NCBI GenBank assembly: GCA_943349395.1 | Contig: CALQZH010000001.1 | Location: forward strand, 19,275 to 64,096 | Source: Parcubacteria group bacterium | GTDB lineage: Bacteria > Patescibacteriota > Minisyncoccia > UBA6257 > UBA11618 | Direction of reading: 5' to 3' | Length of the DNA stretch: 44,822 bases | In this document: in pieces, positions 1 through 44,822 of the stretch | Numbering within the stretch: the stretch's first letter is position 1 | Layout: each line of letters begins with the position of its first letter | Made by a program: the position numbers and the translations under genes | The notes under the pieces: generated by a model | Told to the model about the DNA's origin: nothing | The model's database searches: none | Seen by the model: only the letters and a program-made list of their open reading frames with translations

Positions 1-2
1 GC

Positions 3-830
3 GCCGGTTCGTGCAGTACCAAAACCGTAAAAAAGCTCCAATGGCAACTGCTCGGGGAGACGCTTCGCTTGTTTCTTCGGCGCGGCATCCGCGAGGGCCG
101 CGGCATAGGCGCAGTAGTCGCATGAGGGTTTCGCCGCGGGAACGTCGTCGCCTGTGAGGCAGTCTTTCGCGGCCATAAGCGTCGGTTCTACCCACGCGTC
201 GTTTCCCCGGTATGGGATGAGCGTGATCGCGAATTCGAGCCGGGCATCGAACGCCGCCTTATCGGTCTTCCCGTTGCAGTACACGAAATAGCCGGTGTCG
301 GATACCGTGAGGCTATTCCGGCGCAGGAGCCACTGGTACGTTTCCATCTGCCGCTTGTATCCCGCGTGCCAGTCCTGGTCCAAGGCCGTTATATCCCCCG
401 CTTTCGCGGTCGCCTTGTAGTCGACGACGATGTGGTTGCCTGCGGAGTCCTGCCATAGGTCGTCGATCGCGCCGAACACATAGAAGTTTGTCGGGGCATG
501 GAGGCACCCGACGCCCGTGAAATTATGCCGCCACTCGGCAAGCTGTGCATGCGGCACGGGCCGGGCATCGACACAGTATTTTTCTATGAGCGGATGCTTC
601 GTGCCCGCCGCGCGGTGCGTATCGAATTCCTGCTTCAATAAATAATCTACGGCGGAGTTTAAGGAGAATGGGAAACCGGGCGGGCGGCCGACGCCGAGCC
701 TGCGATCGAAATAGAAACAGCGCGGGCATTCGATGAAGAGGTCGATCTTCGAGCGCGAGAGGCGGAAGGGTTCTTTCGATGAAGGGTCGTACAGGCCTTT
801 CGTTCGGCGGGCGGTATAATAATCGGACAT
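3..830 (-). CDS. PD-(D/E)XK nuclease family protein (RecB/Cas4-like), 3' end runs off the window
   Basis: Hand-translated (not in the ORF track): ATG at 830, MSDYYTARRTKGLYDPSSKEPFRLSRSKIDLFIECPRCFY...GAIDDLW...VVDYKAT...YKRQMETYQWLL...CDYCAY. Shows the D/DxK core, QxxxY motif and Cys motifs; frame open to the window edge. Confidence 0.8.
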   Translation of the reverse strand, partial: MSDYYTARRTKGLYDPSSKEPFRLSRSKIDLFIECPRCFYFDRRLGVGRPPGFPFSLNSAVDYLLKQEFDTHRAAGTKHPLIEKYCVDARPVPHAQLAEWRHNFTGVGCLHAPTNFYVFGAIDDLWQDSAGNHIVVDYKATAKAGDITALDQDWHAGYKRQMETYQWLLRRNSLTVSDTGYFVYCNGKTDKAAFDARLEFAITLIPYRGNDAWVEPTLMAAKDCLTGDDVPAAKPSCDYCAYAAALADAAPKKQAKRLPEQLPLELFYGFGTARTG

Positions 831-890
831 AGTTAGAGCCTACCCCATACTCTCCTCGGCCGCGATAGGGACCGGGTTTGGGAAATGAGA

Positions 891-911
891 ACGGCCCGCT
901 TGGCGGGCCGT
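891..911. terminator. GC-rich hairpin, possible terminator
   Basis: ACGGCCCGC / GCGGGCCGT inverted repeat; no strong U-tract. Confidence 0.35.
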
Positions 912-1130
912 CGGATGCGTGCGGAACTACTTCTTTTTCTCGGATGCGGGTTTCTCGCTCCGCGCATCGGCATCCTTCCACTCCCTGATGATCAGGAGCA
1001 GGGTCATCGTCGCGGCCTGTTCTTTCGTAAGGGTGACTATTCGCATATGAGCCTTTCGGATTGGCGGAGGATGCGGGATCGGGAGGGGTGAGGGCTCTTA
1101 GAAGAGTATTCGAGGATATCGAATCGCGCA

Positions 1131-1172
1131 ATCAAAAGAGCGGCGGCCTGGATAGGCAGTCGCTCTTTTGAT
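1131..1172. terminator. Long hairpin after the ECF operon
   Basis: ATCAAAAGAGCG...CGCTCTTTTGAT arms immediately after the stop at 1179. Confidence 0.6.
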
Positions 1173-1178
1173 GATCTT

Positions 1179-1631
1179 CTATCTCCCTCCGTGTCCGCCG
1201 AATCGCCCGCCGCGTCCGAATCCGATTCCCATGCCCTTCCCCTTTCCGTCGGGCTTGGCCTTCTGGGCCTGCATGAATAGGAGTCGCTGGTCGGCTTGCG
1301 CCTGGGTGATCACGCCCGCCGTGACGAGCGCCTGTAGGCGCGTCTTCATGTTAGTCGCCTTCTGCGCCTTCATCTTCTCCGCGAGCTGCTCCTTCGTGAT
1401 AGCGTGTGCCGTGGCGACGTCGGCAATCGTCTTGCCCTGTGCCCACGCGGCCTTGATCTCGTCGACCGTGACGCCGAGGAGCGACGCTTCGCTCTGGAAC
1501 CTCGCCGCGAGGTCCGCGGGACTTCCGTCCATGCCGGGGCCGAATCCGTGCGCGGATGCGACGCTCGCGGCGAGCATGCCCGCGCCGACGAGGGACAGAA
1601 ACGAGTATATGAGCCTATTCTTCATATTCAT
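1179..1631 (-). CDS. Exported helical protein with Gly/Arg-rich C-terminal tail
   Basis: Signal peptide MNMKNRLIYSFLSLVGAGMLAASVASAH, an amphipathic helical body and a GxGRGGR tail; has its own ECF-type promoter. Confidence 0.7.
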   Translation of the reverse strand: MNMKNRLIYSFLSLVGAGMLAASVASAHGFGPGMDGSPADLAARFQSEASLLGVTVDEIKAAWAQGKTIADVATAHAITKEQLAEKMKAQKATNMKTRLQALVTAGVITQAQADQRLLFMQAQKAKPDGKGKGMGIGFGRGGRFGGHGGR

Positions 1632-1691
1632 GGTGTATTTTCCGTTATCCGTTTGTATGCGCATGAGTGCGACTCGCCTCATGCATAGTGA

Positions 1692-1718
1692 TACGGGGAA
1701 TGATGCGGATATATTTCA
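1692..1718 (-). promoter_or_regulatory. ECF sigma promoter, copy 1
   Basis: Minus strand TGAAAT-N17-CGTA; shares TGWAATATATCSGC...CCGTA with the copy at 2979-3005. Confidence 0.65.
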
Positions 1719-2402
1719 GAAGCCGGTCGGGCGCACGCCGCGGGCACGGAAGGCCGCCCCGTCGTCCGCGCCGAATGCGCTCACCGTATCGCCGATCTTC
1801 AAGAGGCCGTAGGCATCGGGGCGCGCATCGGGAACGATGAGTATGAGCGATGTGGCATTGCCCGCATCGAGGAGAACGAACCCGCCCGGGGCGAAGCTCT
1901 CGATCTCGCCATGGCGCACTTCGCGCAGGCGCTCGGCTCCGTAGCGGCGGTAGAAGGAGCCGCCGAACGGGAGATCGCCGCGCCGCGCCGCCTGGAAGGG
2001 CGCGCGATGCAGGGGCGCGGTCAGGGGCCCCGCGGCCATGGCGACCCCGACGATCGCGAGGAGCGAGTAGACGAGGGGCATGCGGTACGCGAATGCGTAG
2101 CGGCGTACGAGCGTCTCGAGTATCAGGATGAAGGCGAGGGAGAGCGCGATGAGCGCCCACGGAAGCGAGCGGAAGAGCGTGATCCATCCGCGCGAGCCGA
2201 AGAGCGGCGCGGACCATGCGCCGGTCTCGTGGAGCGAGAAGACGATGAATCCGGCGAGGTAGAGTACGGTAGAGAGCGCGATCGCGGCGCCTGCGGCGAA
2301 AAGGAGTCCTATGAGGACGAACTGCCAGCGGGGGCGCATGGAGGCGCGGCCACTCCGTATGGCTTCGAGTACCGTATTCCGTATGTCTCGTTCGTTATGC
2401 AT
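1716..2402 (-). CDS. Membrane protein coupled to the ECF sigma factor (candidate anti-sigma/sensor)
   Basis: About 3 hydrophobic segments plus a C-terminal beta-rich domain; its start overlaps the sigma stop. Confidence 0.65.
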   Translation of the reverse strand: MHNERDIRNTVLEAIRSGRASMRPRWQFVLIGLLFAAGAAIALSTVLYLAGFIVFSLHETGAWSAPLFGSRGWITLFRSLPWALIALSLAFILILETLVRRYAFAYRMPLVYSLLAIVGVAMAAGPLTAPLHRAPFQAARRGDLPFGGSFYRRYGAERLREVRHGEIESFAPGGFVLLDAGNATSLILIVPDARPDAYGLLKIGDTVSAFGADDGAAFRARGVRPTGF

Positions 2403-2970
2403 AGGACAGTTTTTTCCGTTCCGCGAGCTTCCTCATGGCCGCCTTGCCGCGGGCGAGGCGCACCCCCACGGTCGAGACGGGTATTTGGAGCACGTCGGCG
2501 ATTTCGCCGTACGAGAGCTCCTCGTAATAATAGAGGACGAGCGGCTCGCGGTACTTGTCCCCCACCTCGTCGAGGCACTCGCCGAGCGACGCGATAAGCT
2601 CCTTCTCCTTCGCGGGACCGTCGGCGGTTTCAGGAGCGGCGAGATGCGGGAACAGGGCATCGAAGTCGAATACGGGGATCGAGAACTTCCCCGCGCGTTT
2701 CCTGATCTCGGTTATGAACTCGTTGTGCGCGATGCGGTAGATCCAGGGCGAGAACGCGCGCGATCCGTCGAAGCTCAGTATGTTCGTATACGCCTTCATG
2801 AAGATGTCTTGCAGGAGATCTCGCACGTCCTCGCGATCGCGGAGGAATTTCGTGCCGTAGCGCGCGAGCTTCGCCTGGTAGCGGTCGATCAGCGCGCCGA
2901 AGGCCGGGAGGTCGCCAGCCTGCGCCGCGCGCGCGAGATCCTCGTCAGTCCGGTCGGAATGCGGAGCCAT
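2395..2970 (-). CDS. ECF-family RNA polymerase sigma factor (SigW-like)
   Basis: Region 2 DLLQDIFMKAY...FSPWIYRIAHNE; region 4 LYYYEELSYGEIADVLQIPVSTVGVRLARGK; 191 aa. Confidence 0.93.
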   Translation of the reverse strand: MAPHSDRTDEDLARAAQAGDLPAFGALIDRYQAKLARYGTKFLRDREDVRDLLQDIFMKAYTNILSFDGSRAFSPWIYRIAHNEFITEIRKRAGKFSIPVFDFDALFPHLAAPETADGPAKEKELIASLGECLDEVGDKYREPLVLYYYEELSYGEIADVLQIPVSTVGVRLARGKAAMRKLAERKKLSYA

Positions 2971-2978
2971 ATATATAG

Positions 2979-3005
2979 TACGGCCGGAAGCGCCGATATA
3001 TTACA
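2979..3005 (-). promoter_or_regulatory. ECF sigma promoter, copy 2 (autoregulatory, likely leaderless)
   Basis: Minus strand TGTAAT-N17-CGTA ending 8 nt before the sigma ATG at 2970. Confidence 0.65.
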
Positions 3006-3759
3006 AGAATGGCACGAAGGCGCTTACCCGCTTCTTGTAATCGGCAAAAGCGGGGTTCGCCTCCATCTTCTTCTCGAGCAGGGGGATGCCGGAGACCTTC
3101 GTTATGAGGATGGTTATGGCGATCGGGCCGATGATGGCGACTGATCCGTAGGGGGCGGACAGGGCGATGATCCAGAGACCCCACCACTGCGTCGCTTCGC
3201 CGAAATAATTGGGGTGGCGGGTGTAGCGCCATAAGCCGCTTTGCATGAGCGCGCCTCGGTTCGCGGGGTTTTGCATGAATGATGAGAGTTGCGCGTCGCC
3301 GATCGCCTCAAAGAGGAAGCCGATGATCCAGATCGCCGTCCCGATGAGATCGAGCGGCCCGAGCGGCGCCTGGGGGCTCGCATTGATGACGAGGATCGGC
3401 AAGGCGATGATGAAGAGGAGAATGCCTTGCAGGAGATATATCTGCGCATAGGAGCGCAGATAAAACCACGAGCCCCATGCGGCACGCCATTCACGGTAGC
3501 GATAATCTTCCTGCTTCCCGCGATTGCGGGTGTGGATATGCCAGGCGAGGCGCAGGCCCCACATGCTCACGAGAACCCCCGCAAGGATGCCACGCGTGCC
3601 GGGAGCATCGGAAATCAAGAAGGATATCCAGGCCATGAGCACGAATCCGAGCCCCCATGCCACGTCGGCAACGTCATTCCTCCGCATGGCGACCGATGCC
3701 AAGAACCACAGGCTCATATAGGCGAAGAGGACTGCGCCGAGGATCGCGAAATGATTCAC
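3001..3759 (-). CDS. DUF1295 / steroid 5-alpha-reductase-like membrane protein
   Basis: DVAWG, WGLRL, EDYRY, EAIGDAQL and GLWRYTRHPNYFGE motifs. Confidence 0.88.
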   Translation of the reverse strand: MNHFAILGAVLFAYMSLWFLASVAMRRNDVADVAWGLGFVLMAWISFLISDAPGTRGILAGVLVSMWGLRLAWHIHTRNRGKQEDYRYREWRAAWGSWFYLRSYAQIYLLQGILLFIIALPILVINASPQAPLGPLDLIGTAIWIIGFLFEAIGDAQLSSFMQNPANRGALMQSGLWRYTRHPNYFGEATQWWGLWIIALSAPYGSVAIIGPIAITILITKVSGIPLLEKKMEANPAFADYKKRVSAFVPFL

Positions 3760-4157
3760 AGTCCGATCCTATGCGCTAGGGAATATGCGATGAGGGAAAC
3801 GGCGGCAGAGAGGGCTGTCCCCCATGCCATGTCGACGATGGTCACGGGGATGGTCCAGCCTTTGGCGACCGCGAGATTCGTGAGGTCATAGGTTGCGTAG
3901 GAGACGAGGCCGAACAATGCGCCGGAAAAGACCGCGTGCGTAAGAGAGCTTTTTTCCATGGCCGGAGCTATCGCGAAGATCACGAGGCCTAGGACGAAAA
4001 GGAGGTAGAAGGCGATGGCTGCGGTCCAATTCACGCTCGTCTTCATGAGCGATCCGACCTGCCCGGCATAGAAGCCCTTGGCGAGGCTGAGCCAGGCCGC
4101 GTCGAGGACGAGGAAGGCGGGAAAGGCGATCGCGTAGAGCTTGATGAGCATATGCAT
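3756..4157 (-). CDS. DUF2177 family membrane protein
   Basis: LDAAWL...FY, GALFGLVSYATYDLTNLA and VDMAWG motifs; start trimmed from the longer track ORF, which overlaps uppP. Confidence 0.82.
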   Translation of the reverse strand: MHMLIKLYAIAFPAFLVLDAAWLSLAKGFYAGQVGSLMKTSVNWTAAIAFYLLFVLGLVIFAIAPAMEKSSLTHAVFSGALFGLVSYATYDLTNLAVAKGWTIPVTIVDMAWGTALSAAVSLIAYSLAHRIGL

Positions 4158-4159
4158 TT

Positions 4160-4927
4160 TTATATCACGGCGAGCCAGAAAACGCAGGCGACTAGGATGC
4201 GGTAGATGCCGAATGGGACGAGGGTGTTCGTGCGTATATGGCGCAGGAGGAATGAGACGGCGAGGAGGGCGACGATGAAGGAAGTGACGAATCCCGCGGC
4301 AAGCGGGGCGATGTCGCTCGGGGGAAAGAGCGCGTAGCTCTTCACGAGGTCGAGTCCGGTCGCGGCGAGCATGGTCGGCACGGCGAGCAGGAACGAGAAC
4401 TCGACGATCGACGCGCGCGGGATGCCGATCGCGAGGCCGCCGACCATCGTCGCGGCCGAGCGCGATACGCCGGGGACGACGGCGACGGATTGCGCGCAGC
4501 CGATCGCGAAGGCCTGCCGCGCCGAAATGTCCTTGACCGATCCGCGTGCCTCGCTCCCCCCTCCGGTCCATAGCTCGAAGGCGATAAGGAGCATGCCGCC
4601 GAGCGTAAGCGACGCGAGGACCACGGACGTGTTCCCGATGAGATACGTTTTAACGAGCTTGTATGCGAGGAGGCCCACGACGCCCGTAGGGATGAAGGCG
4701 ATCGCGACTTTTTTGAGAATCGCCACGTCGCGGAGCTTATCGTGATAGAGCGCGATGACCGCGAGGATCGCCCCGAGCTGGATCGCGATCTCGAAGCTCT
4801 TTACGAAGGGTGTCTGCGCGATGCGCAGGAGGTCGCTCGCGAGGATGAGATGTCCGGTCGAGGAGACGGGCAGGAATTCGGTGATGCCCTCGACGATGCC
4901 GAGGATGACGGCGTGGAAGATGCTCAT
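4160..4927 (-). CDS. uppP: Undecaprenyl-diphosphatase (BacA/UppP)
   Basis: EGITEFLPVSSTGH, IQLGAILAV and PGVSRSAAT signature motifs. Confidence 0.95.
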   Translation of the reverse strand: MSIFHAVILGIVEGITEFLPVSSTGHLILASDLLRIAQTPFVKSFEIAIQLGAILAVIALYHDKLRDVAILKKVAIAFIPTGVVGLLAYKLVKTYLIGNTSVVLASLTLGGMLLIAFELWTGGGSEARGSVKDISARQAFAIGCAQSVAVVPGVSRSAATMVGGLAIGIPRASIVEFSFLLAVPTMLAATGLDLVKSYALFPPSDIAPLAAGFVTSFIVALLAVSFLLRHIRTNTLVPFGIYRILVACVFWLAVI

Positions 4928-4992
4928 GGCTAAAACTATACACATCCTCCTTCGCCAAGGCTATGGAGGATTCTTTTCGCCCGAGCGAAAAG

Positions 4993-5044
4993 AAAAAAGC
5001 CCCGCATGCCGCCTGTCCGATGTCGGACGGTCAGCATGCGGGGC
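4993..5044 (-). terminator. Intrinsic terminator of the NTase gene pair
   Basis: GCCCCGCATGC...GCATGCGGGGC stem followed by a U-tract on the minus strand. Confidence 0.7.
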
Positions 5045-5060
5045 ACTGCGGAGTGGGCTG

Positions 5061-5912
5061 TCATTCCGCGGCGGGCTTGGGTTGCGCGAGCCTGTCGAGG
5101 ATGAATGTGAGGAGCGCGATGCAGTTCGGGATCTCGATTTCGAGAGTACCGAGTTCTGCTTGGTAGTCGACCGCGTCATAGCGGGTGAGATGCGCCGGAA
5201 GATGCTCCGTATAGGCCTCGTCGGCAGAGACGAGGCTGTTGAAGGGCGCGAGTGCGCGCTCGTCGGCCCGTTCGCGATAGGTCCGGACAACCATTGCGCG
5301 CGAATCGTCCGGCAGGGCGCCCTCGAGCTTGAGGATCTTGCGCGCAACATGGATGGGCGCTTCGATCATCTTCTGTAGGAACTTCGCTTGGTCCTCGAGT
5401 GAAAGATCTTGGAATCCGTACATCTCGTGGCGGAATTGCCCGATCTTGCGCGCGACATACTCGAAGGCTTCGTGGGCCCTGTCGCGTGTGCGATATGCGA
5501 AGAGGGGCATCGGGTTATTCCCTATCTCGCCGTTCCGGTAGAGCGCGGCATCATGCAGATGCTCGCCGAACGACAGGCTGATTCCGTGTCCGCCATTCCG
5601 GGCGAGGCTCGTCGGGATCGCGCGCATGTCGATCGGCGCGAATATCTCGGCAGCCTCGGCACGCATGGCGATCATGAACCGGTCCGCATCGCGAAACGAC
5701 GCATCGTCGAATACGAGAATGCCGTCGATGTCGCTGCGCGCGGTTGCGGTGCCGCTCGCGTACGAGCCGCACAGTATGCCTCCGCGAAAGCCATCCATTC
5801 TCTCGGCCGCCTTTCGGAACTGGGCGATGAAGTGAGTGACCCGTTGGGTCTCCGGAACATGTTTTAGGTGAATCTTTTCGCCGGTGAATACTCGGCCCAT
5901 CGAGGCCTCCAT
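5061..5912 (-). CDS. Pol-beta-superfamily nucleotidyltransferase with C-terminal helical domain
   Basis: GSYASGTATARSDIDGILV (GS...DxD) plus a candidate third Asp in PIDM. Confidence 0.7.
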   Translation of the reverse strand: MEASMGRVFTGEKIHLKHVPETQRVTHFIAQFRKAAERMDGFRGGILCGSYASGTATARSDIDGILVFDDASFRDADRFMIAMRAEAAEIFAPIDMRAIPTSLARNGGHGISLSFGEHLHDAALYRNGEIGNNPMPLFAYRTRDRAHEAFEYVARKIGQFRHEMYGFQDLSLEDQAKFLQKMIEAPIHVARKILKLEGALPDDSRAMVVRTYRERADERALAPFNSLVSADEAYTEHLPAHLTRYDAVDYQAELGTLEIEIPNCIALLTFILDRLAQPKPAAE

Positions 5913-5927
5913 TTCTAGTGCGATGCC

Positions 5928-6704
5928 CTATGAGGAGCATCTTTGTTTGAGGACGAAGCGCGGGACGGTTCCCGCGGGAGTCGTGACAGGTTTCGTGAAT
6001 TCGGCGATCGGCATCCAGCGGAGGCCGAAGGTTCCGAAGGGCTCGCGCATGAAGACGAGGCGGTCCGTTTCGTCGTTGCTCCCCGCCTTGAGGGCGGTGC
6101 CTTCGACGAAGTAGAGTCCCCCTTCGCAATGCTCCCACATGCCGCGCACGACTTCGGTCGGGAGCGGCGGCTCGTCTGCCGTCATGTCCGTCGTGAGGAT
6201 GTCTTCGCATCCTAGGGCGAACTTCGTGAGGCAGGAGAGCATGAAACGCACTATGCTTTCGACGGGCGTGAGGGCCTTCGGATCGGCCGCGAATGCGATG
6301 CGGTCGAGCCTATTTCCCGCGAACGCATTGTTCTGCCCCTCGTGCATGAAGAGCGCGATGGCGTTCCATCGCCAGAAGGCGTTCGCGGTATGCCAGGCAT
6401 CGTCGCCTGTCCATTGCCAGAGGTCGCCCATGGGGAGCGCTGTCGCCCCCCATGCCCAGGTCTGCCAGGGCGTGGGCCCGGGCTGTGCCTGTGGGTTGGG
6501 AATGGCGGCGCATATCGTACCCTGAAGGCCGCGCGCTCCGGCGTGCTTGTGCGCGGCCTGCGCCGCGATACGCATGATCCGTATGTGGCGCACATACGGG
6601 TCGGTCGCCGTGACGAGGATGCCTCGCTTGGCGAGGTTCGGATACAGGAGGATGGGAGGAATCATTCGGAAGGTCTCCTCGAGAAGGTGTATGGGGTATG
6701 CCAA
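5928..6704 (-). CDS. Hypothetical protein (Trp-rich), upstream partner of the NTase
   Basis: 258-aa ORF, 15 bp from the NTase, same strand; start uncertain; no family recognised. Confidence 0.5.
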   Translation of the reverse strand: MAYPIHLLEETFRMIPPILLYPNLAKRGILVTATDPYVRHIRIMRIAAQAAHKHAGARGLQGTICAAIPNPQAQPGPTPWQTWAWGATALPMGDLWQWTGDDAWHTANAFWRWNAIALFMHEGQNNAFAGNRLDRIAFAADPKALTPVESIVRFMLSCLTKFALGCEDILTTDMTADEPPLPTEVVRGMWEHCEGGLYFVEGTALKAGSNDETDRLVFMREPFGTFGLRWMPIAEFTKPVTTPAGTVPRFVLKQRCSS

Positions 6705-6768
6705 CGTGCCGATTGCAACGTATGCAAAATACGGTATTTAGTCCGATTTGGCAATCTTAGAGGACATG

Positions 6769-6800
6769 AAAAAACCCGCACGTGAGGAGATCCGTGCGGG
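6769..6800 (-). terminator. Intrinsic terminator
   Basis: CCCGCACG / CGTGCGGG stem plus U6 on the minus strand. Confidence 0.7.
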
Positions 6801-6805
6801 AGGGA

Positions 6806-6880
6806 CAGGCGCCGGGCGCATGCCGATTAGGCGGATGCGGTAGAGTGCATCCGAGTTCGGCGTACGCGCCTTCGGGCCTG
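6806..6880. ncRNA. Candidate structured RNA (rod-like multi-stem hairpin)
   Basis: Nested pairings CAGGC/GCCTG, GCGCATGCCGA/TCGGCGTACGC and GGATGC/GCATCC in an intergenic gap next to a terminator. Confidence 0.35.
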
Positions 6881-6917
6881 ATTCTGCAAAGAGCTGGTCG
6901 CGCGGCACGGACCTTCC

Positions 6918-7508
6918 CTAGCGGATACCCGTGTCGATATCGACGGTGAGCCGGGCCTCGCCATGCTCGGGAACTATGACGGTCCGGGGCAGCGCGGCGC
7001 GGCACCCGAGTTCCGTGCAGGGGGAGAGCGTTGCCGCATAGGTGCCTGCGCGCAAGGCTGTGCGGAACGTGCCGTCGGAGGCGAGCGGCGCGTAGGCCGG
7101 CGGCAGGGAGGACGACTGCGGCGAGAATATCATCGTGCGGCCGAGATACGGGTTCGGCCGTCCGGCGGGACATGGCTCGACCGGGCACAGGGGGCCGATC
7201 GAAACCGTTCCTGAGACGATGCCGGATTCCCTGCCGGCGGGGCATGCCTTGAACGCGCACGAAGGCGGCATGCGCCCGACATATGAGCCGTCGGGGCATT
7301 GCATCGCGTCTTGCGTGCAGGCTATCGGCGCGGGCACGGGCGGGGGTGTCGGGGGGTAATACCACCGTACCCAGCGGGGGTTATGCCACGCGCTCGGCCA
7401 ATGGAAGGGGTTCCAGGTGCCCTGGTTCCACCATGCCCCGGCACCGAGCATCAGGGCCGCGACGCCGCAGGTACCGAGAGTCCTGAAGGATCCCTTGGAC
7501 GTGGTCAT
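6918..7508 (-). CDS. Exported/membrane-anchored Cys-rich protein
   Basis: N-terminal hydrophobic segment; ACTQDAMQCPDGSYVGRMPPSCAFKACP motif of a type common in CPR surface proteins; GPLCPVE...DTGIR beta domain. Confidence 0.75.
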   Translation of the reverse strand: MTTSKGSFRTLGTCGVAALMLGAGAWWNQGTWNPFHWPSAWHNPRWVRWYYPPTPPPVPAPIACTQDAMQCPDGSYVGRMPPSCAFKACPAGRESGIVSGTVSIGPLCPVEPCPAGRPNPYLGRTMIFSPQSSSLPPAYAPLASDGTFRTALRAGTYAATLSPCTELGCRAALPRTVIVPEHGEARLTVDIDTGIR

Positions 7509-7646
7509 CGCGCCATATTATTCGGGGATGAACATCATGATCCGGCGCATGACGCGGTGCATGAATTCGAGGATTGCTATTTCGGCTTTGATCATACTCA
7601 AGAAGCCGGACGTGCGCCCGATATCTTACGCGATGCCGGTTGCCGG

Positions 7647-8612
7647 TCAGCTCGCAATGTACTTCCGGTTGATGGCGAGCGAGGCGTAGCCGAGGCCGAT
7701 GAAGACGAAGCCGAGGATGACGAGGGAAATGGGCCACCCGAGGGAGTCGGCGAAGTATTCGCTCGTGATATAGGAAACGTGGGCAACGAGGAAGAGCGTG
7801 CTTATGATGAGGACCGTCTTGCTCTTTAGGAGGGTGGCGAGGTACAGGCAGGCGAAAACGATCGCGAAATAGAGGATTTGCCACCCGGTCGAATCGAATA
7901 CGCGGGAGAAGGCGGCGCCGAGGAGTCCGACGCTCCCGAAGAAATACAGGATGCCCGTAAGTCCCCTGTTCCAGCCGTCCCGGAACGCATGCCCGAGGCT
8001 TAAATAGCTCGCGCCTATCGCCATGGTAAGATAGGCGAAAATGTCCCAGTAATCGGAAGAGCGGGTGTCTGCGAGGATGGCGTTTGTCACGAGGTAGATG
8101 GATGCGGTGCCATTCGCGATGGCAAAAAGCGAAAGGACAGGGCTTTTATGAATGGCATTGAGGGCGAGATAGAACGTGAAGATGACGATGAAGGTGAGCG
8201 CGATGACCCACGGGTGATTGTCGCCGGTCGAAAGCTCGGACAAGGTCACGAGCGCTCCCCCGGGAACGAGCGCGCCGCCGATCGCGTGGAAGACATGGCC
8301 GATGGTCTCTTGTGGCCTCTCTTTGCGGAGCATCGAGCCGAGGGCCGTAATGAGGAGGCCGAGGCCGAGCGTGACGGAGACGCGGCCGAATGGCCCGATA
8401 TCATCCCATATTTGCGAAACGAAGATCACGATGCCGACGACGATGATCGCGGCACCCACGACATAGAGCATTTTCGTTACCGAAAAGTGCCGCGCGTTCC
8501 CCTCTTCCATCGACGCGTTTTGGGGGGCGAAGCGTGCCATGACGTCTTCGCGGCGCATCTCGCCGCTCGCGATCTTCGCCTCGATCTCCCGCAGCAGGTC
8601 TTCCTTGGTCAT
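7647..8612 (-). CDS. Polytopic membrane protein (DUF2157-like)
   Basis: MTKEDLL start; about 9 TM segments; LYVVGAAIIVVGIVIFVSQIWDDI motif. Confidence 0.7.
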   Translation of the reverse strand: MTKEDLLREIEAKIASGEMRREDVMARFAPQNASMEEGNARHFSVTKMLYVVGAAIIVVGIVIFVSQIWDDIGPFGRVSVTLGLGLLITALGSMLRKERPQETIGHVFHAIGGALVPGGALVTLSELSTGDNHPWVIALTFIVIFTFYLALNAIHKSPVLSLFAIANGTASIYLVTNAILADTRSSDYWDIFAYLTMAIGASYLSLGHAFRDGWNRGLTGILYFFGSVGLLGAAFSRVFDSTGWQILYFAIVFACLYLATLLKSKTVLIISTLFLVAHVSYITSEYFADSLGWPISLVILGFVFIGLGYASLAINRKYIAS

Positions 8613-8616
8613 AGTT

Positions 8617-9207
8617 TTATTTGCCGCTCCGTCCGGGTAGGACCCACCCGATGAACTCGAAATTATTGCGGTAATAGTCTTGGTTGTTGGCATTGATAAG
8701 GTTGAGCTTCGCCTTACTCTTTCCCTTGGTGATGTAATGGCCATACGAGGAAGATCTGTCGCCGAACGGGAAGAATATTCCATGATCATTCCGGTCGTAA
8801 TGAGTCGAGACGGTTACGCCATCGGGCGACGTGAGGATACCGCTCAGGCTCATCGCCTGCGCCTCGCCAAGGGGTATCTCTCTACTCTCGTTCCTCTTCG
8901 TATCATGGAGCAAGATTCGGCCGGAGTAGGTTTCGGGGTATGCGGGCCTACCATTGGCATCTAGGTATTGGGCCAAATCGACGGGACGTATGGCGAGTCT
9001 CCCGTTTTCGACGGAGTACCTTTTTTGGAGATAGTCGTTGCAACGGTAGGAGTAATCCGTGCCGGTCCCGCATGTTGCATATATGAAGTCGTAATTAGTC
9101 GAAAGGAGGAAAGAGGGCAGATATGTAGAGATGGCGAACGCGGCTATGAGCGCGACCGGTAATATGAACGCGAGGAGCAATGCGAAGTTACGTTTGATGA
9201 AATCCAT
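8617..9207 (-). CDS. Membrane-anchored hypothetical protein
   Basis: N-terminal TM, YDFIY motif, C-terminal FIGWV; 4 bp from the next gene. Confidence 0.7.
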   Translation of the reverse strand: MDFIKRNFALLLAFILPVALIAAFAISTYLPSFLLSTNYDFIYATCGTGTDYSYRCNDYLQKRYSVENGRLAIRPVDLAQYLDANGRPAYPETYSGRILLHDTKRNESREIPLGEAQAMSLSGILTSPDGVTVSTHYDRNDHGIFFPFGDRSSSYGHYITKGKSKAKLNLINANNQDYYRNNFEFIGWVLPGRSGK

Positions 9208-9312
9208 ATGGTTTGATCGTACTCCCGTCAGAACCTATCTCGCAATGCGCATGAAAAAACCGTCGGGAGGGGGCGAGCCCCCTCGGGACGGTTCGGATTG
9301 GTCCGGGTTCCC

Positions 9313-10040
9313 TCACGCGCTCGCGCGTTCGGGCACGTCAGCGTCCGCATGCGACATGCGGAGCCAGTCGTCAGAGCCCCAGCCTTCGAGCGCGAAGCCG
9401 AGCTTGTGCGCCACGCGCGATGTGATCGACCGTATGCTCGACGCCGATAGGCCGAATAGTCCTGCAATTTCATCGACATGCCGGTACGGGGGATAGCCAT
9501 TGAGGCATAGCCGCCGTTCGAATATTTCCCGGTCCCGATCGGAGATTCGCAGGTCGCGGAGCGTTGCGAGGTAGCGTGCATGGAGCGCCTCCTCGGTGCA
9601 GGTGTTCTCTTTGGCGAGAAGCCGCTCGAGGGGAGTGGGGCCCGGGAAGCACGGATCGACCGTGAACGCCTCCCCGCTCTTGGCATTCGTGGCGACGGTC
9701 TCGGAGACGACGCGCGATCCCGCTTTTGCCACGAGGCAGTCGCGTACTTTGGGGACCGCTACCTCGATGCCCTTGGCGATTTCCTCGATGGAGGGCGATA
9801 TGCCGTGCGTACGGAGAAAAAGGCTTTGAAAGCGCTCTATTTTTCCATAAAGGTTATATTGCCATCGAGCTCTGCGGATATCTTGCCCGGAGTAGATGAT
9901 CCCGTCCTTAATGGCCTGGCGCACGAGGCGCGCGGCGTACGGGTGAAAGGGACCTTCTTCGGGGTTGAATGTCTCGATGGCATTCATAAGGCCAAAGACG
10001 CCTTCGTCCGTGAGGTCGTCGATGTCGAAGTTTGAGCAGC
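9313..10040 (-). pseudogene. N-terminally truncated divergent group 1-3 sigma-70 factor
   Basis: The frame extends upstream of the track start as ...NFDIDDLTDEGVFGLMNAIETFNPEEGPFHPYAARLVRQAI (region 2.2-2.4), then PSIEEIAKGI (region 3) and DREIFERR...DEIAGLFGLSASSIRSI (region 4). Further upstream it hits an in-frame TGA near 10055 with no start codon. Confidence 0.7.
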
Positions 10041-11089
10041 AAGCGACGCCGACTCAAATGGCTGGAAGGGCAATCGAAGGCGCGGCAACTATCGGAACCT
10101 TCGGCGCTGGGCAACCGGCTGGATTCGCTGGTAAGGTCGCGCTTAACTCTGGTCTTGGAGGAGTGGTTGGAGCGGCTCAAGGAATGGAGGAAGGAAAGAC
10201 GCCGAAAGAAATAGCTTCACAGGCGGCATTAGGTGCTGCAGGAGGGGCTTTAATACCCGTTGCTGGGAAAGCGATTGAAATGACTAAAAATGGGCTAACG
10301 GAAGTATTACCGAAAAGCCTTATTAAGGCTTATTTCCCAAGCGAAAAGGACATTAGTGAGCACTTAATCAAGAATACGAAGCTTGGATTCACGAAGACGA
10401 TGCTTTCGAATGCAAAAGACAATGTAGGGAGCCTCTCTAAGGAAATAAATGAAATCCTTGAAAGTAACCCCGATATTTTCATTGATAAAAATAAGCTATT
10501 GAAAAGCGTCGCGCAATCTTATGGGCAAACCGGCGGTGGCGGAACCATTAAAAGTTCTGAAGTAATAAAGTTAATTCAAAGAATAGCACCGGATTCCAAG
10601 GGCTTGCTTTTACGGGACTCTTTAAGCCTTAAGGACGCGAATAGACTTCGAATGGCGATAGATAAGGCACTTGGGGATAGATTTTTCCTTGCAAAGCACA
10701 GCCCCTTTGCGAAGGAAGTTGCCGGTAATTTCAATTCCTTTTTAAGGGAAACCGTTAAGAGTAATGCGCCTAAAACGATACCTATTTTTGACGAACTTTC
10801 AAAGGAAATAAATGTGAGAAATGCCCTCCAAAAATCCATTAAAAAGTTCGGACGCGTTAATTTAAGGGACTTAATCTCGATTGTAACCGGCGCAACAGCC
10901 GGTGCTACGCAGGGTGTTTTCGGTGCGATGGCGGGCGCGGCGGGCGGTGTCGTCGGTGAAAGGGTCTTGACTAGTCCGTCGGTAGGACTCGGTGTCGCAA
11001 AGGGACTGTCTCAGCTCGGTCGAGTTTCCATACCAAAAGCCGGTAAGGATATCGTGAGATTCGGGGTTATGAAGGCTATCTCTCAATAA
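10021..11089 (+). pseudogene. Low-GC phage-like virion/ejection-type protein fragment
   Basis: Abrupt GC drop near 10040; Gly/Ala-rich GAAGG segments flank a Lys-rich helical core; the 5' end overlaps antisense sigma sequence, so it is probably N-truncated. Confidence 0.5.
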
Positions 11090-11144
11090 AAACGAAGATA
11101 ATACCCACCATGGCCCCGATGATAATACCTGCTAAGAAACCCAT
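11076..11144 (-). CDS. Possible 22-aa hydrophobic peptide
   Basis: MGFLAGIIIGAMVGIIFVFIER, convergent with and overlapping the end of the phage-like gene. Confidence 0.25.
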   Translation of the reverse strand: MGFLAGIIIGAMVGIIFVFIER

Positions 11145-11318
11145 AAATCGGTTAGTGTCAATTTTATCATAACCGAACGGAAAATGCAAAAATGGATTTT
11201 CTGACTATCGTAAAGACGTTTGCTAGTGATACCCAGGGAGGGGTTATGTTAATTCTATCGGTCGCTCTTTTTTCTTGCATACAGTATCTTTTGAATAAGC
11301 ATCAGACTCTACGCGCAT

Positions 11319-11350
11319 AAAAAACTCCGGGAGGCTGGGACCTCCCGGAG
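11319..11350 (-). terminator. purM terminator
   Basis: CTCCGGGAGG / CCTCCCGGAG stem plus U6 on the minus strand. Confidence 0.75.
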
Positions 11351-11376
11351 CGGTACTTGGAGCGAGATTCTCAGGG

Positions 11377-12483
11377 TCATCGGACTGCCAGCGTCTCCCC
11401 GGAATATTCGAGGTTTTTAGGCTCGATGACGACTTTCTTCTCGCCGTTCTCGATGTGTCCTGCGACCAGGGCTCCGAGATGGAGTTTGCGGGCGACATCG
11501 AGGACTGTCTCCGCATCGCCCTTTTCGACATAGAGCGCGAAACCCGCGCCCATGTTGAGATTGCCGAATGCCTCCCGATCATCGACTGGCCCATGCTCTT
11601 GCAGGAAATCGAAGATCGGAAGCTGTTTCGGCAGCCGTTCGATGATATACGCGAACGGCTGGGTCGCGCGCATGAGCTTGCGCCAGCCGTGGCCGGTGAT
11701 ATTGACCGCGTAGTGAATGTCCACGCCGCGATCGAGACAGTCTTCGACGAGTCCGACATAGATAAGCGTCGGATCGAGAAGCGTCTCGCCGTAGGATCGG
11801 CCATCGCTGAGTTCCGTTCGGTAGCCCTGCGGCAGTGTGTCGGCGATTGTCCGTGCGAGGGTGAGCCCGTTCGCATGGATGCCCGAGCTCTCAATGATCA
11901 CGATCGCGTCCCCATGCGTGATGGTGCCGGTGATCAGGCGGGCTTTCGGCTTCACGATGCCGATTGCCGAGCCGGAGAGCACGACGGCTTCCGGCGTGAC
12001 GACTCCCTTGAGCGTAGGCGTTTCGCCGCCGCCCCAGGCGCATCGTGCCATGGTGCAGGCCCTCTTCCAGCCGAGAATGAGATCGTCCGAGCGCTTCTCG
12101 TCCTTGAACCAGTCAGATGAGCCGACCGCGAGATGCATCGCCACCGAGAGCGGATGCGCTCCCACGGTGATGAGATCGTTCACGATCATGGCGACGGTAT
12201 CTTGGGCGATCCGGTCGTAATGCGATATGCCGGTAAGGGCGTACATCGCGTCGGCAACAAGGTTCTTCGTGCCGAGTCCCTCTTCGACGTGGGCAAGGTA
12301 GCTGTCGAGCGTCTCGATGAGGTAGGCGCTCTCTCCGCGACTCGCTTCGAGTTCTCGGAACTCGCCGCCGTTGAGGCGGGCGATGTTGCGTGCCGTCTCT
12401 CGCGCCGCCAATTGGCACGCTTTCTTGAACGGGTCCATAGCGCCGTAAATTACGCCGGTATCGGCGTAGGTCATCGTGATCAT
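11377..12483 (-). CDS. purM: Phosphoribosylformylglycinamidine cyclo-ligase (AIR synthase)
   Basis: TYADTGV, EGLGTK, AMIVNDL, GGETP, SSGIHANG, NITGHG and LNMGAG motifs. Confidence 0.9.
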   Translation of the reverse strand: MITMTYADTGVIYGAMDPFKKACQLAARETARNIARLNGGEFRELEASRGESAYLIETLDSYLAHVEEGLGTKNLVADAMYALTGISHYDRIAQDTVAMIVNDLITVGAHPLSVAMHLAVGSSDWFKDEKRSDDLILGWKRACTMARCAWGGGETPTLKGVVTPEAVVLSGSAIGIVKPKARLITGTITHGDAIVIIESSGIHANGLTLARTIADTLPQGYRTELSDGRSYGETLLDPTLIYVGLVEDCLDRGVDIHYAVNITGHGWRKLMRATQPFAYIIERLPKQLPIFDFLQEHGPVDDREAFGNLNMGAGFALYVEKGDAETVLDVARKLHLGALVAGHIENGEKKVVIEPKNLEYSGETLAVR

Positions 12484-12682
12484 GTTCGGATCCTTTCGGA
12501 TGGTGGTTAGGGAATCAAAGGACGGGGCTATGATGCCATGGTTAGAAGGAGTTGGCAATGAATGTGGAGGGGGCGGGATCTTGGGCTTGTTATGTGATGA
12601 GGCGATCTATCGATTGATGCGGATAATTTCGAAAGTGGTATGATGGGATCGTTAATAATAGGTTAAAATCATCGATGAACGC

Positions 12683-13150
12683 ATGAAAGATAAGATCACT
12701 GTATTTTTTTGGTTTGATAGGGATTTGAAGGAGGTGGTTGCATACTACCGGGACATCCTTAATAAGGGTGGAAAAGCATATTTCGAGGAAGTCGCATATA
12801 ACCTGATGTCTGATGTGCCGGGGCAGAAAGTCGAATTGGCTACGGTAAGGATCTTCGGGAGCGCCTATCACTTCATGGGGGCACGACGTCATGTTGATTT
12901 TAATGAATCCGTATCTTTGATGATTACTACCGAAGACCAGGCAGAAACGGATTATTATTGGGACGCGTTCACAAAAGAAGGTAAGGAAATCGAGTGTGGT
13001 TGGTGCAGGGATAAGTACGGATTATCCTGGCAGATAACCCCTAGAAAGCTATTAGAGCTGAACACAAGCAAGGATAAGGATGTGGCACGGTATGCCATGC
13101 AACAAATGATGAAGATGAAGAAGATCGTCATTAAAGATCTAGAGAGGTAG
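12683..13150 (+). CDS. VOC/PhnB-like (3-demethylubiquinone methyltransferase domain) protein, low GC
   Basis: FNESVSL...DQAETDYYWDA...CGWCRDKYGLSWQI...MMKMKKI motifs. Confidence 0.88.
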   Translation: MKDKITVFFWFDRDLKEVVAYYRDILNKGGKAYFEEVAYNLMSDVPGQKVELATVRIFGSAYHFMGARRHVDFNESVSLMITTEDQAETDYYWDAFTKEGKEIECGWCRDKYGLSWQITPRKLLELNTSKDKDVARYAMQQMMKMKKIVIKDLER

Positions 13151-13160
13151 CTGTCGTCGA

Positions 13161-13284
13161 GGAAGATGGGATTCGCCTGCCGCGGTGGGACCTTACAAAT
13201 GGAGGGTGGGATTCGCCCCTTCGCCGCCTATGCGGCTCGGAATCTTCGGCTCCTATTAGGAGCCTGCGACCCGCGGTTCGAATC
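13161..13284 (-). repeat. tRNA-Ser-associated palindromic element S1 (13205-13284) plus end remnant (13161-13177)
   Basis: Minus strand GATTCGAACC...GGCGAATCCCACC; near-identical to the unit at 32448-32526. Confidence 0.8.
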
Positions 13285-13293
13285 AGCACCCAC

Positions 13294-13336
13294 CACTAAC
13301 AAAAGAGATGCCGTGAAGGCATCTCTTTTGTTAGTG
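13294..13336 (-). terminator. 19-bp perfect hairpin directly after tRNA-Ser
   Basis: CACTAACAAAAGAGATGCC-gtgaa-GGCATCTCTTTTGTTAGTG. Confidence 0.75.
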
Positions 13337-13420
13337 CGGAGGAGGTGGGATTCGAACCCACGAGACCCTTTCGAGTCGAGGATTAGCAATCCTCTGCCTT
13401 GACCGCTAGGCTACTCCTCC
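13337..13420 (-). tRNA. tRNA-Ser(GCT)
   Basis: GGAGGAG acceptor, anticodon arm GAGGA-TTGCTAA-TCCTC, long variable arm, GGTTCGAATCC T-arm, G73. Confidence 0.95.
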
Positions 13421-13451
13421 AGTCCTGCCTAGTATATCCCGATTATCGAGC

Positions 13452-13973
13452 TTGATCAAACGCCGGCCTATCCCCTATCATCCGCGTCATATGGTCGCCA
13501 TCCTCCATAATATCCGGAGCGCGCACAACGTCGCCTCGATATTCCGCACCGCGGACGGCGCGGGAGTCCAGAAGCTCTATCTCTGCGGCATAACGCCGGG
13601 ACCGCTCGATGTCTTCGGCCGCAACCGGGAAGACTTCGCGAAGGTGGCGCTCGGTGCCGAAAAGGCGGTGTCGTTCGAGAAAGTCGCGCGCACTGCGGAC
13701 TGCATTAGGCGTCTCAAGGCCGCGGGCTACTTCGTATGCGCGCTCGAGCTCGCTCCAGGCGCGGTCCCCTACTGCGATGCAGTCTTCTTGAAGGCGCATG
13801 CGGGAAAGATCGCGATCGTAGTGGGCCACGAGACAGAGGGCATCCCGAAGCGGATTCTCGCGCGGTGTGACGCCGTCGTTTCGATCCCCATGCGCGGCAT
13901 GAAGGAATCGCTCAATGTCTCCGTGGCCTTCGGTGTGATCGCTTTCGAAATGGCCCGTTATCGGTTATCGTGA
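13452..13973 (+). CDS. TrmH/SpoU-family RNA methyltransferase
   Basis: NIRSAHNVASIFRTAD, VGHETEGI and IPMRGMKESLNVSVA motifs. Confidence 0.92.
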   Translation: MIKRRPIPYHPRHMVAILHNIRSAHNVASIFRTADGAGVQKLYLCGITPGPLDVFGRNREDFAKVALGAEKAVSFEKVARTADCIRRLKAAGYFVCALELAPGAVPYCDAVFLKAHAGKIAIVVGHETEGIPKRILARCDAVVSIPMRGMKESLNVSVAFGVIAFEMARYRLS

Positions 13974-15616
13974 CTTTATCTAATAAGCTAACGAAGCTAA
14001 CAGCTAAAGAAGCTAGTATCATGTTCGGCCTGGAGAAAATCGCGTCGAAAATAGAGATCCCGCCCGAGGGCGTGGGAGCCGACTTGGCCATCCCCTGCTT
14101 CCGGGAGGATCCCGAAGCGACGGCCGAAAAAATCCGCGCCTTGAAGAACCCGCTTTTCAGGGAGGTGGTCGTGAAGGGGCGCTACGTGAACGTCTCGTTC
14201 GACTGCGCCGTCTTGGCACCGCTCGTGCTCGCGGAGGTCGCGGCGAAGAAAGACGCGTATGGCTGGAACGACAGCGGTGGGGGAAAGAAGGTGATGATCG
14301 AGTACTCGGCCCCGAATATCGCGAAGCCCATGCATATGGGCCACGCGCGCAACAACGCGATCGGCCACGCGCTCGTTAACCTCTACCGCGCGAACGGCTA
14401 CGAGGTGATCACGACGAACCACTACGGCGACTGGGGTATGTCTTTGGCGAAGATCATGCTCGCGTACGGCAAGTGGGGAAATCGCGCGGAATTCGACAAG
14501 GACCCGGTCCGGCACCTGCTTGGCCTCTACGTGCGGATGACGAAGGAATCTGCGGATAACCCGGCGCTCGAAGACGAGGCGCGCGCGCTGTTCAGGAAGC
14601 TCGAGGGCGGCGACCGGGGGCTCCATGCGACGTGGCAGGAGTTCCGCGACGTGAGCGTCGCGAACTTCGAGCGGATGTACGGCCTCCTCGGGATCTCCTT
14701 CGACGTGAAGAACGGGGAGAGCTTCTATACGGAATTCATCCCTAGGGCGATCGAGGAGGCGCTCGCGAAAGGCGCGGCGCACTACGGCGAGGCGGCGGAA
14801 GGCGGCGAGGGAAAGCCCGTCGCCGTGAATCTCGATGCGTGGAAGCTCCCCTCATTCCTATTGCAGAAGAGCGACGGCGCGTCGCTCTATGGCGCCCGCG
14901 ACATCGCGGTCGTGAAGTGGCGGCTCGAGCACTATGACGTGGAGAAGATCGTCTACGTCGTGGGGCACGAGCAGGAGCTCTACCTGAAGCAGATTTTCAA
15001 GACGATGGGGCTCATGGGCTACCCGGAGGAGAAGCTCGCGCACGTGAGCTATGGCATGGTGACTCAGGGCGGCAAGAAGATCTCGACGCGCACGGGCAAT
15101 ATCGTGTTCCTCGAGGACGGCTTCGAGGACGCAATCGCGCGCGCGAAGGGAATAAAAGAGGTGGGCATCGGCGCGATCATCTATAATATGCTTTCGATGG
15201 GCCGGGAGCACGACATCGCGTTCTCGTGGGACGCGGCGATGAGCGTTCAGGGCAATAGCGCGCCTTATATCCAGTACGCGTACGTGCGCGCGAAGGCCAT
15301 CCTCGAGAAGGCCGATGCCCCCGCTCCCCTGCCAGCGCCCTACACGCACCCAGTCCTCGAGCGCGAGGCGGCGCTCTTGAAACTCGTCGCGCATTTCCCG
15401 GGGGTTGTGTGGCAGGCGCACGCGCTCGAGGCGCCGCACCTCATAGCGACATTCCTGAACGCCTTCGCGCAGGAGTTCAACCGCTTCTACGCCTCGGTGC
15501 CGGTATTGGAAGATGGTGAGGGTCGCGATCTGCGCCTCGCGCTCGTCGCGGCTTCGGCACAAGTTATCAAAAACGGCCTCTGGCTCCTTGGCATTGCCGT
15601 GCCGGAGCGGATGTAA
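13970..15616 (+). CDS. argS: Arginine--tRNA ligase
   Basis: EYSAPNIAKPMHMGH (HIGH motif), KISTRTG, GNSAPYIQYAYVR, C-terminal PERM; start may be the ATG at 14021. Confidence 0.96.
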   Translation: MTLSNKLTKLTAKEASIMFGLEKIASKIEIPPEGVGADLAIPCFREDPEATAEKIRALKNPLFREVVVKGRYVNVSFDCAVLAPLVLAEVAAKKDAYGWNDSGGGKKVMIEYSAPNIAKPMHMGHARNNAIGHALVNLYRANGYEVITTNHYGDWGMSLAKIMLAYGKWGNRAEFDKDPVRHLLGLYVRMTKESADNPALEDEARALFRKLEGGDRGLHATWQEFRDVSVANFERMYGLLGISFDVKNGESFYTEFIPRAIEEALAKGAAHYGEAAEGGEGKPVAVNLDAWKLPSFLLQKSDGASLYGARDIAVVKWRLEHYDVEKIVYVVGHEQELYLKQIFKTMGLMGYPEEKLAHVSYGMVTQGGKKISTRTGNIVFLEDGFEDAIARAKGIKEVGIGAIIYNMLSMGREHDIAFSWDAAMSVQGNSAPYIQYAYVRAKAILEKADAPAPLPAPYTHPVLEREAALLKLVAHFPGVVWQAHALEAPHLIATFLNAFAQEFNRFYASVPVLEDGEGRDLRLALVAASAQVIKNGLWLLGIAVPERM

Positions 15617-16047
15617 TACATTTATTTTTGTTGTGGGGTAGATGGAGGCGGACGAGATGCTGGCCAAGCTGGCAATCTTAGGTGGCCTTTCGAAGCCCCA
15701 AACACCCTCCGTGCTGACCATGGCAGTTCACGGAGGGATGTTTTTATATGACGCGAAGGAATACTTGCGGTTCCTAATAGGATGTGTTACTATATCATCG
15801 GTTTCAGAAGAGGCGGTCGATTGTTCCTTCATGGCGTAAGATACTGGTATCTTCCTAAGAACTTTGCGGACACCCTTTTTGCGGTAGTCATGGGAAGCTG
15901 CCTGAAGGCATTGGCTGTCCTATTCGCCCCGGCTCGCATGAGAGAGCGAGTTCGGGGTTATTTTTTTGCCTGTTTTGACACGGTATTCAGGATGGCGTTA
16001 TATGAGTGGGTTCATTGAATTCCCAATACCTCGAAAGGAGGTGTGTT

Positions 16048-16743
16048 ATGGGCTTCTCGGCCCGTTTGCTTATCGTGTATCCCGATCCGCCGAAGGAGGG
16101 CATTCCCGTATGGAGGTCCCACGAAGTCATTGATTTCGGGGAAATTACCCGCTTGGAAAAGCTCACGGGCGAGGCGGGCGGAAGCCCGTACAATCCCAAT
16201 GGGCATGTGCGGGCGGGAATATGCGCCATGCGCATGATGCTTGAGCGCCTATGGCCTCGCGCGGAGAATCCGCGCCGCGAATGGTTCGCGCCGGATATCC
16301 TCGTGTATAGGGATAATTCGGGTATCGTCCAGGCACGTGCGGTGGCGGATGAGGCGGGCGCGAAAGAGTGTATCGATTGCGGCACGCGTAACCCGCAAAC
16401 GGATAGTATCTACGACGTGAGCGGGGGCAAGCGCTATCCGTCCCTGAAGCGCATCCGCGAGCACAATATTCTGATCTCGCTCGAGGATGGGGAATTATGG
16501 GAACGCCTCAAATCACGGCAGTACCATGTCATAAGCGATGCGCCGATCATGTGGGCGCCGTGTGCCGAGATTGCCCAGTGGATGAGGGAAGACGAGTTGG
16601 GAGGATCGGCCGCCTTCCTCGAAGCTGCGAAGGATAAGGTCTCGCTCGCGCGCGTGACGGGTTGGAGGAAATATTTGCGCGAAGTGGGCGCGGCAGATGC
16701 GCGAGCGCTCTTCCTCTTTCCGACCTGCGATCATGGGATGTGA
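16048..16743 (+). CDS. Hypothetical protein
   Basis: Strong SD (AAGGAGGT) before ATG 16048; one CxxC; followed by a terminator. Confidence 0.6.
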   Translation: MGFSARLLIVYPDPPKEGIPVWRSHEVIDFGEITRLEKLTGEAGGSPYNPNGHVRAGICAMRMMLERLWPRAENPRREWFAPDILVYRDNSGIVQARAVADEAGAKECIDCGTRNPQTDSIYDVSGGKRYPSLKRIREHNILISLEDGELWERLKSRQYHVISDAPIMWAPCAEIAQWMREDELGGSAAFLEAAKDKVSLARVTGWRKYLREVGAADARALFLFPTCDHGM

Positions 16744-16763
16744 GATATGTTCTAGTGCGCTGC

Positions 16764-16788
16764 GCCCCGTCGGATGACGGGGTTTTTT
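16764..16788 (+). terminator. Intrinsic terminator
   Basis: GCCCCGTC-ggat-GACGGGGT followed by a T-run. Confidence 0.75.
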
Positions 16789-16836
16789 CTATATGGATGC
16801 ATGCGGGAATTTGCAGTGCGGGGTATACTCATACGT

Positions 16837-17424
16837 ATGAAGGGTATCGCGAAGAAAGCTCGGATCAAGGACGAATTTTCGGTATTGGAGGCGCTCCATG
16901 CGAAGGGCGTTGCCGTGCCTCCCTTCGCGACCGACCTGCGGGATATCGGGGGCGTGGGGCTTCCGGCCTTCGTCATCGCGCGCGGCGGGGGCGGGGCGAC
17001 AAAGAAGGAAGCGGTCGCGCGGTACGGGGATATCGCCCCCGCGATCGCGAAAGCGTCGCGCGGCGGCGCGGAGGTGTTCGTGCAGAAGAGCGTTGCGGGG
17101 CACGAGATCGCCTGCGGCGTGATGCGCCATGAGCGGAAGTTGGTACCCCTCATGCCTATCGAGGCTATCCCCCGCGCGCGGCACGAGAGCGTGCCGTGGC
17201 ATCTCTCGGAGCGGCAGATCGGGCATGTGCAGGCGCTCGCGCTCGCGGCGCACAAGGCGCTCGGAATCGCCACGCACTCGTGCGTGCGGTGCGTCATGTC
17301 GGGGCAGGAGGCCTACGTGACGGCGGTCGAGCTCTCCCCTGCTCTCGCGCACGGGAGCCTGTTCGCGCATAGCGCTGCGGTCGTGGGCTTCACGCTCGCG
17401 GAACTCGAAAAATCATTATCATGA
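16837..17424 (+). CDS. Degenerate D-Ala-D-Ala ligase-like ATP-grasp C-terminal domain protein
   Basis: VFVQKSVAGHEIACGVM, AHKALG and P....SLF..SAAVVGFTLAEL align with the Ddl C-terminal half; catalytic residues are substituted. Confidence 0.6.
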   Translation: MKGIAKKARIKDEFSVLEALHAKGVAVPPFATDLRDIGGVGLPAFVIARGGGGATKKEAVARYGDIAPAIAKASRGGAEVFVQKSVAGHEIACGVMRHERKLVPLMPIEAIPRARHESVPWHLSERQIGHVQALALAAHKALGIATHSCVRCVMSGQEAYVTAVELSPALAHGSLFAHSAAVVGFTLAELEKSLS

Positions 17425-17858
17425 TCACCTGGTCATCCCCCGAATTCCACTATCACGAGAAGGACGAGGCGTGGCCCGTCATCGTGGTTTTGGCGGGCAT
17501 GGCGATCGCGGGCATATCGCTCTGGCAGCACAACTTCCTCTTCTTCGTGTTCACCTTGATCGCCACCGGCCTCGCGGTCGTGTGGGGAACCCGCCAGCCG
17601 CGGCACTTCGAATTCTCGCTCGAGAAGCGCGGCGTGCGCATAGACGGGAAGATCCATCCGTACCACGACTTCGACGGCTTCGCGATCGACAGCGGCACGC
17701 TCCAATTGAGCACGAGAAGCCTCCTGCATCCCCGTTTTTCCATACTGATCCCCGAGGAGCGCGCGGGCGACATCCACGGGCATCTCCTGGCATTTTTGCC
17801 CGAAATCGAGTATGATGAATCATTCATAGAGGCGCTCGGGCGCATCGCGCGCTTCTGA
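17421..17858 (+). CDS. Two-TM membrane protein with PH-like C-terminal domain
   Basis: ITWSSPEFHYHEK...W, 2 TMs, GVRIDGKIHPYHDF; ATGA overlap with the upstream gene. Confidence 0.75.
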   Translation: MITWSSPEFHYHEKDEAWPVIVVLAGMAIAGISLWQHNFLFFVFTLIATGLAVVWGTRQPRHFEFSLEKRGVRIDGKIHPYHDFDGFAIDSGTLQLSTRSLLHPRFSILIPEERAGDIHGHLLAFLPEIEYDESFIEALGRIARF

Positions 17859-17867
17859 TCGAAAGCC

Positions 17868-17939
17868 GTCCTCATAGCTCAATGGATAGAGTGTAGCCCT
17901 GCGAAGGCTGAGATTGTGGTTCGATTCCACATGGGGACA
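17868..17939 (+). tRNA. tRNA-Arg(GCG)
   Basis: GTCCTCA/TGGGGAC acceptor, TAGCC-CTGCGAA-GGCTG anticodon arm, GGTTCGATTCC T-arm. Confidence 0.93.
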
Positions 17940-18150
17940 CATATATCAAACGCCCCCTGCACAGGGGGCGTTTGATATATGCTTTCGTGGATATCGAACC
18001 AGACGGCGCCAATTTTTCCCAAGAGCGAGGCGATTGGATGAAAAATTGAGCGTTTCGACCCGCAGGGAGAGGCGATTCCACATGGGGACACACATAAACC
18101 AATACCCCTAACGAGGGGTATTGGTTTATGTGTCTATGGAATCGAACCAG
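17940..18150 (+). repeat. tRNA-Arg downstream module: hairpin, palindromic element A1, 20-bp tRNA 3' duplication, second hairpin, element left end
   Basis: Hairpin 17940-17981; TGGATATCGAACC...GGCGATTCCA at 17988-18080; CGATTCCACATGGGGACACA at 17922 and 18073; hairpin ~18090-18133; TGGAATCGAACC at 18137. Confidence 0.85.
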
Positions 18151-18174
18151 AATAGAACCCTTTTTAGGGGGTTT

Positions 18175-18711
18175 TTAAGCGACTGTAAAAAAAAGAAAGA
18201 TAAGAAAAAAATGGATTCCTAAGACAATCGACATCGGTCGATATATCTGATTGAATCCGTATTTTACGGTATACGTTATGAATGTGGAAATAATGAATAA
18301 GACAGCCAGGGCGAGGTATAAGAGAAGGAAGAGAAAAGCCCCGAACCCCACCTCCCTCCCAGAAGGATAAAGGAACCAAAAAGCAACGCTTCCTAATATC
18401 AAAAATGACAAAGGACTGAACATTAGGAAGAAAAAGAGAAGTCGGCCTTTTCGGGTTAATTGGCCTTCTATGGCCGTATCAGCTTCGTTCGGAGCCGATA
18501 TGATATTTTGCTGATTATTTTTGCGATCATGGATCAGTGTTGCTATGAATCCTATTGCGAAGAATATTGGCACTGTGATAATCGTGATCGTGTTAAGGCT
18601 TGGATAGGAGAAAAAATGAAAAGTAAGAGAGTCGATTATGACAAGAAGGTAGAAAAAGGCAACCGCTATAAGGCCGAAACAAAGGGATTTGACAGCGCTA
18701 CGTAACCACAT
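18175..18711 (-). CDS. Low-GC orphan membrane protein
   Basis: About 5 TM segments; TATAAT-N6-ATG start; AT-rich relative to its neighbours. Confidence 0.7.
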   Translation of the reverse strand: MWLRSAVKSLCFGLIAVAFFYLLVIIDSLTFHFFSYPSLNTITIITVPIFFAIGFIATLIHDRKNNQQNIISAPNEADTAIEGQLTRKGRLLFFFLMFSPLSFLILGSVAFWFLYPSGREVGFGAFLFLLLYLALAVLFIISTFITYTVKYGFNQIYRPMSIVLGIHFFLIFLFFTVA

Positions 18712-18782
18712 GGTCTGATTATATACTTGTTATGGCCTTAATAAAAAATCGAGCATATATTGGGTGCGTAGGGATGAACAGA

Positions 18783-18811
18783 TTGATTTTCTCCGAGGAA
18801 AATCATATGAT
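18783..18811 (+). promoter_or_regulatory. Sigma-70 promoter of tRNA-Gly
   Basis: TTGATT-N17-TATGAT. Confidence 0.5.
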
Positions 18812-18825
18812 AATCCCCATAGAGC

Positions 18826-18896
18826 GCGGGTATAGTACAATGGTAGTACGTTTGGTTGCCAATCAAAATACACGGGTTCGATTCCCGTTACCCGCT
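18826..18896 (+). tRNA. tRNA-Gly(GCC)
   Basis: GCGGGTA/TACCCGC acceptor, U73, TTTGG-TTGCCAA-TCAAA anticodon arm, GGTTCGATTCC T-arm. Confidence 0.95.
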
Positions 18897-18900
18897 CAAG

Positions 18901-19161
18901 CTGATACTTAAAACCCCCATTACAATGGGGGTTTTAAGTATCAGTGTGAAATGGATATCGGGAATCGAACCGTAGGTCCCCTGTTTTCAAGAAGGCCTGT
19001 GGCCGACTATGAAAACAGCGACCTCGAGCGGAGCGAGAGGCGATTCCCGTTTTCAATTAATAATGAGATCTAACCGTAGGTCCCCTGTTTTCAAGAAGGC
19101 TCGCGGCCGACTATAAAAACAGCGACCTCGATCCGCCAACTGGCGGAGAGAGGCGATTCCC
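18901..19161 (+). repeat. tRNA-Gly downstream hairpin plus two tandem palindromic elements G1 (18959-19051) and G2 (19065-19161)
   Basis: 20-bp hairpin at 18901-18944; both units contain AACCGTAGGTCCCCTGTTTTCAAGAAGGC...GGCCGACTATRAAAACAGCGACCTCGA...GAGAGGCGATTCCCG. Confidence 0.9.
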
Positions 19162-19209
19162 GCTTCATTGGCGAGAAATCATCATCAGGAATATTATAAA
19201 TACAAGATA

Positions 19210-19719
19210 ATGACCTTTTTCAATAACACGCGGCGGACGGTGAAATTAGCTTCTTTCGGGGGCGTGGTCGCGTTCCTTGGTTTTATTTTTGCTGGAGTTG
19301 ATAGTGTTAGTGGTATTGCTCTGGGGATTTCTTCCGTTATCGTCGCTCTTCTTATCGCATTCTCTTTTCTCTTGCCCGGCGGGTTCGCGGGGGTTTCTCT
19401 GATACTTTCATATTTTGCATGGGCATTCCTATTGAGCTTCTTAGATCCCCACGCGAGTTTTAACGAGGGCATTATCCTCATATTCATACCGTACTGCATC
19501 ATCACCTTTTCTTATGTATATTTGATAGGAACAGTGAGGAAGCATGATGAGAGTCGGGATATCGTTGTGCAGGGCAGGCAGGCGCCGAAGCAAAGCCTTG
19601 GGATTTTTCTAGGGAAATTCGTAATGGTATTCATCTTGATAGCTCTTGGAATATATGGCTTTTCCTATTTGATAGAAGGCACCTTCATAGACAGGATTAT
19701 AAATAGCATTATTCCCTAG
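19210..19719 (+). CDS. Low-GC orphan membrane protein
   Basis: About 5 TM segments; bracketed by GGCGATTCCCG element ends. Confidence 0.7.
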   Translation: MTFFNNTRRTVKLASFGGVVAFLGFIFAGVDSVSGIALGISSVIVALLIAFSFLLPGGFAGVSLILSYFAWAFLLSFLDPHASFNEGIILIFIPYCIITFSYVYLIGTVRKHDESRDIVVQGRQAPKQSLGIFLGKFVMVFILIALGIYGFSYLIEGTFIDRIINSIIP

Positions 19720-19720
19720 A

Positions 19721-19755
19721 AGGGGCGATTCCCGTTTACAATAAGCGATTCCCGT
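19721..19755 (+). repeat. Two element right-end remnants
   Basis: AGGGGCGATTCCCGTT and GCGATTCCCGT right after the orphan gene stop; they match the tRNA-Gly 3' sequence CGATTCCCGTT. Confidence 0.65.
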
Positions 19756-20213
19756 CACCTCTCTCCTCCTTGCGCTCGCGCGAATTCTTGGAGCGCGGCA
19801 CGTTGGGATTCGTGAAGATGGGCCCCTGGGCGTTGGGTTTGTATGAGAGCGAACGCTTCTTCGGGCGACTTCCCCTTCTTCACGAGATACGCGGCAACGA
19901 GGGTGGGCGCCCTGCCGTGCCCGTTCTTGCAGTGCACATACACCTTCTTTCCCATGGCAACGATTTTTTCGAGTGCGGAAACTCCGAGCTCGAATTGGTC
20001 CGGGGTGGGGGGCATATGGTCGTGTACGGGAATCCACGCAAAAAAGGCGACGCCGAAAGGGGCATCAACCCGTTCTTCTTCTAAGGAGATATCCGCAACG
20101 ATCCCCTCTCGCAGGAGCACTTCGTCAAAGTGCGTTTGACAGCATTGGTTCGTGCCGATATAGATGCCATCGGCAATATGGTTATAATCGAGAGCCTTCT
20201 TGAATAGATGCAT
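19755..20213 (-). CDS. Dual-specificity protein phosphatase family protein
   Basis: VHCKNGHGRA (CX5R) P-loop, IPVHDH loop, AYLV...IQTQRP; start at 20213 or 20234. Confidence 0.9.
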   Translation of the reverse strand: MHLFKKALDYNHIADGIYIGTNQCCQTHFDEVLLREGIVADISLEEERVDAPFGVAFFAWIPVHDHMPPTPDQFELGVSALEKIVAMGKKVYVHCKNGHGRAPTLVAAYLVKKGKSPEEAFALIQTQRPGAHLHESQRAALQEFARAQGGER

Positions 20214-20583
20214 AGGGGGATCGAATGATTGCATGGTAGCACATAGCGGAATTTTTTGATTTTGGAATTCGTCTATGGAATAAAAAAAGTCCGACCACTC
20301 CATTGGCCGGACATCTGCTCCCCTTGCGGGAAGTCTTTAGCGTTTCTGCCGCTCGGGCTCGTCTGCCATAGGGTCGAAAAGCTCGTGCGCAATGAGCGGA
20401 CCGCGGGGGTCCATGATATCGGAGGCGGGGTTCTCGCGCTGCTCGGCCCTGTCTTCGGGCGTCGGGCGCATGCCGTCGCGCGTTCCGTGAATGAGCCATC
20501 TCAATCGTTCGTGCATCGTCCTTCTTTCTTCGGGATGCGGAGAATCATCTCCGTGATACTGAGCCGGTCGAGCGAGGTATTCA

Positions 20584-21189
20584 TTACGGGTATCGTAGAT
20601 CCATCGCTTCCTTGAATCGGAATTCCCGGATGATATCCGGCATGAGGTCGCTAACCTCTTGCTCCATGGGATCGTCGCGATGCTCGAGGGTGCTCCCCTG
20701 CAGCGGCCGCATGCCGAAGCGATACTGCTTCGCGTGCAGGCATTCCTCGATAGTCTGGAGGGCCATCACGTGGAACGCGGGGAGATCCGGCACGTAGTCC
20801 GGCATATGGCCGAAACGCACCAGGTCTCCGCAGTGAGCGTGCTTCATGGCGCGCACGACAAAGACATTCGTGACATAGAGTACAGGTTCCCTGGCCGGAA
20901 GGCTTTCGCCGACAAACATGCGGTTGAAGGAAATGGCTCCTGCGCTGTCGGTTGCATCGCATGCGAAAACGAGATCGTAAGGGGTCGTACGGAATCCCCA
21001 TATCTCGTGCGCGAAGTCCACGCCCTGCTTCATCGCGTCGATGAGGCGATAGAGCGAGGAGCTCGTTACCCAGGGGTAGAGTCCGGTTTTTTGGACGTGG
21101 TCGTCTTGGGAGATGATGGTTAGGAGGTCGTGGAATGGCTGATTCGGAGGGGGATGTAAGAGCGTACGGAGTTGGCCGAGCGCGTTCAT
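20584..21189 (-). CDS. Hypothetical protein with EExxH (zincin-like) motif
   Basis: IEECLHAKQY followed by DPMEQE; SD-like AAGGAA upstream. Confidence 0.55.
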   Translation of the reverse strand: MNALGQLRTLLHPPPNQPFHDLLTIISQDDHVQKTGLYPWVTSSSLYRLIDAMKQGVDFAHEIWGFRTTPYDLVFACDATDSAGAISFNRMFVGESLPAREPVLYVTNVFVVRAMKHAHCGDLVRFGHMPDYVPDLPAFHVMALQTIEECLHAKQYRFGMRPLQGSTLEHRDDPMEQEVSDLMPDIIREFRFKEAMDLRYP

Positions 21190-21306
21190 GGGGTTCCTTT
21201 CGATGGTTGGCGTGTCGAAGATCTACGTCCCCATGATCGGTTTTTCAATGCAAAAAGTCAATAAAAACAAGCTTATTCAAGCCTCTTATGGGGTGGATGG
21301 GATGGG

Positions 21307-21336
21307 TTGACAATATTGATATTAGTATGGTATAAT
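21307..21336 (+). promoter_or_regulatory. Consensus sigma-70 promoter
   Basis: TTGACA-N18-TATAAT with an extended TGn. Confidence 0.75.
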
Positions 21337-21421
21337 ATACATGTAGAGAGTAAGACGAGATCCTGCTCCGCGTGGTGCGGAATAGGACGGAAATCCTTGA
21401 AAATTCGTTGGAGACGAAATC

Positions 21422-21736
21422 ATGCAGGCGTTGAAATGGATTCGTGAAGTGGCGATGTTCTTCTTCTTTGGAAGCTTCGTCGTGGGCGGGGGCCTCGGCC
21501 TCGTGTGGCTCGGAGGCAGTGATCTTCCTATGGTACGAACGCTCGCGATGCTCGGAGCATTCGTGTTCTGCCTTACGGCCACGATCCAGATGCTCATCAC
21601 CGCGTTTCTGTGGATGAGCGGCTGGGAGATCGGCAAGGTGGAAGGAGCTCCCGATGCCTGGGATGAATTCTACTACGCACAGATGGTGGCCGCCGGATGG
21701 CACGTCGGACAAAACGGCTGGGAAAAGAATGCGTGA
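21422..21736 (+). CDS. Small membrane protein
   Basis: GGAG SD, two TM segments, downstream of the consensus promoter. Confidence 0.55.
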   Translation: MQALKWIREVAMFFFFGSFVVGGGLGLVWLGGSDLPMVRTLAMLGAFVFCLTATIQMLITAFLWMSGWEIGKVEGAPDAWDEFYYAQMVAAGWHVGQNGWEKNA

Positions 21737-21817
21737 GGCCGGAACGGCCTCGTTCACGAGGCTCGCTCGGACTTCGGTCCGGACGAGCTTCATTTTTTGG
21801 AGGAAGGAGCATGAAGG

Positions 21818-22003
21818 ATGAAGGCAGTGAGGAGAATTCCGTGGTGCGTGGTGCTCTTCGTGGGTGCCATGGCATGCTTCGCCTGGTCTGCGGTCGCCTC
21901 GGGCCAGGCAGGGATTACGAAGGGCATGTCGGTCGTAGGGTTAGGAGCGCTTCTCGTCGCGCGCGTATCCCTTGGCGGTACTCGCGTGCCAAGAAAAGGA
22001 TAA
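21818..22003 (+). CDS. Small two-TM protein
   Basis: Purine-rich SD region, hydrophobic segments, followed by a hairpin at ~22004-22027. Confidence 0.45.
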   Translation: MKAVRRIPWCVVLFVGAMACFAWSAVASGQAGITKGMSVVGLGALLVARVSLGGTRVPRKG

Positions 22004-22102
22004 AGCCCCGGTAAGGAGACGGGGTTCCAAACGGCGTCGTCGGATCAGGTTGATCCGGCGGCGCTATTTTTATTTTCGCATCTGCGGAAATAATCCTCCG
22101 AA

Positions 22103-22118
22103 TCCGCCAGCTGGCGGA
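22103..22118. repeat. 16-bp palindrome TCCGCCAGCTGGCGGA
   Basis: Identical copy at 32554-32569 and a 1-mismatch copy at 19132-19147; here it caps the hairpin downstream of tyrS. Confidence 0.7.
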
Positions 22119-22136
22119 GAAGGAGGATTATTTCCT

Positions 22137-23279
22137 TTATTTGATCTTCAGCCTGAACGCCTTAAGCTTGCCTATCTGGAGCACGTCGCCGTCCGTTATA
22201 GCGATAGTCGCGTCGGGATTCGCCTGCGCCGCGCCGGCGATTTTCACGCCCCCCTGTTCCACGAGTCGCCGCGCTTCTGCCTTGCTTTTCACCTCCGCGA
22301 GCATGAGCAGGGCGATTATCGGGACTTCTGCTTCCGTGAGGTAGAGATCCGGCATATCCGTCGGCAATCCGCCCTTCGAGAATTTCCGTATGAAATCGGC
22401 CTCTGCCCGCTCCCCTGCCCCGGCGCCGTGGTACATGGTCGTGAGCGTGCGGGCGAGAAGCGCTTTCGCGTCGCGCGGGCTCGCGCCCTCCGGCATCGCG
22501 ACATCGGTCAGGAGCGCGAAGTATTTCGGCATGAGCGCGTCGGGAGCGCTCATGATCTTCCCGAACATGTCATCGGGCGCATCATTCAGGGCTATATAGT
22601 TGCCGAGACTTTTCGACATCTTCTTCTCCCCATCCGTTCCTTCGATGAGCGGGAGCATCATCACATCCTGCTCGTCCATGCCGAAGGCGCGCTGTACGCG
22701 CCTCCCCATAAGCATATTGAACGTCTGGTCGGTACCGCCAAGCTCGACATCGGCCTTGACCGCGACGGAGTCATATCCCTGCATGAGAGGGTATAGGATT
22801 TCCAGCATGCTGATATCCGCATCCTCCGCGATGCGCTTCTTGAAATCGCCGCGGTGCAAGACCTGCTGGACGGTCACCTTGCTCATGAGTTCGATGAGCC
22901 TGGGCAAGGATTCGCCGAGCCACTCGCTATTGCGCCTGATTTCCGCCTTCGAGATATCCACGACTCTGCCTGCCTGGGCGAGATACGTTTCAAGGTTTGC
23001 GGCGACTTCGTCCTTCGTAAGCGTTGGCCGTGTTACGGACTTCCCTGTCGGGTCGCCGATCATAGCCGTGAAGTCGCCTATGATGAGCACGGCCTGGTGC
23101 CCCGCATCCTGGAACGCGCGGAGTTTCCTGAGGGGTACGGTGTGCCCGAGGTGCAGGTCGGGTGCAGTGGGGTCGATGCCGAACTTTACCCGGAGCTTTT
23201 TCCCGGACGCGAGCGCGGCTTCGAGGTGGGCCTTGTCGGCGATCTCTTCTGCGTCCGCGAAAAGGCTAGACGGCTTCAT
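22137..23279 (-). CDS. tyrS: Tyrosine--tRNA ligase
   Basis: GIDPTAPDLHLGH, YPLMQGYD, GGTDQ, KMSKS and a C-terminal S4 domain. Confidence 0.97.
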   Translation of the reverse strand: MKPSSLFADAEEIADKAHLEAALASGKKLRVKFGIDPTAPDLHLGHTVPLRKLRAFQDAGHQAVLIIGDFTAMIGDPTGKSVTRPTLTKDEVAANLETYLAQAGRVVDISKAEIRRNSEWLGESLPRLIELMSKVTVQQVLHRGDFKKRIAEDADISMLEILYPLMQGYDSVAVKADVELGGTDQTFNMLMGRRVQRAFGMDEQDVMMLPLIEGTDGEKKMSKSLGNYIALNDAPDDMFGKIMSAPDALMPKYFALLTDVAMPEGASPRDAKALLARTLTTMYHGAGAGERAEADFIRKFSKGGLPTDMPDLYLTEAEVPIIALLMLAEVKSKAEARRLVEQGGVKIAGAAQANPDATIAITDGDVLQIGKLKAFRLKIK

Positions 23280-23787
23280 AGGGCGTTGCGGCGAGGAAGA
23301 ATGCGACGGTCGCGAAGGCGATGAGCGGCACGGGCAGCATGCCCGCGAGGGCGCCGATGAGTATTAAAAGGGCGTTCGCGGAGAGGCTGACTACGATCGC
23401 GTGGCCGATATTGCGCACGAGGTCGCTCTCGGCGCGCCAAAGGAGGCGGTTGGCGAGCATATAGCCGAAGGAAAAGAGGGCAATGCCGGTGTCGATGAAC
23501 CACGCGGCCAAGGCGGGCGAGGCGCTGGCAGACGAGAGGCCGATCATGACGATCGCCGCTCCTCCCAAGCCGGTCGCGGCCATTGCCGATCGGCGGGTCT
23601 GCCGGGCATGCGCGTGCCTGCCGTACGCGAGCGCGGCGAAAGAGAAGATGACGGTGAGAACGAGGAGGGTGGCGTAGGGGGTCGCGGCGAACGCCGGCGC
23701 TATCTGCCCGCGCACGAAGGGGTACAGGGCCACGCTCCCGGTGAGCCCCGCGAAGAACACGTACTCCCAGAAGCGGAGGCGGATCAT
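23266..23787 (-). CDS. Membrane protein of unknown function
   Basis: About 6 hydrophobic segments; overlaps both clpP and tyrS, so likely co-transcribed. Confidence 0.65.
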
Positions 23788-24374
23788 TTGCGGTTCTTGA
23801 TTATCTCGTCGATCACGCCGTACTCCTTCGCCTCTTCGGCAGTGAGATAGAAGTCGCGGTCGGTGTCTTTCTCGATCTTCGCCAGGGTCTTCCCGGTATG
23901 GTGCATGATGATGGCGTTCAGGCGCGCCTTGGTCTTCAGGATATGCTTCGCGCTGATTTCGATGTCGCTCGCCTGCCCCTGCGTGCCGCCCATGACCTGG
24001 TGCAGGAGGACCTCGGAGTTCGGCAGCGCGAAGCGCTTGCCCTTCGCGCCCGCGGCGAGGAGTACGGCGCCCATCGAGGCCGCGATGCCCACGCAGACGG
24101 TCGAGACTGCCGGCTTCACGTATTGCATGGTGTCGTATATGGCGAGGCCCGCGGACACCGATCCGCCGGGGGTGTTCACGTACACGGTGATGTCCTTCTT
24201 CGCATCCTCGTGCTCGAGGAAGAGGAGCTGGGCGATCACGGTGTTCGCGAGGCCGTCAGTGACCGGCCCGGATATAAAAACGATGCGCTCCTTCAAGAGC
24301 CGCGAGTAGATGTCGTATGCGCGCTCGCCTTGCGGCGACTTCTCAATGACTGTCGGTACCAAGTAGTTGTGCAT
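23784..24374 (-). CDS. clpP: ATP-dependent Clp protease proteolytic subunit
   Basis: [23 protein letters not shown] (Ser), HQ (His), DRD. Confidence 0.97.
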
Positions 24375-25524
24375 AGACGTTCTTCTGCTGGATTCTCTCA
24401 TAAATATAGTCGTGGAGCCGTTTCGCGTCAACGGGTTCCGGGCCTTTCGCGCCGGCATTGTAATGCGCGATCTCCTTCGCGACCTCATCGTCGGCGGGCT
24501 GTATCCCCTCTTTCTCGGCGATCTCGTAGATCACGAGATGCTGGGCGATCTTCCGCTTCGCGGCGTCGTCCGTGAGGGACGGGTCCTGCTCCTTGATCCG
24601 CACGATCATGGGCGCGGGGATGTCGATTGTCGCGGCATCCGATATCGCCTCGAGCGCCTTCTGCGCCGCGGCTTCGTCCTCGTGCTGGGCCTTCTCGGCG
24701 AGGATCCCGGCGCGCATATTCGTCGCGAGCTCCTCGAACGTCTTGATCGAGCCGAGCGATTGGGCGAATGTGTCGTCTGCCGGGGGCAGGACGCGGTCGA
24801 AAACCTTATTGACCGTCACGTCGAAGGTTATTTCCTTCCCGCGGAGACTTTCCTTCCAATAGTCGGCCGGCCCCGTGAGCGCGAATGCGAGCGTCTGCTC
24901 GGCCGTCACGCCTATGAGCTTATCCTCGAATCCGGGCATGAAGTGGCCGTTGCCGAGCACGAAGCGGTCGTGGTGAGGCTTCGTGTCCTCCGAGCTCGTC
25001 ATGTCGATGTCGATCACATTCCCCTTCGCGGCGGGCGTCGCGAGTTCCGCGAGCGTCGCGCGCGAGGTGCGGAGCCATAGGAGCGCGTCCTCGAGCTCCT
25101 TGTCGGTGACCGCAAGCGCCGCCTTCTTCGTAGCGAGCGCGGCCCGCTCCTTCTCGGCGATTTTCGCATAGCCGGAAATATCGACTTCCGGAAAGAGGGA
25201 GAGCGTCGCGACATAGGAGAATGCCGCCGGATCCTCCTTGATCTCTATGCGCGGCCGGTCGATGATCGTCCAATCATTCGCCTCCGCGGCTTCGGCGAGC
25301 GTGACCTTCACGGCGCGCTCCGCCGCGTCGTCGAACACGGCCTTGGGACTGATCGCCTCGCGCGCGAGGGACTCGGGCACCATGCCCGGGCGGAATCCCT
25401 TTATGGCGAGCTCCGCCCGGCGCGCTTCGAACGCGCGGTCCATATACGCCTTGAATTCGGCGAGATCGATCGAGACGGAAAGCTCGACGCCCGATCCGGG
25501 AAGTTTCTTGAACGATGATGTCAT
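24343..25524 (-). CDS. tig: Trigger factor
   Basis: [10 protein letters not shown] ribosome-binding loop, [15 protein letters not shown] segment; tig-clpP order. Confidence 0.92.
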
Positions 25525-25568
25525 AGCGGGGTTTTTCTAACTGCTGATCACTGAAAACTAACCACTCG

Positions 25569-27551
25569 TTAAAGGAACGGGACGAGGAGGAGCGCGACGA
25601 TGTTCGCGACCTTGATCAAGGGGTTGATCGCCGGGCCCGCGGTGTCCTTGTAGGGGTCGCCCACGGTGTCCCCTGTTACGGCTGCCTTGTGCGCGTCCGA
25701 TCCCTTGCCGCCGAAGTGGCCGTCCTCGATGTACTTCTTCGCGTTGTCCCAGGCGCCGCCGCCAGTGGTCATCGAGATGCCGAGGAAGAGGCCGGAGGTG
25801 ATGATGCCGATCAGGAGGCCACCCAAGGCCTGCGCGCCGAGGAAGTGGCCGACCGCGATCACGCCGACGATCGGGATGAGCGCGGGCACGACCATCTTCT
25901 TCAATGCCGCGCGGGTCACGATGTCGACCGCCTGGCCGTAGTCGGGAAGGGCCGTGCCTTCCATGATGCCGGGGATCTGCCGGAACTGGCGGCGGATCTC
26001 GTCGACGACCGCGCTCGCGGTCACGCCCACGGCGCGCATGGTGACGCCGCTGAAGAGGTACGGGAGCGAGGCGCCGAGGAGGAGGCCTATCAGGACGAGG
26101 GGGTTCGTGAGGTCGAAGCTCGCCATGGCGCCGCCCGTTTTCGGAAGCGCTTCGGCATAGCTCGCGAAGAGCACCATGGCCGCGAGGCCTGCGGAGCCGA
26201 TGGCATAGCCCTTGGTGACCGCCTTCGTGGTGTTGCCGACGGCGTCGAGCTCGTCGGTGATCTTCCTGACTTCCGCGGATGCCTTGCTCATCTCGGCGAT
26301 GCCGCCGGCATTGTCGGTGATGGGACCGAAGGAGTCGATGGCGACGATGATGCCGGTTGAGGAAAGCATGGCGACGGTCGCGAGGGCGACGCCCACGATG
26401 CCCATGGCGAAGTACGCGGCGAATATCGCGGCGCACACGACGAGGACGGGCATGAAGGTCGACTCCATGCCGACCGCGAGGCCCATGATGACGTTCGTGC
26501 CGTGGCCCGACCGGGACGCTTCGGCTATCGCCTTAACGGGCGCGAATTTCTTGGAGGTATAGTAGTCGGTGATCATGACGAGCAGGCCGGTGACGATAAG
26601 GCCGATCGCGAGGCTCCAGAGGACGTGCGGAATATCCTGGGGTGCCATGGCGAAGCCCGTTGTTTGCCAGAGATCGGTCACAGTGAACCAGAAGAATGCG
26701 GCGGAAAGCACGAGCGAGGCGACGAGGCCCTTGTAGAGCGCGCCCATCACATCCTGCGATTTCCCGAGCGATACGAAGAATACGCCGATGAGCGAGGCGA
26801 CGATCGAGACGCCGCCCAAGACGAGCGGGAGCGGGCTCTGTACGAGGAGAAGCGCGGCGATCATCGAGACCGCGTAGGTCTCGAAGAGGTCCGCGGCCAT
26901 GCCGGCGCAGTCGCTCACGTTGTCCCCTACCAGGTCGGCGATGACGCCGGGGTTTCTCGGATCATCTTCGGGGATGCCCGCTTCCACCTTGCCCACGAGG
27001 TCCGTGCCGACGTCGGCCGCCTTCGTGAAGATGCCGCCGCCCAGCCGGGCGAATACGGAGATGAGGCTCGCGCCGAATCCGAGGCCGATCAAGGAGCTTA
27101 TGTTGCCGCCTGTCGCGAGCGTGAGGCCGGCGACGGATGCGAGCGCCAAGGCGACGACGAGGAAGCCGGTTACGGATCCCGCGCGGAATGCGAGCGAGAG
27201 CGCGGGCGCGAGGCCCTTATGCGCGGCCTGGGCCGTCTTCGCGTTCGCGCGCACGGCCACGTTCATGCCGATATAGCCCGCGGCGCCCGAGGCGATCGCG
27301 CCGATAGCGAAGCCCATCGCGGTCGTCTGGCCGAGATAATGCCAAATCACGAGCGCGAGCGGCACGGCCACGAGGGTGATCGTGAAATACTGGCGGTTGA
27401 GAAACGCGGCGGATCCCGTCTGGATCGCGCGGGAGATGCGCCTCATCTCCTCGTTGCCCGAGGACTGGGCGTTCATGCGGATGACGGTGTATGCGCTGTA
27501 GGCTATCGCGAGCGCTACGGGTCCGAAAATGAGGTAGTTGATCGTATTCAT
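25569..27551 (-). CDS. hppA: Membrane-bound H+-translocating pyrophosphatase (K+-independent type)
   Basis: [42 protein letters not shown] and [14 protein letters not shown] motifs. Confidence 0.96.
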
Positions 27552-27576
27552 TGGTGTGTATGTATGATTCGTTTTC

Positions 27577-28836
<1,260 letters not shown>

Positions 28837-28938
28837 GATGCGGAGTGATTAGTTTGTATGGCGGTCGGATAGGCGCTTGAAAATGATAATGGCCGCCCAC
28901 TCGGACAGCCAGTCAGTCGCATACCCTCAATATCGATA

Positions 28939-29319
28939 TTATATGTTTTCGTAATGCCGTATGTCAAGGGTGCCGTTCCTATGGATATCGACGGCTATCA
29001 TGTCGATGCGCCATCCCCTCTCACCTACGAGTTTCGGGCGGGCGTTCGCATATGCCTCTGCTGCGCGCTTGGTCTTCCTGACTTTCGCGGCGGTCATATT
29101 ATCCTCGGGCGTTATGAAACTGTTTGACGATAAAGTCAAATCAGTGCATATGGTTTTAACCTCGACGAAGACGAGAGTTCGGTCGGGGGCGGTAGCGATG
29201 ATGTCGAGCTCGCCCCAGGTCTGGGAGTGGTTGCGCTCGACCACCCGGTATTTTTTGGCGATCAGGTAATCTGCGGCGGCATCCTCCCCTGCTTGGCCGA
29301 CGGATCGGTTCGTTTTCAT
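28939..29319 (-). CDS. yraN: YraN (UPF0102) family endonuclease-like protein
   Basis: GQAGEDAAADYL, GELDIIA, LVFVEVKT and RIDMIAV motifs; TATACT-N6-ATG start. Confidence 0.9.
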   Translation of the reverse strand: MKTNRSVGQAGEDAAADYLIAKKYRVVERNHSQTWGELDIIATAPDRTLVFVEVKTICTDLTLSSNSFITPEDNMTAAKVRKTKRAAEAYANARPKLVGERGWRIDMIAVDIHRNGTLDIRHYENI

Positions 29320-29384
29320 GATTTCAGTATAGCCGTATATGGCGATGTTTGCCGGCGAACACACGCCGGAATTTTAAAAGAGAA

Positions 29385-29706
29385 TGTTTCACGTTTTACA
29401 AATCGATCTGTTTTTTTGTAAATCAGCAAACACTTGAAAATAAGATTTTTTAAAAACATAGGATTGATGAGGATATCGGATTGTAATGAAAATAGAGTGT
29501 TTCACACATGGTAAAAATGTTTCACAGTCGGATATGCGCTTGGTTATTATGTTTTGATGTGTAAAACATTTTTATAAAAATGTTTTACAGTTTTGTTTCA
29601 CAGTCGGATAATGGCTCTGTTATTGATATATCCGAGTGTGAAACATATGTTTCACACGAGAGAATGTTTCACAGTGTTTTACAAAAATGTTTCACAGTGT
29701 AAAACA
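29385..29706. repeat. AT-rich array of 12 TGTTT(C/T)AC(A) motifs (parS half-site-like)
   Basis: Forward copies at 29385, 29498, 29518, 29581, 29594, 29648, 29665, 29675 and 29688; reverse copies at 29560, 29637 and 29698. Confidence 0.85.
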
Positions 29707-29810
29707 GGGAAGGGTGGGGGGATTGAAGATGAAAAAACGCCGTCGCCTCGTCCGCCATGCGGCGGAGAGGGGACGGCGTGTACGGCAAGAAGAGCGTCTC
29801 CGTATCTCGT

Positions 29811-30407
29811 TCATGTGATGAGAGGGTGACCCGTTTCCCATGTCCTCGATCGGCGGATCTCTCGCGCAATCGCGCCTATGCCTCTCGCATCGGTGAGTTG
29901 GTGCATGCGCGCGAGCAAGGCGATGCATCGGCGGCTCCTGATGCCCGGATAGTCGCGCGGGCAGACGGGCAGGGGATGGGCGTTCGGCATGCCCCATGCC
30001 CTATACGTGCGCTTGATGCGCGCGCAGTCGAAGTCGCAGGCTATGAAGTCGAAGCGGACGGTCACGGGTCGCTTGAGCGAATTCAAGAGGCGATTCGCAA
30101 GCGCGCATTCTTCGAACCTGTCCCGGGCCCGCATGAGGGCTTTGGTTTCGGGGTAGCTGGCTTGCGTGATGATATGCCGTTGCGGAATCCCGCGCGTAAT
30201 GAGCCGGGAGGCCATCACGGAGGCGATGCTCGTTTCGGGGTTCTCCTGCGGGAGGTCGAGCCCCGAGAGCAGGACGAAGATCGTTTGGGGGTACTGGACG
30301 AAGTGTCGCGTGGCTTCGGCGAGGACGTTTTCGGCGAGGGAAGAGAGTGCGCCGTGCCGATCGATCTGATTGCCGTGAATGAAGACGATCTTTCCGATGT
30401 CGCTCAT
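29811..30407 (-). CDS. Divergent DUF218 (YdcF/ElyC-like) protein
   Basis: VLLSG...ASVMASRLITRGIPQRHII...FIACDFDCAR follows the DUF218 pattern. Confidence 0.55.
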   Translation of the reverse strand: MSDIGKIVFIHGNQIDRHGALSSLAENVLAEATRHFVQYPQTIFVLLSGLDLPQENPETSIASVMASRLITRGIPQRHIITQASYPETKALMRARDRFEECALANRLLNSLKRPVTVRFDFIACDFDCARIKRTYRAWGMPNAHPLPVCPRDYPGIRSRRCIALLARMHQLTDARGIGAIAREIRRSRTWETGHPLIT

Positions 30408-30542
30408 GGGCGTTGCTCCTTTTGTGAGGATGTTCTGGATTGTCGGGGTGCTACGGGAGAGAGTATATGACGGTTGGGTATGAAAATAAATAGGCGCCGT
30501 CCGGTCGTGGCCGGAGGGCGCCTGAGGGGTGGGGGAGCGGGA

Positions 30543-31073
30543 TCATCCCGCGATCCGTCGGTATATGCGCCAGGGTATGGTCTGCAGGATGCTCTCGCGG
30601 ATCACCCATCGTAAGCGATGCTGGGTGCAATACCGCTCTCCTTTGGGGTAGAACCAGTACGAAGGGGAGTGCTCCTCGAGGAAGATGTCTTGGCCGTATG
30701 CGGAAAGCGTCGCGTCCAAGCCGACTTCCCGCATCGCCATTCTCATATCTCGCATGCACCGCCGGATATGGGGAGGTGCGGCGACGATATGGAGCTCGGT
30801 CAATCCGATCCTTTTCGCGCTTAGTGCTGCGAACCGCGCGATGCGGAGCGTGGGCGGCGGGGGATTGGCACCGGGAATCTGCGGGAAGATCCAGACGCCG
30901 TTCGGGACGTGCGGATTCATGATGCCGCAATCGAGCTGGGTAAATACCGACGCGTTCATAATGTGCGCCGCGGCGCACGCCACGTCATGGATCGCCTCGT
31001 TCGCGGGGATCGAGTGCGGCATGCCGAACGCGAAAGCGACGATGCCTTTTTCTCCGCATAGAGAGTCTGTCAC
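30543..31073 (-). CDS. Divergent DUF218-like protein
   Basis: IVAFAFG, PTL..A and HIVAAPPHIRRC motifs; W..RE in the C-terminal helix. Confidence 0.5.
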   Translation of the reverse strand: MTDSLCGEKGIVAFAFGMPHSIPANEAIHDVACAAAHIMNASVFTQLDCGIMNPHVPNGVWIFPQIPGANPPPPTLRIARFAALSAKRIGLTELHIVAAPPHIRRCMRDMRMAMREVGLDATLSAYGQDIFLEEHSPSYWFYPKGERYCTQHRLRWVIRESILQTIPWRIYRRIAG

Positions 31074-31246
31074 GGAAAGGTCCTTTCTATTCTATGAGCT
31101 CCGCAAGGAGCGGAGGGGAGAGTGTGGTGTCAGGGTGCGGAGCCTATGATGTGTTAAAAAAGAAATAAAGTCAATTGATCCGATGCGCGAAACGAAGGCC
31201 CCGCAGGAGCGGGGCTGAGGGATACCAAGGGGCGTTGGAAGGGCGT

Positions 31247-31915
31247 TCAGAGCCGATCCTGATCTTCAAGGAGGAGCGAGGGGTCGCTGAAGTGAGCGCG
31301 ATCGTTCCATGAGCGGATGAGCCAGGGGTTCGCGCGCGACTCGTCGTATTCCAGGGTCGCGATGCCGCCGTTGTCGGTGCGGAACGCGCGCATGAATTCG
31401 CCCATCTCGCGGCCGGATATCGCTTGGCCGAAGGTCGCATGGGCCGCCATGCAGCGCATGAAGACGCCGTGTGTCGCGACGAGGATCCGCTCGCAAGGCA
31501 GCGCGGCCAGATGCGCCAAGGCGCGGCCCGCGCGGCTCTTCAGATCGTCGAAATTCTCCTCGTCGGAAAAGCGGAATCCCTCGCGGAAATTCTCATGGAT
31601 CGTTTTCGATATCGCGAGCATCTCGGGGCTGACTTTCCCGAGGCCGATATGGGCGCTGGGCTTCCTGCGTTCGACGAAGAGGTCGGAGGTAGCAGGGGAG
31701 AGGCCGAGCTTCTCGCCGATGATCTCGGCGGTCTCGCGGGCGCGCCGGAGCGTGCTCGAGACGAGCGCGTGGTACGGTTCGTCTTTCGCGAGGCGCGCGG
31801 CGACCCGTAGGGATTGGTTGCGGCCCGAGGCGGTGAGAGGGGAGTCGGGGTTCTGGTACACGGCGTTCGCGTTTCCCTGGCTCTCGCCATGGCGTATGAG
31901 GAGAATCGTTTTCAT
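31247..31915 (-). CDS. Histidine phosphatase (phosphoglycerate mutase family)
   Basis: LIRHGES, LTASGRNQ, SSTLRRARETA, VATHG and WNDRAH motifs. Confidence 0.92.
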   Translation of the reverse strand: MKTILLIRHGESQGNANAVYQNPDSPLTASGRNQSLRVAARLAKDEPYHALVSSTLRRARETAEIIGEKLGLSPATSDLFVERRKPSAHIGLGKVSPEMLAISKTIHENFREGFRFSDEENFDDLKSRAGRALAHLAALPCERILVATHGVFMRCMAAHATFGQAISGREMGEFMRAFRTDNGGIATLEYDESRANPWLIRSWNDRAHFSDPSLLLEDQDRL

Positions 31916-32189
31916 ATATAAGGAAGATGGATCTTTGAGATCAGTATATAGGGGATTATGATAAAAATCTCCGGATCGGCAACGGCCGTTCCGGAGATTC
32001 GAGGATATCGCCTGCGCGAAGCGTTCATGCTGTCGCGAGGGCGATGGGAACGAGTTTCAGGTACCAGGCCATGGCCTGGCGCATGCCGCATTCGCAGGGA
32101 GTGCCGCAGAGATCGGTCCGTTGGGTGCCTGCCGGACATCCCGAAAGATGGAGTCCGACGACGCCGATCAGGCTCTCGACGGCATTGAA

Positions 32190-32363
32190 TTACTCGATGC
32201 GCCGGCCGTCATCAGGCTCATACGGATGAGGGGCTCCATGCGTCTCGGTCAGGAATGTCACTTGGAAGGGCTTCCTGCATGACCGGCACTGGATGACCTG
32301 GCCCTCAGCATAGGAATGCTTCTGGTTCTCTTCTTGGCATATCGGGCACGTGCACTTCGCCAT
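32190..32363 (-). CDS. Small zinc-ribbon protein (57 aa)
   Basis: Hand-translated MAKCTCPICQEEN...IQCRSCRKPFQV...; two CxxC pairs; below the track cutoff. Confidence 0.55.
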   Translation of the reverse strand: MAKCTCPICQEENQKHSYAEGQVIQCRSCRKPFQVTFLTETHGAPHPYEPDDGRRIE

Positions 32364-32447
32364 GGGACGTATATTCCCTGTTCGAGTTTCAAAAAAAACG
32401 ATAGGACGCTGAACAATATATAATCGAAAATGAGGGGATTATCAATA

Positions 32448-32714
32448 GGGAATCGCCCCTTCTCCGCTCTTACGACTCGGAATCTTCGGCTTCTTATAAG
32501 AAGCCTGCGACCCGCGGTTCGATTTCTTATTGTGGGGGGATCGCCTCTCCCTCTCCGCCAGCTGGCGGATCGGTCGAGGCCTCAAAACTTCGTGATTTAG
32601 GCCTGCGGTTCGATATCTAATAGAAGGGAATCGCCTGCCGCTTCGCGGCAGACCATCGATTTTCATAATCGGCCGGAGGCCTCATTGAAAATCGTGGCCT
32701 GCGGTTCGATTCCC
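32448..32714 (-). repeat. Three tandem tRNA-Val-associated palindromic elements V1 (32626-32714), V2 (32535-32617), V3 (32448-32526)
   Basis: On the minus strand each starts ATCGAACCGC and ends GGCGATYCCC; V1 resembles G1/G2 and V3 resembles S1. Confidence 0.85.
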
Positions 32715-32768
32715 GCCTCTAATACCCACATTACAAAATACCCTCACGCTGGAGGATATTTTGTAATG

Positions 32769-32840
32769 TGGGCAATGGGGGAATCGAACCCACGGCATCC
32801 TCTGTGTAAAAGAGGCGCTCTACCACTGAGCTAATTGCCC
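32769..32840 (-). tRNA. tRNA-Val(TAC)
   Basis: GGGCAAT/ATTGCCC acceptor, CCTCT-TTTACAC-AGAGG anticodon arm, A73; followed by a long hairpin at 32725-32772. Confidence 0.93.
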
Positions 32841-32851
32841 TATAGTAGGGG

Positions 32852-32880
32852 AGTATAGGGGGTTTAGGACTATCGGGCAA
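32852..32880 (-). promoter_or_regulatory. Sigma-70 promoter of tRNA-Val
   Basis: TTGCCC-N17-TATACT. Confidence 0.55.
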
Positions 32881-33004
32881 CGGGCGAAGGGCGTTGACAG
32901 AGTGCTCTAAATAGTAGAAAATACAGGCAAGTTCCCTTTTTGTGGGGTACTGCCGCTTCTTTCGGGAGCGGGTTCCAGTTTCTTGACATAGTGGAGACGG
33001 CCTA

Positions 33005-33547
33005 ATGAAGCCTCAACATGACGATGGAAAAGTCGTCGGCGCGCTTGCGGGTGCGTCGGGGGAGTCGAACGGAATTCTCAGTGGTTCGGAAAGGGGGGGC
33101 GACGGCCAAACGCACCTCTCGCAAGATGCGAGCAAGATAGTCTGCGTAAAGACCCCGAAGCCAAAGAGGAGAGATCTTCCTCGGCCCAGCACGTTTTTCG
33201 TGCTGGTTCATGGTGATGGGGATCACCATGATGCGGTCGATGTGTCTCTCGGTCAGTGTGAGAGGGTTCTCAGTCTGCTCGGTGGAGATGATGGGATTCC
33301 CCCATATCTCACGACGGATGACGCGGGAACTATCCTCGTGAGGGAATTCCTCGGAGAAGACGATTCTGAGCGTTCTGATCTGTTCTATGACGGACTGGAG
33401 TATCGCGATCCCGACACGCTGTTCGATGAAATCGATCAGAGGGATTGGGGCGATGATCCGGTGGGTCGTTGGGATGGGGATCGGGAAAAGGAAGAGTCGG
33501 ATGAAAGCGCAGAACGATGCCATGAAGACGAAGATTGCTTAGTCTGA
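33005..33547 (+). CDS. Acidic hypothetical protein
   Basis: GGAG SD, Asp/Glu-rich C-terminal half, followed by a terminator. Confidence 0.5.
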   Translation: MKPQHDDGKVVGALAGASGESNGILSGSERGGDGQTHLSQDASKIVCVKTPKPKRRDLPRPSTFFVLVHGDGDHHDAVDVSLGQCERVLSLLGGDDGIPPYLTTDDAGTILVREFLGEDDSERSDLFYDGLEYRDPDTLFDEIDQRDWGDDPVGRWDGDREKEESDESAERCHEDEDCLV

Positions 33548-33585
33548 CTGGTATGCGGCGTTCTGTGCGACAAGGCTACAGCGGA

Positions 33586-33622
33586 GAGTCCCGGACAGAA
33601 TTCCTGTCCGGGCTCATTTTTT
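33586..33622 (+). terminator. Intrinsic terminator
   Basis: CCCGGACAG / CTGTCCGGG stem plus a T-tract. Confidence 0.7.
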
Positions 33623-33715
33623 ATGAAGATCGAATGAATAGATCGAAAACCACGAAGATCACTTTATCGCGGCCGCGATAAAGTGACTGGGGCATATCTG
33701 GAGAGCCTGCTGATA

Positions 33716-34270
33716 TCAGTGAAGTATCGAACGTATCGCGCCGAGCGCCGGGGGGAGCGCGGTGAATCCATCCTCCGTATTCATATGCCCGGCATGGTGG
33801 AGCGTGACGAGTTGCGCGCCGAGCTTTTCCTCTATAAGCGCGCCGCTCCCGGGCGGCACGTGCGGATCATCATCGCTCTCGATCGCGACGACAGCGCTGC
33901 ATGCGTTTTTTATACGGTCGTAGTCGAAAGGGGAGCGGAAGAAGGTTTCGAGTTCCGAGTCATCGGCCTCTAAAAACCCGGCGACGAGCACGGCGCCGGC
34001 GATGCGTGTTCCCATAGGAAGCGATTCGAGATAGCGGAGTATGGCGACGGTGCCGATGCTATGTCCTACGAGGATGGTGTCTTCATCTGGCGTCCCGACA
34101 GTGTCCGCAATAGCACTGACCCACGCATCGCGATCGGGCTTCTCGGTATCGGGCATCGCGGGGACGGATGCGGCGTAGCCCTGTGCCTCAAGCTCGCGCG
34201 AAAGCCACGGGAACCAGTGGTCGTGAGGGGTCGCTCCCCAGCCGTGGATTATGACTACGCGCCTGTTCAT
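33716..34270 (-). CDS. RBBP9/YdeN-family alpha/beta hydrolase
   Basis: IIHGWG, WFPWL, VGHSIG nucleophile elbow, SDDDPHV and AGHMN motifs; true start at 34270 (the track ORF extends into the tRNA). Confidence 0.9.
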   Translation of the reverse strand: MNRRVVIIHGWGATPHDHWFPWLSRELEAQGYAASVPAMPDTEKPDRDAWVSAIADTVGTPDEDTILVGHSIGTVAILRYLESLPMGTRIAGAVLVAGFLEADDSELETFFRSPFDYDRIKNACSAVVAIESDDDPHVPPGSGALIEEKLGAQLVTLHHAGHMNTEDGFTALPPALGAIRSILH

Positions 34271-34344
34271 TGGTGGGCATACATGGAATCGAACCATGGT
34301 CAGTCGTGTATAAGACGACCGCTCTACCATTGAGCTATATGCCC
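34271..34344 (-). tRNA. tRNA-Ile(TAT), CCA encoded
   Basis: GGGCATA/TATGCCC acceptor, A73-CCA, GTCGT-CTTATAC-ACGAC anticodon arm, CATGG-TTCGATT-CCATG T-arm. Confidence 0.9.
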
Positions 34345-34362
34345 GATAACGCTGAGTATATA

Positions 34363-34394
34363 TAAAAAAAGACCTTTTTCAAAGGTCCTTTTTT
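34363..34394 (-). terminator. ftsH terminator
   Basis: GACCTTT / AAAGGTC stem with flanking A- and T-tracts. Confidence 0.6.
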
Positions 34395-34413
34395 ATCACG
34401 ATTACTTAATTTC

Positions 34414-36249
34414 TTAGGCCGCGATCGGCTTCAACTTGAACGACTGTACGATGGCATTGAAGTCGTCCTGCTCTAAAACTTCCTTCTCGAGCAGGGCATC
34501 CGCGATGGCGGTAAGTACTTTCTTGCGCGAGCTCACGATCTTCTTCGCGAGCGCATAGGCGCGGGAAATGAAGCCCTTGATCTCCGCGTCGATCTCCGTC
34601 GCCGCTGTTTCCGAGTAGTTCTTTTCGCCGCCCATGGCGTGCCCGAGGAACATCGTCTCCTCGGTGGTGCCGAAGGCGATGGGGCCGATCTTCTCGCTCA
34701 TGCCGTATTGCGTCACGAGCCGGCGCGCGAGCTCGGAAACCTTCTGCAGATCGTTCGAGGCGCCGGTCGACATCTCGCCGAACATTTCCTGCTCCGCGAC
34801 GTAGCCGCCGAGCATCATGGCGAGGTCCGCGGCGAACTGCGAGCGGGTGCGGAGCCGCACGTCCTCGAGGGGGAGTTTCAACGTATAGCCGCCGGCGAAG
34901 CCGCGGCTCACGATAGAGACCTTGTGGATAGGGTCGGAATTCACGAGGCTCGCGGCGACGAGTGCGTGGCCCGCTTCATGGTACGCGGTGATCTCGCGTT
35001 CCTTGGGCGATATCGCGCGGCCTCTGCGCTCGGGGCCCATCATGACCTTCTCGACGGAGTCGAAGATATCCTGCTGGGTGATCGATGAGCGGTTCGCCCG
35101 CGCGGCGAGTATCGCCGCCTCGTTCATGAGGTTCGCGAGGTCGGCGCCCGAGAAGCCGGGGGTGCGCGTCGCGACCTTCCTGAGGTCGATCGTCTGCTCG
35201 AGCGGCTTGCCCTTCGCATGGATCGCGAGGATCGCCTCGCGGTCGGCGATATCCGGGCTATCCAAAGCCACGCGTCGGTCGAACCGGCCGGGGCGGAGGA
35301 GCGCCTCGTCCAAGACGTCGGGGCGGTTGGTCGCCGCGAGCACCACGACTTGGGTGTCGCGCTCGAAGCCGTCCATCTCGACCAATATCTGGTTTAAGGT
35401 CTGCTCGCGCTCGTCGTGCCCGCCGCCCATGCCGCTGCCGCGGTGGCGGCCGATGGCGTCGATCTCGTCGATGAAGAGGATCGAGGGCGCGGACTTCTTC
35501 GCGGTAGCGAAGACATCGCGGGTGCGCGAGGCACCCACGCCCACGAACATCTCGACGAATTCGGAGGCGGAGATATGGAAGAAGGGGACGCCGCTCTCGC
35601 CGGCCACGGCACGTGCGAGAAGCGTCTTGCCAGTGCCGGGCGCGCCCATCAAGAGCACGCCGCGGGGGATCCGGGCGCCCATATCGAGAAACTTCTTAGG
35701 GTTCTTGAGGAAGTCGACGACTTCTTCCAACTCGCGCTTGGTTTCCTTGAGCCCCGCCACGTCCTTGAACATCACACTGTCCTTCGAGGGCGAGAAGAGA
35801 CGGATGTTCGACTTGCCGAAGGAGAATGCCTGGTTCGCGCCTCCTTTCGCCTGGCGGAAGATGAACCAGAAAATCGCGACCATCGCGATGATCGGGAGAA
35901 GGGTGGGAATGAGGACGCTCGCCCAGAACCTGCCGCCCGACTGGCCTTCGACCGCGATCTTCACCTTCGCGAGCGCGAGGGGATCGACGCCGTAGTTCTT
36001 CAGGGTCTCCGTGAGTCCGGCCTCGTTCTCCTTTTCGGCGGTTGCCGCTGTGCCGTCTTTCATCGTTATGGCGAGGGTGTTCTCGCGCACGGTTATGGCC
36101 GTTATCCCGCCATCGTTTATCTTCGCGGCAACCTCGTTCAAGGGGAGTGTGGGCGAGGCGGTACCGAGCTCGGCGACGAGGGAGAATGCGAATGAGAGCG
36201 CGATGAGGATAGTTATGGCCCAGAAAACGTTCTTGTAGAGGAATTTCAT
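34414..36249 (-). CDS. ftsH: ATP-dependent zinc metalloprotease FtsH
   Basis: Two TMs, GAPGTGKT Walker A, FIDEID Walker B, RPGRFDR and HEAGH. Confidence 0.97.
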
Positions 36250-36308
36250 GTGATATGAGGGTGTCTTGAGGGTTTATCATACCACGCGTTTGCCTGTATA
36301 TTCAAACC

Positions 36309-37193
36309 ATGGCAATGGCGCGGATCCTGAAGGAATATCTCGATTATGTCGAGATCGAGCGCGGCCGTTCGGTGGCTACCCGCGAGGCGTACGCCCAGTA
36401 CCTCAACCGGTTTTTCGACGTGGCGAAGATCGGGAGCGTCGCGGACGTCACCGAGGCGTCCATCCGCGACTTCCGGCTCTATCTCGCGCGCCAGGATCTC
36501 AAGAAGTCATCGCAGGCCCAGTACGTGATCGCGATCAGGAGCTTTTTGAAGTATCTCGCGCGACAGGGCCATGAGAGCGTGCCGCCCGATCGGGTGGATG
36601 TGCCCAAGATGCAAGAGAGGCAGGTGGAGATCCTGGACCATGCGGAACTCATGCGCCTCTTGGCCGCTCCCGATGCGCAGACCTTGAAGGGCGCGCGCGA
36701 CAAGGCGATCCTCGAGCTCTTCTTCTCGACGGGCATGCGACTCTCGGAGCTTTGCGGGCTCGACCGGTTCATCGATATGGCGAAAGAGGAGTTTACCGTA
36801 CGGGGGAAGGGGGACAAGGTGCGGCTCGTGTTCGTGTCGAAAGCGGCGCGCGAGTGCCTCGCGGACTATATGGCGAAGCGCGCGGATGCGGACGAGGCGC
36901 TCTTCGTGAGCGTCGTGCGCGGGAAGGCGATCGGGCGCATAACGCCGCGAGCCGTGGAGCGGCTGATCACGGCCTACGGGAAGAAAGCGGGAATCATGGG
37001 CAAGAAGCTCACGCCGCATACCCTGCGGCACTGCTTCGCGACCGACTTGTTGGAAAACGGCGCGGATCTCCGCTCGGTGCAGGAGATGCTCGGGCACTCG
37101 AACATCTCGACGACGCAGATCTATACCCACGTCACGAATAGGGGATTGAAGGACGCGTTCAAGACGTTCCACGACCGGCGGCGGAGAGAGTAA
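36309..37193 (+). CDS. XerC/XerD-like tyrosine recombinase
   Basis: N-terminal SAM-like domain, TGMRLSE (R), GKGDKVR (K), HTLRH, LGHS and TQIY catalytic residues. Confidence 0.93.
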   Translation: MAMARILKEYLDYVEIERGRSVATREAYAQYLNRFFDVAKIGSVADVTEASIRDFRLYLARQDLKKSSQAQYVIAIRSFLKYLARQGHESVPPDRVDVPKMQERQVEILDHAELMRLLAAPDAQTLKGARDKAILELFFSTGMRLSELCGLDRFIDMAKEEFTVRGKGDKVRLVFVSKAARECLADYMAKRADADEALFVSVVRGKAIGRITPRAVERLITAYGKKAGIMGKKLTPHTLRHCFATDLLENGADLRSVQEMLGHSNISTTQIYTHVTNRGLKDAFKTFHDRRRRE

Positions 37194-37282
37194 TGGACAT
37201 GATCTGATTTTCGGTGTATGATAACCGCAGATTTGATTTCCGGGGTCTTCGGACCCCTATCGCAAAAACAGGGGGTTTTCGG

Positions 37283-37762
37283 ATGGCGAACGTTCTATCG
37301 GATGATGAGATTCTGCGAAGGGTGCGCACAGTCCTGATCGACGCGCTCGGCGTCGATGACGCGGACATCCTTCCCGAGTCGAGAATCGTGACGGACTTGG
37401 AAGCCCAGTGGCCCGATCTGCTCGACATCGGATTCAGGCTCAACAGGGCCTTCAGCCTCGTCATTCCCACCGACCATCTTTTTCCGAAGGTGAAGGCTGA
37501 GATGGTCGATGCGGAGGGCAGGCTGACCAATGCGGGGATCGATATGTTGTATGCGAATGCTCCGCAAGGCAGGGGCCTGCTTCATCTCAGGCTTGAGCCG
37601 GGCACTCGCATGGCCGACTTGCAGACGGTGGCAATGATCTGCCGTTATGTGAAGGGCTGCTTGATGAAGGGTGGCGAGGCGGCTGGTACTGACGATTCGG
37701 AGGCTGAATTGCTCGAATCGCTCGCTGACGAAGGCACGTCTGCCTGGTCGTCCCCGAAGTAG
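37283..37762 (+). CDS. Acyl-carrier-protein-like protein lacking the phosphopantetheine serine
   Basis: VRTVLIDALGVDDADILPESRIVTDLEAQWPDLLDIGFRLNRAFSLVIP...TVAMICRYV is an ACP-like pattern with DSL replaced by QWP. Confidence 0.65.
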   Translation: MANVLSDDEILRRVRTVLIDALGVDDADILPESRIVTDLEAQWPDLLDIGFRLNRAFSLVIPTDHLFPKVKAEMVDAEGRLTNAGIDMLYANAPQGRGLLHLRLEPGTRMADLQTVAMICRYVKGCLMKGGEAAGTDDSEAELLESLADEGTSAWSSPK

Positions 37763-37794
37763 CGTATTCTCTTCTTCGAGATACGCGTGCATGA

Positions 37795-37830
37795 AAAGCC
37801 GTGCGGTCGAGTGACCGCATGGCTTTATTT
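37795..37830. terminator. Bidirectional terminator between convergent genes
   Basis: AAAGCCGTGCGGTC / GACCGCATGGCTTT stem flanked by A- and T-tracts. Confidence 0.7.
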
Positions 37831-39092
37831 TATTTGACGAGCTCTATCTTCCCATCCTTCACCGTTTTCACATACGATTCGCGGCTCGCGTTCCCATCCT
37901 TGTCGAACTCGGCGTGCCCCGCCTCGCCCGAGTAGCCGTTTACCGACGAGAGCGTGTCCTTGAGCGTCGTGGGGGAGACAGGGTGCTCGCGGTCATAGCT
38001 GCGGGAGATGGCAATCGCGAGGAGTTTCATGCCGTCGAACGCCTCGGCGCTCCAGCGGAGTGGCTCGTGGCCATAGGCCTTCTTCACGAGTCCGGAGAAG
38101 AGAGGGGTAGGGGTGCCGTTATAGCCATTCATTATGATGCCTTCGGCGGCGTTGCCTGCGGCCGCGAGCGTGCCCGGGTCGTCGAAACAGGTATAGCCGA
38201 AAAGCTGGTTCCCGTAGCCGAGCTCCCTGATCTGCCGCACGGCGATCGCGCAGTCGCGCTGGAGGCCCATCACGGCGATGGTCGCAGGCCCCGCGGCGAT
38301 CAGCTTCTGGATCTGCGTGCGGAAGTCGGTCGCGTCCTGCGTGAATCCTTCCGATCCCGTGACCGTGCCGCCTTTCTCCGCGAATGCCTTCGCGAAGGCC
38401 TCGTTGTATTCCACGACCGCGTCATTGTATGTCGCGAAAAGCGTTCCTGCGGACGCGAAGCCGCGCTTCCGCGCCTCGTCCGCGAGTGCCATGCCGATCT
38501 TCGACGAGACGTCGTCGTTCTTGAAGACGTAGGCTCCGGCAGAATTCAGCTTCGTCGCGAGGGAGGCCATCGTGAAGAGCACGGTATGCGTCTCCTCCGC
38601 GATCGGTGCGACGGCAAGCGATACGGGCGAGGTGCCGGTGATCAGGGCGACCGCATGGTCCGTCGAGATGAGTTTTCGGGCGGCGGCCGGGGCATTCTTC
38701 ACGTCGCTCCGAGTGTCTTCGTAAACGAGCTTGATGCGTATGCCGAAGGTCTCGGTATCGTTCACGCCTTTCGCCGCCAGGTCGAGGCCCTCTTTTATTC
38801 CCTGGCCGTATACCGCCTGGGGGCCCGAGAGGGGGATGATCACGCCGACCGTCTCCGTATGCCTGGTTGCCGGTTTTTCCGGTACGGCTTTCTCAGTCGG
38901 CTTCGGAACGGTTGCGGTTGCGGTTGCGGATGTCGCGCTCTGTTCCGTGGTGCTCGCGGAGGGCGCGAATTGCATGAGGGTGGGCGTGCTCGTGATGGAC
39001 ATGAGGCGCCTGCCGTTCCTGTAGTGGTCGTAGCCGAGGCCGAGGGCGGCAATGACGATGAGTATGAGGATAAGCTTGTTCTTGGGATGCAT
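37830..39092 (-). CDS. LivJ-type (periplasmic binding protein type 1) substrate-binding protein, membrane-anchored
   Basis: VGVIIPLSGPQAVYG, YEDT, TDFRTQI, AFDG and GEAGHAEFDKDG motifs; N-terminal TM and Thr/Ala stalk. Confidence 0.88.
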   Translation of the reverse strand: MHPKNKLILILIVIAALGLGYDHYRNGRRLMSITSTPTLMQFAPSASTTEQSATSATATATVPKPTEKAVPEKPATRHTETVGVIIPLSGPQAVYGQGIKEGLDLAAKGVNDTETFGIRIKLVYEDTRSDVKNAPAAARKLISTDHAVALITGTSPVSLAVAPIAEETHTVLFTMASLATKLNSAGAYVFKNDDVSSKIGMALADEARKRGFASAGTLFATYNDAVVEYNEAFAKAFAEKGGTVTGSEGFTQDATDFRTQIQKLIAAGPATIAVMGLQRDCAIAVRQIRELGYGNQLFGYTCFDDPGTLAAAGNAAEGIIMNGYNGTPTPLFSGLVKKAYGHEPLRWSAEAFDGMKLLAIAISRSYDREHPVSPTTLKDTLSSVNGYSGEAGHAEFDKDGNASRESYVKTVKDGKIELVK

Positions 39093-39161
39093 AGGGATTG
39101 TATAACGCGGGCACGGCATTCCTGCAAGCGATGGATGGCGCGAAGAAAGGCCGGTCGGGTT

Positions 39162-39977
39162 CTAGCCTGCCAATCGCGTCACGAACCAGAAGAGGGCGAG
39201 GAGCGAGATGAGGATGGCGATCATGCGCATCGCCGCATCGTACCGGGGCGTGCCGCGAAAGCGGAAGATGAGAGGCAGGGCGAGGGCGATGATGAGAAGT
39301 TGGCCGATTTCGATGCCGGCATTGAATGATAGCAGGGACGTGGCGAATGCGTCTTTCGGGATCTCGACTTCCTTGAGCAGGCCGGCGAATCCGAGTCCGT
39401 GGAACAGGCCGAAAAAGAAAACCATGCCGATCTTCACGCGCGGGTTGCCGATGCGCCGGCTGGCTTTGAAAAATACGCTGCTTATCGCCACGACGGCGAT
39501 GGAGAGGGCGATGAGCGGCTCGGTGATGCGCGGGGGGATCGTCAGGATGCCGGCGCCGGAGAGGATGAGGGTGATCGTATGGGCGACGGTGAAGGTCGCG
39601 GTGAGCGCGAGAATGTCCCGTAGGGAGACGAAGGCGAGGAGGAGGGAAAGCACGAAGAGGATGTGGTCGGGTCCGCTGAGGATATGCCCGACGCCGAGCG
39701 CGAGGAAATTCCAGATGGTGCGGAGGACGGTGTCGCCGCGTTTTTTCCCGCGAAAGGCCTCGACGACGTTCCGTTCCCGTTCGCTGCCGGATACGAGCTG
39801 GGGAACGTCGGTTGTGATGAATGCCCGAAGATCCGCTTCGCTCGCGCCCGGATGGCTCTTGATGTATTCCTGGAGGTTTTTCGGTATCAATTCGTGCCCG
39901 ATCGCGGGCGCGTGGGGAAAAAACAAGCCTGCGATGAGAAGTAATGGAATGAATGATCGTCCCGATCCCATTTTCAT
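39162..39977 (-). CDS. HupE/UreJ-family membrane protein
   Basis: GVGHILSGPDHILF, FTVAHTITL, EPLIALSI, FGLFHGLGFA and FNAGIEIGQ motifs. Confidence 0.88.
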   Translation of the reverse strand: MKMGSGRSFIPLLLIAGLFFPHAPAIGHELIPKNLQEYIKSHPGASEADLRAFITTDVPQLVSGSERERNVVEAFRGKKRGDTVLRTIWNFLALGVGHILSGPDHILFVLSLLLAFVSLRDILALTATFTVAHTITLILSGAGILTIPPRITEPLIALSIAVVAISSVFFKASRRIGNPRVKIGMVFFFGLFHGLGFAGLLKEVEIPKDAFATSLLSFNAGIEIGQLLIIALALPLIFRFRGTPRYDAAMRMIAILISLLALFWFVTRLAG

Positions 39978-39978
39978 A

Positions 39979-41253
39979 TCACAAGCGCTTCAGCTCCTCG
40001 CGGGCCGCCGATGCATAGGGTATCGAGAAATGGGGATCGATCGAAAGGGCCTTTTCGAGGAGGCGCCTGGCTTCCGGGATGGCGCCGTTCGCCTTCGCGA
40101 TCATTCCGGCGTGGAAGACGATCAAGGGGTCGTTTTCCCCGAGCCGGAGCGCACGCGAACTTTCGATCCGGGCGGGCGCGAAATCGCCCGCTTTGTAGTG
40201 GGCCCATGCCAGGGCATCGTCGGCATGGATATTCGGGCGGTTGGCCTTCGCGGTGCGGGCCTTCGCGAGCGCGAGTGCGGGGTCGCCATGGTCGGCCAGG
40301 AACAGTGCGTATTCCAAATCGGTATCGGTGCCGGCGGCCTTCGACTGCTCATAGGTTATGTTCACGACGGCGAACTGCTGGTCGGCGCTTTTCGTGTCGC
40401 CGCGCGCCTCTGCCAGTTCGCCCAGATCGGTCGCATACTGGGCGATCGGAAGCGCGGCAAAGGCACGCTCGAAAAATGTCCGTGCGGCGGCATGGTTCCC
40501 GCGAGCGAAGGCGGCCTTGCCCAGTCCCTCCAGGCTCGGTGCATGATCAGGATAGATGAGGAGGCCCCGCTCGAATGAACGCTCGGCTTCCTCTAGGCTC
40601 GTGCGCGCCTGCAATTTCCCCAGTTCGGCATATGCCCAGGCGGTGTTTTCCGCAAAGCCCGAGCCGGCTCCGATCGCCTTCTCTAAGGCGTCAATGGCGC
40701 CGGCCGCATCGCCATGGAGCTCCCGTGCATACGCGATGCGGCTCCATGAATTGAAGTCGGGCCGTTTGTCGACCATCGCTTGGAATGTGGCGATGGCTTC
40801 GGGATACATGCCGAGCTCGAGCTCGGCATCGCCTACCAGTCCGTCATATGCCGGTCGTGCCGGAGCAAGGGCCTGCGCCTTGAGGGCGGAGGCCAATGAT
40901 TTTCGGAAGTCGTGCCGTCCGGCATCGATCGATGCCTGGAGCGCGGGAACGTCCCCATTCCGGGGATCAATCTTCGCGACGGTCCCGAGCAGCCGTTCGA
41001 TTTCCGAATAATACGAGGTGTCCGCGGTTTCGCGCGCCTTTTGCGCGTACAGGTGCGCGAGCGCGATATAGGGCGTCGCATCGTCCGGATGCTGTTGGAG
41101 TCGGAAACGGAGAGTCTCTATGTCCCTGTCGAGCGATGGGGTAGGCGGAACGGCGCGGGCGTTTTGAAAATGCGAACGGGAAATCAGCAAGAAAGATAAT
41201 CCGATGGCGATCGGCGCGAGCGCATATGCGATATAGGTTCGGCGTGATGGCAT
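39979..41253 (-). CDS. Membrane-anchored TPR protein
   Basis: N-terminal TM followed by multiple TPR-like helical repeats (DALAWAHYKAG, FHAGMIA). Confidence 0.85.
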   Translation of the reverse strand: MPSRRTYIAYALAPIAIGLSFLLISRSHFQNARAVPPTPSLDRDIETLRFRLQQHPDDATPYIALAHLYAQKARETADTSYYSEIERLLGTVAKIDPRNGDVPALQASIDAGRHDFRKSLASALKAQALAPARPAYDGLVGDAELELGMYPEAIATFQAMVDKRPDFNSWSRIAYARELHGDAAGAIDALEKAIGAGSGFAENTAWAYAELGKLQARTSLEEAERSFERGLLIYPDHAPSLEGLGKAAFARGNHAAARTFFERAFAALPIAQYATDLGELAEARGDTKSADQQFAVVNITYEQSKAAGTDTDLEYALFLADHGDPALALAKARTAKANRPNIHADDALAWAHYKAGDFAPARIESSRALRLGENDPLIVFHAGMIAKANGAIPEARRLLEKALSIDPHFSIPYASAAREELKRL

Positions 41254-41284
41254 ATTGGCGTGATAGGGGACGATTGTCCGTAAA

Positions 41285-41311
41285 GACGGGGCGCCCGTGT
41301 GGGCGCCCCGT
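41285..41311. terminator. Intra-operon GC hairpin (stabiliser or partial terminator)
   Basis: GACGGGGCGCCC-gtgt-GGGCGCCCCGTC perfect 12-bp stem. Confidence 0.6.
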
Positions 41312-41351
41312 CAGTATCCTCATCGTGCGACTCTTCCGCAAGGGGAGGGGC

Positions 41352-43070
41352 TTAGTAACCCTTCGCTTGCAGGGCCGCTCTCGTCATCTCGCCTACCATG
41401 CCGGTGGCGGGAAGATTCCACTTTGCCTGGAGCTTCTTCACCGCTTCTGCGGTCATGGGGCCGAAGCGGCCATTCGGAGCATCGATGCCCAAGAAGCCTT
41501 CGGCAATCAGGATGCCCTGGAGGCAGCTCACATCCGCGCCCGTCGAGCCGGACTTCGCGCTCAGGGCTCGCATGAAGCCGCAAGCTTTCATCATGGGCAT
41601 TCCGTTGCCCATCGGCATCATCATGCCCATCTTCTGCTGGTGGGGCATGCTGTCATAGCCGGACGATGGCAGTGCGAGGTAGGGGAATGCCATGCGGAAC
41701 GGCTTGTCATTGGCATCGACGCCGTCGCCCAACTGGGCACCCGTCGCATCAGCCTTGAAGTCGGGGTGGAAGAGCGGATATGCCGCTCCGGCCACCGCGC
41801 GGATCGAGATATCCGTCACGTCGTCGGCCAAGCGCCTGCCGTTCGGATAGCCCTGGGTGTCGCCGCCCAATACGCCCATAGGACTCATCTTGTCGGGGGC
41901 GGTGGGGGCGATCGCCACGTTCAGGCGGAGCTCTTCGGAAGGAACGACGTTCGCCGGCTGGGTAAGGCCCTTGATGCCGGTCAGGAAGATGGCGATCAGG
42001 TCGTCGCGTTGGCTAGCACTCCCGAAGGCGCCTTGGGGCGGGACGGCGATTCCGTACAGTGCCTTCAAAAGGCCGCCGAGTTCGGGGTTCGTGACGCCAT
42101 TCGCGAATTGCGCGTCATCTTTCGGCTTGGACGAATTCCAGAGGTCCTTGGCCGCGAGGGGTACCACTACTTCGTTCACGAGCGGGGCGCCCAAGCGGGA
42201 GACCTGCACCCAGTCGCCGGAGTTCGTGCTGGCTCCGCCGGTTGCGGAAAGCACGCGCGTGGACTGGCGCGAGGTCGTTGACCATACGCCGATGACCGCG
42301 CCGGCATCGGTAGCGGCCATGGGCCGCGCGCCGGTCGAGGTGAGGTCGGCAATCGGAACCTGCACGGCGAGGGAATTCACGTTGAATCCCGCCAGGCCGT
42401 CGACGCCGCCGCCGGCATTGCCGGGGAGCTTGCGGATCGTGAGCAGGTCGAAGAGGCCGCCGAGCTCGACGAAGAACGGGTCATCGCTCTGTCCGGCGAA
42501 GACGGTCGTGGTACCGAGCTGCTTTACGGCCTGGGCCTGCAACGCCGCGTAATTAGGCGTCGACTTGGGGCCGATATTGACCGGTGCGACGGGAATGTCC
42601 GCGCCCAAGACGGTGCTCACGCCTTTCGCGACGCGCGTCAGCGTATAGGTCTGGCGGACGTTGAGGGTCGAATCGGCGATGTTTGCGACTGGTCCGACAT
42701 TGTACAGGAACGTGCCTGCATTGCCGACGGATGTCTTGAAGCGGAATTGGTAGGAGATATCCTCCATCGCGTCGCCGTTGTTGTCTACTTTGATCTCGTA
42801 GAGGGCGTTGTCGTCGAACGGGTAGAAGTTCGGGCCGCCAGCCGGTTCCTGGAAGGGGGATACGTTGGCGATAAGGGTGACGGTATCGGGCCTGTCGGGG
42901 CTTACGAACGCATAGAGGTCGGTCGTGTCCGCGGTCGGATCCTTGGCGATCATCGGGGCTTCGCGGTGGCTGGAGCCGAACGCGCTCGGCGCGAGGGAGA
43001 GGGCCATCGCCGCGGCCGCGAGAAACGCGGCGCCTGTTTTCAGGCGGGACGAAGAAACTGATTGATTCAT
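41352..43070 (-). CDS. Exported DUF4331-domain protein with C-terminal peptidoglycan-binding domain
   Basis: Signal peptide, then SSHREAP, DLYAFVSP, DDPFF, QVSRLGAPLVNE, PNGRRLADDV and FPYL; Met-rich linker; VSCLQ..L...GRFGPMTAEAVKKLQ...TGMVGEMTRAAL (PG_binding_1 pattern). Confidence 0.85.
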   Translation of the reverse strand: MNQSVSSSRLKTGAAFLAAAAMALSLAPSAFGSSHREAPMIAKDPTADTTDLYAFVSPDRPDTVTLIANVSPFQEPAGGPNFYPFDDNALYEIKVDNNGDAMEDISYQFRFKTSVGNAGTFLYNVGPVANIADSTLNVRQTYTLTRVAKGVSTVLGADIPVAPVNIGPKSTPNYAALQAQAVKQLGTTTVFAGQSDDPFFVELGGLFDLLTIRKLPGNAGGGVDGLAGFNVNSLAVQVPIADLTSTGARPMAATDAGAVIGVWSTTSRQSTRVLSATGGASTNSGDWVQVSRLGAPLVNEVVVPLAAKDLWNSSKPKDDAQFANGVTNPELGGLLKALYGIAVPPQGAFGSASQRDDLIAIFLTGIKGLTQPANVVPSEELRLNVAIAPTAPDKMSPMGVLGGDTQGYPNGRRLADDVTDISIRAVAGAAYPLFHPDFKADATGAQLGDGVDANDKPFRMAFPYLALPSSGYDSMPHQQKMGMMMPMGNGMPMMKACGFMRALSAKSGSTGADVSCLQGILIAEGFLGIDAPNGRFGPMTAEAVKKLQAKWNLPATGMVGEMTRAALQAKGY

Positions 43071-43174
43071 AGATTCGTGATTATTTTTTTCGGTTAATTG
43101 TATTCTCGATATCTCGTATCACTCGGAATATCCGATCGGCCTTTCCATTGATAGTTCGAAACTCGATACTAGTA

Positions 43175-43202
43175 AGGATAGAGCCGTTGTCGCTCATGTC
43201 AA
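43175..43202 (-). promoter_or_regulatory. Possible sigma-70 promoter of the DUF4331 operon
   Basis: TTGACA-N16-TATCCT. Confidence 0.4.
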
Positions 43203-43215
43203 CACGTATTTTTTG

Positions 43216-43296
43216 TGCCCCCGAGAGGACTTGAACCTCTACTCCTTGCGGAACATGGTCCTAAACCATGCGCGTCTGCCATTTCGCCACGGGGGC
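43216..43296 (-). tRNA. tRNA-Leu(TAG)
   Basis: GCCCCCG/CGGGGGC acceptor, A73, CATGG-TTTAGGA-CCATG anticodon arm, long variable arm. Confidence 0.95.
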
Positions 43297-43302
43297 TATA
43301 TA

Positions 43303-43331
43303 TTGACTTTTAATACGATTAATGCTATACT
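43303..43331 (+). promoter_or_regulatory. Sigma-70 promoter
   Basis: TTGACT-N17-TATACT with an extended TGn. Confidence 0.65.
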
Positions 43332-43394
43332 ACATAGTAGCATAGGATTCAAAATCATCTCAACCCGAATGCCCGATGGGCGAAGGAGAGTGTC

Positions 43395-43850
43395 ATGTGG
43401 AGCTGGACGTTCTGGCAGAAGAAGTTTCAGAAAGGACTCATGTATGCGGGAGGGGTATTCCTCTTTCTCATCGTGACCGGCTTCTTTCAGATGTTCACGA
43501 CGGGGGAAAGAAGAACCGTCATCGTGCATGAGTATGCACGGGTACCGGAGCCGGAAGTAAGACCGATCCGCAGGTCCGAGCGCGAGCCGCTCGAATGGCT
43601 CTCGCGGGGCGGGGAAGGGGAGGGAGTGTCGGCCATAAACCGGCTATTGCCGAACTTGAAAGAGGTGGAAGTGCCGCCGATGCACTTCGGAACGAGCGAA
43701 GACTTCGCGCCTGTCTCTGCCCCCCCAATGCACCTCGGAGAGGATCAGGGTCTTGCCCCGGTCCATGTGCCTCCGATGCGCTTCGGAGCTCCGGAGAATC
43801 GCGGCCCGCGGTTCGTTTGGCGCAATGGGCGTTGCGTGAAGCTATGGTGA
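43395..43850 (+). CDS. Single-TM protein with three PPM(H/R)xG repeats
   Basis: AAGGAG SD, N-terminal TM, 16-aa periodic repeats, followed by a hairpin at ~43878-43914. Confidence 0.65.
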   Translation: MWSWTFWQKKFQKGLMYAGGVFLFLIVTGFFQMFTTGERRTVIVHEYARVPEPEVRPIRRSEREPLEWLSRGGEGEGVSAINRLLPNLKEVEVPPMHFGTSEDFAPVSAPPMHLGEDQGLAPVHVPPMRFGAPENRGPRFVWRNGRCVKLW

Positions 43851-43933
43851 GGCGGAGCTGTAAAAAAGCGCCCATCAAAAAAACCGAGTTCGGATTATTC
43901 CGAACCCGGTTTTCTATTTTTTGCGTGGAGATA

Positions 43934-44290
43934 TTACCGTCCTACGCCGCACGCCTCGCCTCCTGCGCCGGTGATCGAGCAGATGAACGGGATGACGGCG
44001 AACGCGAGAAGCGCGACTACGATGCCGATTACGGCATTCAATATCATAGGGGAGGCCTCCTTTTCCTTGCCCTGAGTGAAGAGGAATGCGGCTCGGAGAA
44101 GATAGACGAGAGCGGTAAGGAAGATGATTACCTGAAAATAGCCGATAAGGGTATATACGACATTGATGATGCCGGTGAAACCGGCGCCTGAGCCCTGGAC
44201 GCGCGAGATGCCGCGACCTTGGGCGAACGAGGCGAGAGGCGCGGCGAGAGATGCGAGAAGCGATATATGAGTGATTCGGGCGAGTTTCAT
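43934..44290 (-). CDS. VirB2/TrbC-like pilin (CPR type)
   Basis: Signal peptide ending PLASFAQ; two hydrophobic helices separated by a short charged loop, then ILNAVIGIVVALLAF. Confidence 0.7.
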   Translation of the reverse strand: MKLARITHISLLASLAAPLASFAQGRGISRVQGSGAGFTGIINVVYTLIGYFQVIIFLTALVYLLRAAFLFTQGKEKEASPMILNAVIGIVVALLAFAVIPFICSITGAGGEACGVGR

Positions 44291-44361
44291 AATAGTTTCA
44301 GCCTAGCACATAGTGCTTGTATCGTGCCTGTGGATAAATACGGAGCTCGGATCATGGTCGT

Positions 44362-44822
44362 CTATGCGAAGAGTTCTTGGATGATCTGCGTCACGCCGCC
44401 GGCGAGCAAGAGGAGGCCGAAGCCGAGCGCGGCATAGTAGATGGTCTCTTGACCCTTCTTGATCTCAGAGGGGTTGCCGCCCGACTTTGCGATCAGGAAC
44501 GCCCCGTAGAGGCACATGGCAGTCACGACGGGAACGGCGATCGTGATCAGGGCAATCGAGAGCTTGTCGACGAGTTGGCCGACGGTCGAGACGCCGAGCG
44601 GGTTGGGGAGTTCGCCATTCACTTTGAAATTGCCGTTTGCCGGGGCACTCCCTCCCGTATTGAGACTGCCCTTGAAAAGCTGTTGGACGTAAGATTGCTT
44701 GGTCCCCATGATATCGAACCCGGTCTCGCCCATCCTTCCTTGCGCGGTCAGGCTGAAGCTGTTTCCGCTCGGTGCCACGGTGCCATTCAATCTCGAGATG
44801 GATTCAGAGTCGAGAAATGGAT
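44362..44822 (-). CDS. Pilin-like protein with C-terminal VirB2/TrbC-like domain; 5' end probably outside the window
   Basis: LPNPLG...LYGAFLIAKSGGNPSEIKKGQETIYYAALGFGLLLLA. Confidence 0.75.
   Translation of the reverse strand, partial: PFLDSESISRLNGTVAPSGNSFSLTAQGRMGETGFDIMGTKQSYVQQLFKGSLNTGGSAPANGNFKVNGELPNPLGVSTVGQLVDKLSIALITIAVPVVTAMCLYGAFLIAKSGGNPSEIKKGQETIYYAALGFGLLLLAGGVTQIIQELFA

Follow-up and report, generated by a model that had tools for sequence, protein, structure and literature searches.

Small tRNA-anchored, hairpin-forming units of Patescibacteria look like mobile cassettes of a so far undescribed family

What are the short palindromic units that stand behind several tRNA genes of a Parcubacteria group bacterium, and what ties their ends to the neighbouring tRNA? 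The window (the whole stretch of DNA analysed, 44,822 nt) carries such units at four tRNA genes identified by ARAGORN, Ser(gct), Arg(gcg), Gly(gcc) and Val(tac); Ile(tat) and Leu(tag), also detected by ARAGORN in the window, are without units. At the first locus, tRNA-Ser(gct) (13336..13420, minus strand; Rfam RF00005, 64 bits) is abutted by a perfect, terminator-like 19-bp hairpin (13294..13336; arms 100% complementary), the outer flanks of which run into the tRNA 3' end and an inverted copy of it. Unit S1 of subtype A lies next in tRNA sense (13209..13285, minus strand; nhmmer 1e-17, covariance-model match) and ends in a right junction where 11 nt of the tRNA-Ser T-loop and T-stem are directly repeated (13201..13217, minus strand), while a second right-end remnant (13161..13177, minus strand) consists of a junction and a 9-nt tRNA-tail copy without interior. 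At the second locus, tRNA-Arg(gcg) (17868..17940, plus strand; ARAGORN, Rfam) is followed by hairpin H1 with a perfect 20-bp stem (17940..17981), by unit R1 of subtype C (17990..18079, plus strand; covariance-model match, 56.6 bits) and by a direct repeat of the tRNA-Arg 3' end (18073..18096, plus strand), 24 nt long at 96% identity, with 20 nt exact from the C of the T-loop to the gene end. Beyond this repeated tail we found features that the preliminary description had not included, namely hairpin H2, also with a perfect 20-bp stem (18090..18133), and an AT-rich ORF for a multi-pass membrane protein of 178 aa, the candidate cargo of this locus (18175..18711, minus strand); between them lies an orphan left end, an inverted T-arm copy with an 8-nt match, left by a truncated further unit (18137..18152, plus strand). 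At the third locus, tRNA-Gly(gcc) (18826..18897, plus strand; ARAGORN, Rfam) is followed by a hairpin of 26 bp at 92% (18896..18949) and by two subtype B units, G1 (18961..19047, plus strand; covariance-model match of 94.2 bits, DNA fold z -5.1) and G2 (19065..19160, plus strand; 71.5 bits), the latter with a degenerate left end and an extra small hairpin in P3. At the fourth, tRNA-Val(tac) (32768..32840, minus strand; ARAGORN, Rfam) has a hairpin with arms reaching into its 3' end (32716..32781; 30 nt at 83%) and three minus-strand units matched by the covariance model: V1, subtype B (32627..32713; 91.1 bits), with a P3 hairpin of 7 bp, all of them Watson-Crick, capped by a GAA loop, V2, subtype D, with a short P2 (32537..32617), and V3, subtype A, 83% identical to S1 (32449..32526). 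All seven complete units of the preliminary description were thus recovered, with coordinates within 1-4 nt; its length of ~19-21 bp for the tRNA-adjoining hairpin fits the Ser and Arg loci but not the longer, imperfect hairpins of Gly and Val.

In each unit the local tRNA, from its T-loop to its 3' end, is copied twice, in inverted orientation at the proximal end and in direct orientation at the distal end. The inverted copy extends beyond the T-loop into the T-stem and sometimes the acceptor strand, and the longest exact direct tail copy within the window is 20 nt. The terminal words TCGAACC and GGCGAWYCC, which had been noted at the unit ends (the former as the usual one), are strictly present in six of the seven, G2 having TCTAACC instead; TCGAACC-55..85 nt-GGCGAWYCC matches the window six times versus 0.02 expected, and none of 100 shuffles reached six. 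The proposal that the ends track the cognate tRNA was borne out as well: right junctions matched it over at least 9 nt in 28 of 73 cases versus 42 of 3148 non-cognate comparisons, and left, inverted ends in 11 of 50 versus 27 of 2154, these counts covering all sites at the loci of G000-G004 that fit a loose junction pattern, several of which are internal and not true ends. Throughout the genome, a direct copy of at least 9 nt of the last 22 tRNA nucleotides lies within 400 nt downstream of 12 of the 43 tRNAs and an inverted copy downstream of 11, the upstream control giving 2 and 1, respectively. At no fewer than 10 loci the tRNA tail is directly repeated over 19-21 nt, inverted tail copies range from 3 to 23 nt among loci, and many unit copies retain just 9-11 nt of tail.

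Read in tRNA sense, the tRNA is followed by a hairpin or a short loop and by the inverted T-loop-to-3' copy ending in TCGAACC; then come GNAGG and two hairpins, of which the first (P2) is long and interrupted and the second (P3) has the form UCUCGACC-GNA-GGGAGAGG with tandem G.A pairs. The distal end is formed by CGA and the direct copy, 9-24 nt in length, of that tRNA segment, behind which another hairpin often stands. Pairing between the two tRNA-derived ends gives helix P1, which contains an AA bulge, so that the unit, folded as a single strand, resembles the double-stranded T-arm of the tRNA gene. The folding into bulged stems that had been suggested is upheld by compensatory changes in 13 of the 26 modelled pairs of this three-helix fold, distributed over P1, P2 and P3; none of 500 shuffles attained the observed measures, and covariation cannot discriminate between single-stranded DNA and RNA. 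Subtypes are shared between different tRNA loci, as previously noticed: S1-V3 identity is 83%, G1-G2 79% (92% over 64 nt) and G1-V1 74%, other pairs lying at 54-66%. No Rfam family matched the units, in agreement with the earlier failure to recognise a named element.

Such a fold could also belong to a structured RNA. The units would then be genes, or co-transcribed 3' extensions, for a non-coding RNA in which the paired ends copy the acceptor/T-stem stack of the neighbouring tRNA, and a three-way junction carries the resulting minihelix mimic; after processing by the enzymes of tRNA maturation it would serve as a decoy or regulator in tRNA metabolism, its ends being kept by selection. We consider this the less probable course, at something like one chance in four. 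The covarying pairs suit it, as do G.U and tandem G.A pairs, which are formed on the tRNA-sense strand only, and the greater stability of that strand over the antisense strand in five of five units with DNA and RNA parameters alike. At many loci the inverted and direct tails are full-length (up to 23 nt) and would give a perfect acceptor/T-stem-like helix, but the many copies with a tail of only 9-11 nt can form no acceptor helix. In this genus, moreover, a terminator-like hairpin of 17-20 bp usually separates tRNA and unit, which speaks against a common transcript. In another genus the inverted-plus-direct tail layout surrounds an unrelated interior with a strong terminator after it and none before, an arrangement in favour of RNA. 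At several loci of other lineages no terminator lies between tRNA and unit, and co-transcription would be possible there. The hairpin tips are frequently C-GNA-G, triloops that are typical of DNA hairpins and not of RNA hairpins, and this weighs on the side of DNA. Passages of two papers describe C-GNA-G as a very stable DNA mini-hairpin loop (PMC13037366, PMC3201870).

The linkage to tRNA genes proved to be genome-wide, as anticipated. Throughout the 622-kb genome, all 14 covariance-model matches lie within 250 nt downstream of a tRNA gene and on its strand, all nhmmer matches with E<1e-3 are likewise downstream of a tRNA on the tRNA strand, and eight further tRNA loci outside the window bear units or a unit remnant. 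Across five genomes of the genus, 43 of 46 covariance-model matches immediately follow an intact tRNA on the same strand; of the other three, one is a unit that a 3.8-kb island has displaced and two lie at contig ends. The distribution is patchy, with units in 9 of 151 genomes and 4 of 32 families of the order and in only one of nine genera of the family, and copies per genome range from 1-4 to 13-16. A 20-letter unit motif was found in ~40 named Patescibacteria records, against ~9 chance matches by our own estimate, and 36 of its 54 matches lie 65-265 nt 3' of a same-strand tRNA. The sequence of P2 and P3 is strongly conserved among distant named lineages; this conservation would be expected of a functional RNA just as much, and so would the constant orientation relative to the tRNA.

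Subtype and copy number vary at the same tRNAs of close relatives, together with some differences in cargo, a turnover that favours mobile units. At Gly(gcc), G000 has two subtype B units, G001 one of subtype A and two other forms, and G004 a single unit that repeats 21 nt of the tRNA variant of that genome. At Tyr, G000 has the hairpin only and G001, G002 and G004 have units, the distal copies in G001 being more decayed; at Leu(taa), G001 carries three near-identical tandem copies of 100 nt and G000 a remnant only. Variation at orthologous tRNAs and the lack of units in most related genera would be unusual for a housekeeping RNA, and the tandem triplication in G001 and the frequency of truncated, nested and collapsed copies also argue against a functional RNA. 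The arrays could also have arisen with no dedicated enzyme at all, if replication template switching and palindrome 'perfecting' acted at the highly conserved T-loop word and microhomology-mediated copying spread interiors between loci. That word, common to all tRNA genes, is nearly its own reverse complement, and TCGA recurs at both the left end and the right junction as well as ahead of P3. The Ile hairpin stems of G000 and G001 differ and yet are both perfect, as quasi-palindrome correction would give; the wide range of inverted-tail lengths and the young tandem copies of G001, which are without hairpin and without extended inverted copy, point the same way. Template switching nevertheless leaves unexplained the P2/P3 conservation over large phylogenetic distance, the fixed orientation and sharp boundaries, and the restriction of units to some lineages when the T-loop word is present in all; we regard it as improbable.

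The capture of cassettes was found in part: three loci have cargo, but the majority of units enclose none and directly adjoin one another. At the Arg locus an 885-nt insertion directly 3' of tRNA-Arg is present in G000 and absent from G001 and G004, in which tRNA-Arg and tRNA-Gly are ~50 nt apart; the 178-aa membrane ORF, which falls within this insertion, had no Pfam match. In G104 two identical hairpin-unit-tail modules behind tRNA-Asn, 567 nt apart, enclose a promoter-like site and a 57-aa ORF. In G001 a 3.8-kb restriction-modification island is inserted exactly at the end of tRNA-Ser(gga), bounded by a perfect 13-nt inverted repeat with a T-loop-like word, and displaces an older tail-hairpin-unit. 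Strain-specific islands at tRNA ends, and tRNA 3'-end direct repeats as the classic mark of tRNA-integrating elements, would also be expected if the units were scars, that is, leftover attachment-site arms of integrase-carrying phages or plasmids since deleted, the direct repeats being the attachment sites that flanked each former element. Tandem tRNA 3' fragments lie behind tRNA-Val(cac) on contig C7 and a large serine recombinase gene adjoins tRNA-Ala(tgc), both of which such scars would accommodate. We hold this origin to be improbable to the same degree as template switching, as the same interiors, of uniform length (64-125 nt) and with a covarying fold, recur at 12 different tRNAs of the 622-kb genome and in many lineages, integrase remnants are absent beside units, perfect tandem copies are just 100 nt long, and scars would decay independently and not retain compensatory pairs. 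The units do share with tRNA-targeting integrative elements and their cis-mobilisable deletion derivatives the insertion at an intact tRNA 3' end, the far-side direct repeat of the tail and tandem accumulation, but they measure 100-150 nt and carry no integrase, occur as one family at more than 10 different tRNAs, and add an inverted tail copy and a conserved, covarying hairpin interior.

No recombinase or HUH/REP-type transposase, as expected to accompany the units, was found to be distributed along with them, and 50 unit-bearing 8-kb loci contained no Xer-like or serine-recombinase homologue. The genome has no integron-type integrase (integron model 123.9 bits versus a cut-off of 265), and searches of it found no TnpB, no Nop/Tas protein and no intact Y1/RAYT apart from a 56-aa Y1 remnant. 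No excised circle, excision or junction variant or empty-site allele was seen among the assembled contigs. A Xer-like protein of 294 aa (36309..37193, plus strand), the genome's only tyrosine recombinase, is a candidate for an enzyme acting in trans, its link to the units being only that it is the sole one of its kind. Host recombinases act in trans on Xer-exploiting elements such as the attachment hairpins of single-stranded phages, and on dif-flanked plasmid modules of Acinetobacter, as they would on the units; these systems would share with the units a folded single strand mimicking a duplex target, alternating site orientation around small modules and successive insertion at a regenerated site, but the target of the units is the tRNA T-arm and not dif.

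Other known systems match in part. Integron attC sites and integrase-less attC clusters are also imperfect palindromes and act by fold and not by sequence, as the units would, with inverse and direct core words pairing at the ends, unpaired stem bases (compare the AA bulge in P1), strand specificity, arrays beside one anchor site and sometimes cargo between sites; unlike them, the units are anchored at a tRNA gene in place of an integron integration site and lack the corresponding integrase, their ends copy the local tRNA, most abut without an ORF, and their interior sequence is conserved. REP/BIME and other Y1-mobilised repeats (RAYT, IS200/IS605-type) resemble them as short, extragenic, multi-copy, strand-specific imperfect palindromes with mosaic arrays and subtypes and, as the units would be, are non-autonomous and folded as single-stranded DNA, but are scattered genome-wide and not only after tRNA genes, are shorter, have no three-helix fold or target-matched ends and depend on a Y1 gene that is not intact here. 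MITEs are comparable in their small size and lack of coding sequence, in having terminal inverted repeats flanked by a direct duplication, and in forming several subtypes and expanding in lineage-specific bursts; in the units, however, inverted repeats and duplication alike consist of sequence of the target itself and vary by locus, and no parent IS sharing their ends was found.

The earlier interpretation thus stands for folding, tRNA linkage, end tracking, turnover and the lack of an Rfam match, and not for enzyme, excision or broad cargo capture. On the best reading, the units are non-coding, strand-specific, hairpin-forming DNA modules of Patescibacteria, 64-125 nt long. We give about an even chance to their being miniature mobile cassettes, non-autonomous and inserting at the 3' ends of tRNA genes, which would work in a folded single-stranded form with the help of an enzyme that we infer. 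This reading draws on the anatomy, the tRNA linkage, the end matching, the fold covariation, the turnover between species, the patchy, wide distribution and the three cargo cases; its recombination chemistry, single-stranded DNA form, enzyme and direction of array growth are what we infer. An enzyme supplied in trans would recognise the T-loop core of the tRNA gene as well as that of the folded element and would join the two, leaving the tRNA intact and its tail duplicated distally. A crossover inside the T-loop is awkward in that the element would need a matching tail for more than 10 different tRNAs, and target duplication or later flank conversion must therefore be assumed. New cassettes would enter beside the tRNA and push older, decaying ones outward into mini-arrays, and interiors would be exchanged among tRNA loci while ends remain local. 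The units thus look like small mobile cassettes of a family so far undescribed, which may occasionally carry genes along with them.

Six tRNA genes lie in the window. Behind four of these, Ser(gct), Arg(gcg), Gly(gcc) and Val(tac), a long hairpin stands on the tRNA strand, and 3' of the hairpin come one to three units of 77-96 nt each that abut via linkers of 6-21 nt. The seven units claimed in the preliminary description were all located where it had placed them; a strict two-end pattern matched six times in the window against 0.02 matches expected, and a single base changed in the left word puts the seventh unit outside this pattern. Subtypes are indeed shared across tRNA loci: S1, the unit behind tRNA-Ser, is 83% identical to V3 of the tRNA-Val array, the two tRNA-Gly units G1 and G2 are 79% identical and G1 and V1 74%, the remaining pairs showing 54-66% identity. 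Searching G000, the genome that holds the window (622 kb in 22 contigs, with 43 tRNA genes), by nhmmer with 12 unit queries gave significant copies that in every case lie on the tRNA strand and no more than 250 nt downstream of a tRNA gene, and nothing significant away from tRNA genes. A covariance model built from 24 units, and biased towards the genus of G000, placed 14 of 14 matches in this genome downstream of a tRNA and on its strand, in line with the proposed linkage to tRNA 3' ends. Units or remnants occur at 12 tRNA loci of G000: Ser(gct), Arg(gcg), Gly(gcc), Val(tac), Ser(cga), Ile(gat), Leu(gag), Gly(tcc), Gln(ctg), Met, Arg(ccg) and Leu(taa), the last with a remnant only. REP/BIME elements, in contrast, are dispersed intergenically and genome-wide, and they are accompanied by RAYT, whereas G000 is without an intact Y1 HUH transposase gene. 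The PF01797 match in G000 is limited to 32 C-terminal residues within a frame of 56 aa, a Y1 remnant, and RAYT/IS200 was rejected.

Several contig ends of G000 lie 50-400 nt after a tRNA, as repeats of this kind would produce. In the contigs of four sequencing runs assembly breaks at units, joints skipping units were not found among these assembled contigs, and three base differences within V2 are not compensatory. ARAGORN calls no tRNA-Trp in G000, and in three sister genomes of the genus this gene is present and followed by units; beside the missing gene we note that units probably break the G000 assembly. Downstream of tRNA-Val(cac) (contig C7, about 3900-4012) stand two tandem T-arm-plus-acceptor tRNA fragments with no unit between them, resembling old attachment sites.

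Read in tRNA sense, the left end of a unit repeats the T-stem 3' strand and the T-loop in inverted orientation and closes with TCGAACC; it is followed by GNAGG, by the long interrupted hairpin P2 and by the hairpin P3, UCUCGACC-GNA-GGGAGAGG, optionally with an extra small hairpin. The right end consists of CGA and a direct copy of the tRNA that starts at the T-loop, and the two ends pair as helix P1 with a two-base bulge. Local T-loop variants are mirrored at both ends (the A/T difference of Ser, ACT of Gly(tcc), ATC of Gln and Met), the Leu variant AGT at the right end only. That unit ends track the cognate tRNA was borne out in five genomes with a loose junction pattern, several of whose sites are internal and not true ends: right junctions match over at least 9 nt in 28/73 cognate compared with 42/3148 non-cognate comparisons, and left ends in 11/50 compared with 27/2154. 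Match lengths fall mainly into two groups, one near 11 nt that covers T-loop and T-stem and one of 19-21 nt that reaches the gene end and enters the trailer. Copies of at least 9 nt of the tail, i.e. the tRNA segment from T-loop to 3' end, lie downstream of 12 (direct) and 11 (inverted) of the 43 tRNAs of G000, compared with 2 direct and 1 inverted in the upstream control, and exact 19-21-nt direct repeats of the tRNA 3' end bound inserts at no fewer than 10 loci. Given that the repeats extend into the gene trailer and have no added CCA, a reverse-transcribed copy of mature tRNA was rejected; so was an opposite-strand tRNA-like gene, since ARAGORN called none and the antisense strand folds worse. 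The hairpins after the orthologous tRNA-Ile(gat) of G000 and its sister genome G001 (loci L036 and L019) have many stem differences, and both are perfect palindromes, which suggests, from the two sequences compared, that the palindromes may have been corrected or replaced and have not simply drifted.

The stem covariation looked for in the units was supported for P1, P2 and P3 by RNAalifold and by explicit pair counts. In the modelled pairs 88.5% of cells are paired and 13 of 26 pairs carry changes on both sides; none of 500 shuffles reached the observed values, and sliding the partner columns lowered pairing to 33-48%. P3 carries tandem G.A pairs in most units and C-G pairs instead in the V1 type, and has a competing alternative, either P2a or the left end paired with a TCGACC word. 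G.U pairs are frequent in the fold (16/24 at one position); these and the tandem G.A pairs are possible on the tRNA-sense strand only, and this strand was more stable than the antisense in 5/5 units with DNA and RNA parameters alike. Within these models, the fold covariation and the strand asymmetry show that the active form would be a single strand. The main rival to mobile DNA holds that the units are a tRNA-linked structured RNA mimicking the acceptor/T-stem helix, and the sequence conservation of the units, their orientation with the tRNA and the loci without a terminator speak for it. C-GNA-G is frequent at hairpin tips, and such a triloop is less typical of RNA. In DNA it is an unusually stable mini-hairpin loop, according to PMC13037366 and PMC3201870. 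The kind of loop leans towards DNA.

All five genomes of the genus, which are related and not independent samples, carry units, with 14, 16, 7, 4 and 5 matches to the covariance model. Of these 46, 43 are preceded by an intact tRNA on the same strand; one is displaced and the other two stand at contig ends. The same genus-biased model gave no matches in 12 genomes from 8 other genera of the family. As would be expected of the proposed copy and subtype variation among close relatives, orthologous tRNAs bear different arrays. The Gly(gcc) array consists of two subtype B units in G000 and combines subtype A with two other forms in G001; in G004, another sister genome, there is one unit, with a second hairpin and a 21-nt repeat of the tRNA variant specific to that locus. 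tRNA-Tyr has no units in G000 and is occupied in three sister genomes, and Leu(taa) of G001 is followed by a tandem run of three copies of 100 nt that are nearly identical, each made of a unit and 24 nt of tRNA tail and trailer. Turnover of this kind, together with truncated and nested copies and decayed tails, argues against the structured RNA.

In an order-wide scan the covariance model matched in 9/151 genomes of 4 families. A 20-letter motif over P3 and the right junction was found in 50 records of a species-representative collection, about 40 of them labelled Patescibacteria, with about 9 chance matches by our own estimate; the ten records outside Patescibacteria are about that number and were set aside. 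The lineages comprise Paceibacterota, Parcubacteria, Yonath-, Nomura-, Kaiser-, Lipton-, Azam- and Harrisonbacteria and some labelled Saccharibacteria. The single match on a viral contig falls in GC-rich coding sequence and looks accidental, and a viral origin was rejected. A same-strand tRNA lies 65-265 nt before the motif in 36/54 matches, three further matches are tRNA- or tmRNA-like-linked by eye, and the motif loci show the unit layout of G000, often with full-length inverted and direct tails. In L110, a locus from a named Parcubacteria record, a gene end resembling the tRNA-like 3' end of tmRNA (CCACCA) lies about 140-150 nt upstream of the motif (4042-4061, minus strand), and from this locus unit targets may include tmRNA. 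In G008, a genome of another genus, the inverted-plus-direct tail layout surrounds an unrelated interior of about 115 nt at 3/38 tRNAs, the copies standing at Met, Arg(ccg) and Ile(gat) (L084, L094, L069) and the best two, judged by eye, agreeing at roughly 90%. A further module type, 'E', a CCGCC...GGCGG hairpin with a purine-rich tail, follows tRNAs and sometimes sits inside a subtype-A unit (L032, L034, L027, L019, L020, L017 and G000 contig C2, about 61000-61130), and other lineages have modules with the common word GACTTGTGACCACA.

Cargo was seen at three loci only. The distance from tRNA-Arg to tRNA-Gly is about 50 nt in both G001 and G004 compared with 885 nt in G000, where the stretch holds two hairpins with a unit and a 20-nt repeat between them, then an orphan left end and an AT-rich ORF for a 178-aa membrane protein (window 18175-18711) with no Pfam match. 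At tRNA-Asn of G104, a further unit-bearing genome, two identical hairpin-unit-tail modules 567 nt apart enclose a 57-aa ORF and a promoter-like site. G001 has a strain-specific island of 3.8 kb (L126:547-4344, contig C10) that fills exactly the space from tRNA-Ser(gga) to an older tail-fragment-hairpin-unit; its genes encode a Tsp45I-type restriction enzyme, a LexA-like/S24-methylase fusion and a DUF4238 protein, its edges form a perfect 13-nt inverted repeat containing a T-loop-like word, and no recombinase gene was found within it. The DUF4238 protein, found in G001 only, was rejected as a mobility gene. Units share with tRNA-integrating elements the direct repeat of the tRNA 3' end that bounds the insert, but those elements bring their own integrase, and in the tRNA-end inserts (100-900 nt), as in the island, no integrase gene was found; scars of ordinary integrative elements would explain parts of the picture only.

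We looked for enzymes that might move the units. The sole tyrosine recombinase of G000 (window 36309-37193) is Xer-like: Xer models fit best, and on the integron-integrase model it scored 123.9 bits compared with a cut-off of 265. G000 also has one large serine recombinase, in a 523-aa frame adjoining tRNA-Ala(tgc), and what lies downstream of tRNA-Ala(tgc) is nearly duplicated downstream of tRNA-Ala(cgc); these features are at C2:34106-35674 and C1:90721-91197. The 50 motif-bearing loci contained no homologue of either enzyme, and the recombinase expected to accompany the units did not appear there. Integron attC sites are imperfect palindromes with unpaired bases whose paired ends carry the core words; the unit ends pair with a two-base bulge and covary, and their words are T-loop-like, not integron core words. 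An integron-type integrase is absent from G000, and the units abut where an integron would have one ORF cassette per site pair. No transposase for a MITE-like parent was found in G000 by the Y1 and TnpB searches, and a TnpB/omega-RNA type of guide was rejected, G000 having no TnpB. TIGR-Tas arrays were likewise rejected, since no PF01798 match (Nop protein) was obtained in G000 and unit sizes differ, TIGR-Tas units having 8-12-nt repeats and about 9-nt spacers according to PMC12045711.

G000 encodes two reverse transcriptases. The retron-like one (336 aa; 101 bits compared with a family cut-off of 235) occurs in G000 and G001 only, the two genomes richest in units, and was not found in the three other unit-bearing sister genomes. 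A reverse transcriptase is an unlikely driver: one is present in 4/5 other unit-bearing genomes but such genes are common in the group, and the retron-like one is in 2/5 genomes of the genus. The gene for the retron-like enzyme (C1:72207-73214, minus strand) lies beside tRNA-Leu(taa), outside the window, and the non-coding 690 nt upstream (C1:73215-73907; gene and upstream stretch together L059:1501-3201), hairpin-rich, 85% identical between G000 and G001 and without an Rfam match, is probably a reverse-transcriptase-associated RNA. The second gene (C22:1-732), group-II/diversity-generating-like and cut by the contig start, lies about 170 nt from the hairpin after tRNA-Tyr and has relatives in 9/17 genomes of the family.

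The units themselves had been taken for no named element, and in the window Rfam gathering scores were reached by tRNAs only. Across 16 unit-bearing loci at E<=1 no family reached its gathering score on a unit, the sub-threshold matches overlapping tRNAs and hairpins. We found no description of such tRNA-linked elements in the open-access literature; a passage of PMC5217627 deals with a different short palindrome after Methanopyrus tRNA genes.

Given the strict targeting, the tail duplications and decaying outer copies, the rapid turnover between sister species, the identical tandem copies and cargo cases, the bursts in some genomes and the patchy yet wide distribution, the units fit a family of non-autonomous mobile DNA best. 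Enzyme-free template switching would explain parts of these observations only. Because a crossover inside the T-loop would require a matching tail for each tRNA, we propose that the target tail might be duplicated upon insertion of the mobile unit, or that the flanks might be converted afterwards within the palindromes. The young tandem copies of G001 are without the hairpin and the extended inverted tail, which agrees with later flank conversion. A bolder reading, which we consider unlikely, is an integron-like platform in Patescibacteria in which folded single-stranded mini-cassettes and gene-bearing relatives (restriction-modification islands, small ORFs) would be inserted beside tRNAs, with the universal T-loop as dock, a host enzyme acting in trans and the tail copied at each event.

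Patescibacteria have tiny genomes thought to be poor in repeats and mobile elements. Here a structured repeat with ends copied from the tRNA itself stands at between a quarter and a third of all tRNA genes in G000, and many named lineages of the group have this element too. Under either reading the units break assemblies at tRNA genes and can mislead island finders based on tRNA fragments, and the folded unit with its fixed junctions is a concrete biochemical substrate. If RNAs, the units would be a new class of tRNA-mimicking molecules. If mobile, they would represent a new targeting of one DNA word common to all tRNA genes that keeps the tRNA intact, and would mark entry hot spots for defence genes and small genes; the integron-like platform, if true, would be a new gene-capture route in the smallest bacterial genomes.

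Follow-up and report, generated by a model that had tools for sequence, protein, structure and literature searches.

Punctuation of animal mitochondrial transcripts by tRNAs was reportedly described by Ojala, Montoya and Attardi in 1981, and to our knowledge mitochondria are so far the only textbook case in which processing at a tRNA sets the 5′ end of a message. In E. coli, the protein gene of the thrU-tyrU-glyT-thrT-tufB unit is co-transcribed from a tRNA promoter and separated from the tRNAs by processing. A literature search found no description of a mitochondrial type of arrangement in Patescibacteria or other bacteria, most subscription journals being outside its coverage. The locus considered here comes from an ultra-small lake bacterium of the Patescibacteria with a genome of 622 kb (G000), and lies within a stretch of 44,822 nt that was analysed as a whole (the window).

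The junction is on the minus strand, which reads ...GTATGCCCA-CCA-ATG AAC AGG CGC.... Upstream is a 74-nt tRNA-Ile(UAU) gene (34271..34344, minus strand; ARAGORN, anticodon TAT; 74.7 bits against RF00005). It has seven of seven acceptor pairs and an A as discriminator, and its CCA is encoded at 34273-34271. Downstream is the coding sequence of a 184-aa serine hydrolase of the YdeN/RBBP9 type (33716..34270, minus strand; ATG at 34270, stop codon TGA at 33718-33716). The spacer between the CCA and the ATG (34270-34268) is zero, as stated in the preliminary description and borne out by both the sequence and the ARAGORN coordinates. Its statement that no Shine-Dalgarno (SD) sequence precedes the hydrolase also holds: the tRNA itself occupies the upstream positions, and the 16S rRNA of the organism has no CCUCC tail. 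When the tRNA was folded together with 56 nt from the start of the hydrolase ORF, the cloverleaf was preserved and the AUG unpaired. One Logan contig of run X2, which may be the source sample, covers the whole stretch without a difference. Among the sequencing runs listed as containing this DNA, none is of RNA.

A tRNA-hydrolase unit would presumably be transcribed from a sigma-70-like sequence, TTGAAA-16-TATACT (34355..34382, minus strand; agreeing with the consensus at 10 of 12 positions), whose -10 element ends 10 nt ahead of the first base of the tRNA. Promoter-like sites of this kind, which are consensus matches only, number five in the 4-kb region, where 1.5 would be expected. The -35 element is overlapped by a terminator-like hairpin (34362..34396, minus strand; an inverted repeat, 94% complementary, with 16-nt arms, a 3-nt loop and flanking A/T runs) behind the same-strand upstream neighbor, ftsH (34414..36249, minus strand; 611 aa, Peptidase_M41 and AAA). 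At the other end, 32 nt past the hydrolase stop codon, is a perfect 14+14 palindrome (33659..33686, minus strand; 100% complementary), followed by UCUUCGUGGUUUUCG. It folds into a 13-bp stem of -23.1 kcal/mol (z -2.1; equalled by 4 of 200 shuffles) and is probably the end of the transcription unit, the terminator call being a consensus match. The next tRNA downstream, tRNA-Val(UAC) (32768..32840, minus strand), is preceded by a separate promoter-like site (32880-32852) and followed immediately by a long hairpin; ORFs at 33002-33547 matched no Pfam family in a search of both strands. Other tRNAs carry hairpin modules of 30–50 nt behind them. Such a module was said to be missing at tRNA-Ile, which is true of the position directly behind the tRNA but overlooks the 13-bp hairpin at 33659-33686 beyond the hydrolase. 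Similarly, this is the sole tRNA with an encoded CCA among the six in the window but not in the genome, where CCA follows the discriminator in 8 of 43 tRNAs (and CA in 26 of 43).

The hydrolase itself is readily classified. It matches PF06821 (Ser_hydrolase) with an E value of 3e-31 (109.1 bits, cut-off 22), residues 5–174 aligning to profile positions 1–165 of 172, and B. subtilis YdeN (PDB 1UXO) with an E value of 1.9e-30 (residues 3–178 against 5–182 of the chain). Its nucleophile motif, GHSIG, aligns with AHSLG of YdeN at the GxSxG elbow. An alignment of homologous N-termini, proposed earlier as a check, places the start at ATG 34270, where 11 homologues line up and open with M-x-(K/R)-R-V-(V/F)-I-I-H-G-W. 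Alternative starts at ATGs located in frame within the tRNA were considered and rejected, with homologues beginning at the junction ATG and the frame lost in a relative of the same genus (G001); the T-arm ATG is out of frame there because the spacing differs by 1 nt. The G001 protein is 77% identical, and the ORF here is intact and has the catalytic motif. The gene is a patchy, accessory one, with a homologue in 16 of 61 relatives, and the codon score is 0.176, below the median of 0.273. The hydrolase could be a recent, poorly expressed arrival, which counts against the explanation preferred below. ATA makes up 6 of its 185 codons against 13 per 1000 genome-wide, a marginal difference.

Initiation in this organism does not appear to depend on SD sequences. 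CCUCC is missing from the 3′ end of 16S rRNA in G000 and in all four relatives for which this end was recovered; its absence is already known for a Parcubacteria subgroup (PMC9297842). No SD enrichment was found upstream of firm start codons (SD-like words at 30 of 178, compared with 24 of 178 for a control window). There is instead a peak of TANNNT at -12, in 20 of 178 firm starts and 25 of 291 operon-first genes, and leaderless promoters, with a -10 box at -12 to -7 from the ATG, appear to be common in G000. A three-S1-domain protein is encoded in the genome. Homologues of the hydrolase illustrate the different ways in which such a gene may be equipped. Those from Actinobacteria have GGAGGA upstream, and those from three other Patescibacteria (G047, L163, and L164) have TATACT or TAGAAT exactly at -12 to -7. 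The gene studied here has GTATGC in these positions, i.e., no -10 hexamer where a promoter-derived leaderless message would have it, and from its sequence context appears to lack any dedicated promoter, leader, or ribosome-binding site.

The arrangement is not confined to this locus. A start codon lies 2–6 nt after the discriminator at 7 of the 43 tRNAs of G000, and at six of these the gene has gene-like codon usage. The tRNAs concerned are Ile-UAU, His, Glu-CUC (followed by an alpha/beta hydrolase), Pro-UGG, Thr-CGU (a prfB-like gene), Val-GAC (PseudoU_synth_2), and Cys, where codon usage is doubtful. A candidate junction at tRNA-Ala(UGC) on contig C3 was discarded as spurious, its 88-aa ORF overlapping tRNA-Lys and having a negative codon score. 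An ATG-initiated ORF of at least 90 aa begins at an offset of 0–5 nt from 2.9% of random positions; against this baseline, P is 2e-4 for seven of 43 tRNAs and 1.4e-3 for six, and compared with predicted gene starts it is 3e-9 for six. Junctions of tRNA and start codon exceed chance. The 45 nt ahead of the ATG are free of TANNNT at the hydrolase and at five further junctions; at the remaining one the hexamer occurs at -33.

Junctions of this kind are also found in relatives. In G001 the order ftsH, tRNA-Ile(UAU), hydrolase is kept, with a CC-ATG junction in which the A of CCA doubles as the A of ATG. In G037, from another family, the hydrolase is behind a different tRNA, as tRNA-Glu(UUC)-CA-ATG, with a promoter TTGAAT-17-TATAAT before the tRNA, while in lineage g8 it starts 147 nt after tRNA-Arg(UCU). 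In a scan of genome contigs with the hydrolase, none of the nine loci had an adjacent tRNA on the same strand. Among the tRNAs examined, junctions number five of 37 in G001 and two of 38 in G037. Two other tRNA-gene junctions recur in several families, tight and in frame: tRNA-Val(GAC) before an rluD-like gene at 12 of 30 loci, and tRNA-Thr(CGU) before a prfB-like gene at 9 of 30. Distances from tRNA to gene in relatives are bimodal, either 1–6 nt or at least 22 nt. The preliminary description had proposed conservation of the zero spacing as a check, and took variable spacing in relatives to speak against its proposal. The exact spacing is not kept, the start codon being 3 nt after the discriminator here, 2 nt in G001 and 2–6 nt at other junctions. 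Formally the spacing is therefore variable, by 1 nt, yet for the hydrolase it is still 2–3 nt from the discriminator. Judged from the sequences, such a distance fits a model with a short leader and not a strict cut between CCA and AUG.

Together these observations suggest, probably though with considerable room for doubt, that the hydrolase is co-transcribed from the tRNA promoter and that maturation of the tRNA 3′ end frees a near-leaderless mRNA. Transcription from the sigma-70-like promoter would give a single tRNA-mRNA precursor ending at the hairpin 32 nt beyond the hydrolase stop codon. A tRNA 3′-maturing endonuclease would then cleave at the discriminator or the C(C)A, or immediately beyond, creating an mRNA 5′ end with a leader of 0–3 nt, and the message would be translated by the leaderless route. 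This route is likely to be normal here because the 16S rRNA lacks the anti-SD and many genes have a -10 box at -12 to -7. In effect the end of the tRNA would substitute for a transcription start site, and the output of hydrolase would therefore be tied to transcription and maturation of tRNA-Ile. A folded tRNA 0–6 nt upstream of an AUG cannot fit through the mRNA exit channel of the ribosome, so that removal of the tRNA should be needed for initiation.

The original proposal of tRNA punctuation giving a leaderless hydrolase message thus gains comparative evidence, from recurrence within the genome, from relatives, from the lack of an anti-SD and from the lack of a -10-like hexamer in the 3′ half of the tRNA. 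It is weakened by the shift in spacing and by the processing enzymes. None of the 61 genomes searched from the order had an RNase Z (TIGR02651) match over the cut-off, compared with 9 of 14 controls, and in G000 the model found weak matches only, to RNase J and a ComEC-like MBL protein. The latter, a 284-aa ORF on contig C3, looks ComEC-like by eye, from its motifs. The match to RNase P RNA (C3, 10283-10693) is full-length but sub-threshold (46.6 bits against 100); the genome does encode a CCA-adding enzyme as well as RNase Y and RNase J. Exonucleolytic formation of tRNA 3′ ends, if used here, would destroy the downstream mRNA rather than release it. The presence of RNase J also counts against co-transcription and cleavage as the explanation, since an mRNA with a 5′-monophosphate is a good substrate for it.

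The flush junction might instead be a by-product of the site at which the hydrolase was inserted and not a selected expression device. The gene would then be a single-gene cassette recombined into the 3′ end of tRNA-Ile, before the original hairpin. This we think unlikely; it concerns origin rather than expression, and is compatible with co-transcription and cleavage. The patchy distribution of the gene in 16 of 61 relatives and its below-median codon score are in its favor, as is the variety of tRNAs in front of it (Ile-UAU in lineage g1, Glu-UUC in G037, and Arg-UCU, at 147 nt, in g8). The 3′ end of tRNA-Ile (34287-34275) also has a copy, matching at 11 of 13 positions, at 33690..33702 (minus strand), followed by the hairpin, and near-perfect 3′-end copies are found 70–210 nt downstream of many other tRNAs of the genome. 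The 11/13 repeat is not significant, however, since 20% of shuffled tails align equally well by score, and a tRNA 3′-end repeat is missing behind all six other junction genes. The assembly graph of run X1 branches at 34273-34281: one contig has the 3′ part of the tRNA with other DNA, and another has the 5′ end of the hydrolase plus 11 nt of the tRNA, joined to other DNA. Against this, the branches are single contigs of low depth (3.1 and 5.7), and they may belong to other strains or species. There is no recombinase between the tRNA and the repeat, the hydrolase being the only ORF there, and a recent insertion cannot account for the conserved junctions of core genes (prfB-like and rluD-like).

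If instead tRNA maturation plays no part in expression, the message would have to start from a promoter hidden in the tRNA gene or be initiated internally on the unprocessed tRNA-mRNA. Leaderless promoters are common enough in this genome to make the former conceivable, but TANNNT is missing within 45 nt upstream of the ATG both here and at five of the six other junctions, the hydrolase has GTATGC at -12 to -7, and the 3′ halves of the junction tRNAs differ, which makes a shared hidden promoter unlikely. Internal initiation gains some plausibility from the three-S1-domain protein, which might permit leader-independent loading of the 30S subunit, and cleavage at an exact position is not guaranteed if RNase Z is lacking; steric conflict with the mRNA exit channel should, however, be expected from a folded tRNA at -1 to -6. 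Overall we regard expression of either sort as improbable. Less probable still is mere compaction, in which a genome of 622 kb with no need for an SD spacer lost its intergenic DNA altogether here, leaving a hydrolase that may be barely expressed or decaying. Same-strand intergenic gaps in the genome are mostly -4 to +10 nt, and the low codon score would agree with weak expression. Compaction is nonetheless not general at tRNA 3′ ends, where other tRNAs keep their 30–50-nt hairpin modules, nor would it predict bimodal distances in relatives (1–6 nt or at least 22 nt), and the ORF, which is intact, has the catalytic motif and shares 77% identity with a G001 counterpart that retains the junction, does not look like one in decay.

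A broader reading, offered tentatively and somewhat more apt to be wrong than right, is that a whole order, having lost both anti-SD and RNase Z, uses its tRNA genes to generate the 5′ ends of mRNAs. Core genes would be served in this way, with prfB flush behind tRNA-Thr(CGU) and an rluD-like gene flush behind tRNA-Val(GAC), and accessory, mobile genes such as the hydrolase might be plugged in flush as well, tRNA maturation making leaderless messages of them. The CA after the discriminator at 26 of 43 tRNAs, together with the eight CCA, could on the same reading mark the activity of a putative 3′-processing endonuclease that cuts around N73-C/A and serves tRNA and mRNA together. If the cut is real, some messages owe their 5′ ends to RNA processing rather than to initiation of transcription, and the output of a protein gene is coupled to tRNA production. 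This would bear on start-codon choice by ribosomes that lack an anti-SD, in a bacterial radiation that ranks among the largest uncultured ones. It also points to a missing tRNA 3′-end nuclease, in a lineage with no detectable RNase Z and with CCA absent from most tRNA genes. A practical rule for annotation of these genomes would be that the first ATG after a tRNA is likely the true start, and that ORF extensions into the tRNA are artefacts.

Compared with known systems, the protein is the least unusual element. It shares with YdeN and RBBP9 its fold family, a length of about 185–190 aa and the GxSxG nucleophile, and no difference is striking; it looks ordinary. The likeness to mitochondrial punctuation is closer to the point. 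There too tRNA genes adjoin coding sequences at distances of zero to a few nucleotides, and the released mRNAs (release being presumed here) are nearly leaderless and have no SD, for a ribosome without an anti-SD. The differences are several: the organism is a cellular bacterium, each of whose small units has ordinary promoters and terminators in place of one genome-length polycistron, only about one in seven tRNAs is used in this way, and the tRNA would set only the 5′ end of the mRNA, the 3′ end being a hairpin. The mitochondrial enzyme, RNase Z (ELAC2), has no counterpart detected in the 61 genomes of the order. Promoter-derived leaderless mRNAs of Actinobacteria and Deinococcus, as described in PMC4633059 and PMC4681348, are alike in having the AUG at or near the 5′ end and SD-independent initiation, and many genes of G000, with a -10 box at -12 to -7, appear to be of that kind. 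The hydrolase differs from these in that no -10 box precedes its ATG, and its 5′ end would come from RNA processing (a monophosphate) rather than initiation (a triphosphate). The tufB operon of E. coli likewise has a protein gene behind tRNAs in what is, here presumably as well, a single unit. There, however, a leader with an SD is kept, which leaves a long distance between tRNA end and start codon, whereas here the two are flush.

The minus strand at the junction reads ...GGTTCGATTCCATGTATGCCCA-CCA-ATG AAC AGG CGC GTA GTC ATA ATC CAC GGC TGG. The tRNA-Ile (anticodon TAT) occupies 34271–34344 on this strand (ARAGORN; Rfam RF00005, 74.7 bits), with 7/7 acceptor pairs and A as discriminator. Its encoded CCA (34273–34271) runs directly into the ATG at 34270–34268, confirming the zero spacer of the preliminary description. 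The ORF (33716–34270, minus strand) encodes a 184-aa serine hydrolase (PF06821, E 3e-31, profile position 1 at residue 5) with a GHSIG nucleophile elbow, and its nearest solved structure is B. subtilis YdeN (1UXO, E 1.9e-30, query 3–178 against chain 5–182). Upstream, also on the minus strand, ftsH ends at 34414, and the terminator-like hairpin behind it (34362–34396) overlaps a promoter-like site of the tRNA, TTGAAA-16-TATACT (34382–34355), whose −10 element ends 10 nt before the tRNA. There is no TANNNT hexamer within 45 nt upstream of the hydrolase ATG, which makes a leaderless promoter concealed within the tRNA unlikely. When the tRNA is folded jointly with ORF nucleotides 1–56, the cloverleaf is predicted to be retained and the AUG to be unpaired. 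A perfect palindrome 32 nt past the stop codon is predicted to form a hairpin of 13 bp with a U-rich stretch behind it. Promoter-like site, cloverleaf, ORF, and 3′ palindrome thus give the unit the anatomy promoter–tRNA–ORF–hairpin. Between this hairpin and tRNA-Val(UAC), two ORFs (173 and 180 aa) overlap on opposite strands at 33002–33547; their codon scores are low and neither contains a Pfam family.

The mechanical ORF of the hydrolase extends into the tRNA as far as 34330. In the alignment of N-termini proposed earlier as a check, all 11 of 11 homologues from relatives begin M-x-(K/R)-R-V-(V/F)-I-I-H-G-W at an ATG aligned with 34270. In a genome of the same genus (G001), a one-base spacing difference puts the ATG in the T arm out of frame. 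In the hydrolase studied here, the next in-frame ATG downstream is codon 39, within the fold. On these comparisons, the hydrolase therefore starts at the junction ATG. The hydrolase has six ATA among its 185 codons (codons 7, 77, 120, 146, 179, and 182), a marginal excess over the 13 per 1000 found genome-wide; the tRNA-Ile(UAU) directly upstream decodes this codon.

Tight junctions of this kind are a habit of the genome as a whole (G000; 622 kb in 22 contigs, 58% G+C, 97.6% complete), where a start codon lies 2–6 nt past the discriminator behind seven of 43 tRNAs. The bases between discriminator and ATG, with per-codon scores for the genes behind them (genome median 0.273), are CCA for Ile-UAU and the hydrolase (0.176); CA for His and an ORF of at least 91 aa that runs off its contig (0.302); CAT for Glu-CUC and a 287-aa alpha/beta hydrolase (0.243); CCAT for Pro-UGG and a 95-aa ORF (0.252); CACG for Thr-CGU and a 239-aa prfB-like release factor (0.374); CACAT for Val-GAC and a 225-aa PseudoU_synth_2 protein (0.282); and CAAAAA for Cys and a 204-aa ORF (0.004). 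Four of the seven genes are confirmed by Pfam, and codon usage is gene-like in six, the Cys ORF being doubtful. Of random positions, 2.9% have an ATG-ORF of ≥90 aa at offset 0–5; against these, P is 2e-4 for 7/43 tRNAs and 1.4e-3 for 6/43, and with the density of predicted gene starts as reference it is 3e-9 for 6/43. Ala-UGC on contig C3, a candidate for an eighth junction, was dropped because of an overlap with tRNA-Lys.

Among 61 genomes of the order, 16 have the hydrolase. The G001 protein is 77% identical, and the order ftsH–tRNA-Ile(UAU)–hydrolase is kept, but the junction reads GGCCCA-CC-ATG, with the A of CCA doubling as the A of ATG. In a low-G+C genome of another family (G037), the gene lies behind tRNA-Glu(UUC), as GGGGTCA-CA-ATG, with a TTGAAT-17-TATAAT promoter upstream of the tRNA; in two genomes of genus g8 (G011 and G015), it is found 147 nt past tRNA-Arg(UCU). 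The zero spacing, whose conservation had been suggested as a check, is therefore not constant (CCA-ATG, CC-ATG, and CA-ATG). In G001, tRNA scans gave 49 matches, and the 37 tRNAs examined include five junctions; in G037, the figures are 46 matches and two junctions among 38. The rluD-like gene occurs in 55/61 genomes; at its best 30 loci a same-strand tRNA lies upstream in 23 (Val-GAC in 22 of these), and an in-frame start falls 3–5 nt past the discriminator in 12. The prfB-like gene occurs in all 61; at 30 loci (L129–L158), tRNA-Thr(CGU) is upstream in 27, with an in-frame start 1–6 nt past the discriminator in nine, from families f1, f2, f3, and f17. Distances at both sets of loci are bimodal, either 1–6 nt or at least 22 nt. 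Two further prfB-like loci (G021 and G038) have C-ATG right behind the tRNA. This ATG precedes the match by 326 and 308 nt, respectively, in a different frame, which would fit a full-length prfB with a +1 frameshift.

The G000 prfB-like protein (locus L003, 114–833, minus strand; C3, 22713–23432) matches only prfB positions 110–352 of 353 and so lacks the N-terminal domain; in many genomes across the order, the open frames of both release-factor paralogues span about 240–260 aa, in others 340–377 aa. The rluD-like ORF in G009 and G013 (L112 and L113) has an extra N-terminal stretch of ~135 aa, which itself starts 4 nt past tRNA-Val(GAC) and is either fused to the ORF or a separate gene sharing its frame.

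The 16S rRNA of G000 ends ...GTAGATCAC then TTAATT (contig C10, about 14302–14350, plus strand), without the CCUCC anti-Shine-Dalgarno (SD) sequence. CCUCC is also absent in all four relatives that yielded a 16S end (G006, G011, G018, and G037, from three families; L095–L098); in G001 the probe had no match. Anti-SD loss in a Parcubacteria subgroup is already described by Tsurumaki et al. (2022; PMC9297842). Of 606 genes from a home-made gene finder, 178 have an unambiguous ATG start, and SD words are not enriched upstream of these (30, vs. 24 in a control window). In the same set, TANNNT peaks clearly at −12 (20 genes) and less so at −15 (12 genes), and the −12 peak recurs in 25 of 291 operon-first genes; this pattern is the hallmark of transcripts with no leader or one of 3 nt. 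Within the hydrolase family, two Actinobacteria have GGAGGA upstream of the start; G047, a Nomurabacteria, and another Patescibacteria genome have TATACT or TAGAAT exactly at −12 to −7; and G000, G001, and G037 have the tRNA end directly before it. This context fits a leaderless reading of the junction genes.

RNase Z (TIGR02651) was not borne out as the agent of the cut: it was over the cut-off in none of the 61 genomes, vs. nine of 14 controls, although most tRNA genes lack CCA. Weak matches in G000 were to RNase J and a ComEC-like MBL protein; some genomes of the order, though none in genus g1, gave weak matches to MBL proteins of ~460 aa. G000 encodes a CCA-adding enzyme, RNase Y, RNase J, S1-domain proteins, and a divergent but full-length RNase P RNA (46.6 bits). 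Purely exonucleolytic 3′ maturation, if that is what occurs, would consume the mRNA instead of releasing it. The preliminary description had called this the only tRNA with an encoded CCA, which holds within the window (one of six) but not genome-wide, where CCA directly follows the discriminator in eight of 43 and CA in 26. These counts may point to a processing signal, with a cut near N73-C/A guided by sequence; CA is also common at this place in G001 and G037.

The 43 tRNA genes include those at 13336, 17940, 18897, 32768, and 43215 of the window. Long A/T-flanked G+C hairpins lie directly 3′ of CCA-less tRNAs (13290–13336, 17941–17985, 18898–18945, 32720–32768, and others), and their outer stems can pair with the last tRNA bases (CAC/GTG). 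AUA is decoded by tRNA-Ile(UAU) in G000, and this tRNA is present in G001 and G037 too. G000 has only two CAU tRNAs, and TilS (TIGR02432) was not found in it at its 97.6% completeness (loci concerned: window 34271–34344 and contig C7, 27211–27404).

From its patchy occurrence, below-median codon score, and association with different tRNAs in different lineages, the hydrolase is an accessory gene. The same features would suit an origin by insertion at the tRNA end, the gene having slipped between tRNA-Ile and its own hairpin, and an 11/13 copy of the tRNA-Ile 3′ end does lie right behind the hydrolase, followed by the hairpin. Many other G000 tRNAs have near-perfect 3′-end copies 70–210 nt downstream, beginning GGCGA rather than TTCGA. 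In sequencing run X1, moreover, the Logan assembly graph branches exactly at 34273–34281. In one contig (1409 nt), unrelated DNA adjoins the 3′ part of the tRNA; in another (388 nt), it adjoins the hydrolase start with 11 tRNA nucleotides. This suggests strain or species variants of the junction in the same lake. A single contig from run X2 spans the stretch without any difference, but that sample is possibly the assembly source and so is not independent support. Against insertion, the copy behind the hydrolase is not statistically significant, a recombinase is lacking, and none of the other junction genes has a repeat. We consider this history plausible but rather improbable; the expression model can hold alongside it.

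Strengthened by recurrence in the genome and conservation in relatives, release of a leaderless hydrolase mRNA by tRNA 3′ processing, as first proposed, is the best available interpretation; co-transcription, cut, and translation of the message are inferred from sequence, the search for sequencing runs containing this DNA having turned up no RNA run. A literature search found no publication on such tRNA-defined leaderless messages in bacteria. The closest parallel is mitochondrial tRNA punctuation. G000 is not a strict member, since the search for RNase Z was negative and tRNAs define the mRNA 5′ ends only, but its tRNA–gene junctions would work alike.
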